From Isurus oxyrinchus (taxonomy: Eukaryota), in NCBI GenBank assembly GCA_026770705.1, contig JANJGN010000724.1, positions 1 to 64,000 on the forward strand: a stretch of DNA of 64,000 bases, read 5' to 3'. The translations under genes and the position numbers were made by a program. Under the pieces are notes generated by a model that was not told the origin of the DNA, did not search any database, and was given only the letters and a program-made list of their open reading frames with translations. The stretch's first letter is position 1; every line of letters begins with the position of its first letter. Below, piece by piece: positions 1-64,000 of this stretch.

Positions 1-3000
1 TCTCATCCTCCTCCTCATCCCCCCTCATCTACCTCCTCATCTCCCTCCTCTTCCTCCTCCTCTACCCCCTCCGCATCATCTCCCTCCTCATCTCCCACCT
101 CATCCCCCTCCTCATCCCCCTCCTCATTCCCCTCCTTATCACCTCCTCATCTCCCTGCTCATCTCCCTCCTCATCCCCCTCCTCATCCCCCTCCTCATCC
201 TCATCCCCTCCTCATCTCCCTCCTCATCCCTCTCCTCTTCCCCTCGTCATCCCCCTCCTCATCCCCCTCCTCATCCACTCCTTATCCTCCTCCTCATCTC
301 CCTCCTCTCCTCCTCATCTCCCTCCTCATCCCCCTCCTCATCGCCTCCTCATCCTCCTCCTCACCTCCCTCCTCATCCCCCTCCTCATCCCCCTCCTCAT
401 TCCCTCCTCATCTCCCTCCTCATCTCCCTCCTCATCCCCCTCCTCATCCCCCTCCTCATCCCCCTCCTCATCAACTCCTCAACTCCCTCCTCATGCCCCT
501 CCTCATCGCCTCCTCATCCTCCTCCTCATCTCCCTCCTCATCCCCTCCTCAACTACCTCCTCATTCCCCTCCTCATCCCCTTCTCATCCCCTCCTCATCC
601 CCCTCCCTATCCCACTCCTCATCCCCCTCCTCATCTCCCTCCTCATCCCCCTCCTCATCCCCTCCTCATCCCCTCCTCATCCTCCTCCTCATCCCCTCCT
701 CATCCCCTCCTCATCCTCCTCATCCTCCTCCTCATCTCCCTCCTCATCCCCCTACTCATCTCCCTCCTCCTCCCCTCCTCATCCCCTCCTCATCCTCCTG
801 CTCATCTCCCTCCTCATCCCCCTCCTCATTGCCTCCTCATCCTCCTCCTCACCTCCTTCCTCATCCCCCTCCTCATCCCCCTCCTCACCCCCTCCTCATC
901 TCCCTCCTCATCTCCGTCCTCATCCCCCTCCTCATCCCCCTCCTCATCCCCACCTCAACTCCCTCCTCATGCCCCTCCTCATCCCCTCCTCATCTCCCTC
1001 CTCATCCCCTCCTCAACTCCCTCCTCATCCCCCTCCTCATCCCCTTCGCATCCCCTCCTCATCCCCTCCTCATCCTCCTCCTCATCTCCCTCCTCATCCC
1101 CCTCCTCATCCCCTCCTCATCCTCCTCCTCATCCCCTCCTCATCCCCTCCTCATCCCCTCCTCATCTCCCTCCTCATCCCCTCCTCATCCCCTCATCATC
1201 CCCTCCTCATCCCCCTCTTCATCCCCTCCTCATCCTCCTCTCATCTCCCTCCTCATCCCCCTCCTCATCCCCCTCCTCATCTCCCTCCTCTTCCTCCTCC
1301 TCAACTCCCTCCCATCCTCCCCTCATCCCCCTCCTCATCCCCTCTCCTCATCCCCCTCCTCATCTCCCTCCTCATCTCCCTCCTCATCCCCCTCCTCATC
1401 CCCCTCCTCATTCCCCTCCACATCCTCCTCCTCATCCCCCCCTCATCTACCTCCTCATCTCCCTCTCTTCCTCCTCCTCTTCCTCCTCCGCATCATCTCC
1501 CTCCTCATCTCCACCTCATCCCACTCCTCATCCCCCTCCTCATTCCCCTCCTTATCACCTCCTCATTTCCCTGCTCATCTCCCTCCTCATCCCCCTCCTC
1601 ATCCCCCTCCTCATCCCCCTCCTCATCCTCATCCCCTCCTCATCTCCCTCCTCATCCCCCTCCTCTTCCCCTCGTCATCCCCCTCCTCATCCACTCCTCA
1701 TCCTCCTCCTCATCTCCCTCCTCATCCCCTCCTCATCCCCTCCTCCTCCTCCTCCTCATCTCCCTCCTCATCCCCCTCCTCATCGCCTCCTCATCCTCCT
1801 CCTCACCTCCCTCCTCATCTCCCTCCTCATCCCCCTCCTCATTCCCTCCTCATCTCCCTCCTCATCCCCCTCCTCATCCCCCTCCTCATCCCCCTCCTCA
1901 TCCCCTACTCAACTCCCTCCTCATGCCCCTCCTCATCGCCTCCTCACCCTCCTCCTCATCTCCCTCCTCATCCCCTCCTCATCCTCCTCCTCATCTCCCT
2001 ACTCATCCCCTCCTCATCTCCCTCCTCATCCCCTCCTCATCCCCTCCTCATCCTCCTGCTCATCTCCCTCCTCATCCCCCTCCTCATCCCTCATCTCCCT
2101 CCTCATCTCCCTACTCATCCCCCTCCTCATCCCCCTCCTCATCCCCTCCTCAACTCCCTCCTCATCCCCTCCTCATCTCCCTCCTCATCCCCCTCCTCTT
2201 CCCCTCGTCATCCCCTCCTCATCCCCCTCCTCATCCACTCCTCATCCTCCTCCTCATCTCCCTCCTCATCCCCTCCTCATCCCCTCCTCCTCCTCCTCAT
2301 CTCCCTCCTCATCCCCCTCCTCATCGCCTCCTCATCCTCCTCCTCACCTCCCTCCTCATCCCCCTCCTCATCCCTCTCCTCATCCCCTCCTCATCCTCCT
2401 CCTCATCTCCCTCCTCATCCCCCTACTCATCTCCCTCCTCATCCCCTCCTCATCCTCCTGCTCATCTCCCTCCTCATCCCCCTCCTCATTGCCTCCTCAT
2501 CCTCCTCCTCACCTCCTTCCTCATCCTCCTCCTCATCCCCCTCCTCATCCCCCTCCTCATCCCCCTCCTCATCCCCTCCTCAACTCCCTCCTCATCCCCT
2601 CCTCATCTCCCTCCTCATCCCCCTCCTCTTCCCCTCATCATCCCCTCCTCATCCTCCTCCTCATCTCCCTCCTCATCCCCTCTTCATCCCCTCCTCCTCC
2701 TCCTCATCCCCCTCCTCATCCCCCTCCTCATCGCCTCCTCATCCTCCTCCTCACCTCCCTCCTCATCCCCCTCCTCATCCCCCTCCTCATTCCCTCCTCA
2801 TCCTCCTCCTCATCTCCCTCCTCATCCCCCTACTCATCTCCCTCCTCATCCCCTCCTCATCCCCTCCTCATCCTCCTGCTCATCTCCCTTCTCATCCCCC
2901 TCCTCATTGCCTCCTCATCCTCCTCCTCACCTCCTTCCTCATCCCCCTCCTCATCCCCCTCCTCATCCCCTCCTCATCTCCCCCCTCATCTCCGTCCTCA

Positions 3001-4770
3001 CCCCTCTCCTCATCCCCCTCCTCATCCCCTCCTCAACTCCCTCCTCATGCCCCTCCTCATCCCCTCCTCATCTCCCTCCTCATCCCCTCCTCAACTCACT
3101 CCTCATCCCCCTCCTCATCCCCTTCGCATCCCCTCCTCATCCCCCCCATCCCTCTCCTCATTCCCCTCCTCATCTGCCTCCCTATCCCCTTCTCATCCCC
3201 CTCCTCATCCCCTCCTCATCCTCCTCCTCATCTCCCTCCTCATCCCCCTCCTCATCCCCTCCTCATCCTCCTCCTCATCCCACTCCTCATCCCCTCCTCA
3301 TCCCCTCCTCATCTCCCTCCTCATCCCCTCCTCATCCCCTCATCATCCCCTCCTCATCCCCCTCTTCATCCCCTCCTCATCCTCCTCCTCATCTCTCTCC
3401 TCATCCCCCTCCTCATCCCCCTCCTCATCTCCCTCCTCTTCCTCCTCCTCAACTCCCTCCTCATTCTCCTCCTCATCCCCCTCCTCATCCCTCTCCTCAT
3501 CCCCCTCCTCGTCTCCCTCCTCATCTCCCTCCTCATCCCCCTCCTCATCCCCCTCCTCATTCCCCTCCTCATCCTCCTCCTCATCCCCCCCTCATCTACC
3601 TCCTCATCTCCCTCCTCTTCCTCCTCCTCTTCCCCCTCCGCATCATCTCCCTCCTCATCTCCCACCTCATCCCCCTCCTCATCCCCCTCCTCATTCCCCT
3701 CCTTATCACCTCCTCATTTCCCTGCTCATCTCCCTCCTCATCCCCCTCCTCATCCCCCTCCTCATCCCCCTCCTCATCCTCATCCCCTCCTCATCTCCCT
3801 CCTCATCCCCCTCCTCTTCCCCTCGTCATCCCCTCCTCATCCCCCTCCTCATCCACTCCTCATCCTCCTCCTCATCTCCCTCCTCATCCCCTCCTCATCC
3901 CCTCCTCCTCCTCCTCCTCATCTCCCTCCTCATCCCCCTCCTCATCGCCTCCTCATCCTCCTCCTCACCTCCCTCCTCATCCCCCTCCTCATCCCCCTCC
4001 TCATTCCCTCCTCATCTCCCTCCTCATCTCCCTCCTCATCCCCCTCCTCATCCCCCTCCTCATCTCCCTCCTAATCTCTCCTCATTCCCCTCCTCATCCC
4101 CCTCCTCATCCCCTCCCCAACTCCCTCCTCATGCCCCTCCTCATCCCCTCCTCATCCTCCTGCTCATCTCTCTCCTCATCCCCTCCTCAACTCCCTCCTC
4201 ATCCCCCTCCTCGTCCCCTTCGCATCCCCTCCTCATCCCCCTCCCTATCCCTCTCCTCATCCCCCCTCATCTCCCTCCTCATCCCCTCCTCATCCCCCTC
4301 CACATCCCCTCCTCATCCTCCTCCTCATCTCCCTCCTCATCCCCCTCCTCATCTCCCTCCTCATCCCCCTCCTCATCCCCTCCTCATCCTCCTCCTCATC
4401 CCGGCCTCATCCCTTCCTCACCCCCTCCTCATCTCCCTCCTCATCCCCTCCTCATCCCCTCATCATCCCCTCCTCATCCCCCTCTTCATCCCCTCCTCAT
4501 CCTCCTCCTCATCTCCCTCCTCATCCCCCTCCTCATTCCCCTCCTCATCCCCTCCTCATCTCCCTCCTCATCTCCCTCCTCATCCCCCTCCTCATCCCCC
4601 TCCTCATCTCCCTCCTCTTCCTCCTCCTCAACTCCCTCCTCATCCTCCTCCTCATCCCCCTCCTCATCCCCCTCCTCATCTCCCTCCTCATCCCGCTCCT
4701 CATCCCCTTCTCATCTCCCTCCTCATCCCCCTCCTCATCCCCCTCCTCATCCCCCTCCTCATCCCCCTTT
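1..4770. repeat. Pyrimidine-rich low-complexity satellite, variants of (TCCTCATCCCC/TCCTCATCTCCC)n
   Basis: Almost G-free plus strand built from CCTCCTCATC units; the long P/S/H/L ORFs are a by-product. Confidence 0.97.
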
Positions 4771-5200
4771 GTGTGAAGAAGTGCTTCCTGACATCACCCC
4801 CTGAACGGCCTGGCTCCAATTTTAAGGTTCTGCCCCCTTGTTCTGGACCCCCGCTCACCTCACCCCCACCCCCACCCCCCCACCCCCACCCCCTCACCTC
4901 ACCCCCACCCCCCACCCCCCACCCCCACCCCCCTCACCTCACCCCCACCACCAGGGGAAATAGTTTCTCTCTGTTGACCCCATCGAATCCTTTAATCATC
5001 TTAAACCCCTCGATTAGATCACCCCTTAATCTTCGAGACTCGAGGGAACACAAGCCTGGTCTGTGCAACCTGTCCTCGGGATTTAACCCTTTCAGCCCCG
5101 GGATCGTTCTGGTGACTCTGGGCTGCAGCCCCTCCGAGGACAATATCCCCTCCCTGAGGTGCGGGGTCCAGGACTGACCCCAGTGACTACAGGTGGGGTC
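4771..5200 (-). mobile_element. CR1-like LINE 3' fragment interrupted by a C-rich microsatellite
   Basis: Minus ORF LESRRLRGDLIEGFKMIKGFDGVNREKLFPL, typical of the CR1 ORF2 C-terminus. Confidence 0.8.
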
Positions 5201-5279
5201 TGAGAGGAGCTTTAGAAAACTGTGCCGGACACTTCAAAAACTTCTTAAATTCAACCCTGTATCGAGTGCCTTAGAATAC

Positions 5280-5610
5280 TGGGGCCAATATTTACCCCCA
5301 ACTAACACCCTAAAAACAGATGGTCTGGCTCATTCTCACATTGCTGTTTGTGGGAGCTTGCTGTGCGCAAATTGACTGTGGTGTTTCCTACATTACAACG
5401 GGGATCTGCACTTCAAAGATAGTCCTTCATTCCCTGAGAAATGTTTTTGAACAGTGGATGCTGTGGAACAGTAGGAAACATGGCAGACAATTTCTGCACA
5501 GCAGGATCCCACAAACAGCAGTGAGATACAGACCCAGAACATCTGTTTTTTTTTTAATGATGTTGGTTTAGGGATAAATATTGGTCCCAGGACACTGGGG
5601 ATAACTGCCC
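5280..5610. mobile_element. Two SINE 3' fragments (DeuSINE/SacSINE-like) in opposite orientations
   Basis: ttgctgtttgtgggagcttgctgtgcgcaaattg...cattacaac followed by its reverse complement (cagcaggatcccacaaacagca); same family at ~23450 and ~59740. Confidence 0.6.
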
Positions 5611-6242
5611 CACCCGACTCCATACCCACCCCCTACACTTCACCCAAAAAGTGTCCATGGGGTTTTTGACATCCATCCGAGGTGTCCACTCTGTGCCTGT
5701 TCCAGGATCTTGAGGCTCAAGACCCAACACTGGGTTCACTTTGAGCCTATCCAATCGGGCACAGGGACTGTTCCCACAAACTGCCAGGCCCTGTCTTAAG
5801 GCTATTGTTCCCTCGCGGCATGAGAGGGATGATGGGTTGAAGGTCATCTTTCACCCGAATCCTGTCTTAACAACATTGTAAACGCAGTAGGAAAAATCCC
5901 ACTGGCCCCTTGTATCTTAACAACATCGTAAACATGACCTAAAGAATCCCCTGGTCACCCCTGAGTGTTTCTAATATTGTAAACACAGTGGATATATTTC
6001 CTCCATCTTCTGAGAGGTAAAACTATGACACTAGAGCACCGCCACTGGCAGGAGGGTGTAACTACAGTGTGACATGTTTACATGGGAATGTTACATTACA
6101 AATGAAGGTACATGATTGTAAATAATGAAAAGAGCATGTGATAACAGGAAATGGTGCCTTGGAGAATGCAGTTATTCACCAGAGTATGGTATTTCATTTG
6201 AAAAACAATATAGAGAAATGTCTGAGCATTTTAATTGCTTGT

Positions 6243-8349
6243 TTTTTATATTCATTTATGGGATGTGGACGGAACTGGCGAGGCCAGAATTATTGCCCAT
6301 CCCTAATTGCCCTTGAGAATATGGTAATGAGCTGCCTTCTTGAACTGTTGCAGTCCATGTGGTGTAGGTACACCCACAATGCTGTTAGGGAGGGAGTTCC
6401 AGGATTAGGACCCAGTGACTGTAAAGGAACGGCCGATATATTTCCAAGTCAGGATAGTGAGTGACTTGGAGGGTAACTTCCAGGTGGTGGTGTTACCATG
6501 TATCTGCTGACCTGTACTTTGAGATGGTACTGGTCATGTGTTTGAAGGTGCTGCCTAAGGAGTTTTGGTGAGTTTCTGCAGTGCACCTTGTAGCTGGTAC
6601 ACACTGCTGCTACTGTGTGTCGCTTGTGCAGAGAGTGAATGTTTGTGGATGGGGAGCCGAACTAGTGGGGCTGCTTTGTCCTAAGTGGTGTTGAGTTTAT
6701 TGAATCTTGTTGGAGCTGCACTCATGCAGGCAAGTGGAGAGTCTTCCATCACACTCCTGACCTGTGCCTTGAAGACGGTGGACAGGTTTTGGGGAGTCTG
6801 GAGTGAGTTACTCACTGCATGATTCCCAGCCTCTGACCTGCTCTTGAAACCACAGTATTTTTATGGCTGGTCCAGTACAATTTCTGGTCAATGGTAACCA
6901 CCAGGATGTTGATAGTGGGGTATTCAGCAGTGGTAATGTCATTGAACATCAAGGAGCGATGGTTAGATTCTCTCTTATTGGAGATGGTCATTGCCTGACA
7001 CTTGTCAGCCCAAGCCTGGATATTGTCCAGGTCTTGCTGCATTTGGACAAGGACTGCTTCAGTATCTGAGGAGCCGTGAATGGTGCTGAACATTTTGCAA
7101 TCATCAGTGAACATCCACACTTCTGTCCTTATGATGGAAGGAAGGTCATTGATGAAGCAGCTGAAGGTGGTTGGGCCTTGGACACTACCCTGAGTAACTC
7201 CTGCAGTGATGTCCTGGAACTGGGATGATTGACCTCCAACAACCACAACTATCTTCCTTTGTGCTGTGTATGGCTCCAACCAGTGGAGAGTTTTCCCTCT
7301 GTTATGATGTGGTAGATGATGTGTGCCAGGGGACCAAATCCACAAGGGAAACTTGGTCACACTATCACAACGGTTTTGCAATTTGTATTTATTATGAGAT
7401 GTGTGCACTGAATTCAGGAGTAATGTGTCAACCAAGACATTTAGAGATCTTAAAAATTAAATTTTAATATTTATTTAAGATTTAAAGCACACACATAAGG
7501 ATACGGTTACTATTATAACAAATCCTAAACTTCCTAATTAACCTTGAAGATGGTGGTCAGGCATTGGGAAGTCTGGAAGTGAGCAGTAAAACTCCTTTTA
7601 GGCAATAAACCAAAATAGATTTCAGATTTAAAAACAAAACCAGCAAGTTAACACAAAACACACTTGAGAGTGGATTTCCAAATGGCTTTCTCGAACGACA
7701 GTCACTGAACATAACAGACCTATGGACAAATGCCTGGAGGCTTCTTCAAGGCTGATTCACACACTCTTGTTAGATTTTACATGGTCCCCAAAATAGCCTT
7801 TCATTCTCCATTGTTGATGTTTCTCTCTCTTTGATATGTAAATTTCATTGTTCCAAATGTCTTGGGAATTATACTTTTCCCATAATATAAAAACTTTCAT
7901 GTTGCCAATGTTGTCAATAACCTGTGGGAAAAATAAACACACTCCTTTGCCTTGCATATCGGCCTCGTTGTAAACAGACCAACAGCCCTTTGAAATCCAA
8001 ACAATCACGTCACTTATCTAAAAATGCAAATTCCCTTTCTCACCTCACATGCAAAGAAAGCCTCCATGTTCACTCATTAGCATTTCAAGTACATTTCTAC
8101 ACCTAGCTTCTTCTGATAATCTCAAACTTGCAGTCTACCTGACTCCAGATGTAATTAAACCACACAGACAGGCACATCTACACTCACACCCATAAACCTA
8201 GTTTACAACAAACCAGGAAAATATTATGCAAATTATTATAATTTCGTACCACCCCTGATTCCCATTGACTCCAGTTTTGCTCGGGATCCTAGATGCCACA
8301 CTCGGTCAAATGCAGACTTGATGTCAAAGGCAGTCACTCTCACCTCACC
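6243..8349 (-). mobile_element. LINE (CR1/L2-group RT) inserted in the 3' region of gene A, split by a solo LTR
   Basis: ORF 6812-7435 GVTQGSVQGPTTFSCFINDLP...FTDDC (RT motifs); the flanks at ~6240 and ~8350 are contiguous in the paralogous copy at 28200-28260. Confidence 0.8.
7300..8251. mobile_element. Solo LTR, family 1
   Basis: TG...CA termini; homologous copies at 33962-35006 (inverted) and 51617-52542. Confidence 0.7.
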
Positions 8350-8541
8350 TTGTATTAACAGAAGTAAAATTATACATAATACATAAGCTTCTCACAATCT
8401 TTTACAGCATGGAAAAAGGTGCAGCATTCAGAAAGCTCACTCAGAACCAATAAAAAAAGTTGAGCAACATCATATTTGTGTTCATTACTATTTGGCCATG
8501 TTGGCTGCACACACCCCACAGCCCCGCTCCCTGTTTCACAC

Positions 8542-8790
8542 TCAGTTTTTCTGGAACCTGATCTGTGTGTATTCCGTGTCCTCGCTCCTGTGCACAGTCC
8601 TGTCACCGCTGGGCAGCTTTGAAAAGTTGATGTTGGCGTAGAAAAGCTCGTCTGGTTTGTCGGGGTTCCCATGTCCAACATCGCCTCCCACTGCATCTTC
8701 AGAGAGACCCCGGGGAGCTGGGGTCTCCCCCTCGCTAGTTGCGTCTCTCTTTGTGTTCTGGGGCTCAGTAATCAGCACGTTCTGTTCATC
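8542..8790 (-). CDS. Gene A terminal cytoplasmic exon, cassette 3 (ITIM LFYANI + ITSM TEYTQI)
   Basis: ctctgtag|GAT GAA CAG; DEQNVLITEPQ...DELFYANINFSKLPSGDRTVHRSEDTEYTQIRFQKN*. Confidence 0.88.
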   Translation of the reverse strand, partial: DEQNVLITEPQNTKRDATSEGETPAPRGLSEDAVGGDVGHGNPDKPDELFYANINFSKLPSGDRTVHRSEDTEYTQIRFQKN

Positions 8791-8909
8791 CTACAGAGAA
8801 ATGGAAACAGAAGACATCCTCACATCAATTACTGTTACTGATAGGGTTAAATTATTGTGCAGACTCATTTAATTCTCTCTCTCCTATCGGATAAAAGAAA
8901 CCACCAATG

Positions 8910-9120
8910 GCAGTGCAGCACTCCCTCAGTACTGACCCTGCAACAGTGCAGCACTCCCTCAGTCCTGACCCTCTGACAATACAGCGCTCCCTCAGTACTG
9001 ACCCATCGACAGTGCAGCACTCCCTCAGTACTGACCCTCTGTCAGTGCAGCACTCCCTCAGTACTGACCCTCCAACAGTGCAGCACTCCCTCAGTACTGA
9101 CCCTCTGTCAGTCTCGCACT
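8910..9120. repeat. 33-bp minisatellite (CAGTACTGAGGGAGTGCTGCACTGTCAGAGGGT family); also at 11955-12205 and 15050-15265
   Basis: Tandem 33-mers. Confidence 0.9.
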
Positions 9121-9254
9121 CAATCGGTAATGGCTCTGGTGAGTGACGGCTTGGATGCTGCACACAGGTGCCTGGTGTGAGGCTCAATAACATGAACCTT
9201 GTAATCAGAGAGAGGATTAGAGAGAGAGATAGAGATGAAAGAACAGAGACAGAG

Positions 9255-10188
9255 TGTTATGAATCTATTAATGTATGTAATGTAATTGCAAACTGTCTTT
9301 TTAAACAGAGGTTTAGTCTGTGTGTGTGCCTGTGTGTATTTTAATTGGATTAAAGCCAGCCAGTCTGTGTGCTTTGATGTATAGTAGTTTTGAGATGTAA
9401 ACAAAGAGGTAAAGTGGTAATTTGCATTTGTAAATAAAATATTAAATGCCTGAGAGTGAAATCTTAAACCAATCAACGTTTATATTACTAATAAAATTGA
9501 TACGATGAACGGGGATTTATTATTGGAAGAGATGGAGTTCAAAGGTCCTGATGATACATTGCGAAATTACCTTCAAACAGAAGCCATAAGACCATAAGAC
9601 ATAGGAGGAGAAATTAGACCATTCGGTCCATCGAGTCTGCTCCACCATTCATACATGGCTGATATGTTTCACAAACCCAATTCTCCAACCTTCTCTCCTA
9701 ACCTTTGATCCCCTGACCAATCAAGAGCGTATCAATCTCCGTCTTCTTTACACTCAAGAGCTGGGTATAACTTGAGCAGATTTGTGTGTGCAGAGCAGAC
9801 GCTTGTAACATCAAAGCAGCTGTAAGCCTACACCTGTCTGCAAAAAAAACAAAGTGAAAGGAACCTCATTTGGAATTTGTGAGGTGAAAATGCTTTGCCT
9901 GGGTGTCTGCTTAAAGTCTATGGGTTATCTTAGAGGAGATTACTTTGGGAATTTGTTAAAAAGTTATGATAATGCTAGCTTGTAGCCATGTGCATATGTT
10001 TAACTTGTGTTAATTAATAAATGTCTCATGTAGTTTGATATAAACCCATCTCAAGAACTGATGGTCTTATTCCTGAATTTAAAGATGCATCTCACACATT
10101 CCACTGGGAAATATAGGTTATGACAGTTGTTTAAAGTTTCCCTCTGGGATTTTAAACAACAGCCTTTACCAGTTGCTGTGTCATAACA
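9255..10188. mobile_element. Solo LTR-like element in each tail cassette (also 12333-13261 and 15415-16167)
   Basis: Inverted termini TGTTATGA...TCATAACA; cassettes 2 and 3 carry an extra ~180-bp LINE/SINE-tail insert. Confidence 0.6.
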
Positions 10189-10323
10189 GAGAGACAGCAT
10201 GATACTGAACCATTGCTGACTCCACAGGTACAAATCAGTGGGTAACTGGGCTGGGAATCTGGGACACGTGTTGTCTACACACTGAGATTGAAGCTTTGGA
10301 GTGAGTGTAAACAGCTCCTGTAC

Positions 10324-10405
10324 CTGGTGCTTCACAGAGAGTGGACTGGGGGTCAATGCAATGTCTCTGGTCCCTGAAACTCTCTCCTCCATCGCTGTCT
10401 TTCTC
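10324..10405 (-). CDS. Gene A juxtamembrane cytoplasmic exon, cassette 3
   Basis: ttgcag|G...CAG|gtacag, 82 nt, phase 2 to 0, RKTAMEERVSGTRDIALTPSPLSVKHQ. Confidence 0.8.
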
Positions 10406-10545
10406 CTGCAATAACACAATATCACACTGTGGTTATCATATAGCAGAGAGTCAGTGCAGCACAGACACAGAGCCCACTGTAACCTTACACCAACGACTGG
10501 GACTGTCTCTTTAAATCAGTTCTGCACAAAGCACAGAATCAAGAA

Positions 10546-11000
10546 ACTCGACACCATCCAGGACAAAGCAGCCCGATTGATCTACACCCCATCCCCCACA
10601 TTAAACATTCACTCCCTCCACCATGAACACACAGTGGCAGCAGTGTGTGTACCATCTACAAGATGCACTGCAGCAACTCAGCAAGGCTCCTTCAACAGCA
10701 CCTTCCAAACCCACGACCTCTACCATCTAGAAGGACAAGGGCAGCAGACACATGGGAACACCACAACCTGGAAGTTCCCCTCCAAGTCACTCACCATCCT
10801 GACTTGGAAATATATCACCGTTCCTTCACTGTCGCTGGGTCAAAATCCTGGAACTCCCTCTCTAAAAGCACTTTGGGTGTACCTACGCCACATGGACTGC
10901 AGCGGGTCAAGAAGGCAGCTCACCACCACCTTCTCAAGGGCAATTAGGGATAGGCGTTAATGCTGACATCACCAGTGACAGCCACATTCGATGAAATAAT
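10546..11000 (+). mobile_element. LINE 3' fragment repeated in each cassette (also ~13620-14070 and ~16530-16980)
   Basis: LDTIQDKAARLI...HSLHH...YKMHCSN, same family as the 6243-8349 LINE. Confidence 0.75.
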
Positions 11001-11023
11001 TAAAAATCTCACAGCTCAATGTA

Positions 11024-11029
11024 TTTATT
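11024..11029 (-). terminator. Candidate polyA signal AATAAA for cassette 2 (cassette 1 has AGTAAA at 14096-14101)
   Basis: tttatt ~560 nt downstream of the stop at 11587, at the edge of the repeated unit. Confidence 0.5.
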
Positions 11030-11586
11030 GTGACCCTGCTGCACACACGCCCTGTTGAAGGAGCCTTTGTGGTTCCATTGTTAATCGAAGCAGATCAGAG
11101 TTACTATAACTACTTGCATTTATATAGCACCTTCAATGTAGCAAAATGTGCAAAGGCTCATCCAGGGATTGTTAGTGACATCTTCACCTGACTCTGAGGC
11201 ACATGAGGAGATATTAGGGACAGGAGACCAACAGCTGAGTCAACAAAGTCAGTTATTAACGGGCATCTTAAAGGAGGAGCTGGAGATAGAGAATGAGAGA
11301 CAGACACAGAAAGAAAGACAGAGAGAGGGAGGGAGAGAGAGAGAGAGAGAGGGAGAGAGTGAGGGGGAGAGAGAGAGAGAGAGAGACAGTGAATCTCTAT
11401 CCCCAATGGCTCAGCATCCAGTCCTCTCTGGAGAAGCATTTCATTCCAAACCACACCAATCGCAGCCCAATTCCATCCCTTCCTCCCTCTCTCCCCCTCT
11501 CCCCCAGTGGGTTGCTTCCTGTTCCCAGGAATCTCAATCCCTACCCCCAACCCCATACCTCCTCACTCACTCTCCCCATTTCTCAT

Positions 11587-11835
11587 TCAGTTATGCTCGA
11601 ACCTGATCTGTGCGTATTCCGTCTCCTCTTCCCTGTGGACAGACCCATCACCACTGGACATCCTCAAGACTTGGGGATTGGCGTAGAGAAACTCTTCAGG
11701 TTTGTCGGGGTTCCCATGTCCAACATCGGCTCCCACTGGACGTTCAGAGAGACCCCGGGGAGCTGGGGTCTCCCCCTCGCCAGTTGCGTCTCTCTTTGTG
11801 TTCTGGGGCTCAGTAATCAGCACGTTCTGTTCATC
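11587..11835 (-). CDS. Gene A terminal cytoplasmic exon, cassette 2 (FLYANP + ITSM TEYAQI)
   Basis: ctctgtag|GAT; 249 nt open to the stop, ...EEFLYANPQVLRMSSGDGSVHREEETEYAQIRFEHN*. Confidence 0.82.
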   Translation of the reverse strand, partial: DEQNVLITEPQNTKRDATGEGETPAPRGLSERPVGADVGHGNPDKPEEFLYANPQVLRMSSGDGSVHREEETEYAQIRFEHN

Positions 11836-13396
11836 CTACAGAGAAATGGAAACAGAAGACATCCTCACATCAATTACTGTTACTGATAGGGTTAAATTAT
11901 TGTGCAGACTCATTTAATTCTCTCTCTCCTATCGGATAAAAGAAACCACCTATGGCAGTGCAGCACTCCCTCAGTACTGACCCTCCAACAGTGCAGCACT
12001 CCCTCAGTGCTGACCCTCCGACAATACAGCGCTCCCTCAGTACTGACCCATCGACAGTGCAGCACTCCCTCAGTACTGACCCTCTGTCAGTGCAGCACTC
12101 CCTCAGTACTGACCCTCCAACAGTGCAGCACTCCCTCAGTACTGACCCTCCAACAGTGCAGCACTCCTTCAGTACTGACCCGCTGTCAGTCCCGCACTCC
12201 CTCGGTAATGGCTCTGGTGAGTGACGGCTTGGATGCTGCATACAGGTGCCTGGTGTGAGGCTCAATAACATGAACCTTGTAATCAGAGAGAGGATGAGAG
12301 AGAGAGATAGAGATGAAGGGATAGAGACAGAGTGTTATTAATCTATTAATTTTTGTATTGTAATTGCAAACTGTCTTTTTAAACAGAGGTTTAGTCTGTG
12401 TGTGTGTCTGTGTGTATTTTAATTGGATTAAAGCCAGCCAGTCTGGGTGCTTTGATGTATAGTAGTTTTGAGATGTAAACAAAGAGGTAAAGTGGTAATT
12501 TGCATTTTTAAATAAAACATTAAATGCCTGAGAGTGAAATCTTAAACCAGTCAACGTTTATATTACTAATAAAATTGATACGATGAAAGGGGATTTATTA
12601 TTGGAAGAGATGGAGTTCAAAGGTCCTGATGATACATTACCAATTTACCTTCAAACAGAAGCCATAAGACCATAAGACATAGGAGGAGAAATTAGACCAT
12701 TCGGTCCATCGAGTCTGCTCCACCATTCATACATGGCTGATATGTTTCACAAACCCAATTCTCCCACCTTCTCTCCTAACCTTTGATCCCCTGACCAATC
12801 AAGAGCGTATCAATCTCCGTCTTCTTCACACTCAAGAGCTGGGTATAACTTGAGCAGTTTTGTGTGTGCAGAGCAGACGCTTGTAACAGCAAAGCAGCTG
12901 TAAGCCTACACTTGTCTGCAAAGGAACCAAAGTGAAAGGAACCTCATTTGGAATTTGTGAGGTGAAAATGCTTTGCCTGGTGTCTGCTTAAAGACAATGG
13001 GTTGTCTTAGAGGAGATTAGTTTGAGAATTTGTTAAAAATTTTTGATAATACTAGTTTGTAGCCATGTGCATATGTTTAACTTGTGTAAATTAATAAATG
13101 TCTCAAGTAGTTTGATATAAAACCATCTCGAGAACTGCTGCTCTTATTCCTGAATTTAGAGATGCATCTCAAACATTCCACTGGGAAATTTTATGACAGT
13201 TGTTTAAAGTTTCCCTCTGGGATTTTAAACAACAGCCTTTACCAGTTGCTGTGTCATAACAGAGAGACTGCATGATACTGAACCATTGCTGACTCCACAG
13301 GTACAAATCAGTGGGTAACTGGGCTGGGAATCTGGGACATGTGTTGTCTACACACTGAGATTGAAGCTTTGGAGTGAGTGTAAACAGCTCCTGTAC

Positions 13397-13478
13397 CTGG
13401 TGCTTCACAGAGAGTGAACTGGGGGTCAATGCAATGTCACTGGTCCCTGAAACTCTCTCCTCCATCGTTGTCTTTCTC
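13397..13478 (-). CDS. Gene A juxtamembrane cytoplasmic exon, cassette 2
   Basis: 82 nt, AG/GT intact, RKTTMEERVSGTSDIALTPSSLSVKHQ. Confidence 0.78.
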
Positions 13479-14655
13479 CTGCAATAACACAATATCACAC
13501 TGTTGTTATCATATAGCAGAGAGTCAGTGCAGCACAGACACAGAGCCCACTGAAACCTTACACCGACAACTGGACTGTCTCTTTAAATCAGTTCTGCACA
13601 AAGCACAGAATCAAGAATCTCGACACCATCCAGGACAAAGCAGCCCGATTGATCTACACCCCATCCACCACATTAAACATTCACTCCCTCCACCATGAAC
13701 ACACAGTGGCAGCAGTGTGTGTACCATCTACAAGATGCACTGCAGCAACTCAGCAAGGCTCCTTCAACAGCACCTTCCAAACCCACGACCTCTACCATCT
13801 AGAAGGACAAGGGCAGCAGACACATGGGAACACCACCACCTGGAAGTTCCCCTCCAAGTCACTCACCATCCTGACTTGGAAATATATCACCGTTCCTTCA
13901 CTGTCGCTGGGTCAAAATCCTGGAGCTCCCTCCCTAACAGCACTGTGTCTGTACCTACACCACATGGACTGCAGCGGGTCAAGGAGGCAGCTCACCACCA
14001 CCTTCTCAAGGGCAATTAGGGATGGGCATTAACGCTGACATCACCAGTGACAGCCACATTCGATGAAAGAATTAAAAATCTCACATCTCAATGTATTTAC
14101 TGTGACCCTGCTGCACACACGCCCTGTCGAAGGAGCCTTTGTGGTTCCATTGTTAATCGAAGCAGATCAGAGTTACTACAACTACTTGCGTTTATATAGC
14201 ACCTTCAATGTAGCAAAATGTCCCAAGGCTCATCCGGGGCTTGTTAGTGACATCTTCACCTGACTCTGAGGCACATGAGGAGATATTAGGGACAGGAGAC
14301 CAACAGCTGAGTCAACAAAGTCAGTTATTAACAGGCATCTTAAAGGAGGAGCTGGAGATAGGGAATGAGAGACAGACACAGAAAGAAAGACAGAGACAGG
14401 GAGAGAGAGAGAGAGAGAGAGAGGGACAGATTGAGAGAGAGAGAGAGAGAGAGAGACAGTGAATCTCTATCCCCAATGGCTCAGCATCCAGTCATCTCTG
14501 GAGAAGCATTTCATTCCAAACCACACCAACCGCAGCCCAATTCCATCCCTTCCTCCCTCTCCCCCCTCTCCCCCAGTGGGTTGTTTCCTGTTCCCAGGAA
14601 TCTCAATCACTACCCCCACCCTGATACCTCTTCACTCACTCTCCCCATTTCTCAT

Positions 14656-14904
14656 TCAGTTATGCTCGAACCTGATCTGTGCGTATTCCGTCTCCTGTTC
14701 CCTGTGGACAGACCCATCACCACTGGACATCCTCAAGACTTGGGGATTGGCATAGAGAAACTCTTCAGGTTTGTCGGGGTTCCCATGTCCAACATCGGCT
14801 CCCACTGCACCTTCAGAGAGACCCCGGGGAGCTGGGGTCTCCCCCTCACTAGTTGCGTCTCTCTTTGTGTTCTGGGGCTCAGTAATCAGCACGTTCTGTT
14901 TACC
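14656..14904 (-). CDS. Gene A terminal cytoplasmic exon, cassette 1 (FLYANP + ITSM TEYAQI)
   Basis: ctctgtag|GGT AAA CAG; 249 nt open to the stop, ...HREQETEYAQIRFEHN*. Confidence 0.82.
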   Translation of the reverse strand, partial: GKQNVLITEPQNTKRDATSEGETPAPRGLSEGAVGADVGHGNPDKPEEFLYANPQVLRMSSGDGSVHREQETEYAQIRFEHN

Positions 14905-16302
14905 CTACAGAGAAATCGAAACAGAAGTTATCCTCACATCATTTACTGGCACTGATAGGGTTAAATTATTGTGCAGCCTTGTTAATGTCAGTCGTGTCTC
15001 AGTTGGTTTAACCCTCTCTCTCATGTCATATGAAAGATACCACCTATGGCAGTGCAACGCTCCCTCAGGACTGACCCTCCGACAATACAGCGCTCCCTCA
15101 GTACTGACCCTCCGACAGTGCAGCGCTCCCTCAGTACTGACCCTCCGACAGTGCAGCGCTCCCTCAGTACTGACACTCCGACAGTGCAGCTCTCCCTCAG
15201 TACTGACCCTCTGACAGTGCAGCACTCCCTCAGTACTGACCCTCTGTCAGTCTTGCACTCCCTCGGTAATGGCTCTGGTGAGTGACAGTTGGATTCTGCA
15301 CTCAAGTGTCTGGTGTGAAGCTCATTAACATGCACCTTGTAATCAGAGAGAGGATGAGAGAGAGAGAAAGAGAGAGAGAGAGAAAGAAAGGGAGGTTGGG
15401 ATAGAGAGAGAGACTGTCATGATGCGATTAATAAATATCATGTTATTGGAAATTATTTTTATTCACATCGGGGTTTAGTCTGTGGGTGTGTCTGTGTGTG
15501 TTTTAATTGGATTAAAGCCAGCCAGTCTGGGTATTTGATGTATAGTAGTTTTGAGATGTAAACTGAGGCATAAAAATTTGTATTTTTAAACAGAGCATTC
15601 AACGCCTGAGAGTGAAATCTTAAACCAATCAACATTTATTTTATTGATAAAATTGATACTATGACAGAGGATTTATTGTGAAAAGAGATGGAGTTCAAAG
15701 GTCCTGATGATACAATGAGAATTTACATTCAAAGAGAAGCACTGGGTATAACTTGAGCAGTTTTGTGTGTGCAGAGCAGAGGCTTGTAACATCAAAGCAG
15801 CTGTAAGCCTGCACCTGTCTGCAAAGGAACCAAAGTGAAAGGAACCTCATTTGGAATTTGTGAGGTGTAAATGCTTTGCTGGAATCTGCTTAAAGTCTAT
15901 GGGTTGTCTTAGAGGAGATTAGTTTGGGAATTTGTTAAAAAGTTATGATAATGCTAGCTTGTAGCCATGTGCATATGTTTAACTTGTGTAAATTAATAAA
16001 TGTCTCATGTAGTTTGATATAATACTATCTCGAGAACTGGTGGTCCTATTCTTGAATTTAGAGCTGCATCTCAAACATTCCACTGGGAAATATAGGTTAT
16101 GACAGTTGTTTAAAGTTTCCCTCTGGGATTTTAAACAACAGCCTTTACCAGTTGCTGTGTCATAACAGAGAGACAGCATGATACTGAACCATTGCTGACT
16201 CCACAGGTACAAATCAGTGGGTAACTGGGCTGGGAATCTGGGACATGTGTTGTCTACACACTGAGATTGAAGCTTTGGAGTGAGTGTAAACAGCTCCTGT
16301 AC

Positions 16303-16384
16303 CTGGTGACTCACAGAGAGTGGACTGGGGGTCAATGCAATGTCACTGGTCCCTGAAACTCTCTCCTCCATCGCTGTCTTTCTC
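16303..16384 (-). CDS. Gene A juxtamembrane cytoplasmic exon, cassette 1
   Basis: tttcag|G AGA AAG...CAG|gtacag; an extra in-frame donor TCT|GTGAGT at 16315. Confidence 0.8.
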
Positions 16385-17105
16385 CTGAAATAACACAATA
16401 TCACACTGTGGTTATCATATAGCAGAGAGTCAGTGCAGCACAGACACAGAGCCCACTGTAACCTTACACCAATAACTGGACTCTCTCATTAAATTACATC
16501 TGCACAAAGCACAGAATCTAGAATCTCGACACCATCAACAACAAAGCAGCCCGATTTATCGACACCCCATCCACCACATTAAACATTCACTCCCTCCACC
16601 ATGAACACACAGTGGCAGCAGTGTGTGTACCATCTACAAGATGCACTGCAGCAACTCAGCAAGGCTCCTTCGACAGCACCTTCCAAACCCACGACCTCTA
16701 CCATCTAGAAGGACAAGGGCAGCAGACACATGGGAACACCACCACCTGGAAGTTCCCCTCCAAGTCACTCACCATCCTGACTTGGAAATATATCACCATT
16801 CCTTCACTGTCGCTGGGTCAAACTCCTGGAACTCCCTCTCGAACAGCACTGTGGGTGTACCTACACCACATGGACTGCAGCGGGTCAAGAAGGCAGCTCA
16901 CCAACACCTTCTCAAGGGCAATTAGAGATAGCATATTAATAGCGGCCTCATCAGTGACAGCCACATTCGATGTAAGAATTTAAAATCTCACAGCTCAGGA
17001 GGAAGCCACTCAGCCCATCGTGCCTGTGCTGGCCCTTTGTAAAAACTGTCCAATTAGTCCTAAACAAATTTTTATATTAAAATCAAGTTAAATCTTCAGA
17101 CTTAC

Positions 17106-17202
17106 TTTCTCACACAGATGAAGATGAAGATTTCAGCCAGTAAAACACTCAACATGATCCCAGCCGTGAACAATCCTACTGTCCATTTACTGGTGTCTCT
17201 AC
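17106..17202 (-). CDS. Gene A transmembrane exon
   Basis: ttttacag|GT...AA|gtaag; RDTSKWTVGLFTAGIMLSVLLAEIFIFICVRK; phase 1 to 2 fits both neighbours. Confidence 0.88.
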
Positions 17203-17298
17203 CTGTAAAAACAGCCATGAATTACTGCACTACAGGTTTGGAATGATGCTCCGATGTATCTCTTCCTCCCTGCTCTCCATCTGTAAAGTACCTAGTCT

Positions 17299-17547
17299 NN
17301 NNNNNNNNNNNNNNNNNNNNNNNNNNNNNNNNNNNNNNNNNNNNNNNNNNNNNNNNNNNNNNNNNNNNNNNNNNNNNNNNNNNNNNNNNNNNNNNNNNNN
17401 NNNNNNNNNNNNNNNNNNNNNNNNNNNNNNNNNNNNNNNNNNNNNNNNNNNNNNNNNNNNNNNNNNNNNNNNNNNNNNNNNNNNNNNNNNNNNNNNNNNN
17501 NNNNNNNNNNNNNNNNNNNNNNNNNNNNNNNNNNNNNNNNNNNNNNN
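17299..17547. other. Assembly gap (249 N)
   Basis: Run of n. Confidence 1.
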
Positions 17548-17578
17548 GTGAGTGATGTTGAAGTTTGCATTAACTCAC

Positions 17579-17860
17579 GTTCCACAGTGATGGTTATGAA
17601 CCCCTCCACTGCTCCATGTTCATTCTCTGCCACACACTGATAGTCTCCAGTGTCCCTGCATGTAACGTGAGGAATCACCAACCACAGCTCATTGTTGGAA
17701 CTTGTTCTGTTCATTGGGACATTAAGATGTCGCCACGTCAGGTTAGAAGCTGGGAAGCTCTCGACAGAGCAGATTATCACTGCAGAATTCCCCTCAATTA
17801 TATTGATCGATGAAGCATTAATCATATCAAGAGAAGTAATTGAGAGATTCTGTGGTGCGT
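17579..17860 (-). CDS. Gene A second C2/I-set Ig exon
   Basis: YAPQNLSI...IICSVESFPASNLTW...DTGDYQCVAENEHG...ITVE; tttcag| and |gtgagt; 282 nt. Confidence 0.92.
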
Positions 17861-17989
17861 CTGAAAACAAATAAAGATCAGTTGCTTACATTGACTGTGA
17901 AACACTTTGAGAGACTTTGAGAATGTGAAAGGTGTGACATCAATGAAGGTTCCTTCACCACAAAACACATAATCCAGGCAGACACTTCA

Positions 17990-18345
17990 GTTCAGCACTG
18001 AGAGAGTGCTGAGGGAGAGCTGCACTGTAGCAGATGCAGTGCTGATGGAGTGCTGCACAGTCAGATTGTCAGTTCTGATTGAGAACTGCAATGTGGGAGG
18101 GACAGTACTGAGGGAGCATTGCACTGTTAGAGAGTCAGTAATGAGGGTGTGCTGCACTGTGGGTGGGTCAGTACTGAGGGAGAGCTGCACTGTAGCAGGT
18201 GCAGTGCTGATGGAGTGCTGCACAGTCAGACTGTCAGTTCTGATGGAGAACTGCAATGTGGGAGGGACAGTACTGAGGGAGCATTGCACTGTTAGAGAGT
18301 CAGTAATGAGGGAGTGCTGCACTGTGGGTGGGTCAGTACTGAGGC
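17990..18345. repeat. Diverged 33-bp minisatellite
   Basis: Same family as the 25960-27900 array. Confidence 0.85.
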
Positions 18346-18379
18346 AAACACACTGTTGGCTGTATACTTCAGGCCCTCT

Positions 18380-20365
18380 TTGGTCAAGTGGAGCACCATG
18401 TCCTTTAAGAGAATGCAAGCGGACTAACCATGTGACAGTACTGACCAATCATAGGACAGGTTGGGCTACTGGGTAACTGTATTTCTCGAGCTGGAGGTGG
18501 TTGTGGGGGTGCGCAAGGATTCAGTGTTCAGTCCTCTGCTGCAATAAATAATCACAGTTTGTTCTTATGTCTGTCTCTGTCCGTTACTGATAGTAAGAAT
18601 CAACTAGCGAGTGTATATGAAGGTGTGCAATTCGAGTTTACTCGACTGGTGAATTCAGAGACTCAAGACATAAAACTGGGGGTGAGGATGAACACAGCTA
18701 AAAACACAGCCCCTGAGTGAGGACCCACAAGGCCAGTGTGCAGAGCATTAGAAAGAGAATCTGTACGGAAGGTGTAAAATAGGCTGCAGTCCGAGCAGGA
18801 AGCAGTGTTGCACTGAGAATTTGGGGGAAAAACCTGCAGAATCCTGATCACAGGGATCCCAGCAAAACTCAAAGAGAGCACGAAACCCAGCGCAGAAAAG
18901 ACAAGAGTGACAGAGAGGGAGTTAACAAAGAGGTGACTGCTCTTAAAGCAACAATACATTTAAAGAGGTACATGCAAGGACAATGGCTGTGGACAGAATG
19001 TTATAAGAGACCCCAGAGAGCGGGTAACTCTGCGGAAGGTAAAAGATGAATCAATCGACGGCAGTGAAGGAAGCTGCAGTAAGACAAACACCTGAATTGG
19101 ACATTAACTGGGAAGACATCGGAAGTGCTGCCCCCTTGCAGTCGTCGACGATGCTGCAGTTCCGGCGTGTCGATCCATTCAACCCCATTTCAGGTGACTG
19201 GTCTCAGTGTGTCGAACGCCTAGTGTTCTTTTTTTACCGCTAATGACATCACGGGAGAGGAGAAGAAGAGGGAGATTCTTGTATCCACATGTGGGAGCAA
19301 AACGTCCGGGCTGATCCTCAGCCTCACGTCACCGACCATCCCCGACTCGAAGACTGTCAACCAGTGAATAAAAATTGTTCCAAACCACCTGAGACCACAG
19401 CCCTCAGTTACTATTCAGCACTTCATCACCCATATCAAACCCTCACCCTACCGCCCAGCATCGAACGGCAGGGCTGAGCAGGGCATCCAAACCTTTAAAT
19501 CCAGGGTGAGAAAGATGGAAGGGGATTCCATCGGCACGAGATTGTCCCGGTTCCTCTTCACAAACTGGGCCAGGCCACAAACAACGACCAGCATTGGCCC
19601 TGCAGAACTACTAATGAAGAGACATCTCCGCACCCACCTGACCCTTATCCAGCCGGATTTAAAGGGGAGGCTGGAGAAAAGCCAAGAGACGCAGGAGACC
19701 AGGCACGATGGTCATGCTGGGAAAGAACTTTCACTGTGGGAGGTGCAGTCCTCGCGATGAACTATGGAGATGGGTCCAATTGGCTGTTAGGCGAGGTGAG
19801 TGCAGTAACTGGATCCCTCTCCTCTCATGTATCAGTAAACGACACGTGGATCATTTCCCCAAAATAACGCTGGTCCCACAAGAAGAAATGAAGTCTTCAT
19901 CTCCACTTGAGTCTGGGCCACATGTAGAGGACAGGTCCCAAAATTTGGAAGGAGAAACATTCGAGAAAGCCTCCTGAGAGACTTGATTTGTAAATAGTTA
20001 TTAGTGTAATTAGTTCACTTGTTATTAAGTTTGTCAACTGCACTTTTTAAGTAAAGGGGGAAGGATGTGGTAAAGTGGAGTTCCATGTACAGTTAAGAGA
20101 ATGCAAGTGGATAAACCATGTGACAGTGCTGTCCAATCATTGTACAGTGCGGGCTACTGGTTAACTGTAAGTCTAGAGCTGGAGGTGGGTGTGGGAACAT
20201 GCAAGAATTTAGTGCTCTGCCCTCTGTTACAATAAATAATCAGCTTGTTCTAATGTCGGTCTCTCTTGGTTATTGATAGCGAGCATCAACTAACAAGTGT
20301 ATATGAAGGAGTGCAATTTGAGTTTACTCAACCAGTGAACTCATAGACTCAAGATATAAAACCAA
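18380..20365 (+). mobile_element. Internally deleted Gypsy LTR retrotransposon with both LTRs (~18380-18680 and ~20066-20365)
   Basis: Direct repeats ttaagagaatgcaag...gactcaaga; gag-like DPFNPISGDWSQCVERL; integrase-like FLFTNW...PAELLMKRHLRT; polypurine tract before the 3' LTR. Confidence 0.85.
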
Positions 20366-20399
20366 CAAACAGTCAGGGAGAGATGGACAATCCAACATG

Positions 20400-22100
20400 T
20401 GATCACATTTCAGAGATGTGTAAGAATAATAAAGCAGTAATACTCAGGGATTTTAACTACCCAAATATTAACTGTAACAGCTTTAGTGAGCAAGGTAGGG
20501 AGGGAGAAAAATTCTGAAGTTGCATCCAGGAGAAGATTTTTAGTCTGTGCATAGAAAGCTCAACAAGAGAGGGGACAGTTCTGGACCTAATATATGGAAA
20601 AGCGCCGGGAAAGGTGGAAAGCGTATCAGTAGGGGAGATAGTGACTGTAACTCAATTGGATTTAGGACAGTTATGGAGAAGGATAAGTTTGTGCTGGGAA
20701 TAAAAATTCTAAACTGGGGAAAGGCTAATTTTACTAAGATGAGATATGATTGGGCCTAAGTGGACTGGGAGAAGCTCTTTGCAGATAAAACTGTGTCAGA
20801 GCAGTGGGAGGCATTCAAGGAGGGAATAGCGAGAGTACAGAGCAGATATCTTCCTGTAAAGACAAAGAGGGAGACCAAGTCTGGAGAACCCTGGAAGAAA
20901 AGGAACATAAAGGTTAGGATTGAGAAAAAAGAGAAGCTTATGGCAGATACTGAGGGCTCAATACAGCAGAGTCCCTAGAGGAGTACAAATAGTGCAGAGG
21001 GGAACTGAAAAAGGACATTAGGAAAGATAAGAGAGTGCATGAGAAAGCACTGGTGGGTAGAATACAGCAAAACCCAGAGGGGTTTTTTAAATATGTAAAG
21101 AACAGGAGAATAACTCGGTAAAGAGTGGGGCCGATTAGGGACTATCGAGGTAATGTGTGTGTGGACCTGGAAGACGTGGGTACAGTCCTCAATGAATACT
21201 TTGCATCAGTCTTCACAATGGAAAAGGATGATGCAGGTATAACATCAGGGTGGAGGACTGTGAAATATGAGATGAAATTAACGCGGAGAAAGGAGGTACT
21301 AGTGGGTTTAGTGGCCTGAAAAGTGGATAAATCCACAAGCCCAGATGAGATGAATCCAAAGCTGTTGAGGGAGGCAAGGGAAGAGATATCAGGGGCCCTG
21401 GCAGTAATTTTCAAATCCTCTCTGGCCACAGGTGAGGTGCCAGAGGACTGGAGGATGGCTAATGTTGTCCCATTATTAAAAAAGGGAGGAAGGGATAGAT
21501 CAGGAAATTACAGGCCAGTCAGTCTAACCTCGGTGGTGGGGAAGTTACTAGTAAGAATTCTGAAGGACAGAATGAATCTGCACTGGGAGAGACAAGGATT
21601 AATCTGGGATATTCAGCATGGATTTGTTAAGGGAAGGTCATGTTTGACAAACCTGATCAAATCTTTTGAGGAGGTAACCAGGAGTGTTGATGAGAGTAAT
21701 GCCTTTGTTGTGGTCGACATGGGCTGAGGAAGGCTTTTGATAAGGTGCCTCTTGGCAGAGAGGCCAAGAAAGTAAGAGCCCATGGGATCCAAGGCAAAGT
21801 GGCACGTTGGATCCAATATTGGCTGAGGCAGGAAGCAGAGGGTGATGGTGGAGGGATGTTTCTGTGACTGGATGTCTGTTTCCAGTGGGGTTCCACAGGG
21901 CTCAGTGCTGGGGCACTTGCTGTTTGTGGTGTAAATAAATGAATTGGACTTAAATATAGGGGGAATGATCACGACGCAAATGGAATTCAACCTGGAAAAG
22001 TGTGAGGTGATGCACTTGGGGAGGGAGTTGCTGATCAGCATGGATATTGTGTGCTAAATGGCCTCCTTCTGTCCTATAAGTGTCTATGAGTCTATGAGTC
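20400..22100 (+). mobile_element. CR1 LINE, degraded EN/RT
   Basis: VPEDWRMANVVPLLKKG...NYRPVSLTSVVGKL...QHGFVKGRSCLTNL. Confidence 0.92.
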
Positions 22101-22271
22101 CATGATGCACTGTCGGAGAGTCAGTATTAAGGATGTACTGCCTGTCAGGAGTCACCTTTTACCAGTTAAAGACCAATGGTTTGTTGGTCAACAAAATGCA
22201 GTATGTGGGAGCTTGCTGTGCACATTTTATACTATTCCAGCTAACGTAGAATGAAGGATGTCCATACTTAC

Positions 22272-22568
22272 ATTGCACCGTTAGTACGAGGGTCCGCTCC
22301 GATGAAACAGATGGATATCTCACTCTGCAGCTGAGAGTGTGTCCGTGGTGTTTGAGTGATGGGATCAGGGTCAGAACAGAAGTATAGGTCAGAGTGACAC
22401 CATGCTGAGTTACAGTGTTTGAGACTGATCCAGGTACGTCAGTGGGAGTGTCCCAGGTTAAGACAGGTGCTGCTGTTCCATTGCACGTTGTGTTGAAGGT
22501 GCAGCTTACATCCACACGCTTTCCTGCAATAATTTCAGCAGGGAATATCGTGGGTTTATCTGTGAAAT
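22272..22568 (-). CDS. Gene A first C2-set Ig exon
   Basis: DFTDKPTIFPAEIIAGKRVDVSCTFNTTCNGTAAPVLTW...SVLTLIPSLKHHGHTLSCRVRYP...LTVQ; Siglec domain-2 pattern with the extra Cys; 297 nt. Confidence 0.93.
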
Positions 22569-22839
22569 CTAACAGACAGAGAATGGATCCTTTTAGAGAA
22601 ATATAACGTGAAGCATCAGTTCAAATAGAAATCACAGTCCCACAAGAGAAAGCACTTTTACAAGGATGATATCAGAACTGAGAGATTACAATGATCATTA
22701 AAGAATTGTCTATTTTTACACTTGTTGAATCTCTGTCACTCAGATTAATACACTCTCACTCAGTGACCCTTGATTTGACCAGACTGGGTGAGGGTGGAGG
22801 AACAGCTCACAGCTCGGGGAGAACAGACTCAGCATTTGG

Positions 22840-23145
22840 AAAAGGATATCGAGACACTGGAGAGGGTGGTAAAAAGCTTCACAAGGATGATCTCAGCAAT
22901 GTGAGGCTTTACCTATCAGGAGAGGATGAACAGGCTGGGTCTCTGTTCTCTTGAACAGAGAAGGTTGAGGGGTGACCTCATTTGACCTTTGAAGTAATGA
23001 AAGGTTTTGATCGAGTAGACATGGAGAGAGTGTTTCCACTCCTCACAATGAACAAAACCAGAGGCTGACAATATAACATCCTCACTAATAAATCCAATGG
23101 GGAATTCAGGAGAAAGTTCTTTAACCAGAGAGTGGGGAGAATGTG
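22840..23145 (+). mobile_element. CR1 LINE 3' fragment
   Basis: agaaggttgaggggtgacct...ggttttgatcgagtagac...ttctttaaccagagagtg. Confidence 0.65.
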
Positions 23146-23883
23146 TACTTCAAGAATCACTTCATTGGCTGTGAATTGATTTAGGATCGTCCTGAGGTGT
23201 TGAAAGGCGCTATGGAAATGCGAGACTTGGTTTTGTATTTTGAAAGCAGGTTTCCAAGGATGAGATGGGAACTGAGAGGTAACAACAATCAGCAGCAACT
23301 TTCCTATTTTCAAACTTGGTGGGGAATGTGTCACTGAGCTGAATACACTTTCACTCCCAGACCCTTGAATTGCCAACACTGGGGTGTGGGTGATGGAGCA
23401 GTCCACAGCTCATGGAACCCTGGCTCATCATTCTCTCAGAGATCTGGGTCACTGATCCCATTGCTCTCTGTGGGAGCTTCCTGTGTACAAACTCACTGCC
23501 ACGTTAGACAGTGGCTATACTTCAAGAATTTCTTCATTGTCTGTGAAATGATTTGAAGTTTGCTGAGGTGGTGTAAGGCGCTATAGGAATGCACATCCTT
23601 CTTTTGTCAAATTGTTAGACATTTAAAAAGCATGAGGTAGACTGATGGGAGTGGATAACCTGATAACATTGATGGACACAGTCAATACATTTAATCATTG
23701 TTATTAAAGTGAGTATTAGAGGTTGCTTTAGGACTGAACTGGAAGCTATCACCAGGTTATTGAGAATCAGACAGTGTGTTATAATAACCTGTGTTTTGTG
23801 TTAATATGTAAACGTCACAGTTTGTGTTATTTCCCATTGAGTGTTGGATGTGAATTGTTGAGTAATTATAACACAGCACTTAC

Positions 23884-24252
23884 CAGAAACGTGAAGCTGG
23901 GTTACAGGGTAATAGTTATGGCTCGGACCATTGTCAAATTCTATTCTGAAATAATAAGGTCCTGCATCTTCCCGTCTGATGTTGTTTATAATCAGGGAAC
24001 AGTCGCCATCTTTCAGGTCTCCAGACAGCCGGGTCCGACTGTGGAACCGTGGTAACTCGTGACTGTGATCCTTGGAGTGAAAGGCAATGGGAGGCCAGGG
24101 AATCTGTTTCTCATTATTAAACCAGAGTCCGACTTGTCGTTTGTTTTCAAAATATGCTGGATAACTGTAGTGACACCGAATCTGTACACACGAACCTTCC
24201 TGCGCTGTCACCTCTCGTGGAGTGTCACCTTTCCACTCTTGTGACAGTCCAA
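23884..24252 (-). CDS. Gene A V-set Ig exon, essential Arg present
   Basis: EGSCVQIRC...W...GDLKDGDCSLIINNIRREDAGPYYFRIE; Siglec Cys pattern (no F-strand Cys) and F-strand Arg; 369 nt, phase 1-1. Confidence 0.95.
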
Positions 24253-24540
24253 CTGGGAAGAGAAATATCAATATTTAACCCTGGATCCTCATTGTCTGAG
24301 GAATCTCTTTGGATCCTCATTGTCTAGGGGATTATTTCTGATCCAAACCCCATATTGTTGTATTGTTGATTCCGATGCAGCATTGTAGACTGACTTGTCC
24401 CCAAGCTCAGCACTGACCCTACTCCAGCAGACCCTGTGAAACACACTAACACAGTGCCTCTAGCCTGAGCTCTGCATGTGTCGAGAGAAAGACAAATATA
24501 CAAACTGAATATTGACACCTTTACACACGGACAGCTTTAC

Positions 24541-24660
24541 CTTCCTTCTCTCTTTCAGTTATCTTGCTCCCTTATTGAAGTATCTAGCATGGTGAGAATG
24601 GACAGGAAGTGTGACACTGAACAGCCTGTCTATTCTAGGAGCTGCTGTGTTGTCTTTATT
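24541..24660 (-). promoter_or_regulatory. Conserved intronic block with ETS core and a splice-donor-like end; copies at ~31290-31400, ~35760-35860 and ~45690-45810
   Basis: Homology among the four units; CACTTCCTG(T) in A, B and D (altered in C); GAAG|gtaaag. Confidence 0.35.
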
Positions 24661-25145
24661 GGAAATTCTGTCTAAAATCAGCAAAAGACACTAATTTCAG
24701 GCCATTGCTGTCAGAGTCCTCGCCACAAGATAGACTTCATCCCCTGAATTTTGTGTCCGATTTTCTACTCAAACATTCACCTCCGCACACACCCACCCCG
24801 ACCCCACAAGTCACTCGCTGACCTACACTGGCTCCCAGTCCAGCAACACCTCGATGTGATTATTTTCACACTTGATTTCCAATCCCTCCATCACTCCGCT
24901 CCACTCCCTGTCTCTATAACCTCCTCCAAACCTACAACCCTCTGTGATCTCTGCACTCCTCCAATTCTGCTGTCAGACAGGGAGTCAGTGTATATCAGTG
25001 AGCACAGGGGTGATGGGTGAATGGGACTTGGTGTGAGTTTGTACACTGGATCACTGCTGAATCGGTTGCCTATCAGAGCTCAATAAGAATGATCTTTTAC
25101 GAAGACTATTAACCATAAATCTATCTGAGCTGATGATAATATTAC

Positions 25146-25185
25146 CTTGGAGAAGTGACAGGAGGCAGTAATATTTCCCGATCAT
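25146..25185 (-). CDS. Gene A signal-peptide exon (coding part; the exon starts at 25225)
   Basis: ATG...CAA G|gtaat = MIGKYYCLLSLLQ, joins the V exon as VGLS-QEW. Confidence 0.88.
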
Positions 25186-25634
25186 TGTCCACTCCCAGAT
25201 ATTTCAACAGCTTCTCACTCTCAAGCTGTGAAAGAGAAAGGAGTTAATGAGACCTCACCTCTTGTCCGACAGCTCTCGAGGGATCAGAACTGCTTTTAGA
25301 CAATGTCTTCACAGATTAATTTGATTCTCTGTGGGATGATAGGTGCTCTGCAGAGAGTTACAAGGCTTGAAAAAGAAAAACAATGAAGGACTTGCATTTC
25401 TATATCACCTTTCACCTGCTCAGGACACCCCAAAGCTCATGTCCCTGCTCTTCCCTCATCCCTTGAGCTAGAAAGATGTTCTGTACAACAGACTTGAGTC
25501 TCACACCCAGATCTCAATAATCAGTAGAAATCTTTCAAAGGCATCAATCATTGGAATCTGTCTTTATAAAGTCACAACATCAACAAAGGACGGTGTTGGT
25601 GGTGGAAGTGAATTCCAATCGTTCCGTTACTTAC

Positions 25635-25774
25635 CCAGGACCTGTCCGACTGCTCGCCTGGGGAGGAACTGCCCACACGCTCTGCTTGGGCTGAATGACC
25701 TCTTCCTGTGCTGCTCCCTCTGTGTATTTAATTAGAAAGGGTTGATGTGTCTCTGTGAGACAAAATGGGGAAGT
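25635..25774 (-). promoter_or_regulatory. Gene A putative promoter and non-coding exon 1
   Basis: CTGG|gtaagt donor, TTAAATA box, PU.1-type AAAATGGGGAAGT; conserved in all four units. Confidence 0.6.
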
Positions 25775-25959
25775 AGCAAAGGAGTGAGTAAACAGGCAGT
25801 AGGAATGAGTGCTTCATACCACAAAGCGTTACAACATAATCACACTTTTGACCTATTTATTGTGATTCTGTGATGCTTCTCTTCTGTTGTTTGCTATTTG
25901 GTAACGTCAGTTTTTTACCATGGCTCCGAGGGTTAATATTTAATTGTGCTGTTGCAGGG

Positions 25960-27900
25960 TAAATACTGAGCAAATGCGGCACCATCAGGGGGTCAGTACT
26001 GATGGGGTGCTGCTCTGTCGCAGGATCAGGTCTGAAGAAGTGCTGCTCTGTTGGAGGGTCAGCAGCAAAGGAGTTCTGCACTGTAGAGTATTGGTGTATT
26101 GTTCCTGAGGGCGTGCTGCACTGTCAGAGGGTCAGTACTGAGGGAGTGCTGCACTGTCAGAGGGTCAGTACTGAGGGAGTGCTGCACTGTCAGAGGGTCA
26201 GTACTGAGGGAGTGCTGCACTGTCAGAGGGTCAGTACTGAGGGAGTGCTGCACTGTCAGAGGGTCAGTACTGAGGGAGTGCTGCACTGTCAGAGGGTCAG
26301 TACTGAGGGAGTGCTGCACTGTCAGAGGGTCAGTACTGAGGGAGTGCTGCACTGTCAGAGGGTCAGTACTGAGGGAGTGCTGCACTGTCAGAAGGTCAGT
26401 ACTGAGGGAGTGCTGCACTGTCAGAAGGTCAGTACTGAGGGAGTGCTGCACATTCAGAGGGTCAGTACTGAGGGAGTGCTGCACTGTCGGAGGGTTAGCA
26501 CTGAGGTAGTGCTGCACTGTCAGAGGGTCAGTACAGAGGGAATGCTGCACTGTCGGAGGCTCAGTACTGAGGTAGTGCTGCACTCTTGGAGGGACAGTTC
26601 TGAGGAGTGCTGCCCTGTCGGAGGGTCAGTACTGAGGGAATGCTGCACTGTCAGAGTCTTGTTCCTGAGGGAGTGCTGCACTGTCAGAGGGACAGTACTG
26701 AGGGAGTGCTGCACTGTCAGAGGGTCAGTACTGAGGGAGTGCTGCACATTCAGAGGGTCAGTACTGAGGGAGTGCTGCACTGTCGGAGGGTACGTACTGA
26801 GGTAGTGCTGCACTGTCAGAGGGTCAGTACAGAGGGAATGCTGCACTGTCGGAGGCTCAGTACTGAGGTAGTGCTGCACTCTTGGAGGGACAGTTCTGAG
26901 GAGTGCTGCACTCTTGGAGGGACAGTTCTGAGGAGTGCTGCCCTGTCGGAGGGTCAGTACTGAGGGAGTGCTGCACTGTCAGAGTCTTGTTCCTGAGGGA
27001 GTGCTGCACTGTCAGAGGGACAGTACTGAGGGAGTGCTGCACTGTCAGAGGGTCAGTACTGAGGGAGTGCTGCGCTGTCAGAGGGTCAGTACTGAGGGAG
27101 TGCTGCACTGTTGGAGGGTCAGAACTGAGGTAGTGCTGCACTGTCGGAGGGTTAGTACTGAGGTAGTGCTGCACTGTCATAGGGTCAGTACTGAGGGAGT
27201 GCTGCACTGTCGGAGGGTCAGTACTGAGGGAGTGCTGCACTCTTGGTGTGTCAGTACTGAGGGAGTGCTGCACTGTCAGAGGGTCAGTATTGAGGAAGTG
27301 CTGGACACTTGGTGTGTCAATACTGAGGTAGTGTCGCACTCTTGTATGGTCAGTACTGAGGGAGTGCTGCACTGTTGGAGGGTCAGTACTGAGGGAGTGC
27401 TGCACTGTCGGAGGGTCAGTACTGAGGGAGTGCTGCACTGTCGGAGGGTCAGTACTGAGGGAGTGCTGCACTGTCAGAGTCTTGTTCCTGAGGGAGTGCT
27501 GCACTGTCAGAGGGACAGTACTGAGGGAGTGCTGCACTGTCAGAGGGTCAGTACTGAGGGAGTGCTGCACATTCAGAGGGTCAGTACTGAGGGAGTGCTG
27601 TGCTGTCAGAGGGTCAGTACTGAGGGAGTGCTGCACTGTTGGAGGGTCAGAACTGAGGGAGTGCTGCACTGTCGGAGGGTCAGTACTGAGGTAGTGCTGC
27701 ACTGTCGGAGGGTCAGTACTGAGGTAGTGCTGCACTGTCGGAGGGTCAGTACTGAGGTAGTGCTGCACTGTCAGAGGGTCAGTATTGAGGAAGTGCTGGA
27801 CACTTGGTGTGTCAATACTGAGGTAGTGTCGCGGTCTTGTATGGTCAGTACTGAGGGAGTGCTGCACTGTTGGAGGGTCAGTAGTGAAGGAGTGCTGCAC
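25960..27900. repeat. 33-bp minisatellite, ~1.9 kb
   Basis: (CAGTACTGAGGGAGTGCTGCACTGTCAGAGGGT)n with higher-order variant blocks. Confidence 0.97.
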
Positions 27901-28238
27901 TATCTAAAGAACATTGTACAAGTTTCACAAAATTGCATCGAATGCCTTTGTCTCACTAACTTCAAATTTAGAACAGGAATATTTCTCGCTGTTTCTGAGC
28001 AGCAAGGCAGCTTTGATATCACACCACCCAATGGCAGGAGTGCCTAACTACAATGTGACATGTTTACATGGGAAGTTTCCATTATAAAGATGGGCACAAT
28101 AATTCACATGATTGGAAAATCGTCACAACATGAAGTAATGTCTTTGAGCCAAGATTTTGCAGTAAAATGAGAAATTTTATGTGTAAATATCTACAGAACA
28201 GGCTGAGCATTTTAATCACTTGTGTTAATCAATGTAAT

Positions 28239-28581
28239 TTTATTCATAACACAAATGCTTCTTACAATCTATCGCAGCATGAAAAAGGTGCAGCATTCAG
28301 AAAGCACATTCCAATCAGAGAACAGAGTTTAGCAACGTCACATTTCTGTTCATTCCTATTCGACCATGTTGGCTGCACACAGCCAGACAATGCCGTGGTT
28401 ATGATGTGTCCACACAGCAGGACTGGGGAGCACCAGGTATAAGGAAAAGTTTCAGCTTGCTGAGGAGAAGAAGGAGAATCTCTCGTTCCAGGTTTCTCTC
28501 CGTACATTAAGAAGCAGGCATGCCGATGTTTCATTGCACTCTGTCTGCTGATGGGAGTCCGTTTGGAAATTGCTGTTTGTG
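28239..28581 (-). other. Unit B terminal exon / 3' UTR
   Basis: ccatcag| acceptor, AATAAA at 28239-28244, near-identical to 62898-63240, distal part homologous to the gene A UTR at 8370-8520. Confidence 0.55.
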
Positions 28582-28599
28582 CTGATGGAAAGAATAAGC

Positions 28600-29200
28600 T
28601 TTTCATAAATCGAGGGATTGAGTTCAAACACAGGGAGGTTATGCTGAACATTTATAAAGCTCTGGTTAGGTCACAACTAGAGTATTGTGTCCAGTTCTGG
28701 TCTCCTCACTTTGGGAAGGAAGTGAGTGTCCTTGAGAGGGTGGGGAGGAGATTGAGCAGAATGGGTCCAGGGATGAGGGATTTTAGCTACAAGGTTGGGT
28801 TGGAGAAGCTGGGGTTGTTCTCCTTGGAGCAAAGGAGATTGAGGGGGGATCTGATCGAGGTGTACAAGATGATGATGGGTTTAGATACGGTAGACAAAGA
28901 GAAGCTGTTGCCATTAGCTGATGGGACAAGGACTGGGGGACACAGATTGAAGGTTTTGGGCAGAGGGGGATGTGAGGAGGAACTTTTTTACACAGCGAGT
29001 GGTAATGAGCTGGAACTCGCTGCCTACGAGGATGGTGGAAGTGGAGACGAACGATTTCAAAAGGAAATTGGATGGATACTTGGAAATAAACTTGCAGAGA
29101 TACGGGGATAGAGAGGGGGAATGGGACTGACTGGATTGCTCGACAGAGAGACAGCATGGACTCAATGGGCTGAATGGTCTCCCACTGTGCTGGAATGCCT
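28600..29200 (+). mobile_element. CR1 LINE 3' end (inverted twin at ~62275-62880)
   Basis: LVRSQLEYCVQFWSPH...LGLFSLEQRRLRGDLIEVYKMM. Confidence 0.9.
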
Positions 29201-29313
29201 CTCTGATACGAAGGTGATTCTAACCAGGACACTGACCAGTTTCAGTACAACTTAACACAACATCACACGTTATTTGTCTGCACTGACTGACCAGATTGTT
29301 GCTGTACAAAGCT

Positions 29314-29453
29314 TCAAACAGTCTGTCGACTTCCTTTCACTGTTTGTCTCTCCCAGACACAGACTCCAGCGATAGTGATAACCACAGCCACAAGGAATAT
29401 CACAGCTCGTATTCCCAGGATCAGGATCACGTGCAGAATCTCTCCTCCACTGT
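29314..29453 (-). CDS. Unit B transmembrane exon with Arg (activating type)
   Basis: ctctag|AC AGT...: SGGEILHVILILGIRAVIFLVAVVITIAGVCVWERQTVKGSRQTV*. Confidence 0.75.
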
Positions 29454-30964
29454 CTAGAGAACACACAGAAAGAAATCATCACTGACTCTCCGCTTTCAAT
29501 CTCTCACTCTGGCTGAACAATCAAGCTTCATATCACTGCAACATTTGCTGTAATATTGACCCATCCACTGGGATTCAATGTGGAATGAATGTTTTCATTG
29601 TAAACACTCTAAGAGTGGACAATCGGAACTTTCCCCTTAGCGTGGAACATTGGTGAGAATGGATCATTGTGCTGTTGGACTCCCTGTCCAATGTTTCTCT
29701 CTATTGCTGTGTACAGGATTGTGCCGTAGAAAATTCTGGAAACGTTTAGTGCCGGGTGGAAATCCATCTCGGACATGTGTGCGTATCAGGCAGGATCGAG
29801 ATGGACTCCCCCACGGACTTACACCCCCCGCTTAATAAACAGTTCCAATCTTTACCCAGAGAGAGGGGAGAATGTGGAACTCACTCCCATAGGGATTGGT
29901 TGAGGTGAACAGGATCGATGTATTTAAGGGGCAGGAGGGTCGGTAACCAGAGGGACACAGATTGACGAACCGGAGGGGGAGATGAGGAGAATTTGTTTTG
30001 ACAGAGCGAGTTGTTGTGATCTGGAAGGTGCTGCCTGAAAGGGCGGTGGAAGCAGATTCAATAGGAACTTTCAAAAGTGGAATTGTATAAACACTTGAAG
30101 GAGGAAGATGGGGGCAAAGTGGAGTGGTGGTTAGTGGATCTGATGGGATAGAACATTGAAAAACCTGGCACAGGCACCATGGGCTGAATGGCCTCCTCCT
30201 GTGCTGTACCATTCTCCGCTTCCATGATCTCTCCCCCAGTCAGTAACCACTCCAGATCCCTCTTGAAGTTGACAGAGAAACAGCAACCACCACACCCACT
30301 GACAGCACATTCCCGAGGATCACTACTCTCTGGGAAAAGATGAACTCCCCAACATCCAGCCTATTCCTGCTTCCCAGAGAGTGTAAACCCTTCAGGGAGG
30401 CGCTGAGGAAGTTTTCAATAAAATGACATCAAATCCACCGTTTGAGAAATAATTGAATTCCGATGAACTCACAGCTTGTGGAGCAAACTGGGAAGTAGAG
30501 TTGCTTGGAAAGCTGGGAAACACAAGGATTAAGGGCTACAATGCCACCACTGATGGGAGGCTGTAACTGCAGCGTGACGTTTACATAGGCAGTCATCATT
30601 ATAAACAGGGGCATTGGACATAATGGGAATTATGTGCACGGAAATAGTGAGAACATTATTTAAGCTTTTCACCAGCAGGAATTCTCTTCCTAAACCTCTC
30701 CAACTCTCTCTTACTCTCAGATACACAAAGAAAATCACACAGAATCAGATAAGGAAGAGTTGGGTTGGTGATTCGTCAAAGAGTTAGGTTTCAGGAAGCT
30801 TCTTAAAAGGAGAGAGAGAGTTGGAGACGCAGAGAGTATCTGTGAGTGCCTCTATGCATCTGAGTGTCTGTAATAGTAATTTCCATATTCTTCCATAAAT
30901 ATGAATGGGAACACAAATCCCAGAATTCAGGCCAACTCTCCAGTGCAGTACTGAGGGAGTACTG

Positions 30965-31020
30965 ACATTCCAACTGGGGAGAGAAATATCAATATTTAAC
31001 TCTGGATGGTTTGTAGATCC
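30965..31020 (-). pseudogene. Unit B V-exon remnant: acceptor plus ~10 nt, fused to SINE-derived sequence
   Basis: tttctctccccag|TTGGAATGTCA versus the V start TTGGACTGTCA; the rest of V is absent. Confidence 0.75.
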
Positions 31021-31834
31021 AATAGACTCGATATCCACCCCCTCCATCACTGGGGCACAGTGGCTGCAGTGTGGACCATCTACAGGACACACAAGGATCT
31101 CCCCAAGGTTTCACAATGGATGGAAGAGAATCCTGGTCACAGGAGTGGACAAGTTCATTCTACATTGGCTCATGGTCCTCAGGACCCTGTTTAGTGAAGC
31201 CAGTCTTCCACCCAACACAGTGTCTACAAGATACACAGGGAAACTGTGTAAATATCTCATCTCTCTACACCGACTGGTTTGTCTTCGGTTTAACTTTCAG
31301 TTATTTTACTTCCTTATTGTGGTTGCTATGGTGAAACTGTGCAGGAAGTGCGAGGGCTGGACTCTCTGTCTATTCTGACTGCAGCTGTGATGTGGTCGTG
31401 GTGATTCTCAGTAAAATGAAACCCTCTGAGCTCCCCCATCCCCGAGGTTTAGGGAGTGAATTCCAGAGCTCAGGCCCCAGGCAGCTGAAGGCCCGGCCGC
31501 CAGTATTGGAGTGATGGGAATCGGGGGATGGTCAAGAGGCCGGAATTGGAGTAACACAGAGATCTGGGACTTTGGTTGGGAGAGTTGCAGGAGCTTACAG
31601 AGATAAGGAGGCAGTGTGAGGCAATGGATGCATTTGAACAAAGAGATGTGACTTTTAAGTTTGAGATGTTGTAGGACCAGGAGACAGATAGTTTAGGGGT
31701 GATGGGTGAATGGGACTTGGTGTGAGCTTGTACACTGGCTCACTGCTGAATCGGTTCCCAATAACAGCTCAATAAGAATGATCTTTTACAAAGGCTATTA
31801 ACCATAAATCTGTCCGAGCTGACGATGATATTAC

Positions 31835-31874
31835 CTTGGAGAAGTGACAGGAGGAAGTAAGATTTTCCAATCAT
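31835..31874 (-). CDS. Unit B signal-peptide exon, intact
   Basis: MIGKSYFLLSLLQ G|gtaat. Confidence 0.75.
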
Positions 31875-32327
31875 TATCCACTCCCAGATATTTCATCAGC
31901 TTCTCACTCTGAAACTCTGAAAGGGAAAGGAGTTAATGAGACCTCACCTCTTGTCCAACAGCTCTCGAGAGATCAGAACTGCTTTTAGACAATGTCTTCA
32001 CAGAATAATTCACAGAATAATCATCCCTGTGGGATGATAGGTGTTCTGCAGAGAGTTACAAGGCTTTAAGAATGAAAAACAACAAAGGACTTGCATTTCT
32101 ATAGCACTTTTCACCACATCAGGACACCCCAAAGTATCTACAGTTCCCTCATCCCTTGAGCTAGAAAGATGTTCTGTACAACAGACTTGAGTCTCACACC
32201 CAGATCTCAATAATCAGTGGAAATCTTTCAAAGGCATCAATCATTGGAATCTGTCTTCATAAAGTCACAACATCAACAAAGGACGGTGTTGGTGGTGGAA
32301 GTGAATTCCAATCGTTCCGTTACTTAC

Positions 32328-32467
32328 CCAGGACCTGTCCGACTGCTCGCCTGGGGAGGAACTGCCCACACGCTCTGCTTGGGCTGAATGACCTCTTCCT
32401 GTGCTGCTCCCTCTGTGTGTTTAATGAGAAAGGGTGGATGTGTCACTTTGAGACAAAATGAGGAAGT
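32328..32467 (-). promoter_or_regulatory. Unit B promoter / exon 1
   Basis: Paralog of 25635-25774; AAAATGAGGAAGT. Confidence 0.55.
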
Positions 32468-32704
32468 TGGTTCAAAGTGACAGAGCAGCTCATGTTTTGA
32501 GATGTTGGTGAACTGTTAATCCTTTGTGTCCTGACCCTGTGTTGATATTTCTGCTCACAGGTGCACAGTCATTGACCAGGAGTTTCTCCTGTGGGTCAGT
32601 GGGTTTCACACCCGAACTCAGGGAGTCAGTATGTTTTAGAATTTTGTGGGGTTCAAGACCCCATTCAGCAGATGCCTGCCCCACAGAGTAGACTGAAATT
32701 CCCC

Positions 32705-33200
32705 AGTGTCAGTACTGAGGGAGTGCTGCACTGTCAGTGGGTCAGTACTGAGGGAGTGCTACACTGTCAGAGGAACAGTACTGAGGGAGTGCAGCACTGT
32801 CGGAGGGTCAGTACTGAGGGAGTGCTACACTGTCAGAGGGACAGTACTGAGGGAGTGCTGCACTGTCAGAGGGACAGTATCGAGGGAGTGCTAATCTGTC
32901 GGAGAGACAGTTTTGAGGGAGTGTTGCACTGTCAGAGGGACAGTACTGAGGAATTGTTGCGCTGTTGGAGGGTCAGTACTGATGGAGTGCTGCACTGTCG
33001 GTGGGACAGTCCTCAGGGAGTGCCGCACTGTCGGAGGGTCAGTACTGAGGGAGTGTTGTACTGTTGGAGGTTCAGTACTGAAAGTGCGCTGCACTGTCGG
33101 AGGGTCAGTACTGAGGGAGTGTTGTACTGTCAGAGGTTCAGTATTGAGTGAGTGCTGCACTGTCAGAGGGTCAGTACTGAGGGAGTGCTGCACTGTCAGG
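32705..33200. repeat. 33-bp minisatellite
   Basis: Tandem 33-mers. Confidence 0.92.
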
Positions 33201-33421
33201 GGGTGAGTACATTGAGATTCCTGCTCTGCTCTATCAGCCCCTTGGCTGGACATAAAAGCCGCTGTGTTAATGTTCAGAAACGGTTATTAATTGTATTCTG
33301 GTCACCATTTTCCCTCAAAGACAGATTATCTGATTGTCATCAGAATACCTTTCTATGGGATCCTGCTGAGCGTAATCTTGACTGTTCCAGCGAATGTATA
33401 ATGAAGGGTGTCCATACTTAC

Positions 33422-33718
33422 CTTGCACAGTTAGTACGAGGGTCCGCTCCGATGAAACAGATGGATATCTCACTCTGCAGCTGAGAGTGTGTCCGTGGTG
33501 TTTGAGTGATGAGATCAGGGTCAGAACAGAAGTATAGGTCAGAGTGACACCATGCTGAGTTACAGTGTTTGAGACTGATCCAGGTACGTCAGTGGGAGTG
33601 TCCCAGGTTAAGACAGGTGCTCCTGTTCCATTGCACGTTGTGTCGAAGGTGCAGCTTACATCCACAGGCTTTCCTGCAATAATTTCAGCAGGGAATATCG
33701 TGGGTTTATCTGTGAAAT
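33422..33718 (-). pseudogene. Pseudogene C first C2 exon (ORF still open)
   Basis: 297 nt, splice sites intact, near-identical to 22272-22568. Confidence 0.85.
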
Positions 33719-33961
33719 CTAACAGACAGAAAATGGATCCTTTTAGAGAAATATAACGTGAAGCATCAGTTCAAATAGAAATCACAGCCCTAAGATTAGA
33801 GATAGATGGGAGTGGATGACCTGATAACATTGATGGACACAGTCAATACATTTAATCATTGATATTAAAGTGAGTATTAGAGGTTGCTTTTGGACTGAAC
33901 GGATGCTATCACCCGGTTATTGAGAATCAGACTCTGCGTTATACTAAACTGTGTTTTATGT

Positions 33962-35006
33962 TGTGATGAAACTATGATATTTTTCAGAATAATATTGTCG
34001 GCTTATGGGAATGAATGTAGATGGTTCCGTCTGCGGGTCTGATTTAATTGAATTCGAGTCAGATCAACTGTGAGGTTAAAACTATCAATAGAGTTTGGTG
34101 CAAAGCAGACTTCTGAAATGGGGATGGACAAGCTAGGATGAGGGTTCCACAGAAAAGCTGTAAATGAAATTTTAGATCAGTAAAGAGAATGTTTGATTGT
34201 CAAAGGGTAGTTGGGTGTTTATAATTAACAAGATAACCAGGGCAAGGTTATTATGTGTATTCTTCCCAAAAGGAATGGGCCATATTGACAACATGAAAGA
34301 TTTTTATACTATGGGAAAAGTGTATTTCCCAAGACAGGTGCAACAATGGGATTTTATACATTGGAGAGAGAGAAACCAACATAAAGAAGGATGGAATGTT
34401 ATGTGTGAGGGGGACATGAATTTCTTGAAAGGTACAGTAGGTGAAGACAGGTGCTGCTGTTCCATTGCACGTTGTGTTGAAGGTGCAGCTTACATCTACA
34501 CGCTTGCCTGCAATAATTTCAGCAGGGAATATCGTGGGTTGATCTGTGAAATCTAACAGACAGGGAATGGATCCTTTTAGGTAAAACGTTTCTGTTCACT
34601 TTTGCTGCTCCAGTGCTTATAGGTGTGTTAAAAGACTTTGGAATTACACTGTCAAGTGGGTGCTGCAGTAACCTTGCCGGATTCCCATTTCCATTTAAGA
34701 TTTATTGGGATTGTTGCCTTCAAGGGGGTGTGTAGTTGGAAATTAGGTTAATGAGAAATTTTGGAATTTGTTCTAATATCAAGTAACTGTAATCTTCTGT
34801 ATGTGTTTCAATGTTTCTTCTTTTGTTAATACATTTCTTAATATAATTTTAAAATATCTAAAGGTGTTAGTGGACTCAATTCTTATGCATTCACATCATA
34901 AGCCTTCTCTCAACAAATGTAAATGGCAAAACCTTTGTGGTAGCTTGGCCAAGTTCCCTTTGTGGATTCTCTCCACCTGGCACACATCACCTGCCATGTC
35001 ATAACA
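33962..35006. mobile_element. Solo LTR family 1 (inverted) containing a C2 exon fragment
   Basis: TGTGAT...ATAACA, imperfect 4-bp TSD ATGT/GTGT relative to the empty site in the gene A intron. Confidence 0.75.
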
Positions 35007-35091
35007 GTGTTATTATGTAAACGTCAGAGTTTGTGTTCATTCCCATTGAGTGTTGAATGTGAATGTTGAGTAATTATAACACCGCACATAC

Positions 35092-35457
35092 CAGAAACTT
35101 GAAGCTGGTTTACAGGGTAATAGTTATGGCTTGGACCATTGTCAAATTTTATTCTGAAAAAATAAGGTCCTGCATCTTCCCATCTGATGTTGTTTATAAT
35201 CAGTGAACAGTCACCATCTTTCAGGTCTCCAGACAGCCGGGTCCGATGCCGGAACAGTGGTAACTCGTGACTGTGATCCTTGGAGTGAAAGGCTATAAAG
35301 AATCTTATCAGGACTTTGTCATTAAACCAGATTCCAATTTGTGGTTGGTTTTCCAGACACGATGGATAACTGTAATGACATGGAATCTGTACACACGAAT
35401 ATTCCTGCGCTGTCACCTCTCATGGAGTGTCACCTTTCCACTCTTGTGACAGTCCAA
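35092..35457 (-). pseudogene. Pseudogene C V-set exon with a premature stop
   Basis: CGA to TGA at 35420-35422 (DTP*EVT); the rest is open, YFFRIK. Confidence 0.9.
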
Positions 35458-36019
35458 CTGGGGAGAGAAATATCAATATTTAACTCTGGATGGTTTGTAG
35501 ATCCACTAGACTCGATATCCACCCCCTCCATCACTGGGGCACAGTGGCTGCAGTGTGGACCATCTACAGGACACACAGGAATCTCCCCAATGTATCACAA
35601 TGGATAGAAGAGAATCCTGGACACAGGAGTGGACAAGTTCATTCTACATTGGCTCATAGTCCTCAGGACCCTGTTTAGTGAAGCCAGTCTTCCACCCAAC
35701 ACAGTGTCTACAAGATACACAGGGAAACTGTGTAAATATCTCATCTCTCTACACTGACGGTTTACCTTTCAGTTAATTCATTTCGTTATGGTGAAACTGT
35801 GCAAGAAGTGTGAGGGCTGGACCCTCTGTCTATTCTGAATGCTGCTGTGATGTAATCATGGCCTCTCAGGGAATGGACTATTGGAGTTAATTCATCCCTG
35901 AATTTTGATTTTGAATTCCAGAGCTCGGGGCCCAGGCAGCTGAAGGCACGGCCGCCAATAATGGAATGATGGGAATCGGGGGATGGTCAAGATGCTGGAA
36001 TTGGAGGAGTGCAGAGATC

Positions 36020-36340
36020 TCGGAGGGTTGTAGGTACTGGAGGAGATTACAGAAATAGGGAGGGTTGTAATGGTGGACGAGGTTACAGAGAAAGGGAGGT
36101 TTGTAGGGGCTGGAGAAATTAACAGAGATAGCGAAGGATATAGGGGCTGGAGTTGGTTAAAGAGTTAGGGAGAGTGGTAGGGGCTGGAGGAGGTTACTGA
36201 GATAGGGAGGATTGTAGGAGCAGGGCAAGGTTACAGAGGTAGGGAGTAATATATGTGCTGGAAGATGTTACAGAGATAGGGAGGTTGGTATGGGCTGGAG
36301 GAGGTAACATGGATAGGGAGAGTTGCAAAATTTTGGAGGG
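36020..36340. repeat. ~33-bp degenerate tandem repeat (GGAGGTTACAGAGATAGGGAGG...), L2-associated; also at 54560-55000
   Basis: Periodic units next to L2-like 3' sequence. Confidence 0.7.
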
Positions 36341-36553
36341 ATTTCTACAGGATGACCTGGATTTTAATTTTCTGTTGCTGTCAGACAGGGAGTCAGTGAA
36401 TATCAGTGATCACAGGGGTGATGGGTGAATGGGACTTGGTGTGAGTTTGTACACTGGCTCACTGCTGAATCGGTTCCCAATCACAGCTCAATAAGAATGA
36501 TCTTTTACAAAGACTATTAACCATAAATCTGTCCGAGCTGACGATGATATTAG

Positions 36554-36585
36554 CTTGGAGAACTGACAGGAGGAAGTAAGATCAT
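36554..36585 (-). pseudogene. Pseudogene C signal-peptide exon, disabled
   Basis: 8-nt deletion after ATG ATC and donor GT changed to CT. Confidence 0.85.
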
Positions 36586-36704
36586 TGTCCATTCCCAGAT
36601 ATTTCATCAGCTTCTCACTCTCAAGCTGTGAAAGAGAAAGGAGTTAATGAGACCTCACCTCTTGTCCGACAGCTCTCCAGAGATCAGAACTGCTTTTAGA
36701 CAAT

Positions 36705-37342
36705 GGGCAGAGTTTCGCTGTCGGTGAGCAGGGGGCAGGGGTGCAGTGAATTCAGCTGAGGGCCCGCCGACCTGTCAATGGCCAATTGAAGCCATTGACA
36801 GGAACATTTAAACAATGAACCGACCTGCCGGTCCAACCTTAAGGCTGGTGGGCAGGGCAGGAGCTCCAGCGACAACTAGAGAAAACATGAAACCTCATCC
36901 ACCGGCGGGACGAGGATTCATGTCGGTTTTAAAAGAGTTTATTAAAGTTTTGGTGCAGTTTATTAACATGTCCCATCTTGAGTGACACTGTCACGTGAGG
37001 GGGACATGTTGAGGATTTTTTTATTTTTCTATTTTGATTGTTTGAAAACCTTTCAGCGATCTCCCTGAGGCAGCACTTAGCCTCAGGGTGATGTGGGCTT
37101 TATCATGCGCATGTGTGACAGAGCGCACTCTCGCATTTGGGGAATGTCCCCACCACCCACCCCCCACCCCCGGCCCACACAGGAAGGGCATAGCGCTTCC
37201 CGCTGGACATCACGCTGGGTGGGCCTTAATTGGCACGCCCACTTAAAATGGCGGCGGGGCCCGCTTCTCCGGTGGGGATTGGCTCCCCGCCCGCTGGAGA
37301 TTGGGTCAGGCCCACCCGCTCGACAGGCTGGAAATTCAGCCC
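36705..37342. mobile_element. Non-autonomous DNA transposon, PIF/Harbinger-like MITE
   Basis: Termini GGGCAGAGTTTC / GAAATTCAGCCC, 3-bp TSD AAT; the empty site (tagacaatgtcttc) is seen in units A and B. Confidence 0.75.
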
Positions 37343-37676
37343 AATGTCTTCACAGACTAATTTGATTCTCTGTGGGATGATAGGTGCTCTGCAGAGAGTT
37401 ACAAGGCTTGAAAAAGAAAAACAATGAAAGACTTGCATTTCTATAGCACCTTTCACCACCTCAGGACGCCCCCAAATCTCATGTCTCTGCACTTCCCTCA
37501 TCCCTTGAGCTAGAAAGATGTTCTGTACAACAGACTTGAGCCTCACACCCAGATCTCAATAATCAGTAGAAATCTTTCAAAGGCATCAATCATTGGAATC
37601 TGTCTTTATAAAGTCACAACATCAACAAAGGACGGTGTTGGTGGTGGAAGTGAATTCCAATCGTTCCGTTACTTAC

Positions 37677-37817
37677 CCAGGACCTGTCCGACTGCTCGCC
37701 TGGGGAGGAACTGCCCATACGCTCTGCTTGGGCTGAATGACCTCTTCCTGTGCTGCTCCCTATTTGTGTTTAATTAAAAAGGGTGCATGTGTCACTGTGA
37801 GTCAAAATGAGGAAGTG
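37677..37817 (-). promoter_or_regulatory. Pseudogene C promoter / exon 1
   Basis: Paralog block with AAAATGAGGAAGTG. Confidence 0.55.
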
Positions 37818-37929
37818 CTTGGTACCAAGTGAGAAAGCAACTCTTTGCCTCGCACTGTTAGAAAACTGTTAACCCTTTGCGTGCCAATAATGTGGTTGAA
37901 GGGCCATCGACTGTTCATATGCAACAAGC

Positions 37930-39110
37930 TCGAGGGTTTGAATGGGCCTCCTCCTGTTCCTGTGTAACAGGCTCGAGGGGTCTAAATGGGCCTCCTCCTG
38001 TTCCAGTGTGACATGATTGTGTGGCTGATTAAGCCTCCCCCTGTTCCTGTGTAACAGTCTTTGGCAGGGCTGAATGTGCCTCCTCCTATTCCTGTGTAAC
38101 AGGCTCCAGGTGCTGAATGCCCTCCCCCTGTCCTTGTGTAACAGGCTCGAGTGTCCGAATAGGCCTCCTCCTGTTCCTGTGTAACAGGCTCAAGAGGCTG
38201 AATGGATCTCCTTGTTTTCCTGTGTTACAGGTTAGATGGTCTGAATGGGCCGCCTCCTGTTCCTGTGTAACAGGTTCAAGGGGACAGAATGGGCCTCCTC
38301 CTGTTTCTGTGTAACAGCATCATGGGGCTGAATGGGCCTCCACCTGTTCCTATCTAACAGGCTTGAGTGGCTGAATGGGCCTCCTCCTGTTCCTGTGTAA
38401 CAGGCTTGATGGGGCTAAATGGAGCCCCTAATGTTCCTGTGTAACAAGCTTGTGGAGGCTGAATGGGTCTCCTGTACCTGTGTAACAGGCTCAAGGGGAC
38501 AGAATGGGCCTCCTCCTGTTCCTGTGTAACAGGCTCGAGGGAACAGAATGGGCCTCCTCCTTTTTCTGTGTAACAGGCACGAGGGACTGAATGGGTTTCC
38601 TATTCCTGTGTAAGTGGGTTGAGAGACTGAATGTCCTCTTCCTGTTCCTGGGTAACAGGCTCGAGGAGCTGAGACTCTCTCCTGTTCCTGTGGAAGGGTG
38701 TTGAGGGACTAAATGTCCTTTTCCTGTTCCTGTATAATAGGCTCAAGAGGCTGATGGGCTTTCTCCTGTCCTCATGTAACAGGCTTGAGTGGCTGAATGG
38801 TCCTCCTCCTGTTCCTGTGTAACAGGCTTGAGGGAATGAATGGGCCTCCTCCTGTTCCTGTGTAACAAGCTCGAGGGGGCTGAATGGGCCTCCTCCTGTT
38901 CCTGTGTAACAGGATCAAGAGGCTGAATGGGCCTCTTCCTGTTCCTGTGTAACAGGCTCGAGGGGGCTGAATGGGCCTCCTCCTGTTCCTGTGTAACAGG
39001 CTCGAGGGGCTGAATGTGCCTCCTCCTGTTCCTGTGTAACAGGCTCGAGGGGGCTGAATGGCCTCCTCCTGTTCCTGTGTAACAGGCTCAGGTGCTGAAT
39101 GTCCTCCTGT
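37930..39110. repeat. ~42-44-bp minisatellite (GGGCTGAATGGGCCTCCTCCTGTTCCTGTGTAACAGGCTCGAGG), resembling the CR1/SINE 3' tail
   Basis: Tandem units; the same tail motif ends the CR1 copy at ~30180. Confidence 0.93.
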
Positions 39111-39112
39111 CA

Positions 39113-39328
39113 TTAAAAATAAATACTGCAGATGCTGTAAATCTGAAATAAAAACAGAAAAGGCTGCATTAACTCAGCAGGTCTGGCAGCAGCTGTGGAG
39201 AGAGAAACAGAGTTTTTGCTTATAGACTCTGAAGAAGGGTCATAAGGACACAAAATGCTAATTCTGTTTATCTCTGCACAGATGCTGCCAGACCTACTCA
39301 GTTTCTCCAGCATTTTCTGTTTTTGTAT
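39113..39328. mobile_element. Short palindromic interspersed repeat
   Basis: Arms ~39151-39213 and ~39260-39324 are imperfect reverse complements. Confidence 0.7.
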
Positions 39329-40444
39329 CAGGTGCCCTCTTGTTCCTGTGTAGCAGGTTCGAGGAGGCTGAATGGCCTCCTCCTGTTCCTATTCAATGGG
39401 CAGTCAAAGAATGTCTGATTTTGGACCTCGAACCCAATTCTGTCCTCAGGACATTGACAGAAGGAGAGACCAGTTACAGGTTAATGCCGGAGGATTATTT
39501 ATTTTCCCAATCTTTTATCCAAGTATCTCATCAAACACAGAGCAGAACCAGGATCAAGGATGTTGGTCTCTGTGATCTGTAACACATCGCACAGTCCACC
39601 CATCCACTCAGCCTTCAGGATGGATGCTTATTGTACTCTCCAAGAGTGAAAGACTAAAATGATGGTTTATTGCAGCTATATCTCATTCTGTTGTCAAAGC
39701 TGTCTCATCCATCCATGACATATTGAAGAAGTTAAACCTGCAACCAATTTTTCACATCATAATTTCCTATGTTCATTGGCAACATCAATGTAAACATGTC
39801 ACGCTGAAATGATGTCCTGCCACCAGTGGTGGCACTGTATCACATCTGTTATCCTCTGAGCTGCAGAGAATTTCTCAAATCTCCAATCAAATTGTTTCCC
39901 TGTTTCCGGGATTGCTGATGGTTTTGCTCTTTAACGATGAAGTGTAAAATCCAAATATATATCTGAAAATACATTTGACTACAAAATGCTGAGTAAATTT
40001 TACCAATCTCTTCTGCTCCAATTATCCACCGTTCCTGCATTCCCTGAAATCTACACTGGCTGGTGAATATTCTGTAAACACTGACAGACAGGAAGGTGAA
40101 TAACAGAATGAAAATTAACTCATAATCAAGGACACGGGATTGAATTTGTCCGTTCTGTCCTGGTACATCATCGAACGATATCTAAAGACATTTACAATCA
40201 GAATGGAGAGAAGGATGTTTCCAACAGTGAGGGACAATTCTGAAGGAGGATGTTCGAATTGAAACCCACAGACAATCATCCTGGATAGATCATTCCAAAG
40301 AAATTCCATCAGATTGTAACAAGAGGTTTAAATCTATTTCCTGGGAGTGAGTTCCTGTGGATATTAGGAAGGTAAATTGGAGTTTTGAATGATTCTCCCG
40401 TTCTGTATTCTCCCCACACTGTGTGTGTCTCATTCTTGCTCAGT

Positions 40445-40561
40445 TTATAAATTCCCATAAACAGAATCCTCAGCAAATTCACAGTTTGCGTAAAGATCAT
40501 CATCTGTATCAGGATTGACTCCGCGGTTAGATTTCATTTCCAGATCCTTCTCATCTTTCTG
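40445..40561 (-). CDS. Orphan terminal cytoplasmic exon with two Tyr motifs
   Basis: ttctattacag|QKDEKDLEMKSNRGVNPDTDDDLYANCEFAEDSVYGNL*. Confidence 0.62.
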   Translation of the reverse strand, partial: QKDEKDLEMKSNRGVNPDTDDDLYANCEFAEDSVYGNL

Positions 40562-40669
40562 CTGTAATAGAAACAGAAATGATCAGAGTGACAATCAGAG
40601 TGATCAGTGTTTAGTATTATTGATCCAAATCGAAAATTCCACCCACAATACATACATTAATTATTGATA

Positions 40670-43600
40670 CTGTTGGATGCTGGTCACGAGTTTGTTGGGA
40701 CTTATGGATCCAGGCTTGTTTTGGAGAGGCTGAGTAGGTACAATAGACAGAGTAGATCAGCAGACAGTTCTTAGATGAAACACATTCTGCTTATTTACAA
40801 AGGAACTCAGCAGCTACACTTGTGTGCTTTCAACTCAAGCCCTGTCTCTGCATTACAGGCTCTAACCAAAGGTGACCGACTACTGAGGTACCTGCGCCAC
40901 TCGGCTGTTGGACACTGATATAAGAGTTAAACAGGGACTTCTATTAGTGAAAACCAAAGGTCAGCAGAATTCTCCAGGTGAACCTTGTGCACCATGGGGC
41001 TGACATCAGCAGAACTCTCCAGAAAGGCCTTGAAGATCACGAGGGATTAACTCGAGAAGAGACATAAAGAGATGCTGAGGGTAAACAGATAAGGTAAAGG
41101 CAAACGGCACCAGGCTAGAACGAGATAAACAGTTCTTGCTTGGGTAAGGAGCAGATATGTACCTGGGACTGGGAACATATGCTTATTATGTGATTATGTA
41201 CTGACAAGATTTGAATTTAAATAACCCAATGTGTACGTGACTAACTCTGTGAACAAAAAAGATGGTTTCCCTGTAATGGGTAGAGTTCTGTTTTTAGCCA
41301 GGCCTGAGGTTGATTCTGAGAACACACCACAACACTGAGCTCATGTTATCTTCCATTGTAACCTTCTTCTTAAAGGTACATCACACATCAGATTACCACC
41401 ACCCTCCCCCTTTACTCAGAAACACATTTTACACTTACTTTTACCATTTTCTCAAAGTATCAGATGATTTACACAGATCAGTAATTTACAAATTCAGTCT
41501 TTCTGGGGGGTTTCCTTATGCGTCTGGAACGTCTCAGATCCACAGCTTCAGATACTTTGTCAGGAGTCTCCTTTTCTGATGTTGTCCCAACACCAGCTTC
41601 TTCGGTGGACACCTGCAAACCTGTTTCCTCAACTCTTGCAGGTACAACGGACCCTTCAGACACATCTGTTCTCAGCTGAGTTCTTTCAACAGGAGACATA
41701 GACGCAGCCGTGAAGACTGGTGGGGTTGTTTCTTGGTACTTTGTTTCTCTCCTCCTTATATGACCCACATGTCTCCATATGACTCGGTCTTCCACTTTCA
41801 CATGGTGAGAAAGAGTTCCAATCGCTGCATTTATTTCACCCGGTGACCACTTTGGCCGTTCTCTAAAATCCTTCACATATACCATCTCTCCTACGGTCAG
41901 CTTCCTGTCATGGCTATGCCAGTCATGTCCAGTTTCCTGTCTTCCTGGACTCCTTTCCACCTTCCCGCTGACATTTAGCATGACTGATGTTGCAAATGTG
42001 ACGTGAGAAAAAACTTTTTCACACAACTGAGTTTTGGGCCTGGAATGCACGGCCTGGAAGTGTTGTGGAGGCAGGTTCAATCGAGGCATTCAGGAGGGCA
42101 TTAGATGGTTATTTGGATAGAGAAAAGGTGCAGGGGCATGGGGAAAGGCAGGGCAATGACACTAGGTCATGATGCTCATTTGGAGAGCTGGGACAGACAC
42201 GATGGGCTGAATGGCCTCCTGCTGTGCCATTAAGACTCTGTGATCCTGCAGAGGAGACTCTGAAAGGCAAACCGGTTTATTGATACAACCCTTTGTGTGT
42301 ATTAATTGTGACAAACTTCTGGGAGGCCTTCTCGAACTCCAATTGTTGATAAGCATGGCTCATATCAGCTCCGTGTAGGCCGTTCCAGTCAATTCTTGTC
42401 ATCTCCACAAATTCAAACACTTTGGCCAGGCTCAGGTACAGGGACTATTGGTGCTGCCCATTCTGAGGACAGCACAGATTGTATCCCTCCCAGTTTCTAG
42501 AACCTGCCCAATTCAGCATCTGCCTTTTCCCACATTGCATAAGGTACTGGCCGTGCCTTCATAAATCAGAGGGGTAGAGTCTGGATCCACATGAATTTTT
42601 GCTTGCAGCCCCTGGATCTCCCCGAGTTCATCTTGGAAAACTGAGATGTATTTTTGTAGTAGCTCAGGTAGCCCACTGGCTCTCAGTTGGAAGATCTCAG
42701 ACCAATCCAGTTTAATATCTTTCAGCCAGTTTCGTCCAAGGAGGCTTGGTCCCTCACCAGCTCCCATCATCAAGGGTCATTTTACTGATTGACTTCCATA
42801 CTGTATAACAACCCTGCTTATGTCTTTGGCTTGAATGTCTTCTCCCGTGTGAGTTTTCAATTAGTCATCTGTTTCTTCCAAATTTAATTGACTTTCCCCA
42901 TGATTCCAGTATTTGAAAGTATGCTCCCCAATTAGCGTAATGTTAGCTCCTGTGTCCACCCCCATTCTGAGAGCTCTATCATTCACCCTCACTGTTACAT
43001 AGATTGGCTCTGTTCTTCCTACCTTTAAATTATACAATGAATAACTATCTGAATCTGTTACTTCAGGCTCTTCTATGTTATGGATCTCACAGGGTTTTCT
43101 CTCTTGGTTGAAACTCTGCCTGATTCTATCCTTGCAATCTCTCATGGGCTCTCTGTTTCGATGACAGTAAAAACAATTGATTTTTTTAAAGTTCCATTCA
43201 CTACGAGGTTGTCTGCTTCACCTCTGTTCACATTATTCCATGTTTTCTCTGCTAAGTCATTCCTTTTTATTTGCTGCTAGTGGTGGAGGTTTCCCGTTTC
43301 TCATCAGAGCTGTACATTTTCCCGCACTTCTTGGCTGAGGCTCCTCACCCAACATGAGGACGGTGACATTTTGCACTATCCATATGTTTTTCGAGTCCCT
43401 CACTGCTCTTTCCATAGCCAGCACTATTCCCAGCACCTTCTGAATATCCAAATCTGTTTCAGACAGTAATCTCTTCTGAATCGCATCTTCATTTATACTG
43501 CACACCAGTTGATCTCTCAGCATATTATTTATAGATTTACCAAACTCACAATGTCCTATTAACTCTTTCAGACTTTCCACATAACATGCAGCTGCCTCCC

Positions 43601-44040
43601 CTGGGACTCTATTTCTTGAGTTAAATTTGGACCGTTGCATCGTTACCGAGGGCTGGGGCTGGGAAGGAATCTTCACAAGGTTCACTATATCATCTAAACT
43701 TTTTGAATCCATGGCACCGGGTGACATTAAAGTTCGCATCAATCCCTAAATCTTACTCCCACACGTGGATAAGAGGGTCGCTCGCCTCTTCTCCTCCCCA
43801 TCAATGTCATTCACTTGGAAAAAGAACGCGAGGAGTTCACCATAATGAGACCAATCGCCCACCGTTGGGTCGAAAGGATCAACTCTTCCAAACTGCAGCA
43901 TTCTTCGAGGGGACTGCTTCGGTTATTAGGATGGAAATTATATTTATAATCGTTGCGTGAGGCACAGCCGGATTTCGGTTCCCTTGCTCTCATTCCTTGC
44001 TTTTTCTTCCTTGTTATTCACCTCATCGCCAGTTTATTCA
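40670..44040 (-). mobile_element. Degraded Gypsy LTR retrotransposon
   Basis: gag (MLRDQLVCSINEDAIQKRLL), protease (VDTGA), integrase C-terminus (GEMVYVKDF...RRHVGHIR); PBS-like TGGCGATGAGG at ~44030; polypurine tract at ~41400. Confidence 0.88.
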
Positions 44041-44059
44041 ACCCTTGTCACTACTTTAG

Positions 44060-44370
44060 TTTGCATTCCCTCGGTACTGAGCCTGCGACAGTGCAGCATT
44101 CCCTGGGTACGGACCCTCCGACTGTGCAGTGGTCCCTTAGTCATGAGCCCCTGATAGTGCAGCAGCCCCTAAGTACTGATGCTCGAAAAGTGTAGCGCTC
44201 CCTCAGCATTGACCATCTGACAGTGCAGCACTCCTTCAGCACTGGCACACCCAGAGTGCAACACTCGCAGTACAGACCCTCCGACAGTGCAGCACTAAGT
44301 CAGTGCTGACCGTCCAACAGTGCAGCACTCCCTCAGCACTGACCCTCCGACTGTGCAGGACTCTCAGTCC
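44060..44370. repeat. Diverged 33-bp minisatellite
   Basis: Same family, opposite orientation to the 25960-27900 array. Confidence 0.85.
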
Positions 44371-44587
44371 TGACACCGAGTGCCGGTCTGAATTTTGCCA
44401 AATGAATTTCGAACTGACGACCTTCTCACTCAGAGAGAGAGAGGGTTCGAAATCCAGTGACACACAGGAGAAATTCCTGGTCAATGACTTTCCACTTTTG
44501 AGCAGAAATATCATCACAAGTCCAGAACGCCAAGGGTTAACAGCTTCAAAAAACTCAAAACACGAGCTGTTCTGTCACTTTGATCCA

Positions 44588-44727
44588 ACTTCCTCATTTT
44601 GTCTCACAGAGACACATCAACCCTTTCTCATTAAATACACAGAGGGAGCAGCACAGGAAGAGGTCATTCAGCCCAGGCAGAGCGTGTGGGCAGTTCCTCC
44701 CCAGGCGAGCAGTCGGACAGGTCCTGG
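44588..44727 (+). promoter_or_regulatory. Gene D promoter / exon 1
   Basis: ACTTCCTCATTTT (PU.1-type), TTAAATA, CTGG|gtaagt. Confidence 0.6.
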
Positions 44728-45176
44728 GTAAGTAATGGAACGATTGGAATTCACTTCCACGACCAACACAGTCCTTTGTTGATGTTGTGACTTTATAAAG
44801 ACAAATTCCAATGATTGATGCCTTTGAAAGATTTCTACTGATATTGAGATCTGGGTGTGAGGCTCAAGTCTGTTGTACAGAACATCTTTCTAGCTCAAGG
44901 GATGAGGGAAGTGCAGGGACATGAGCTTTGGGACATCCTGAGGTGCTGAAATACGATATAGAAATGCAAGTCCTTCATTGATTTATTTTTTTAAAGCTTT
45001 TTAACTCTCTGCAGAGCACCTATCATCCCACAGAGAACCAAATTAGTCTGTGTAGACAATGTGTAAAAGCAGTTCTGATCTCTCGAGAGCTGTCGGACAA
45101 GAGGTGAGGTCTCATTAACTCCTTTCTCTTTCACAGTTTGAGAGTCAGAAGCTAAAGGAATATCTGGGAGTGGACA

Positions 45177-45216
45177 ATGATCGGGAAATCCTACTTCCTC
45201 CTGTCACTTCTCCAAG
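45177..45216 (+). CDS. Gene D signal-peptide exon (the exon starts at 45137)
   Basis: MIGKSYFLLSLLQ G|gtaat. Confidence 0.88.
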
Positions 45217-46229
45217 GTAATATCATCGTCAACTTGGACAGACTTATGGCTAATAGTCTTTGTAAAAGATCATTCTTATTGAGCTGTGATAGGGAACTGA
45301 TTCAGCAGTGAGCCAGTGTACAAACTCACACCAAGTCCCATTCACCCATCACCCCTGTGCTCACTGATATACACTGACTCCCTGTCTGACAGCAGAACTG
45401 CAGGACAGCAGAGACCTCAAAGGGTTTCAGGGCTGGAGGAGGTGACAGTGATAGGGAGTGGAGAGGGAGGATGGAGGGATAAGGAATCAATGAAGAGATT
45501 TTGAAAATTGAGTCATTGCTGGACTGGGAGCCAGTGTAGGTCAGCGAGTGACAGGGGAGCGATCGGCTGAATAGAGAAGCAGGGATAAAAACTGGGGGAT
45601 GAAGTCTATCCTGATGCAAGCACTCCGATATCAATGCCCTGAAATGTTTCTCTCTTGCTGATTTTCATCAGAATTTCCCATGAAGACAACACAGAAGCTC
45701 TTAGATTAGACAGGCAGTTCAGCGTCACACTTCCTGTCCATTCTCACCATGCTAGAAAATTCGATAAGATAGCAAGATAACTGATAGAGAGAAGGGAGGC
45801 AAAGCTGTCTGTATGTAAAACTGTCAAATATTCTGAGTTATCATGATTGTTTCTGATCTGCTGCAGAGTTTATATTTCATTGAAACTTATTACTTTGCAG
45901 CTCAGAGAGAGACCATTGACTCACTGCCTGAAAGGGCGGTGGAAGCAGATTCAACAGGAACTTTCAGAAGGGGAACTGGATAAATACTTGAAGGGGAAAT
46001 TTTGCAGGGTTGTGGAGGAAAGAGCAGAGGTGAGAGTGGGAATAATTGGACAGATCTTTCAACGGCCCAGCACAGGCTCGATGGGCCAAATGGCTTCCTT
46101 CAGTTCTGGATCATTCTACAATCCGATAAATTAAGTCCCTTTTCAATAACTCTCCAGGCTCCTGCTGCAGGAATGGATCTTTCAGAAGGGCAGGGAGCAA
46201 GCGGTTTCTCATATCATGTTCATATTTAT

Positions 46230-49200
46230 TGACAATTACATAAGTGCATGGAACTGTTGAATATTTGAGTCTCTAAAGTGTGGATTTAACCTTCTGGTAC
46301 ACCCAGATCTTGTGCTGGTTACCTTGTCTGGAGGTGTCTTTAACTGCTCACAGTGATCTGTGGGATTGTCACCCTTGGATGTTGTTCCTGATTTCATGTG
46401 GGATCTTCTCCTCGATGGAATAGGAGCGGGAATGGATCTGATTTATCCTCAGTTCCGCCTCACCGCTGTGCCCTTGTGTGTTTGACTCCATAGGCCCTTG
46501 GTTCTGAACAAATCCTTGTCACCTCGGCTGGTGATCATGAACCTTCTGTGGGATCCTGGATGTGAACTTGTCCCAACTGTAAACTTGGCAACTGTGCACC
46601 TCCATTTTTATCATGAACATTCCTTATCTTCTCTTGTAGTTTTAAAAGTTGCCCTCTGGTTTCTGAGAGAGTAGAATGGGTAAGAATAGCGAAATTGGTC
46701 ACTACTGGCCCACCAAACATGATCTCTGTCAGTGATGCAATAAGGTGAGGTGATGGTGTAGTGGTATTGTTGCTGGACGAGTAATTCAGAGACCCAGGGT
46801 AATGTCCTGAAAATATGAGTTCAAATCCTGTCATAATAGATGATGGAATTTGAATTTAATAAAAAGATGAAATTCAAAGTCTAGTGATGACCACAAAACC
46901 ATTGTTGGAAATCCCACCTGGTTCACCAGTGCCCTTTAGGGAACAAAATTGTCTGGCCGACATGTGACTCCAGACTCCACGTCAATGTGGTTGACTCTTA
47001 CATTAGGGATGGGTAATAAATCCTGGCCTGACCAGTGACTCCCACATCCCATGAATGAATTTAACAAAGTTGCAGTTGTAGGTGTTGATCTCAGATGTAA
47101 CATTGCAATGTGTGGATCTTGCTTGGTCTGTCTACATTTGAGAATTAGGGATTTCACTGGTGTGAATCATTCATTCAGCTAGGCCGTTAGATCTGGGGTA
47201 ATGAGGAGAAGAAGTTGTGTGATTGATATTCCAGATTATATGTACTCATGTCCCTAGGCTCACCAAATAAACTGAAAATAGTGCTTGGAATGTGTGCACC
47301 AGTAGTGCTCGGTGTGTTGTGTTATTTTTGAATAACGGGATATCTGGTAAAGCTGTCGACGATGACGATGAAGTCAGTGACATGGACATGAAAGGATTCA
47401 GATGTGAATTTGGACTAAGAATAGGCAGGAATTTCCTGTGGAATCAGTGGTTCTTTGTGTTGACTTGGCTCATCCTCTTGACAAGCCTCGAACTTCCCTA
47501 CAACGACTTCAAGGTCATTGTTCATACCCGGCCAGTGACTGTATCTCTTGTGAGTCTCCCTGTCTGATCTGTGCCCATGTGTGAGGGATGAAGTTGTTGA
47601 AGAATATATCATCACAAAGGTTCCGGTATGATGCGATGCCTGCCATTAAAAATGACTCCCTGGGAGATGCCTCACTTATCCTGATGACATCAAGTTGAAT
47701 CAGCCACCCTTTCAATGATATTTCCACAGTTCCTGTAGAATTTTTCACTGTTCCCTCTTGTAGCTGCTGGCATTTCTGTTGTGCTAAATGTACTGGATCA
47801 ATTGACAGACTTGCATTCTCCTGCAGGTGTAATGTTGCAGCTCCCTTGAAACTACAAATACTGTTGAAACTTTCTGCATATTTCAATGTTATGTCCATGA
47901 ACTGAGTTGATGGGGTAGTTTCTGAGGTTGACCCATGTCAGGTCTGACAGATTCCATGGATAGTCACTAGTGTGAGGTCACCGCATGCCGGTAGACTTGC
48001 AATTGCTCAGCCTTTAGTCTCCACAATGTAGAACATCTGTGACACCCAGGAGGATTGATTGTACTTGCACCCCAGGACTATGTATTCCGCACATGGAGTT
48101 GGTGAAGTGTTGTACACAGCAGTAGGTTTCCCCATGGACTTCCATGTCCTTGGATATATGTCTTTGAAAATTTGCTGGGGTGGGCTGGGGGAGGGGAATG
48201 TTGGCACTTGCCCTTGTGTCACTCTTGGCCAATAAAGGGGAGGTAGCCACTTTCTCAGGGCAGATAATTGGAATCTTGGCCAATAGTGCGGGTGATGTGA
48301 CAGCATCTGTTCTCCGTGAGATCGATGGTGTAAAAGGTGTGAAATTGTTCAACAATTGCACAAAACGTTGAGCACAAATGTTGCACAAACTCTAAGCCGG
48401 GGTTTTCCGGCCCGGTCATGGTGGGACCTGCCTTGGGAGATTGGGACAAATATAAATCCATTGGCTTTCGGCCGGACCGGACAATCCTGGCAGTGGGTGG
48501 GGCCAGAAAATCCTACCACTATGGGACATTTTCAGTTTATTTGATGTGCCCAGAGAGATCACTAAGGACAACAATCCACAATTTATTGACAAGCCACGAC
48601 AGGATATGTGTGAGAGGTGGAATATCGATCACCGCACCTCGTCTCGCCGTGCACATCATCGCCATTTCCTGGTTTGTCAGTCACCACATGTATATGTTCC
48701 TGATGGGATAGCGGATGGTCATTCTTATTGATTGAAGGTTCCCCGTTGTGTAGGGTCTGTTTGGATCAGCGCACGGCTCTTTGCAGCTGCATCAGCCTTT
48801 GCTCTAGTGCTCTGCCGCTGTCACTGGCCCTTTCTGCCACAAGCCTTGCAGGATTGGTGGAAAGCTGGGCATTTCCTTGGTGCCTGCAGAAGGCCACACC
48901 TTCCACACGTCTCACTAGGTTTGGATGTTCTAGTGAGTGTGTCAACAATTGATGTTGTACTGAGGACCTGTAAGCTTCGTTGACCTGCGAGGATCACTTC
49001 GTATTTATGTCCATCCTTGAGTAGCTCTTCAATGCTATAGGTTTTGGTCTTATCTAGCAGATCTTTCTGGAAGGCTTCCATGGGAGTGGATGCGATCACC
49101 AACTCAACAACTGTGTCTGCAGGCTCTGTGTTTGAAATCACAGTGCGTACCCTTTTCTCTACATCGGCTGATGAAGTGGTCTATGGATTGTGTAGGCTGA

Positions 49201-50330
49201 TGAAATGACATAAACTCTAGTTGATGAATATGGAGTTTCACCTGATTCTGAACCTGTCTTCCAATATCGTCCATATCTATTGGGGATCCTTTCGCTCTTC
49301 TGCTGTTAATCCTGACGTGTTCAGCCTGTGTAGACCTTCATTCCCAATCACGAGGTGAATTTTTATGGCTTGTTCGTCTGGTTCAGTCACACCTGAATCA
49401 GGAAACCAGAGCTCTGTACGCTGTTTAAACATTCTGAATTCAGATAGACGGTCAGCTACATCCCAGTTCAAACTGGGGAATTTCATGGACATTCTGACAA
49501 TATTCCTTTGACCTTCCTTCTCCTACAGGACCTGGGATGAGTGTCGCTTTAGCCCCTTTCGTGCGCTTTTCCGAAGCTCCGCCCACGAAGATGGGTTGTG
49601 GCAGGAACACACCACGGAGTAATGGAGTCTTTGTTTTTTATTCAATTTGCTGTTCAGCAATCTCGAAGCCGCCCGTTATAATCACTAACTTCTCTGGGCT
49701 GATTTTTATAATGGTTTTTGTGTGTTTGACTCTCCCTCGCTCACTATCGATCCAGCCCACACCCGGGTCCCTCGCCTTCCCTGACTGAGCTAACCCGCTG
49801 CTGGTCCTGGCGATACACACTGTCCCACTCACTGACCTACAGGCCGTGTGCTGTAATCTCACCACGAGGGATCAGTCTGCTCCCCAGCTCATTACTTGAG
49901 CTCTTTCCCGTCACTGTGTCTTCAAAGGTTTCCTGAGCAGTCAGTACACTGCGATTTCAACCCTCTCTGATGCTGTGTCTCTGTTGTGGTCTGACCAAAG
50001 CGTCGAGGGTCGTCTCATGTCATGTAGCTCGATCTCAGGCTGTTCACCATGTCATACCTGTACTGAATCTTGCGGCCAGAATGTTTGGCCACCGCTGATC
50101 ACCATGTTGTGTTTTTATAATGATATAAAGGCACCAGCCACTGATACGGAATTGGGTAAATACATTGTGGGTTCAGTTATTTAGAATGGGGACATGAGAA
50201 CAGATATACAAGGATAGAAAGCTGGGAGACACCTGCAGCCAAACTGTGTGAGCTGTGTTCTGCTCACAGGCCAAAGTGAAACTTGGACTGGATGGTGTTA
50301 TCATCCCAGCTGATGTTACTACTGGGCAAG
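46230..50330 (-). mobile_element. Degraded Gypsy LTR retrotransposon (second family) with nested SINE/MITE pieces
   Basis: gag FPSLNW...FRMFKQRTELWF, zinc knuckle CGRCG...CPAFHQSCKACG, integrase remnants (HWPGMNNDLE, LHLRSTP); PBS-like TGGTGATCAGCGG at ~50100. Confidence 0.85.
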
Positions 50331-51552
50331 TCAGATCCCAGGGTGGAACTCAGCTTGATAGGTCCTAACTTTTATTTTTTATTTAGGAATGTGGAGTGCT
50401 GCTACTGAACAGAGTCACAGGAATCATCTGATGACCTTCTAACAAAAGAATAAAACATTTATTAAACTAGGAAAGACAAACTATATTACATTACTCCTTC
50501 ACCCAGACCTATACCTTTACAGATTCATAAGTAGAATACAAGTTACAATAACTATCTTATACTCTCATGTTCACACTAAGTACACAGTTCATGCAAACCA
50601 ATAGACGACCTGGTGTCAGGGACACCACATTCTGTAACCAAGTGATAGACCCCAATTGGAACAAATGCTATGGGTTTCAGGTCAACTGACTCCAGACACT
50701 TGTTTCACCATGAGGCAACTGGTCTTACAAAACTGTATCTTTCACATGAGAGTTTCCAATCTCTACTCACCAAGTGCTCTCTTTGGAATCTTCTCCAACA
50801 TGACACTTTCACTCAGAGACCTTCCACAAGGGTCCACTTCCACGATTTCAAACTCTCCTTCCCATGTTCCTGCCCCCTGGATCGCCACATGCATTCAGCC
50901 TTCCTTCTACGCGTTGTCTTTCCAATGCTCAGTCATGCCAATGGAACACCATGGCTTCACATGGTCATAGTAAGAAGACATCAACATTTGGCTGTCTCCT
51001 ATGATCTTCTGGCTTCTAATCAGCCTTTTTTGCTTTAGGTCTGTGTCCTTTTGCTTTTTCTCTTTTAGCTTGGATCCCTCCTCTGCTCCTCAATCTTATC
51101 TCGACTTAACAGGACCTTTTTCAGATTCCTGATCTTCTTTGGAGTAGAAGGTCTTCTTGGCTCTTTCTCCTGTTCCACTCGATAGTTTTGGCTTCTTCTT
51201 TACTTTGGGACTGACTATCTGTCCCGCTCCTTTGCTGCTTCTCCTGGCAACTCCTTTCAACCAAACTGAAAGCACATTTCTGTTTTTCTCTGTCTCTATG
51301 GGTCCGTCCCTCTGGATCACTGTTGCTTAGCAATAGCACAGTTTCTTACACCTTGTGTTTGCTTTGACTTTCCTTCAAGAGACATCAAACCCCATTAGAT
51401 TGCTAAACGAAAATGAAACCAAAACTGAAGTTTCCCCCTTTCTTAACACACAAATACAGAAATCAAACTAAACTTGAACATAAACATATACCTTATCCCT
51501 AACACACACAAATACACATAGAACTTACTTAAGCTATACCCAATTCCTAAAA
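50314..51552. mobile_element. Probable solo LTR nested in the Gypsy LTR
   Basis: Non-coding block starting with TGT that appears to interrupt LTR-like sequence; composition like the other LTRs. Confidence 0.4.
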
Positions 51553-51616
51553 TCACATGACACACTTCCCCTCGAGTGATGTCATGCTGCTGTCCCTGAA
51601 AGGCATATTACAACAG

Positions 51617-52542
51617 TGTTATCACTTGGCAGGTAATGTGTGCCAGGCAGACCAAGTCCATGAGAGAAAGATGGTCACATGATCATAATGATTTTGCAAT
51701 TTGTATTTATTATGAGATGTGTGCACTGAATTCAGAAGCAATAATTACATAAAGACCTTTAGCGATTTGAAAATTAAATTAAAATACTTGCTCTCAAAAT
51801 AAATGATTTGAAGCACATACATAACTCTACAATTACCACTATAATAATTCTTAAAATTCTGAATTAAACTGACTCCCAGTTACACTCCCTTTAAGGCAAC
51901 GGTCCAAAAATAGACTTTATATTTAAAACAAACCCAGCAAGTTAACACAATATAAAAGCAATACCCTGCACAGAGGAATTCCAAGTGGCTTTTCCCCAAC
52001 TTCAGTTCTGTTGGATAGCAGGCTTGTGCACAAATGCTAGAGGTTTCATTAAGACTATATCACACACTCGTGTTAGATCTTACATGGCATTCTGACACAT
52101 AGCCTTTCATTCTCCCTGATAGATATATATTTCTCTCTTTGTAACATGAAAATTCTATTGTTCCATATGTTTTTGAAACTGTATATTCCACATAACAAAC
52201 TCTTTCGTGGTGCCCATATTGCCAGGAGCCTTTGAGAAAAATAAACACATTCCTTAGTCTTGCTTATCTGGCTAGTTGTAAACAAGCTAAGATTCCTTTG
52301 AAATCCAACAACCCCTTCATTGATAGAAAAATGCAAATTCTCTTCATACCTTCCATGCTAAGCAGCATCCATGTTTCCTCAATAGCATGTCAAGCACCTA
52401 GCTCCTTTTGATCATTTTAAACTTCCAATCTAATTAACTCCAAATGTACTTAAATCACATGCAGACCCATCATGCGTACCCCCATAAACCTACTTCACAA
52501 TATACTATAAAATATTATGAAAATTATTATACTTACATCACA
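51617..52542. mobile_element. Solo LTR family 1
   Basis: TGTTAT...ATCACA, imperfect TSD ACAG/ATAG, homologous to 7300-8251. Confidence 0.75.
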
Positions 52543-52945
52543 ATAGGAACCACTGCCTTAGACACTGAGGATCTAGGACAGCTAGGCCAATTCATGATTC
52601 ATGATGGTGATAATGGGGGAATTCTGAAGGCTCCTAATCCATTGTCCTACGTTGTAAATCAGCAGTGAACTCACTTCAATTAGTGTGTCTTGTAGACACT
52701 GTGTTGGGTGGCAGACTGACTTCACTAAATAGGTACCTGAGGGTCATGAGCCAATTTAGAATGAACTTGTCCACTCCTGTGTCCGGAATTCTCTTCAATC
52801 TGTTGTGAAACCTTGGGGCATTCATTGTGTGACCTGTGGATTATCCAGACTGCAGCCTGTGTGCCCCAGTGATGGAGGGGGTGAATATTGAGTCTAGTGG
52901 ATTGAGAAAACATTCAGAGTTAAATATTGATATTTCTCTCCCTAG

Positions 52946-53320
52946 TTGGACTATCACAAGTGTGGAAAGGTGACACTCCAGGAGAGGTGACAGCGCAGGA
53001 AGGTTCGTGTGTACAGATTCCATGTAATTACAGTTATCCATCATATTTAGTAGCGAGATCACCAGTCGGAATCTGGTATATGAGAAGGAATTGGGAAAAA
53101 TGGAATGAACGGTCTATAGCCTTTCACTCCAAGGATCATAATCGCGAGTTACCACAGTTCCACCATCGGACCCAGCTGTCTGGAGACCTGAAAGATGGCG
53201 ACTGTTCCCTGATTATAAACAACATCAGACGGGAAGATGCAGGATATTATTTATTCAGCCTAGAATTTGACAACAGGAATAGATACAACGACCGTCCTGA
53301 AACCCAGCTTCACGTTTCTG
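52946..53320 (+). CDS. Gene D V-set exon V1 (essential Arg replaced by Ser)
   Basis: 375 nt open; ...EDAGYYLFSLEFDNRNRYNDRPETQLHVS. Confidence 0.9.
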
Positions 53321-53499
53321 GTAAGTGCTGTGTTATAATTACTCAACAATTCACATCCAACACTCAATGGGAAATAATAGTGTTTGATTTGCTTGTTTTT
53401 TGGCCGTGTTAACCAGCGCCACTATTTTTAATGATTTGTCTATTTCTGCTCCCAGATCCATAAGCTTATTGTGTGTGATTGAATCCACATCATAGCTGT

Positions 53500-55110
53500 A
53501 ACATAAACCGAGCTGAGGGGTGATGACACCTCCCCCCTGAGTGAAGTATCTCCTCCCCACTACACCTTCCACCCCTCACACTGTCCGTGTAAACCCCCGT
53601 CCCATCTCCAGCCTCTCTTTCCCCTCCAAAGTCCTGCAACCTGTTTCCATCTCCCGAATCTGTTCCCATCTTTCCCGGAACTCCATGTTTGAATCCCTCC
53701 AATCAGGTTCCCACCCCAGCCACTGTGCTGAAACAGCTCTTATCAAGGTCACAAATGGCATCCTGTGTGACTGTGACAAAGGTCAACTTTCCCTCCTCGT
53801 CCTTCTCGATCTGTCTGCAGCCTTTGACACGCTCGACCACACCATCCTCCTCCAACACCTCTCCACTGTGGTCCAGCTGGGTGGGACTGCTCTCCCCTGG
53901 CTCCATTCTTATCCATCTCATCGTAGCCAGAGAATCACTTGCAATGGCTTTGCAGCATCATCTGAACAGTGTTAGTTTTCACCTGTCCACTGAGGATCCC
54001 CAGCTCTACCTCACCACCACCTCTCTCGACTCCTCCACTGCTGCTAAATTATCAGGCTGCTTATCCGACATCCAGTACTGGATGGGCAGAAATTCCCTCC
54101 AATTAAATATTGGAAAGACTGAAGCCATTGTCTTCATTCCCCGCTCCAAACTCTGTTCCCTCGCTACCAACTCCATTCCTCTCCCTGGCAGCTCTCTGAG
54201 ATTGAAGCCAATCTGTTCACAGCTTTGTTGTCCCATTTGATCCTGAGATGAGCTTCCGGCCTCCTATCTGCGCCCTCACTAACACCGTCTATTTCCACCT
54301 CCGTAACATCGCACGACGTCACCCTGTCTCAGCTCATCTGCTGCTGAAACCCTCATCCACGCCTTCATTACCTCCAGTCTCGACTGTTCCAACACACGCT
54401 CTACACTCCATAAACTTGAGGCCATCCAAAACTGCTGACCACGTCCTTACTCACACCAAGTCCCGTTCCCTTATCACCCGCTCTGCTCGATGACCGAGAC
54501 TGGCTCCTGGTCAAGCAAAGTCTCAATGTCCAAATTTTCATCTTTGTTTCCTCACTATCTCTGTAATCTCCTTGTCCTCCTCCAGTACCTACAACCATCC
54601 CATTCTCTGTAACCTCTTCAAGCCTCTACCGCTTCCCTATATCTGTAAATTCATCCTGCCCAACAAACCTACCAATCTCTGCAACCTCCTCCAGCCACTA
54701 CAAACCTCCCTATTTCTGTAACTTCCTCCTGCCCCTAAAAGCTTCCCTATCTCTGTAGCCTGCTCCAGTCCTGACAACTTTCCCTGCCCCTGTAACCTGC
54801 CCCAGTCACTACAACCCTCCCGACCTCTGCAAACTCCTCCAGACCCTACACTCTCCCAATCTCTCTTAACTTTTCCAGTCCCTACAAACCTCCCTATCGC
54901 TATAACTCCTCCAATCACTACAAACCTCGCTATCTCTGTAACCTCCTCCAGCCCCTACAACCCTCCCTATCTCTGTAACCTCCTCCAGACCCACCAACCT
55001 TCAGAGGTCTCTGCGCTCCTCCAATTCCAGCCTCTTGACCATCCCCCGATCTCAACACTCTAACATCGGTGGCCATGCCTTCAGCTGCCTGGGGACCGAG
55101 CTCCGTAATA
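53500..55110 (+). mobile_element. L2 LINE fragment
   Basis: QSG...HCAETALIKVTN...LLDLSAAFDTLDHTILL; LQLNIGKTEAIVF. Confidence 0.9.
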
Positions 55111-55869
55111 CCCTCCCTTAAGCCCTCTCCATCCCTCACACTCACTCTCTCTCTCTCACTATCCATTTCATCCCTCTTTTAAGTTTCTCCATAACACCGA
55201 TCCCTTCTGGTCAGCTGTCGCTAATATCTCCACATGTGTCTGCGTGACATACTTTGTTTTATGACGCTCCTGTGTAGCACCTTGGGGTGATTTGTCATGT
55301 TCAAGTTGTTGTGAAAATATAAGTTGTTGCCCTTTGACCCTCGACCCCAGATTGAGTCTTATTTTTGAGGGAATGTACAACCTGCTTAGATTTCTGACCA
55401 AAGTGTCATTTGATTATTTTTATTGAGCGAATGCCAAGCCCCGATACCGAGCGAGAGCCTCCTCATTTGCTGAGTTCAAGGTGATGAGTCAGCCCCTTAG
55501 TCCGTAGAGGGGATTCTCCTCGGTAATGTACAGCCTTGTTTGTGTCTCTCCACAAGCGCATGAGGGGTTTGTACAGAGGCTGCAGCGCTGGAGGGGGTCT
55601 GCACAGGGGTCCTGGCCTGTCCTGAGCTGGTTTTAGCAAGGACCACTCTGGCCTTGGCAGCTGAAAGCCAGCCATTGGACAGACAGGGCCTGTCACAAGG
55701 AGCCTGTTAGTCACTCCCCCCCGTGTCTCCTGTGCTCGGATCCAGACCATGTTGGCTGGTGGATCTGGCTCAGGAAGGGTCCTCCCCATGGGACCCCCAG
55801 ATGGAAGGTGGGTCGAGCGGGTCAGTCACTTGCATGTTTATTCTGCAGCTTTAATATTTTAAGAAGGTA

Positions 55870-56665
55870 AGAATGTAGGAACATAAGAAATAGGGACAGG
55901 AGCAGGCCATTCGGCCCCTCCAGCCTGCCCTCGCTGATCTGGTTGTGGCCTTAACTCCATTTTCCTGCCTGTCCCCCAAACCCTTGACTCCCTTGTCGAT
56001 CAAAAACCTGCCTCACTCAGCCTTGAGTCTATTCAATGGCCCAGCCTCCACTGCTCTCTGGGGAAGAGAATTCCACAGGCTAGCGCCCCTCTGAGAGAGG
56101 AAATTCCTCCTCATCTCAGTCTTAAATGGGAGAGTCCTCATTCCGAAACTGTGCTCCCTGGTTCTAGATTCCCCCACGAGGGGGAAACATCCTCCCAGCA
56201 TCCACCCTGTCAAGCCCCCTCGGAATTGGATATGTTTCAATAAGGTCACCCCTCATTCTTCTAAACTCCAATGGATACAGGCCCAACCTGCTCAACATTT
56301 CCTCACAGGACAAACCCTTTAATCCCAGGAATCAGCCCAGTGAAGCTTCTCTGAACTGCCTGTACACAATGATCCTGTTACAATCTCACTAACGCCCTGT
56401 GCAGCTGTTGCAAGACTTCCCTCCTTTTATACTCCATCCCTTTGCAATAAAGGCCAACATTCCACTTGCCTTCCTCATTCCGTGGTGTTCCTGAATGCTG
56501 ACTTTCTGTGATTCATGTACAAGGACACCCAGATCCCTCTGTACTGCATTCTGCAGCCTGTCTCCATTTAAATAATATCCTGTTTTTCTATTCTTCCTGC
56601 CAAAATAATTTGTTGCCATTCTCCTCAGTATTGACCATCCCCCCAATTCAGCCTCATCTGTAAAT
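55870..56665 (-). mobile_element. CR1 LINE 3' fragment (duplicated at ~58170-58975)
   Basis: QRDLGVLVHESQKVS...KASGMLAFI; FKTEMRRNFLSQR. Confidence 0.88.
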
Positions 56666-56724
56666 TTTGAGTCTAGTGGATCCACAAACCATCCAGAGAT
56701 AAATATTGAGATTTCTCTCCCCAG

Positions 56725-57093
56725 TTGGACTGTCACAAGAGTGGAAAGGTGACACTCCACGAGAGGTGACAGCTCAGGAAGGTTCGTGTGTACAGATTCC
56801 ATGTCATTACAGTTATCCATCGTGTCTGGAAAACCAACCGCGAGGTGGACTCTGGTTTAATAATGAGAAACAGATTCCCTGGGCTCCCATTGCCTTTCAC
56901 TCCAAGGATCACAGTCACGAGTTACCACGGTTCCGCCATCGGACCCGGCTGTCTGGAGACCTGAAAGATGGCGACTGTTCCCTGATTATAAACAACATCA
57001 GACGGGAAGATGCAGGACCTTATTTTTTCAGAATAGAATTTGACAATGGTCCGAGCCATAACTATTACCCTGTAACCCAGCTTCACGTTTCTG
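56725..57093 (+). CDS. Gene D V-set exon V2 (Arg present)
   Basis: 369 nt open; EDAGPYFFRIE; 12 aa differences from the gene A V. Confidence 0.93.
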
Positions 57094-59030
57094 GTAAGTG
57101 CTGTGTTATAATTACTCAACAATTCACATTCAACACTCAATGGGAATTAACACAAACTGTGACGTTTACATATTAACACAAAACACAGTTTATTATAACA
57201 CACTGTCTGATTCTCAATAACCTGGTGATAGCTTCCAGTTCAGTCCTAAAGCAATGTCTAATACTCACTTTAATATCAATGATTAAATGTGTTGACTGTG
57301 TCTATCAATGTTATCAGTTTATCCACTCCCATCAATCTCTCAAATCCTGTCTTGAAGTCTGACATATCGACAGAAGAAAGATTTACATTTCTACAGCGCC
57401 TTTCACCACCCTAGAGTTCCTACCCTAAATCTCTCCCTCTCCCTCTTCCTCTCCCTCTCTCTCTCTCTCTCTCTGTCTCTTTCTCTCTGTCTTTCCATAA
57501 CACCGACCTCTTCTGGCCAGCTGTCGCTAATATCTCCACATGTGTCTGGGTGACATACTTTGTTTTATGACGCTCCTGTGTAGCACCTTGGAGTGATTTG
57601 TCATGTTAAAGTTGTTGTGAAAATATAAGTTGTTGCCCTTTGACCCTCGACCCCAGATCGAGTCTTATTTTTGAGGGAATGTACAACCTCCTTAGATTTC
57701 TGACCAAAATGTCATTTGATTATTTTTATTGACCGAATGCCAAGCCCCGATACCGAGCGAGAGCCTCCTCATTTGCTGAGTTTAAGGTGATGAGTCAGCC
57801 CCTTAGTCCGTAGAGGGGATTCTCCTCGGTAATGTGCAGCCTTGTTTGTGTCTCTCCACAAGCGCATGAGGGGTTTGTACAGAGGCTGCAGCGCTGGAGG
57901 GGGTCTGCACAGGGATCCTGGCCTGTCCTGAGCCGGTTTTAGCAAGGACCACTCTGGCCTTGGCAGCTGAAAGCCAGCCATTGGACAGACGGGGCCTGTC
58001 ACAAGGAGCCTGTTAGTCACTCCCCACTGTGTCTCCTGTGCTCAGATCTAGACCATGTTGGCTGGTGGATCTGGCTCAGGAAGGGTCCTCCCCATGGGAC
58101 CCCCAGATGGAAGGTGGGTCGAGCGGGTCAGTCACTTGCATGTTTATTCTGCAGCTTTAATATTTTAAGATGGTAAGAATGTAAGAACATAAGAAATAGG
58201 GACAGGAGAATGCCATTCGGTCCCTCGAGCCTGCTCTCACTGATCTGGTTGTGGCCTCAACTCCATTTTCCTGCCTGTCCCCCAAACCCTTGACTCCTTT
58301 GTCGATCAAAAACCTGCCTCACTCAGCCTTGAGTCTATTCAATGGCCCAGCCTCCACTGCTCTCTGGGGAAGAGAAGTCCACAGGCTAGCGCCCCTCTGA
58401 GAGAGGAAATTCCTCCTCATCTCAGTCTTAAATGGGAGAGCCCTCATTCCGAAACTGTGCTCCCTGGTTCTAAATTCCCCCACGAGGGGGAAACATCCTC
58501 CCAGCATCCACCCTGTCAAGCCCCCTTGGAATCGGATATGTTTCAATAAGGTCACCCCTCATTCTTCTAAACTCCAATGGATACAGGCCCAACCTGCTCA
58601 ACATTTCCTCACAGGACAAACCCTTTAATCCCAGGAATCAGCCCAGTGAAGCTTCTCTGAACTGCCTGTACACAATGATCCTGTTAAAATCTCACTAACG
58701 CCCTGTGCAGCTGTTGCAAGACTTCCCTCCTTATATACTCCATCCTTTTGCAATAAAGGCCAACATTCCACTTGCATTCCTCATTCTGTGGTGTTCCTGA
58801 ATGCTGACTTTCTGTGATTCATGTACAAGGACACCCAGATCCCTCTGTACTGCATTCTGCAGCCTGTCTCCAGTTAAATAATATTCTGATTTTCTATTCT
58901 TCCTGCCAAAATAATTTGTTGCCATCCTCCTCAGTATTGACCATCCCCCCAATTCAGCCTCATCTGTAAATTTTGAGTCTCGTGGATCCACAAACCATCC
59001 AGAGATAAATATTGAGATTTCTCTCCCCAG

Positions 59031-59399
59031 TTGGACTGTCACAAGAGTGGAAAGGTGACAATCCACGAGAGGTGACAGCTCAGGAAGGTTCGTGTGTACA
59101 GATTCCATGTCATTACAGTTATCCATCGTTTCTGGAAAACCAACCGCGAGGTGGACTCTGGTTTAATAATGAGGAACAGATTCCCTGGGCTCCCATTGCC
59201 TTTCACTCCAAGGATCACAGTCACGAGTTACCACGGTTCCGCCATCAGACCCGGCTGTCTGGAGACCTGAAAGATGGCGACTGTTCCCTGATTATAAACA
59301 ATGTCAGACGGGAAGATGCAGGATCTTATTTTTTCAGACTAGAATTTGACAATGGTCCGAGCCATAACTATTACCCTGTAACCCAGCTTCACGTTTCTG
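59031..59399 (+). CDS. Gene D V-set exon V3 (Arg present)
   Basis: 369 nt open; EDAGSYFFRLE; 7 aa differences from V2. Confidence 0.93.
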
Positions 59400-60127
59400 G
59401 TAAGTGCTGTGTTATAATTACTCAACAATTCACATTCAGCACTCAATGGGAAATAACACAATCTGTGATGTTTACCTATTAACACAAAACACAACTTATT
59501 GTAACACACTGTCTGATTCTCAATAACCTGGTGATAGCTTCTAGTTCAGTCCTAAAGCAACCTCTAATACTCACTTTAATATCAATGATTAAATGTATTG
59601 ACTGTGTCCATCAATGTTATCAGGTTATCCACTCCCATCGATCTCTCGAATTCTGTCCAAAAGTCTGACATATCGACTGAAGAAATATTCACATTTCTAT
59701 AGGGCCTTTCACCACCTCAGCAATTACAAAATCACTTCACAGCCAATGAGCTGATTCCTGAATTGTAGTTACTGTTGTAATGTGAGAAACACAGCAGCCA
59801 ATTTGCGCACAGCAAGCTCCCACAAATTGCAAAGTAATAAATGGCCCAGATCGCTGAGTGAATGATGGGGTAGTGCACTCCAAACTCTGGTCTGCTCCTC
59901 CACCCTCACCCACTATTATCAGTTCAAGTGTCTCGGAGTGAACGTGTATTAAGATGAGAGACAGAAACACCAAAGTCTCTAAGCAGGAAATTCTATCCTG
60001 ATCATTGTAACCTCTCAGTTCTGATATCATCCTTGTAAAAGTGCTTTCTCTTGTGGGACTGTGATTTCTATTTGAACTAATGCTTCACGTTATATTTCTC
60101 TAAAAGGATCCATTCCCTCTCTGTTAG

Positions 60128-60424
60128 ATTTCACAGATAAACCCACGATATTCCCTGCTGAAATTATTGCAGGAAAGCGTGTGGATGTAAGCTGCACCTT
60201 CAACACAACGTGCAATGAAACAGCAGCACCTGTCTTAACCTGGGACACTCCCACTGACGTACCTGGATCAGTCTCAAACACTGTAACTCAGCATGGTGTC
60301 ACTCTGACCTATACTTCTGTTCTGATCCTGATCCCATCACTCAAACACCACGGACACACTCTCAGCTGCAGAGTGAGATATCCATCTGTTTCATCGGAGC
60401 GGACCCTCGTACTAACTGTGCAAG
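60128..60424 (+). CDS. Gene D first C2-set exon
   Basis: 297 nt; 2 aa differences from the gene A C2-1; CAA G|gtaaga. Confidence 0.92.
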
Positions 60425-60747
60425 GTAAGAACGGACACCCTTCATTCTACGTCAGCACTCCCTCAGTGCTGACCCTCTGACAGTGCAGCCCGTTCTCAGT
60501 ATCCACATTCTCAGACCTCTCAAAGTGCTTCACAGTCGATAGAAGTTAACTGATCTTTAATTGATTATTGCTGAATGAAGAGACAATCTGCCTAAACTTT
60601 ACAGCTCGCACACATTATTTTCCATGGCAACACCTCCTCCAATCAGAGACCACTTGCCAATCAATCAGCACTCTCTTCCCATTAAATATAAATTGTTGTT
60701 CACTTCCTGTTGGTAAACCTGTGATCTGTCATGTTGAGTCCTGCCCT

Positions 60748-60901
60748 GACATCTGAATATCACAATGAACAGAACAAGTTCCAACAATGAGCTGTTGTTG
60801 GTCATTCCTCACGTTACATCCAGGGACACTGGAGACTATCAGTGTGTGGCAGAGAATGAACATGGAGCAGTGGAGGGATTCATAACCATCACTGTGGAAC
60901 G
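60748..60901 (+). pseudogene. Gene D second C2 exon, 5'-truncated
   Basis: Only HLNITMNRTSS...YQCVAENEHG...TVE|gtgagt remains; the acceptor and first half are not found. Confidence 0.8.
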
Positions 60902-62017
60902 TGAGTGTACACAGACTTCAACATCTCTCACAGATTCAAACACTACACAAACACACACAATTATACAAACCTAAATAGACACCTGCAGACCCACAATCCC
61001 ACATGTATGAGCACACAAAAGGACACACTCACAACCAAACACACTAACACATTCTCCCCCGTGGGTTACCTGACCTCCCTCAGTGCTGCACCGGAGAGTT
61101 GACATGGATTCTGGGAATTGTGTTCCCTTTCAGGTTTATGGAAGAACGCGGAAATTGCAAAGTCTATTAGACACCCAGATGCACAGAGTTTCTCACAGAT
61201 ACTCTCTGCCTCTCTAACTCTCTATCCTTCTTTAAAAAGCTTCCTGAAACCTAACCCTTTGACCAGTCACCTGTCCCAACTCCTCCTGATTAATTCTGTG
61301 TGAAATGTTGTTTGAGTATCTGACAGTAAGAGAGAGATGGAGAGGTTTACGAAGGCATTTCTGTTGGTGAAAAGCTTACATCATGTTCTCACCTTTCCAG
61401 AGCCCATTTTGCACATGATGTCCAATGTCCCTGTTCATAATGGGGATTGCCTATGTAAACGTCACGCTGCAGTTACACTCTCCCACCAGTGGTGGCATGG
61501 TAGCACTTAACCCTTGCATCTCCCAGCTTTTCAAGCAATTTCACTTCCCAATTTGCTACTACTCACCTGAACCACTCCCTGTGGGAGCGAGTTCCACATT
61601 CTCCCCTCTCTCTGGGTAAAGATTGGAACTGTTTATTAAGCGGGGGGTGTAAGTCCGTGGGGGAGTCCATCTCAATCCTGCCCGATTCGCACACACGTCC
61701 GAGATGGATTTCCACCCTGCACTAAACGTTTCCAGAATTTTCTACAGCACAATCCTGTACAGAGCGATGGAGAGAAACATTGGACAGGGAGTCCAACAGC
61801 ACAATGATCCATTCTCACCAATGTTCCACGCTAAGAGGAAAGTTCCGATTGTCCACTCTTAGAGTGTTTACAATGAAAACATTCATTCCACATTGAATCC
61901 CAGTGGATGGGTCAATATTACAGCAAATGTTGCAGTGATATGAAGCTTGATTGTTCAGCCAGAGTGAGAGATTGAAAGCGGAGAGTCTGTGATGATTTCT
62001 TTCTGTGTGTTCTCTAG

Positions 62018-62157
62018 ACAGTGGAGGAGAGATTCTGCACGTGATCCTGATCCTGGGAATACGAGCTGTGATATTCCTTGTGGCTGTGGTTATCACTATC
62101 GCTGGAGTCTGTGTCTGGGAGAGACAAACAGTGAAAGGAAGTCGACAGCCTGTTTGA
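62018..62157 (+). CDS. Gene D transmembrane exon with Arg and a short tail
   Basis: DSGGEILHVILILGIRAVIFLVAVVITIAGVCVWERQTVKGSRQPV*; Arg codon at 62062-62064. Confidence 0.8.
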
Positions 62158-62897
62158 AGCTTTGTACAGCAACAATCTGGTCAGTCAGTGCAGACAAATA
62201 ACGTGTGATGTTGGGTTAAGTTGTAATGAAACTGGTCAGTGTCCTGGTTAGAATCACCTTCGTATCAGAGAGGCATTCCAGCACAGTGGGAGCCCATTCA
62301 GCCCATTGAGTCCATGCTGTCTCTCTGTAGAGTAATCCAGTCAGTCCCATTCCCCCGCTCTATCCCCGTATCCCTGTGAGTTTATTTCCCCTCAAGTGTC
62401 CATCCAATTTCTTTTCGAAATCGTTCATCGTCTCCACTTCCACCATCCTCGTAGGCAGCGAGTTCCAGCTCATAACCACTCGCTGTGTAAAAAAGTTCCT
62501 CCTCACATCCCCCCTCTGCCCAAAACCTTCAATCTGTGTCCCCCAGTCCTTGTACCATCAGCTAATGGCAACAGCTTCTCTTTGTCTACCTGATCTAAAC
62601 CCATCATCATCTTGTACACCTCGATCAGGTACCCCCTCAATCTCCTTTGCTCCAAGGAGAACAACCCCAGCTTCTCCAACCCAACCTTGTAGCTAAAATC
62701 CCTCATCCCTGGACCCATTCTGCTCAATCTCCTCCCCACCCTCTCAAGGACCCTCACTTCCTTCCCAAAGTGAGGAGACCAGAACTGGACACAATACTCT
62801 AGTTGTGACCTAACCAGAGCTTTATAAATGTTCAGCATAACCTCCCTGTGTTTGTTCTCAATCCCTCGATTTATGAAAAGCTTATTCTTTCCATCAG

Positions 62898-63240
62898 CAC
62901 AAACAGCAATTTCCAAGCGGACTCCCATCAGCAGACAGAGTGCAATGAAACATCGGCATGCCTGCTTCTTAATGTACGGAGAGAAACCTGGAACGAGAGA
63001 TTCTCCTTCTTCTCCTCAGCAAGCTGAAACTTTTCCTTATACCTGGTGCTCCCCAGTCCTGCTGTGTGGACACATCATAACCACGGCATTGTCTGGCTGT
63101 GTGCAGCCAACATGGTCGAATAGGAATGAACAGAAATGTGACATTGCTAAACTCTGTTCTCTGACTGGAATGTGCTTTCTGAATGCTGCACCTTTTTCAT
63201 GCTGCGATAGATTGTAAGAAGCATTTGGGTTATGAATAAA
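62898..63240 (+). other. Gene D terminal exon / 3' UTR
   Basis: ccatcag| acceptor, AATAAA at 63235-63240, homology to the gene A UTR. Confidence 0.55.
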
Positions 63241-63574
63241 ATTACATTGATTAACACAAGTGATTAAAATGCTCAGCCTGTTCTGTAAATATTTATAGAT
63301 TAAAATTCTTATTTTGCTGCCAAATTCTTGCCTCAAAGAAAAGCTTCTTGTTGTCACATTTTCTCTATTATATAAATTCCTGTGCCCATCCTTATTATAG
63401 GAACTTCCAATGTAAACATGTCACATTGTAGTTGCACACTGCTGCCAGTGGTGGTGCCATTCCAAAGCTGTCTTGCTGCACAGACACAGTGAGAAATATT
63501 CTCGATGTGTACATGATGTTGTTGTTACACGGACATCAGGCGGAACCTTGGGCAGTGCCTAGAATGCACTTAGG

Positions 63575-64000
63575 ACAGTGCAGACCACACTCAGAACTGA
63601 CAGTGCAGCGTTTCCTCAGTGCTGACCCTCCGTCAGTTCAGCGCTCCCTCATTACTGTCTCTCTGACAGTGCTGCACTACCTCATTATTGACCCTTTTCA
63701 AGTGCTTCACCCCGTCATCATTGACCTTCTGACCATGCAGGATTCCCTCATGGCTGACAATCTGACAGTGCAACACTCCCTGAATACTGACCCTCTGATA
63801 CTGTACCCCTCCATCACTAATGACTTTCCGACAGTTCAGCACTCCCTAGGTACAGACACTCTGACAGGGCAGCATTCCCTCAGTATTCAAACTCCCACTA
63901 TGCAGCTGTCCCTCAGGATTCTCCCCCCCACAGTGCAGCACTCCCTCAGTACTCACCCTCCCACAGTGCAGCACTCCCTCAGTACTCACCCTCCCACAGT
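63575..64000. repeat. 33-bp minisatellite running off the window
   Basis: cagtgcagcactccctcagtact units. Confidence 0.9.

Follow-up and report, generated by a model that had tools for sequence, protein, structure and literature searches.

The locus is a CD33-like Siglec receptor gene of a lamniform shark (Isurus oxyrinchus), as judged from its sequence, with all exons on the minus strand of the window (i.e., the whole stretch of 64,000 nucleotides that was analysed). A single transmembrane (TM) exon is followed by three tandem cytoplasmic cassettes of ~3.05 kb, each made of an exon A and an exon B. The cassettes are of two types, both conserved between species; the middle cassette is a recombinant of its neighbours, and two of the B exons contain, just before their stop codon, a donor that is in frame with the next exon A. 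A single long tail with many motifs is a likelier outcome than a set of three alternative tails. There is about an even chance that the main product carries the modules in series and ends in the ITIM/ITSM module, with up to six tyrosine motifs.

Gene organization and ectodomain

The gene is composed of a leader, a V-set exon with a predicted sialic-acid arginine, two C2 exons and one TM exon, followed by the cytoplasmic cassettes. Exons were searched individually and the reading frames were derived arithmetically from the exon lengths; the coordinates are those of the window, minus strand. The leader exon MIGKSYFLLSLLQ (31835..31874; 40 nt, donor phase 1), located by six-frame motif search and sequence, is identical to that of the shark Siglec-like models P0003 and P0021. 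The V-set exon (23884..24252; 369 nt; Pfam V-set 1.3e-11, Ig_CD22 1.1e-9) contains the Siglec arginine motif GPYYFRIEF, which aligns with GKYYFRGDL of MAG (YYFR on YYFR). The top 17 matches of the V domain in PDB (phmmer) are all Siglecs, including MAG, Siglec-7, Siglec-5, CD33 and Siglec-8. C2-set exon a (22272..22568; 297 nt; Pfam C2-set_2 2e-7) is 95% identical to P0032, and C2-set exon b (17579..17860; 282 nt; Pfam Ig_3 3e-12) is recovered by tblastn with P0028 and P0032. The elements expected of a Siglec are thus those that were found: an N-terminal V-set domain with the conserved F-strand arginine (binding of sialylated glycans is a prediction), C2-set domains (C2-set_2 and Ig_3 matches) and then a single TM segment.

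The TM exon RDTSKWTVGLFTAGIMLSVLLAEIFIFICVRK (17106..17202; 97 nt) has the acceptor ttttacag and the donor AAA/GTAAGT (phase 1 in, phase 2 out). A run of 249 N (17299..17547) is located in the intron between C2-set exon b and the TM exon, 100 nt upstream of the latter; if it is a gap, it could hide further exons. It must be noted that the TM exon has an unusual Glu (17134-17132) that is absent from every homologue, and this may hint at a decay of this particular gene.

Mammalian CD33-related Siglecs (Siglec-5 to -11, CD33) have the same architecture, i.e., a V-set with the YxFR arginine, C2-sets and a single TM segment. This likeness is one of family and does not imply one-to-one orthology with any mammalian Siglec. 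NCBI has named the shark homologues variously, from Siglec-7 to Siglec-14.

The three cytoplasmic cassettes

When each exon peptide is searched by tblastn over the whole window, the TM exon is found once and exons A and B three times each, with no Ig or TM exon between the cassettes. The units are 91-94% identical (blastn). A first-pass annotation had described one TM exon with a phase 2 donor and three cassettes of ~3 kb uninterrupted by TM or Ig exons; this arrangement stands, the exons being present with coordinates within 1-2 nt.

Exons A1 (16303..16384; phase 2 in, phase 0 out), A2 (13397..13478) and A3 (10324..10405) are 82 nt long, with acceptors ttatt(t/g)cag and donors CAG/GTACAG. Exons B1 (14656..14904), B2 (11587..11835) and B3 (8542..8790) are 249 nt long including the stop codon. 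Splice sites are intact in all three copies. No Pfam family was found in the tail peptides. The motifs are EEFLYANP...TEYAQI in B1 and B2 and DELFYANI...TEYTQI in B3, exactly as the annotation had read them.

The rule for an inhibitory CD33-related tail is an ITIM, (S/I/V/L)xYxx(I/V/L), followed by TxYxx(V/I). Cassette 3 satisfies both (LFYANI and the ITSM TEYTQI), while cassettes 1 and 2 satisfy the second only (TEYAQI), since FLYANP fails the ITIM at −2 (Phe) and +3 (Pro). In the mammalian tails, a proximal ITIM (LxYAxI/L) precedes TEYxxI/V by ~20 residues, and cassette 3 has exactly that. Unlike its mammalian relatives, the shark gene has two tail exons repeated three times in tandem, the proximal copies being ITIM-less.

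The sequence after the B1 stop («UTR_x», 14091..14655) has a second copy after B2 (11019..11586). The 3' UTR of cassette 3 (8356..8541) cannot be aligned with UTR_x, in line with the different UTRs already reported for the two cassette types. Cassettes 1 and 2 were also credited with polyA-like signals of their own, and this needs correction: the 1177 nt that follow the B1 stop contain neither AATAAA nor ATTAAA and only AGTAAA at 14101, and B2 has one AATAAA (11029-11024), 558 nt past its stop. Downstream of B3, AATACA at 8356, beside a retroelement fragment, is the sole such element before the first canonical signal, located at 7475. Each unit also contains a 33-bp satellite and a ~475-bp interspersed element, the region being repeat-rich.

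Divergence and recombination between the copies

The cassette copies differ by 3.4-14%, so that they do not represent collapsed alleles. Copy 2 is of recombinant origin: it is copy-3-like up to the middle of exon B and copy-1-like from there on. Upstream of this point, copies 2 and 3 agree against copy 1 at 99 sites and copies 1 and 2 agree at 16; downstream, the corresponding counts are 3 and 41 (Fisher p = 3e-21). The site pattern of B2 switches between 11779 and 11741, i.e., the first ~60-95 nt are copy-3-like and the remainder copy-1-like. Divergence is similar on both sides of the switch (3.4-3.9% for copy 2 vs. copy 3, 4.1% for copy 1 vs. copy 2), a pattern that fits a single event. A ~175-bp insertion in the A-B intron of copy 2 (12662..12839) is also present in copy 3 (9584-9747) and absent from copy 1. 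The FLYANP and ITIM module types differ by 22% in nucleotides, with dS ~0.5; both have therefore been retained for a long time.

The following history emerges. An ancient duplication of a two-exon tail module (A, 82 nt, plus B) gave rise to the two types. The membrane-proximal type lost its ITIM (FLYANP) and retained TEYAQI, while the distal type kept the ancestral ITIM (LFYANI) and the ITSM (TEYTQI). The hybrid middle cassette arose later in this lineage, when cassettes 3 and 1 underwent an unequal crossover within exon B, bringing the number to three.

Conservation of the two tail types across sharks

Gene models of the great white shark contain both types, FLYANP+TEYAQI and LFYANI+TEYTQI, arranged as in Isurus. 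In the tyrosine half of exon B, B1 and B2 match module 1 of P0032 at 33-34 of 34 residues and B3 matches module 2 at 31 of 34. In the 5' half, only 33-37 of 44 residues match between the B exons and the P0032 modules. Expressed as identity to the great white counterparts, the tyrosine halves reach 91-100% and the adjoining 5' halves 75-84%. In the module tree, B1 and B2 cluster with Carcharodon first modules (support 97/96); B1 groups with the first of the two modules of P0018, P0032 and P0033, and B3 with ITIM-type last modules. Purifying selection thus maintains both tail types across species, and both are very probably translated.

The dN/dS ratio among cassettes, a check that the annotation had called for, is ~1 for recent copies and 0.6 between module types; it was dropped as a test of use because of the small number of sites. 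Between recent copies, the 3-4 differences in exon A are non-synonymous without exception, and the 5' half of exon B has 4-5 non-synonymous vs. 0-1 synonymous changes. With a ratio of ~1, copy 2 may be evolving neutrally.

Double-tail gene models

QIR/(R or K)KT (e.g., …TEYAQIR/RKTA…) is the exact point at which two modules are joined in seven NCBI models, namely P0001 and P0017 in Cetorhinus and P0016, P0018, P0031, P0032 and P0033 in Carcharodon. In P0018, P0032 and P0033, the FLYANP module comes first and the ITIM module second, as in the Isurus window. In the fetched model set, no first-of-two module of the seven recurs as a last or sole module. The TM/A/B modules of XP_041037239.1, XP_041037234.1, XP_041037157.1 and XP_041037065.1 (Carcharodon) and of XP_078389619.1 and XP_078389744.1 (Cetorhinus) are the same as those of Isurus, with two modules joined at QIR/RKT; in XP_041037239.1, a FLYANP…RMSSGDGS module is first and an ITIM module last, again as in Isurus. 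These lamniform models have two modules vs. three in Isurus and are automatic predictions with no published description; two of the shark models begin within an intron or a domain, a trait of partly ab initio models. The claim that such a layout is undescribed for Siglecs does not hold for databases: the great white and basking shark models at NCBI already display double tails, although no paper on it was found in the literature on shark and cartilaginous-fish Siglecs.

An in-frame donor inside exon B

B1 and B2 contain an internal donor, CAG/GTTCGA, 12 nt before the stop codon (counted from its GT to the last base of the stop, the distance is 16 nt); its phase, 2, is that of the TM donor. The last exon base would be 14672 in B1 (B1' = 233 nt, phase 2) and 11603 in B2. 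Exon A plus B' gives 82 + 233 = 315 nt, i.e., 105 codons from phase 2 to phase 2, so that modules stack in frame. The next exon A accepts phase 2, and exon B has the feature of a composite internal/terminal exon, i.e., a 5' splice site before its own stop. The position and phase of this GT allow duplicated tails to be joined one after another. The earlier deduction of exactly one 82-nt exon per mRNA is true only if exon B is always terminal, and the phase 2 donor breaks this premise. Two A exons joined directly do break the frame (82 nt); nevertheless, a mutually exclusive cluster supposes that joint inclusion is impossible or frame-breaking, and here the A+B' unit stacks in frame.

With a rough PWM, the internal donor of B1 and B2 scores −0.2, that of exon A 0.8 and the degenerate site of B3 (CAG/GTTCCA) −4.2. 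The internal donor is weak (T at +3, C at +4). The stop and the four codons past the donor are preserved, without any shift in position, in each of the three copies, which fits terminal use too.

It may be proposed that each B exon is composite: it would either end the protein at its own stop or be spliced from the internal point (…CAG ATC AG/GTTCGA) to the next exon A. The full serial tail would display YANP, TEYAQI, YANP, TEYAQI, ITIM and ITSM, and shorter forms would arise where a B exon serves as last exon. The anatomy, the recombination history, the conservation of both types and the in-frame donor are shown here, while the use of this donor in the gene and its effects on signalling are inferred.

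The immunoglobulin mu gene offers a parallel: a weak 5' splice site in Cmu4 is opposed to the mu-s polyA site, and the choice changes the C-terminus (secreted vs. membrane). Shark exon B similarly holds a weak 5' splice site and yet can end the coding region. Unlike in the mu chain, what lies downstream is a copy of the upstream exons, and splicing on would thus lengthen a repeat and add no membrane anchor. Competition with a polyA site is putative in the shark gene, and no canonical signal is present after B1.

A broader proposal is that the internal donor and downstream 3'-end formation act as a dial. The same predicted sialic-acid-binding ectodomain would then carry 1, 2 or 3 tail modules; short forms, devoid of ITIM and with YxN/ITSM only, would be of adaptor or switch type and the full form (ITIM/ITSM) inhibitory. 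Cell type or activation state would set sign and strength, and the design would be common to the whole lamniform Siglec cluster. Taken as a whole, this proposal is quite unlikely.

Transcript-like contigs

Transcript evidence was sought in Logan contigs over 11300-17298 (cassette 3 lies outside), with 15 of 779 joints listed; no run is on record as RNA and some are RNA-like. The contigs are dominated by repeats and paralogues and their depths are unreliable. In run X1, one contig has the joint 13396/11834, of the A2-to-B2 type, and a contig passes from the TM exon to an exon A of the A1/A3 type, of which it covers the first 13 nt (loose end at 17105). Among the 15 of 779 joints listed for this interval, none links an internal B donor with an exon A. 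Also in run X1, the depth over the coding part of B2 with the gene-specific Met codon (place 11661) is much higher than over UTR_x, a weak indication given the unreliable depths. At places 14856, 14863 and 14864, none of four runs reads the window's own letters.

Alternative readings of the tail

The tails could be mutually exclusive, i.e., the TM donor would pair with A1, A2 or A3, every B exon would be terminal, and the ectodomain would signal via YxN/ITSM or via ITIM/ITSM. The same idea applies to CEACAM1-L/S and to the PECAM-1 exon 14/15 variants, where one ectodomain has spliced tails with or without ITIM/ITSM; these genes use exon skipping (frame shift or motif loss), while the shark gene has tandem exon pairs, each with its own stop. 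The preserved stops, the different sequences downstream of the cassettes, the frame break between A exons, the conservation of both types and the AATAAA after B2 are all in favour of such exclusivity. In addition, Carcharodon P0030 joins the TM directly to the second module of P0031, although the two are on different contigs and perhaps at different loci. Against it, B1 lacks a canonical polyA signal, and no complementarity of the docking/selector kind was found between the unique TM-A1 intron (17105-16998) and the sites before A1-A3. (The sole strong inverted repeat, of 16 nt, falls within each unit.) All seven two-cassette models of related sharks stack modules rather than choose. In three RNA-like runs, the contig depth over UTR_x is that of introns, a weak point. 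No TM-A2 or TM-A3 joint is among the 15 of 779 listed for 11300-17298 (cassette 3 outside), and the sole TM-A contig end has the A1/A3 letter. Exclusive tails are improbable. From the alternative last exons first proposed, one ectodomain with two conserved tail types is retained; obligatory exclusivity is not, given the phase 2 donor in exon B, the seven stacked models and the absence of a selector, or of a cassette-choice junction among the listed joints.

It is likewise doubtful that a single cassette enters the mRNA, as TM-A1-B1 with a non-canonical end or as TM-A3-B3, the other copies being silent by-products of crossover. The dN/dS of ~1 with mostly non-synonymous changes would agree with this, as would the letters at 14856, 14863 and 14864 read by no run; an intact 249-nt frame is expected by chance at 3-4% divergence, and copy 2 is young and may contribute nothing. 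Opposed to it are the higher identity to great white of the tyrosine halves of both types relative to the adjoining 5' halves, the long retention indicated by the distance between types, and the splice sites, intact in three copies.

A false triplication, produced during assembly by placing alleles or a collapsed repeat in tandem, is very unlikely and was dismissed: the repeats, the N run near the TM exon and the absence of an independent DNA contig across a unit boundary among the contig joints listed (11300-17298) would allow it, but the divergence, the 175-bp insertion and the unequal satellite copy numbers are far beyond allelic difference, the mosaic matches the product of an unequal crossover, and two or more cassettes, identically ordered, are present in related species. 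The mis-assembly of alleles that was feared at first is thus not what the copies indicate.

Significance of the proposed serial tail

The tail of CD22 has six tyrosines, in a mix of ITIMs, an ITIM-like motif and a Grb2-recruiting tyrosine (PMC3342095). The putative three-module shark product would match this number, with YxN sites among its six tyrosine motifs. Unlike those of CD22, they would stem from a 105-codon repeat, and the ectodomain has 3 Ig domains vs. 7 in CD22. The CD22 tail is not known to be built from recently duplicated exon pairs.

Siglec-type inhibitory receptors set the activation thresholds of innate cells and B cells, and the gain and loss of ITIM, ITSM and Grb2-type motifs in their tails are usually studied between paralogous genes. 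This cartilaginous fish displays tail evolution within one gene: (i) duplication of a module; (ii) loss of the proximal ITIM with the distal one kept; (iii) gene conversion homogenising all but the motif-bearing halves; (iv) then further unequal crossover. Serial addition would be a simple route to multi-tyrosine tails like that of CD22 and, should short and long tails both be produced, a single lectin domain could give different signals.

The Siglec-like gene and its three cassettes

The gene is located on the minus strand and comprises a leader exon (31874-31835) reading MIGKSYFLLSLLQ, a V-set exon (24252-23884), two C2 exons (22568-22272 and 17860-17579) and a single transmembrane (TM) exon of 97 nt (17202-17106), entered in phase 1 and left in phase 2 at the donor AAA/GTAAGT. 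The intron preceding the TM exon contains a run of 249 N (17299-17547). The receptor is a Siglec-like protein since: (i) the V domain matches V-set and Ig_CD22 in Pfam; (ii) its best relatives of solved structure are all Siglecs (MAG, Siglec-7, Siglec-5, CD33, Siglec-8, sialoadhesin and Siglec-10); (iii) its GPYYFRIEF lines up with the YYFR of MAG that bears the arginine; (iv) the NCBI names of shark homologues are Siglec or CD33-like. It must be noticed that the TM segment reads …SVLLAEIFIFICV with a Glu (17132-17134, minus strand), while all fetched shark homologues having that segment carry Gly (…FLAGIFIFICV) at this site. This Glu reflects either a relaxed constraint on the gene or a functional charged TM residue.

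As the first-pass annotation had proposed, exon-by-exon mapping finds the TM exon followed by three cassettes, each made of an exon A of 82 nt and an exon B of 249 nt including a stop: A1 16384-16303 and B1 14904-14656, A2 13478-13397 and B2 11835-11587, A3 10405-10324 and B3 8790-8542 (minus strand). All three have good acceptors and open frames. When each exon peptide was searched by tblastn against the whole window, one TM exon was counted and three A and three B, the latter all inside the triplication, whose tandem unit measures about 3.05 kb with copies 91-94 % identical. B1 and B2 end in …KPEEFLYANPQVLRMSSGDGSVHRE(Q/E)ETEYAQIRFEHN and B3 in …KPDELFYANINFSKLPSGDRTVHRSEDTEYTQIRFQKN, each followed by the stop; these peptides agree with the motifs previously assigned, i.e., ITIM plus ITSM in cassette 3, an ITSM-like motif and YxN only in cassettes 1 and 2. 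YxN is present also inside the ITIM-type YANI. Ectodomain and cassette 3 build are like those of CD33-related Siglecs.

Several repeats accompany the cassettes. A 33-bp satellite (…GGGTCAGTACTGAGGGAGTGCTGCACTGTCAGA…) occurs with varying copy number in every A-B intron, forms a 2-kb array elsewhere in the window and dominates read mapping in all runs (8911-9112, 11956-12207, 15050-15251, 18005-18344, 25956-27901 and 32708-33210). An interspersed element of about 475 bp opens each duplicated unit (16513-16985, 13607-14078 and 10535-11006), with a fourth, inverted copy downstream of the gene (6243-6707); the first duplication may have arisen through it. A perfect 16-nt inverted repeat, CTGTTGAAGGAGCCTT / AAGGCTCCTTCAACAG, flanks the end of the post-stop sequence (11052-11067 / 10683-10698, 14124-14139 / 13755-13770, and 16661-16676) and, in unit 2, also the AATAAA at 11029. 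Its two arms could pair in the pre-mRNA, or it could belong to the interspersed element.

An in-frame donor inside exon B

Exon B holds …CAG ATC AG/GTTCGA…, the GT being 12 nt before the stop codon (last exon base 14672 in B1, 11603 in B2 and 8558 in B3, minus strand). Exon B spliced there (B') has 233 nt, hence an internal donor in phase 2, i.e., the phase of the TM donor and the one accepted by exon A, and A+B' makes 315 nt or 105 codons. The claim that the phases allow exactly one 82-nt exon per mRNA thus fails. Seven NCBI models from two lamniform species (P0001 and P0017 of Cetorhinus; P0016, P0018, P0031, P0032 and P0033 of Carcharodon) join two modules, i.e., A plus B tail units, at this very point (…TEYAQIR/RKTA…), and none of their first-module sequences recurs as a last or only module in the fetched model set.

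On a position weight matrix that uses approximate frequencies, thus indicative only, the scores are 5.2 for the TM donor, 0.8 for the exon A donor (CAG/GTACAG), −0.2 for the internal donor of B1 and B2 and −4.2 for that of B3, where the G at +5 is lost. From the B1 stop to A2 (1177 nt) there is no AATAAA or ATTAAA; a single AATAAA lies 558 nt past the B2 stop.

Conservation of the two tail types

When a profile built from the three B peptides was run against 1.8 billion proteins, it matched only shark Siglec-like proteins; a tail search with P0001 followed, and the cluster members were read. In the great white shark, model P0032 (XP_041037239.1) runs in the order TM, A, FLYANP module, A, ITIM module. 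Compared with the first module of P0032, the tyrosine-bearing half of B1/B2 has 33-34 of 34 residues identical; compared with the second, that of B3 has 31 of 34. Only 33-37 of 44 agree in the 5' halves. In a tree of modules (n=36), B1 and B2 fall together with the first modules from P0018, P0032 and P0033 (97/96) and B3 with ITIM-type last modules (83/74). YANP-type modules form a single clade (100/99) nested among the ITIM types, which are the sole type in non-lamniform sharks. Layout, half identities and tree together indicate that the order, ITIM-less module first and ITIM module last, is older than the split from Carcharodon, and that both motif halves are under purifying selection. Within the window, the copies are homogenised everywhere upstream of the motif halves and not in them, which fits with selection to keep two types different.

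Mosaic origin of copy 2

In a three-way alignment of the cassettes, divergence is 4-6 % between all copies, and the site patterns are mixed, from the unit start through exon A to the middle of the A-B intron. Over the second half of this intron and the opening ~60 nt of exon B, copy 1 is ~14 % away from the other two, which are 3.4 % apart and have in common a 175-bp insertion absent from copy 1. Beyond mid-exon B, the divergence between copies 1 and 2 is 1.3 % in the coding part and 4.1 % over the 563 nt past the stop; copy 3 is 21-22 % from both in the coding part and unalignable beyond ~15 nt past its stop. The pattern switches between 11779 and 11741 (sites 99:16 vs 3:41, p = 3e-21). The mosaic shows that copy 2 is a recombinant, copy-3-like in its 5' part and copy-1-like in its 3' part, the expected product of one unequal crossover between cassettes 3 and 1 of a two-cassette gene. 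Copy 2 may add nothing new: it repeats the first module type, and the recent changes in it look neutral.

RNA-like contigs

Logan contigs of four runs, three RNA-like and one DNA-like (no run recorded as RNA contains the stretch), were mapped onto 11300-17298. One contig of the RNA-like run X1 has the joint 11834/13396 with CT..AC ends, i.e., an A-to-B splice, and contig ends at 17105 run on into 13 nt matching the start of an A1/A3-type exon A, i.e., a TM-to-A splice. One contig of 191 nt is identical to the A1-B1 intron, therefore its run contains pre-mRNA or DNA. Paralogues supply most of the contigs that cover the 5' half of B1, all of which have non-matching letters at 14856, 14863 and 14864. 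The letter proper to this gene type at 11661 (Met of …LRMSS…) is carried by about two thirds of the depth in X1. Depth past the stops is at intron level, which fits with transcripts that part from the genomic sequence close to the end of B, but contig depth is unreliable.

Other Siglec-like sequences in the window

One more V-set exon and one more C2 exon (33357-33665 and 35066-35476, minus strand), 79-89 % identical to their counterparts in the gene, lie upstream of the leader at 31874. The window has no leader, TM or tail to go with them; they may represent a gene fragment or belong to a neighbouring gene. A second Siglec-like gene (45177-60929, plus strand) has a leader at 45177, V exons at 52927, 56706 and 59012, then C2 exons. 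Since two or three V domains follow one another in the related-shark NCBI models P0003, P0021 and P0010, these V exons may also be stacked, not chosen. A short open frame (40445-40561, minus strand), a tail-like exon ending in …NPDTDDDLYANCEFAEDSVYGNL and a stop, has two tyrosines at ITAM-like spacing and is part of no mapped gene in the window. A 4.8-kb array (2-4768) of a 12-bp unit, CTCATCCCCCTC, has an extreme GC skew.

Which tail is made

We give about even chances to modules stacked in series, possibly plus shorter forms: the TM exon would be spliced to A, then B' through its internal donor to the next A, in frame. This is favoured over an exclusive choice of one tail, the model of the first-pass annotation, because: (i) exon B has the in-frame donor; (ii) the related-species models behave uniformly; (iii) B1 has no downstream polyA signal; (iv) the non-terminal copies have the better donor; (v) no selector structure was found. 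Exclusive tails thus appear unlikely. On the side of the alternatives, the internal donor is weak, the B exons retain their stops, the seven double-module models are automatic and no B'-to-A junction is present among the joints listed (15 of 779; 11300-17298). That one cassette only is in use is just as unlikely: both module types are conserved and so probably both translated. An assembly artefact is very improbable, collapsed alleles being ruled out by divergence of this size and by indels.

Stacked or triplicated shark Siglec tails were not found described in the literature; the double tail is already displayed by database gene models. Stacking would share the composite-exon logic of immunoglobulin mu, in which a composite exon underlies the secreted/membrane switch. 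The would-be three-module tail would also resemble that of CD22 in having six tyrosine motifs (PMC3342095).

What the first reader, a model, noticed from the sequence alone, without database searches (positions are those of the whole stretch)
8542..63240. Head-to-head paired inhibitory/activating Siglec-like receptors in a probable cartilaginous fish
Seen: A (minus, Tyr-motif tails) and D (plus, Arg in the TM, short tail with no Tyr if read through) have almost the same leader, V and C2-1, but unrelated TM and tail exons. Known: human SIGLEC5/14 and SIGLEC11/16 are such pairs, kept similar by gene conversion, with the activating member using a basic TM residue to engage DAP12. Inference: an independently evolved paired-receptor system, with exon cassettes at both the ligand end (3 V in D) and the signalling end (3 tails in A).
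Basis: partly seen in the sequence, partly recalled or inferred. Interest (0 to 1): 0.85.

Follow-up and report, generated by a model that had tools for sequence, protein, structure and literature searches.

The report
Shark paired Siglec-type receptor genes
This stretch of a lamniform shark genome holds Siglec-type immune receptor genes with nearly the same sugar-sensing outer part, one ending in inhibitory tyrosine motifs and one (seen spliced in RNA) in an arginine-bearing membrane anchor; this on/off pairing is described for mammalian Siglecs but in no shark paper I found, although automatic annotation already predicts such proteins in other sharks.

Summary
Gene A (minus strand) has leader, V, C2-1, C2-2, an uncharged-type TM exon and three tandem 3-kb tail cassettes. 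The distal cassette carries an ITIM plus ITSM-like motif.

Gene D (plus strand) has one leader, three V exons, C2-1, a truncated C2-2 relic, and a TM exon with an arginine and a stop 13 codons after the membrane span.

A and D nucleotide identity:
- leader: 89%
- V: 94.6%, 92.7% and 81.7% for V2, V3 and V1
- C2-1 exon: 99%
- TM exons: no detectable similarity

The N gap lies inside an intron of A. Flanking splice sites and phases fit, but its content is unknown.

RNA contigs from three runs join C2-1 to the Arg-TM exon at GT..AG, and join V2 or V3 directly to C2-1.

The V domains carry the Siglec hallmarks. Best solved relatives are MAG, Siglec-7, Siglec-5 and CD33.

The family occurs across elasmobranchs, and RefSeq already names its members Siglec or CD33-like. 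The Arg-TM exon is conserved in three shark orders.

A and D are not adjacent. A pseudogenised, rearranged D-like copy (B) lies between them.

Adaptor, ligand and opposing signalling are inferred. This scan has already reported the same kind of cluster on at least eight other pieces of this genome.

The parts
25146..25185 (-). Gene A leader exon, coding part (MIGKYYCLLSLLQ, phase-1 donor GT)
   Evidence: 89% nt identity to D's leader region.
23884..24252 (-). Gene A V-set exon (Siglec type, YYFR motif, phase 1-1)
   Evidence: Pfam V-set and Ig_CD22. PDB best hits are MAG, Siglec-7, Siglec-5 and CD33. Splice sites read.
22272..22568 (-). Gene A C2-1 exon
   Evidence: Pfam C2-set_2. 100% aa identity to white shark P0180. 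The TVQ-Y-APQN junction to C2-2 is the one found in 37 relatives.
17579..17860 (-). Gene A C2-2 exon (Ig_3/I-set type)
   Evidence: 95.7% aa identity to white shark P0172.
17299..17547 (.). Assembly gap (N) inside the intron between A's C2-2 and TM exons. Content and true length unknown; not filled.
   Evidence: Donor lies 30 nt before the gap and the AG acceptor 94 nt after it, with compatible phases.
17106..17202 (-). Gene A TM exon (RD.SKWTVGL... type, no basic residue). It has a Glu where 13 relatives have Gly.
14656..16384 (-). Proximal tail cassette. Exon t1 is 16384-16303. Exon t2 is 14904-14656 (FLYANP, TEYAQI, stop), with an internal donor CAG|GT after TEYAQIR.
   Evidence: Serial use of this donor appears in white shark and basking shark models.
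11587..13478 (-). Middle tail cassette (t1 13478-13397, t2 11835-11587), same motifs as the proximal cassette
8542..10405 (-). Distal tail cassette. Exon t1 is 10405-10324. Exon t2 is 8790-8542, with ITIM LFYANI, ITSM-like TEYTQI and the stop at 8544-8542.
   Evidence: 80-84% aa identity to lamniform inhibitory tails.
45177..45216 (+). Gene D leader exon, coding part (MIGKSYFLLSLLQ)
52946..53320 (+). Gene D V1 exon. Intact frame, but the essential Arg is replaced by Ser (YYLFS).
   Evidence: Not covered by the RNA stretch I laid.
56725..57093 (+). Gene D V2 exon (YFFR). RNA contigs splice it directly to C2-1.
   Evidence: Joint 57093>60128 in X2 and X7. 97.5% aa identity to white shark Arg-TM protein P0169.
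59031..59399 (+). Gene D V3 exon (YFFR). RNA contigs splice it to C2-1 and to a leader.
   Evidence: Joint 59399>60128 in X1 and X2. Leader-like loose end at 59029 in X1.
60128..60424 (+). Gene D C2-1 exon
   Evidence: 3 of 294 nt differ from A.
60748..60900 (+). Relic 3' half of a C2-2 exon in D (95.4% to A). Stops lie upstream in frame. Its donor is used in one contig.
   Evidence: Joint 60900>62018 in X4.
62018..62179 (+). Gene D Arg-TM exon (..ILHVILILGIRAVIF.., short tail, stop at 62155-62157, donor at 62179/62180)
   Evidence: Joint 60424>62018 in X1, X2 and X7. The same C-terminus occurs in 8 proteins of 4 shark species.
62898..63255 (+). Gene D 3'UTR exon. The acceptor lies in a transposon-derived stretch. 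63095-63260 is 78% identical to A's 3'UTR. AATAAA at 63235.
   Evidence: X1 loose end at 62179 matches 62898-62927 exactly..
27488..36622 (-). Copy B, a rearranged D-like pseudogene. Leader at 36.6 kb has an 8-bp deletion and donor GT>CT. V 35457-35092 has CGA>TGA. There is a partial C2-1 (34544-34439) and a full C2-1 (33718-33422). An intact stray leader sits at 31910-31821. The Arg-TM exon 29453-29314 is 99.3% identical to D. The 3' module is 97-98% identical to D 61563-63262.

Best explanation
The window is part of a large elasmobranch-specific cluster of Siglec-type Ig receptors. The genome is a lamniform shark's, closest to the white shark.

Gene A encodes a type I membrane protein: a Siglec V-set with the sialic-acid Arg, C2-1, C2-2, an inhibitory-type TM, and a cytoplasmic tail. 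The tail is built from one to three duplicated cassettes, each carrying tyrosine motifs. Only the distal cassette has a canonical ITIM (LFYANI). All three have an ITSM-like TEY(A/T)QI.

Gene D encodes a two-domain receptor. It combines one of several alternative V exons with C2-1, an Arg-bearing membrane span and a 13-residue tail without tyrosine.

Shown here:
- the exon structures
- the A/D similarity confined to leader, V and C2-1
- splicing of V2 or V3 to C2-1, and of C2-1 to the Arg-TM exon, in RNA
- conservation of both signalling ends in other sharks

Inferred:
- both proteins bind similar sialylated ligands through the Arg-containing V domain
- A recruits SH2 phosphatases through its phosphotyrosines and damps activation
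- D pairs through its membrane Arg with an acidic residue of an ITAM adaptor (DAP12-like or FcR-gamma-like) and activates

D descends from an A-like gene. It still carries a C2-2 relic and A-type 3'UTR sequence, and it gained an exon with an early stop. Ectodomain exons have been exchanged or re-duplicated between the two types repeatedly during shark evolution.
For: Siglec identity:
- Pfam V-set, Ig_CD22 and C2-set_2
- The 17 best PDB hits are all Siglecs, with YFFR Arg and the B- and E-strand cysteines aligned

Gene models:
- Canonical AG/GT sites and phase-compatible junctions that reproduce the junction residues of RefSeq proteins of relatives

RNA:
- GT..AG joints 57093>60128, 59399>60128 and 60424>62018 in contigs of 2-3 runs, from two organism labels and at least two studies
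- Onward splice 62179>62898
- AATAAA at 63235

Conservation:
- The ..ILGIR.. TM with the same short tail ends proteins of Carcharodon, Scyliorhinus canicula, S. torazame and Chiloscyllium at 78-93% identity
- The inhibitory TM and tails are 71-88% identical to lamniform proteins

Descent of D from an A-like gene:
- D 60504-60566 and 60748-60931 match the intron before A's C2-2 exon, the 3' half of that exon and the start of the intron after it
- D 63095-63260 matches A's 3'UTR

Exchange between the two types:
- V domains of Arg-TM proteins are not one clade (AU p 0.001)
- In S. torazame an Arg-TM protein and an ITIM protein share near-identical V domains (98-99 SH-aLRT clades)
- The C2-1 tree groups by taxon, with both types mixed
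- C2-1 exon dS is 0.013, against 14-20% divergence of the adjacent introns and dS 0.09-0.11 in V
Against: - No direct RNA evidence for A in this species. My single reads call covered only D. Support for A comes from relatives' models and from loose ends that show C2-1>C2-2-type splicing in the same sample, with one mismatch to A.
- Contigs were accepted at 95% likeness or more. The genome holds many paralogues, so some joints may come from sister copies. The V2>C2-1 contig of X7 has 1 mismatch in 258 nt. The TM contig of X7 has 4 in 148.
- A's TM has Glu where 13 relatives have Gly. No canonical poly(A) signal follows A's distal exon.
- A and D differ at 12 of 122 V residues, clustered in the loop after the B strand. 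Identical ligand specificity is therefore not assured.
- Non-coding A-D identity is only 80-92%, far from the >99% tracts of primate SIGLEC5/14.
- Adaptor, ligand and signalling direction are untested.
- The N gap could hide further exons.
Confidence: 0.7

Rival explanations
1. A and D are simply two members of a fast birth-and-death multigene family. They are not a functional pair. They share ancestry and a conserved stalk domain but recognise different ligands, and are not co-expressed or co-regulated.
For: - The family has very many copies in this genome and in other elasmobranchs.
- A's V differs from D's V2 and V3 mainly in the exposed loop after the B strand.
- D's V2 is closer to a white shark Arg-TM protein (97.5%) than to A (90%).
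- Introns are only 80-92% identical.
- A and D are separated by copy B.
Against: - Both signalling types recur with near-identical ectodomains within single species, for example S. torazame P0006 and P0160.
- The C2-1 exon is nearly identical at synonymous sites despite diverged introns.
- C2-1>Arg-TM and C2-1>C2-2-type splices occur in contigs of the same sample.
Confidence: 0.25
2. One or both genes of this particular window are decaying copies. They may be transcribed but are not functional, and the working pairs lie elsewhere in the cluster.
For: - Neighbour B is demonstrably broken: nonsense codon, leader deletion, lost donor.
- D's V1 lost the binding Arg.
- D carries a half C2-2 exon whose donor is used in one contig that has a 1-nt deletion in the TM exon.
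- A has an odd Glu in its TM and no AATAAA.
Against: - Every exon of A, and V2, V3, C2-1 and TM of D, are open with canonical splice sites.
- Productive C2-1>TM joints are seen in three runs.
- V dN/dS for A versus D2 is 0.5, below neutrality.
Confidence: 0.15
3. The proteins have the Siglec fold but are not sialic-acid lectins. They bind proteins or other glycans, and the Arg-TM form is a decoy or co-receptor rather than an ITAM-coupled activator.
For: - Binding was not tested.
- V1 lacks the Arg.
- The TM Arg sits about 8-11 residues into the span and is accompanied by a His, which does not single out a known adaptor.
Against: - The Arg in the Y-F-F-R context, the N-terminal Trp and the Siglec cysteine pattern are conserved across the family in sharks and rays.
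- A basic TM residue with a very short tail is the standard signature of adaptor-coupled receptors (general knowledge; review PMC13358205).
Confidence: 0.15

Closest known systems
Human/primate SIGLEC5-SIGLEC14 and SIGLEC11-SIGLEC16 paired receptors
   Same: - Linked Siglec genes with very similar V and first C2 domains.
- One has an ITIM plus ITIM-like tail; the other has a basic TM residue and a short tail.
- Ectodomain similarity is maintained by sequence exchange (PMC4042635, PMC5701461).
   Different: - Separate origin. The shark pairs arose within an elasmobranch clade.
- Similarity tracts are older and mosaic: 80-99%, not >99%.
- The activating gene has three alternative V exons, and the inhibitory tail is built from repeated cassettes.
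- The adaptor is unknown.
Mammalian CD33-related Siglecs
   Same: - A rapidly diversifying multigene cluster.
- V plus C2 architecture.
- A tail with L-x-Y-A-x-(L/I)-N-F followed by T-E-Y-x-(E/Q)-I, very like CD33 and Siglec-10-type tails.
   Different: - The V domains are not nested in the tetrapod CD33-related-type clade (99 SH-aLRT). A sister relation can be neither shown nor rejected (AU p 0.27).
- The N-terminal Trp motif resembles MAG, sialoadhesin and CD22.
- Synteny was not testable.
MAG (Siglec-4) / Schwann cell myelin protein-like
   Same: - Best PDB match of the V domain (E 1e-13).
- Shark MAG-like and SMP-like proteins lie near the family in the V tree.
- The SMP-like protein of Heptranchias has a similar LHYACI..TQYAEI tail.
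   Different: - MAG is a conserved single-copy five-domain adhesion protein.
- Here there is a large, variable family with 2-3 domains and paired signalling ends.
RefSeq-predicted shark proteins (e.g. Carcharodon carcharias XP_041037177 'CD33-like'; the Arg-TM models P0169, P0173 and P0184; Scyliorhinus torazame XP_072325011)
   Same: - Same exon modules.
- Same Arg-TM C-terminus (93% identical).
- Same inhibitory TM and tails.
- Multi-V and multi-cassette models.
   Different: - These are automatic predictions with borrowed mammalian names.
- None was described in any paper I could find.
- The window's species is a close relative, or has other paralogues, rather than an identical copy.
Other paired Ig-superfamily receptors (KIR, LILR/PIR, CEACAM1/CEACAM3-like, teleost NITR and LITR)
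   Same: Activating/inhibitory design, basic TM residue versus ITIM, and concerted or birth-and-death evolution (PMC2832619, PMC4810170).
   Different: Different Ig domain families and ligands. Here the ligand-binding domain is a Siglec V-set.

Membership tests
Siglec (I-type lectin) family | N-terminal V-set Ig domain most similar to Siglec V-sets | tested here: met
   Pfam V-set and Ig_CD22 above cut-off for all five V exons. The 17 best PDB sequence hits are all Siglecs: MAG, Siglec-7, -5, CD33, -8, sialoadhesin, -10.
Siglec (I-type lectin) family | Essential sialic-acid-binding Arg on the F strand (Y-x-F-R context) | tested here: met
   YYFR or YFFR in A's V, D's V2 and V3, and B's V, aligned with the Arg of MAG and Siglec-7. 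D's V1 fails this test: it has Ser (YYLFS).
Siglec (I-type lectin) family | Siglec cysteine pattern: B-strand C-x5-C, an E-strand Cys, and an extra Cys in the first C2 domain | tested here: met
   SCVQI(P/R)C and DCSL align with the cysteines of MAG and Siglec-7. C2-1 has three Cys. This was read from alignments, not from a structure.
Siglec (I-type lectin) family | Binds sialylated glycans | not testable with these tools
   Needs Fc-fusion and glycan-array experiments.
CD33-related Siglecs | V domain groups inside the CD33-related clade | tested here: not met
   A 99 SH-aLRT split puts the tetrapod CD33-related-type sequences apart from the shark family, MAG-like, Sn and CD22. A sister-group relation is not rejected (AU p 0.27).
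CD33-related Siglecs | Cytoplasmic membrane-proximal ITIM plus distal ITIM-like motif | tested here: met
   The distal cassette has LFYANI followed by TEYTQI. The proximal and middle cassettes have FLYANP (not an ITIM) followed by TEYAQI.
CD33-related Siglecs | Location in the conserved CD33rSiglec genomic neighbourhood | not tested
   No framework genes lie in the window. Its flanks are repeats and transposon fragments.
Paired activating/inhibitory immune receptors | Linked genes with highly similar ectodomains but different TM and tail | tested here: met
   V 92.7-94.6% nt, C2-1 exon 99%, TM exons unalignable. The genes are 20 kb apart, with pseudogene B between them.
Paired activating/inhibitory immune receptors | Activating member: basic residue in the TM, short tail without signalling motif | tested here: met
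   Arg in ..ILGIRAVIF.., then a 13-residue tail and a stop. Conserved in four other shark species.
Paired activating/inhibitory immune receptors | Activating member associates with an ITAM adaptor; inhibitory member recruits phosphatases | not testable with these tools
Paired activating/inhibitory immune receptors | Both members expressed | tested here: inconclusive
   D-type splices are seen in 3 runs. Only C2-1>C2-2-type loose ends in the same sample, and relatives' models, support it.
Paired activating/inhibitory immune receptors | Ectodomain similarity maintained by gene conversion | tested here: inconclusive
   Divergence is mosaic: C2-1 exon dS 0.013, adjacent introns 14-20% diverged, V dS about 0.1. 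V domains cluster by lineage and not by TM type. No formal conversion-tract test was run, and no outgroup DNA was available.

The most novel reading that the evidence does not exclude
Elasmobranchs evolved their own fast-diversifying Siglec family that plays the role of mammalian CD33-related Siglecs. It would include true activating/inhibitory pairs, and it would be modular at both ends. Alternative V exons, some without the sialic-acid Arg, would set ligand choice. Serially or alternatively spliced ITIM/ITSM cassettes would set signal strength. That would make self-sialic-acid sensing with paired decoy-proof receptors a recurrent solution across at least 400 million years of jawed-vertebrate history.
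Probability: 0.45. Interest if true: 0.65.

Novelty: new member of a known kind. Interest (0 to 1): 0.5.

Why it matters
Paired Siglecs are taken as a primate or mammalian answer to pathogens that mimic sialic acids. Fish are described as having only the four conserved Siglecs and lacking inhibitory CD33-related ones (PMC7226832, on bony fish).

A transcribed pair in sharks, conserved in several shark orders, would show that the design arose independently and early. It would give comparative immunologists a second natural experiment on how such pairs are kept matched. It would also point to shark leukocyte markers and checkpoints.

The practical novelty is limited. RefSeq already predicts these proteins under mammalian names in many elasmobranchs, and this scan has reported the same kind of cluster on other pieces of the same genome.

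Tried and rejected
- **Gap breaking A's frame: rejected.** The gap is intronic and the flanking exons join in phase.
- **D as three separate genes: rejected.** The plus strand has only one leader, one C2-1 and one TM exon, and RNA joins V2 or V3 to the same C2-1.
- **Pro>Arg next to the B-strand Cys of A's V (IRC) as a defect: rejected.** Human Siglec-7 has the same residue.
- **C2-1 as a family marker: not useful.** Its best PDB hits are nectin-4 and PVR; CD33 comes only at E 2e-3.
- **Placing the family as CD33-related: not supported by the tree.** The alternative, sister to the CD33-related clade, is not rejected either.
- **Pfam on the tail ORF: nothing.**
- **Literature:** searches for Siglec with shark, cartilaginous fish or Callorhinchus, and a 2025 review of sialoglycan-binding proteins, gave no description of shark Siglec pairs. 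PMC3015071 is not held.
- **Joined models:** I did not search or fold any joined (spliced) protein model. Exons were searched one by one by reference, and that joined step is left out.
- **Structure prediction:** none was run, because sequence matches to solved Siglecs were already decisive.

Full report
**What is in the window.** This is vertebrate DNA rich in satellites and transposon fragments. Five V-set exons, three C2-1 exons, one full and one half C2-2 exon, two kinds of TM exon and three tail cassettes can be read. All have AG/GT boundaries and the phase-1 symmetry typical of Ig exons. I searched exons one at a time by reference.

**Gene A (minus strand).**
- Leader with ATG at 25185, V 24252-23884, C2-1 22568-22272, C2-2 17860-17579, TM 17202-17106.
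- Three tandem 3-kb cassettes follow, 92-94% identical to each other. Each has a juxtamembrane exon (KRKTAMEER...) and a terminal exon.
- The proximal and middle terminal exons read ..FLYANP..TEYAQIRFEHN-stop. The distal one reads ..LFYANINF..TEYTQIRFQKN-stop, ending at 8542.
- Every junction reproduces the junction residues of RefSeq proteins of relatives: HVS-D-FTDKP, TVQ-Y-APQN (37 relatives), ITVE-R-RD.SKW and CVRK-RKTA.

**The gap.** The N run 17299-17547 begins 30 nt after the C2-2 donor and ends 94 nt before the AG acceptor of the TM exon. It is intronic and the flanking exons join in phase. Its true length and content are unknown. D's homologous intron is where the Arg-TM exon sits, so hidden exons cannot be excluded. 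I did not try to fill it.

**Gene D (plus strand).**
- Leader 45177-45216, V1 52946-53320, V2 56725-57093, V3 59031-59399, C2-1 60128-60424.
- A half C2-2 exon at 60748-60900, with stops upstream in frame.
- TM exon 62018-62179. It encodes ..GGEILHVILILGIRAVIF..CVW followed by ERQTVKGSRQPV and a stop at 62155-62157.
- A 3'UTR exon starts at 62898, with AATAAA at 63235.
- V1 has Ser where the sialic-acid-binding Arg should be.

**A versus D.**
- Nucleotide identity: leader region 89%, V 94.6/92.7/81.7% (V2/V3/V1), C2-1 region 97.5%.
- The two TM exons do not align at all.
- D keeps sequence from the intron before A's C2-2 exon, the 3' half of that exon, and 166 nt of A-type 3'UTR. D is therefore a derivative of an A-like gene that acquired a new terminal coding exon.

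**The neighbour B.** Between A and D lies a minus-strand D-like copy.
- Its leader has an 8-bp deletion and a GT>CT donor.
- Its V has a CGA>TGA stop.
- It has a partial extra C2-1 and a stray intact leader.
- Its Arg-TM-to-poly(A) module is 97-98% identical to D's.

The true head-to-head pair is therefore B/D. A is tandem to B.

**Expression.** Contigs are from X1 and X2 (one sample, organism label A) and from X4 and X7 (organism label B, other studies). They show GT..AG joints:

| Joint | From | To | Runs |
|---|---|---|---|
| V2 > C2-1 | 57093 | 60128 | X2, X7 |
| V3 > C2-1 | 59399 | 60128 | X1, X2 |
| C2-1 > Arg-TM | 60424 | 62018 | X1, X2, X7 |
| C2-2 relic donor > Arg-TM | 60900 | 62018 | X4 |

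- The X7 contig for V2 > C2-1 has 1 mismatch in 258 nt.
- The X4 contig carries a 1-nt deletion in the TM exon, so it is probably from a paralogue or an unproductive form.
- A leader-like sequence abuts V3 at 59029 in X1.
- A loose end at 62179 matches 62898 exactly.
- Loose ends after C2-1 run into C2-2-type and other C2-type exons, so longer family members are expressed in the same sample.

Caveats:
- Contigs were accepted at 95% likeness or more, and paralogues are many.
- Contigs cannot give expression levels.
- No V2>V3 joint was among the 15 listed; 8 more were not shown.

**Family identity.**
- Pfam gives V-set and Ig_CD22 for the V exons, C2-set_2 for C2-1, and Ig_3/I-set for C2-2.
- Against solved structures, the V of A matches MAG, Siglec-7, Siglec-5, CD33, Siglec-8, sialoadhesin and Siglec-10 at E 1e-13 to 9e-10. 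Siglec-15 and CD22 are weaker. The YFFR Arg and the Siglec cysteines are aligned.

**Relatives.**
- A full HMMER scan found 1170 proteins with E up to 0.001, 28 of them below 1e-30.
- Every relative above about 45% identity whose source I looked up is elasmobranch. RefSeq names them Siglec-5/7/8/10/11/12/13/14/15, CD33-like or MAG-like.
- They come from sharks of several orders, and from rays, skates and sawfish.
- The closest are white shark proteins: V2 97.5% to P0169, C2-1 100% to P0180, C2-2 95.7% to P0172.

**Conservation of the two signalling ends.**
- The ..ILGIR.. TM with the same short tail ends eight proteins of Carcharodon, two Scyliorhinus species and Chiloscyllium.
- The inhibitory TM and tails are likewise conserved.
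- In four white shark and basking shark models the cassettes are joined in series (..TEYAQIR-RKTA..). The join uses a donor inside the terminal exon that is also present in the window (CAG|GTTCGA).
- Other models stop after one cassette.
- The 'three tails' are thus cassettes that can probably be used alone or concatenated. This is inferred from relatives' models, not shown for this locus.

**Evolution.**
- In a C2-1 tree, sequences group by taxon with both TM types mixed.
- In a V tree, the V domains of Arg-TM proteins are not one clade (AU p 0.001). S. torazame Arg-TM and ITIM proteins share near-identical V domains.
- Within the window, divergence is mosaic:

| Segment | Comparison | Divergence or identity |
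|---|---|---|
| C2-1 exon | A vs D | dS 0.013 |
| Introns next to C2-1 | A vs D | 80-86% identical |
| V exon | A vs D2/D3 | dS 0.09-0.11 |
| Intron after V2 | A vs D | 90% identical |
| Intron after the leader | A vs D | 80% identical |
| 3' module | B vs D | 97-98% identical |

. This fits repeated exchange or re-duplication of ectodomain exons between the two receptor types. It is not the fresh, long conversion tracts of SIGLEC5/14.
- With named references, a 99 SH-aLRT split separates the tetrapod CD33-related-type sequences from the rest. The references were Tupaia Siglec-12, Xenopus Siglec-12-like, frog sialoadhesin, shark and sawfish CD22-like, and Heptranchias MAG-like and SMP-like.
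- The shark family forms its own clade on the MAG/SMP/Sn/CD22 side of that split.
- A tree making the shark family sister to the CD33-related-type clade is not rejected (AU p 0.27). 'Independent expansion' is therefore supported. 'Not related to CD33rSiglecs' is not established.

**Mechanism.**
- Shown: structure, splicing and conservation.
- Inferred from what is established for paired Ig receptors (PMC13358205, PMC4042635):
  - A's phosphorylated ITIM and ITSM-like motifs recruit SH2 phosphatases.
  - D's membrane Arg pairs with an acidic residue of an ITAM adaptor.
  - Both receptors see sialylated ligands through the Arg-bearing V domain.
- Which adaptor is involved cannot be said.

**Oddities of A:** a Gly>Glu change in its TM, unique among 13 relatives, and no canonical poly(A) signal.

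**Novelty.**
- Papers describe paired Siglecs in primates.
- One paper states that fish have only four conserved Siglecs and lack inhibitory CD33-related ones (PMC7226832).
- I found no paper on shark Siglec pairs.
- Automatic annotation already predicts both forms in several sharks.
- Earlier notes of this scan report the same kind of cluster on at least eight other pieces of this genome.
- I rate it a new member of a known kind, of moderate interest.

Noticed in passing
window 40445-40561 (minus strand): An orphan open exon ends ..DDDLYANCEFAEDSVYGNL-stop. It is a third kind of tyrosine-motif tail, lying between B's broken leader and D's leader beside a retroelement. No matching upstream exons are in the window.
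   Followed up: partly
window 52946-53320: D's V1 exon belongs to a distinct V subtype (YMRRNWEKW loop). It is closest to the first V of basking shark P0003. In this genome it has Ser for the essential Arg, whereas the white shark and basking shark counterparts keep Arg.
   Followed up: partly
window 17106-17202: A's inhibitory-type TM has Glu (LLAEIFIF) where all 13 relatives with this TM have Gly. This could be a real variant, a damaging change or a sequencing error.
   Followed up: partly
window 25950-27900, 32705-33210, 18002-18347, 44063-44374, 63597-64000: Large arrays of a 33-bp satellite sit between and inside the receptor genes. They read as long fake ORFs such as ..CTVRGSVLRECCTV.. 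and may mark rearrangement breakpoints. One array lies between B's C2-1 exon and the stray leader at 31.9 kb.
   Followed up: no
window 493-5177: A 4.5-kb C/T-rich low-complexity block (GC skew -0.97) gives 1200-1400-codon pseudo-ORFs of Pro/Ser/Leu. It is not a gene.
   Followed up: no
window 41478-43742 (minus) and 21323-21727 (plus): Retroelement remains. The first has gag- and protease/integrase-like ORFs and lies between B and D. The second is a LINE reverse-transcriptase fragment in A's C2-1>C2-2 intron. D's 3'UTR exon acceptor (62898) lies in a transposon-derived stretch (minus-strand ORF 62503-62928).
   Followed up: no
window 60424 and 60900 (loose ends): RNA contigs that share D-like C2-1 or C2-2 sequence continue into C2-2-type exons (ATGCACCACAGAAT..) or another C2 type (..YKPEISQQSE..). 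Longer multi-C2 family members are therefore expressed in the same samples.
   Followed up: no
window 37890-39110: A tandem repeat array of roughly 43-bp units lies upstream of B's broken leader.
   Followed up: no
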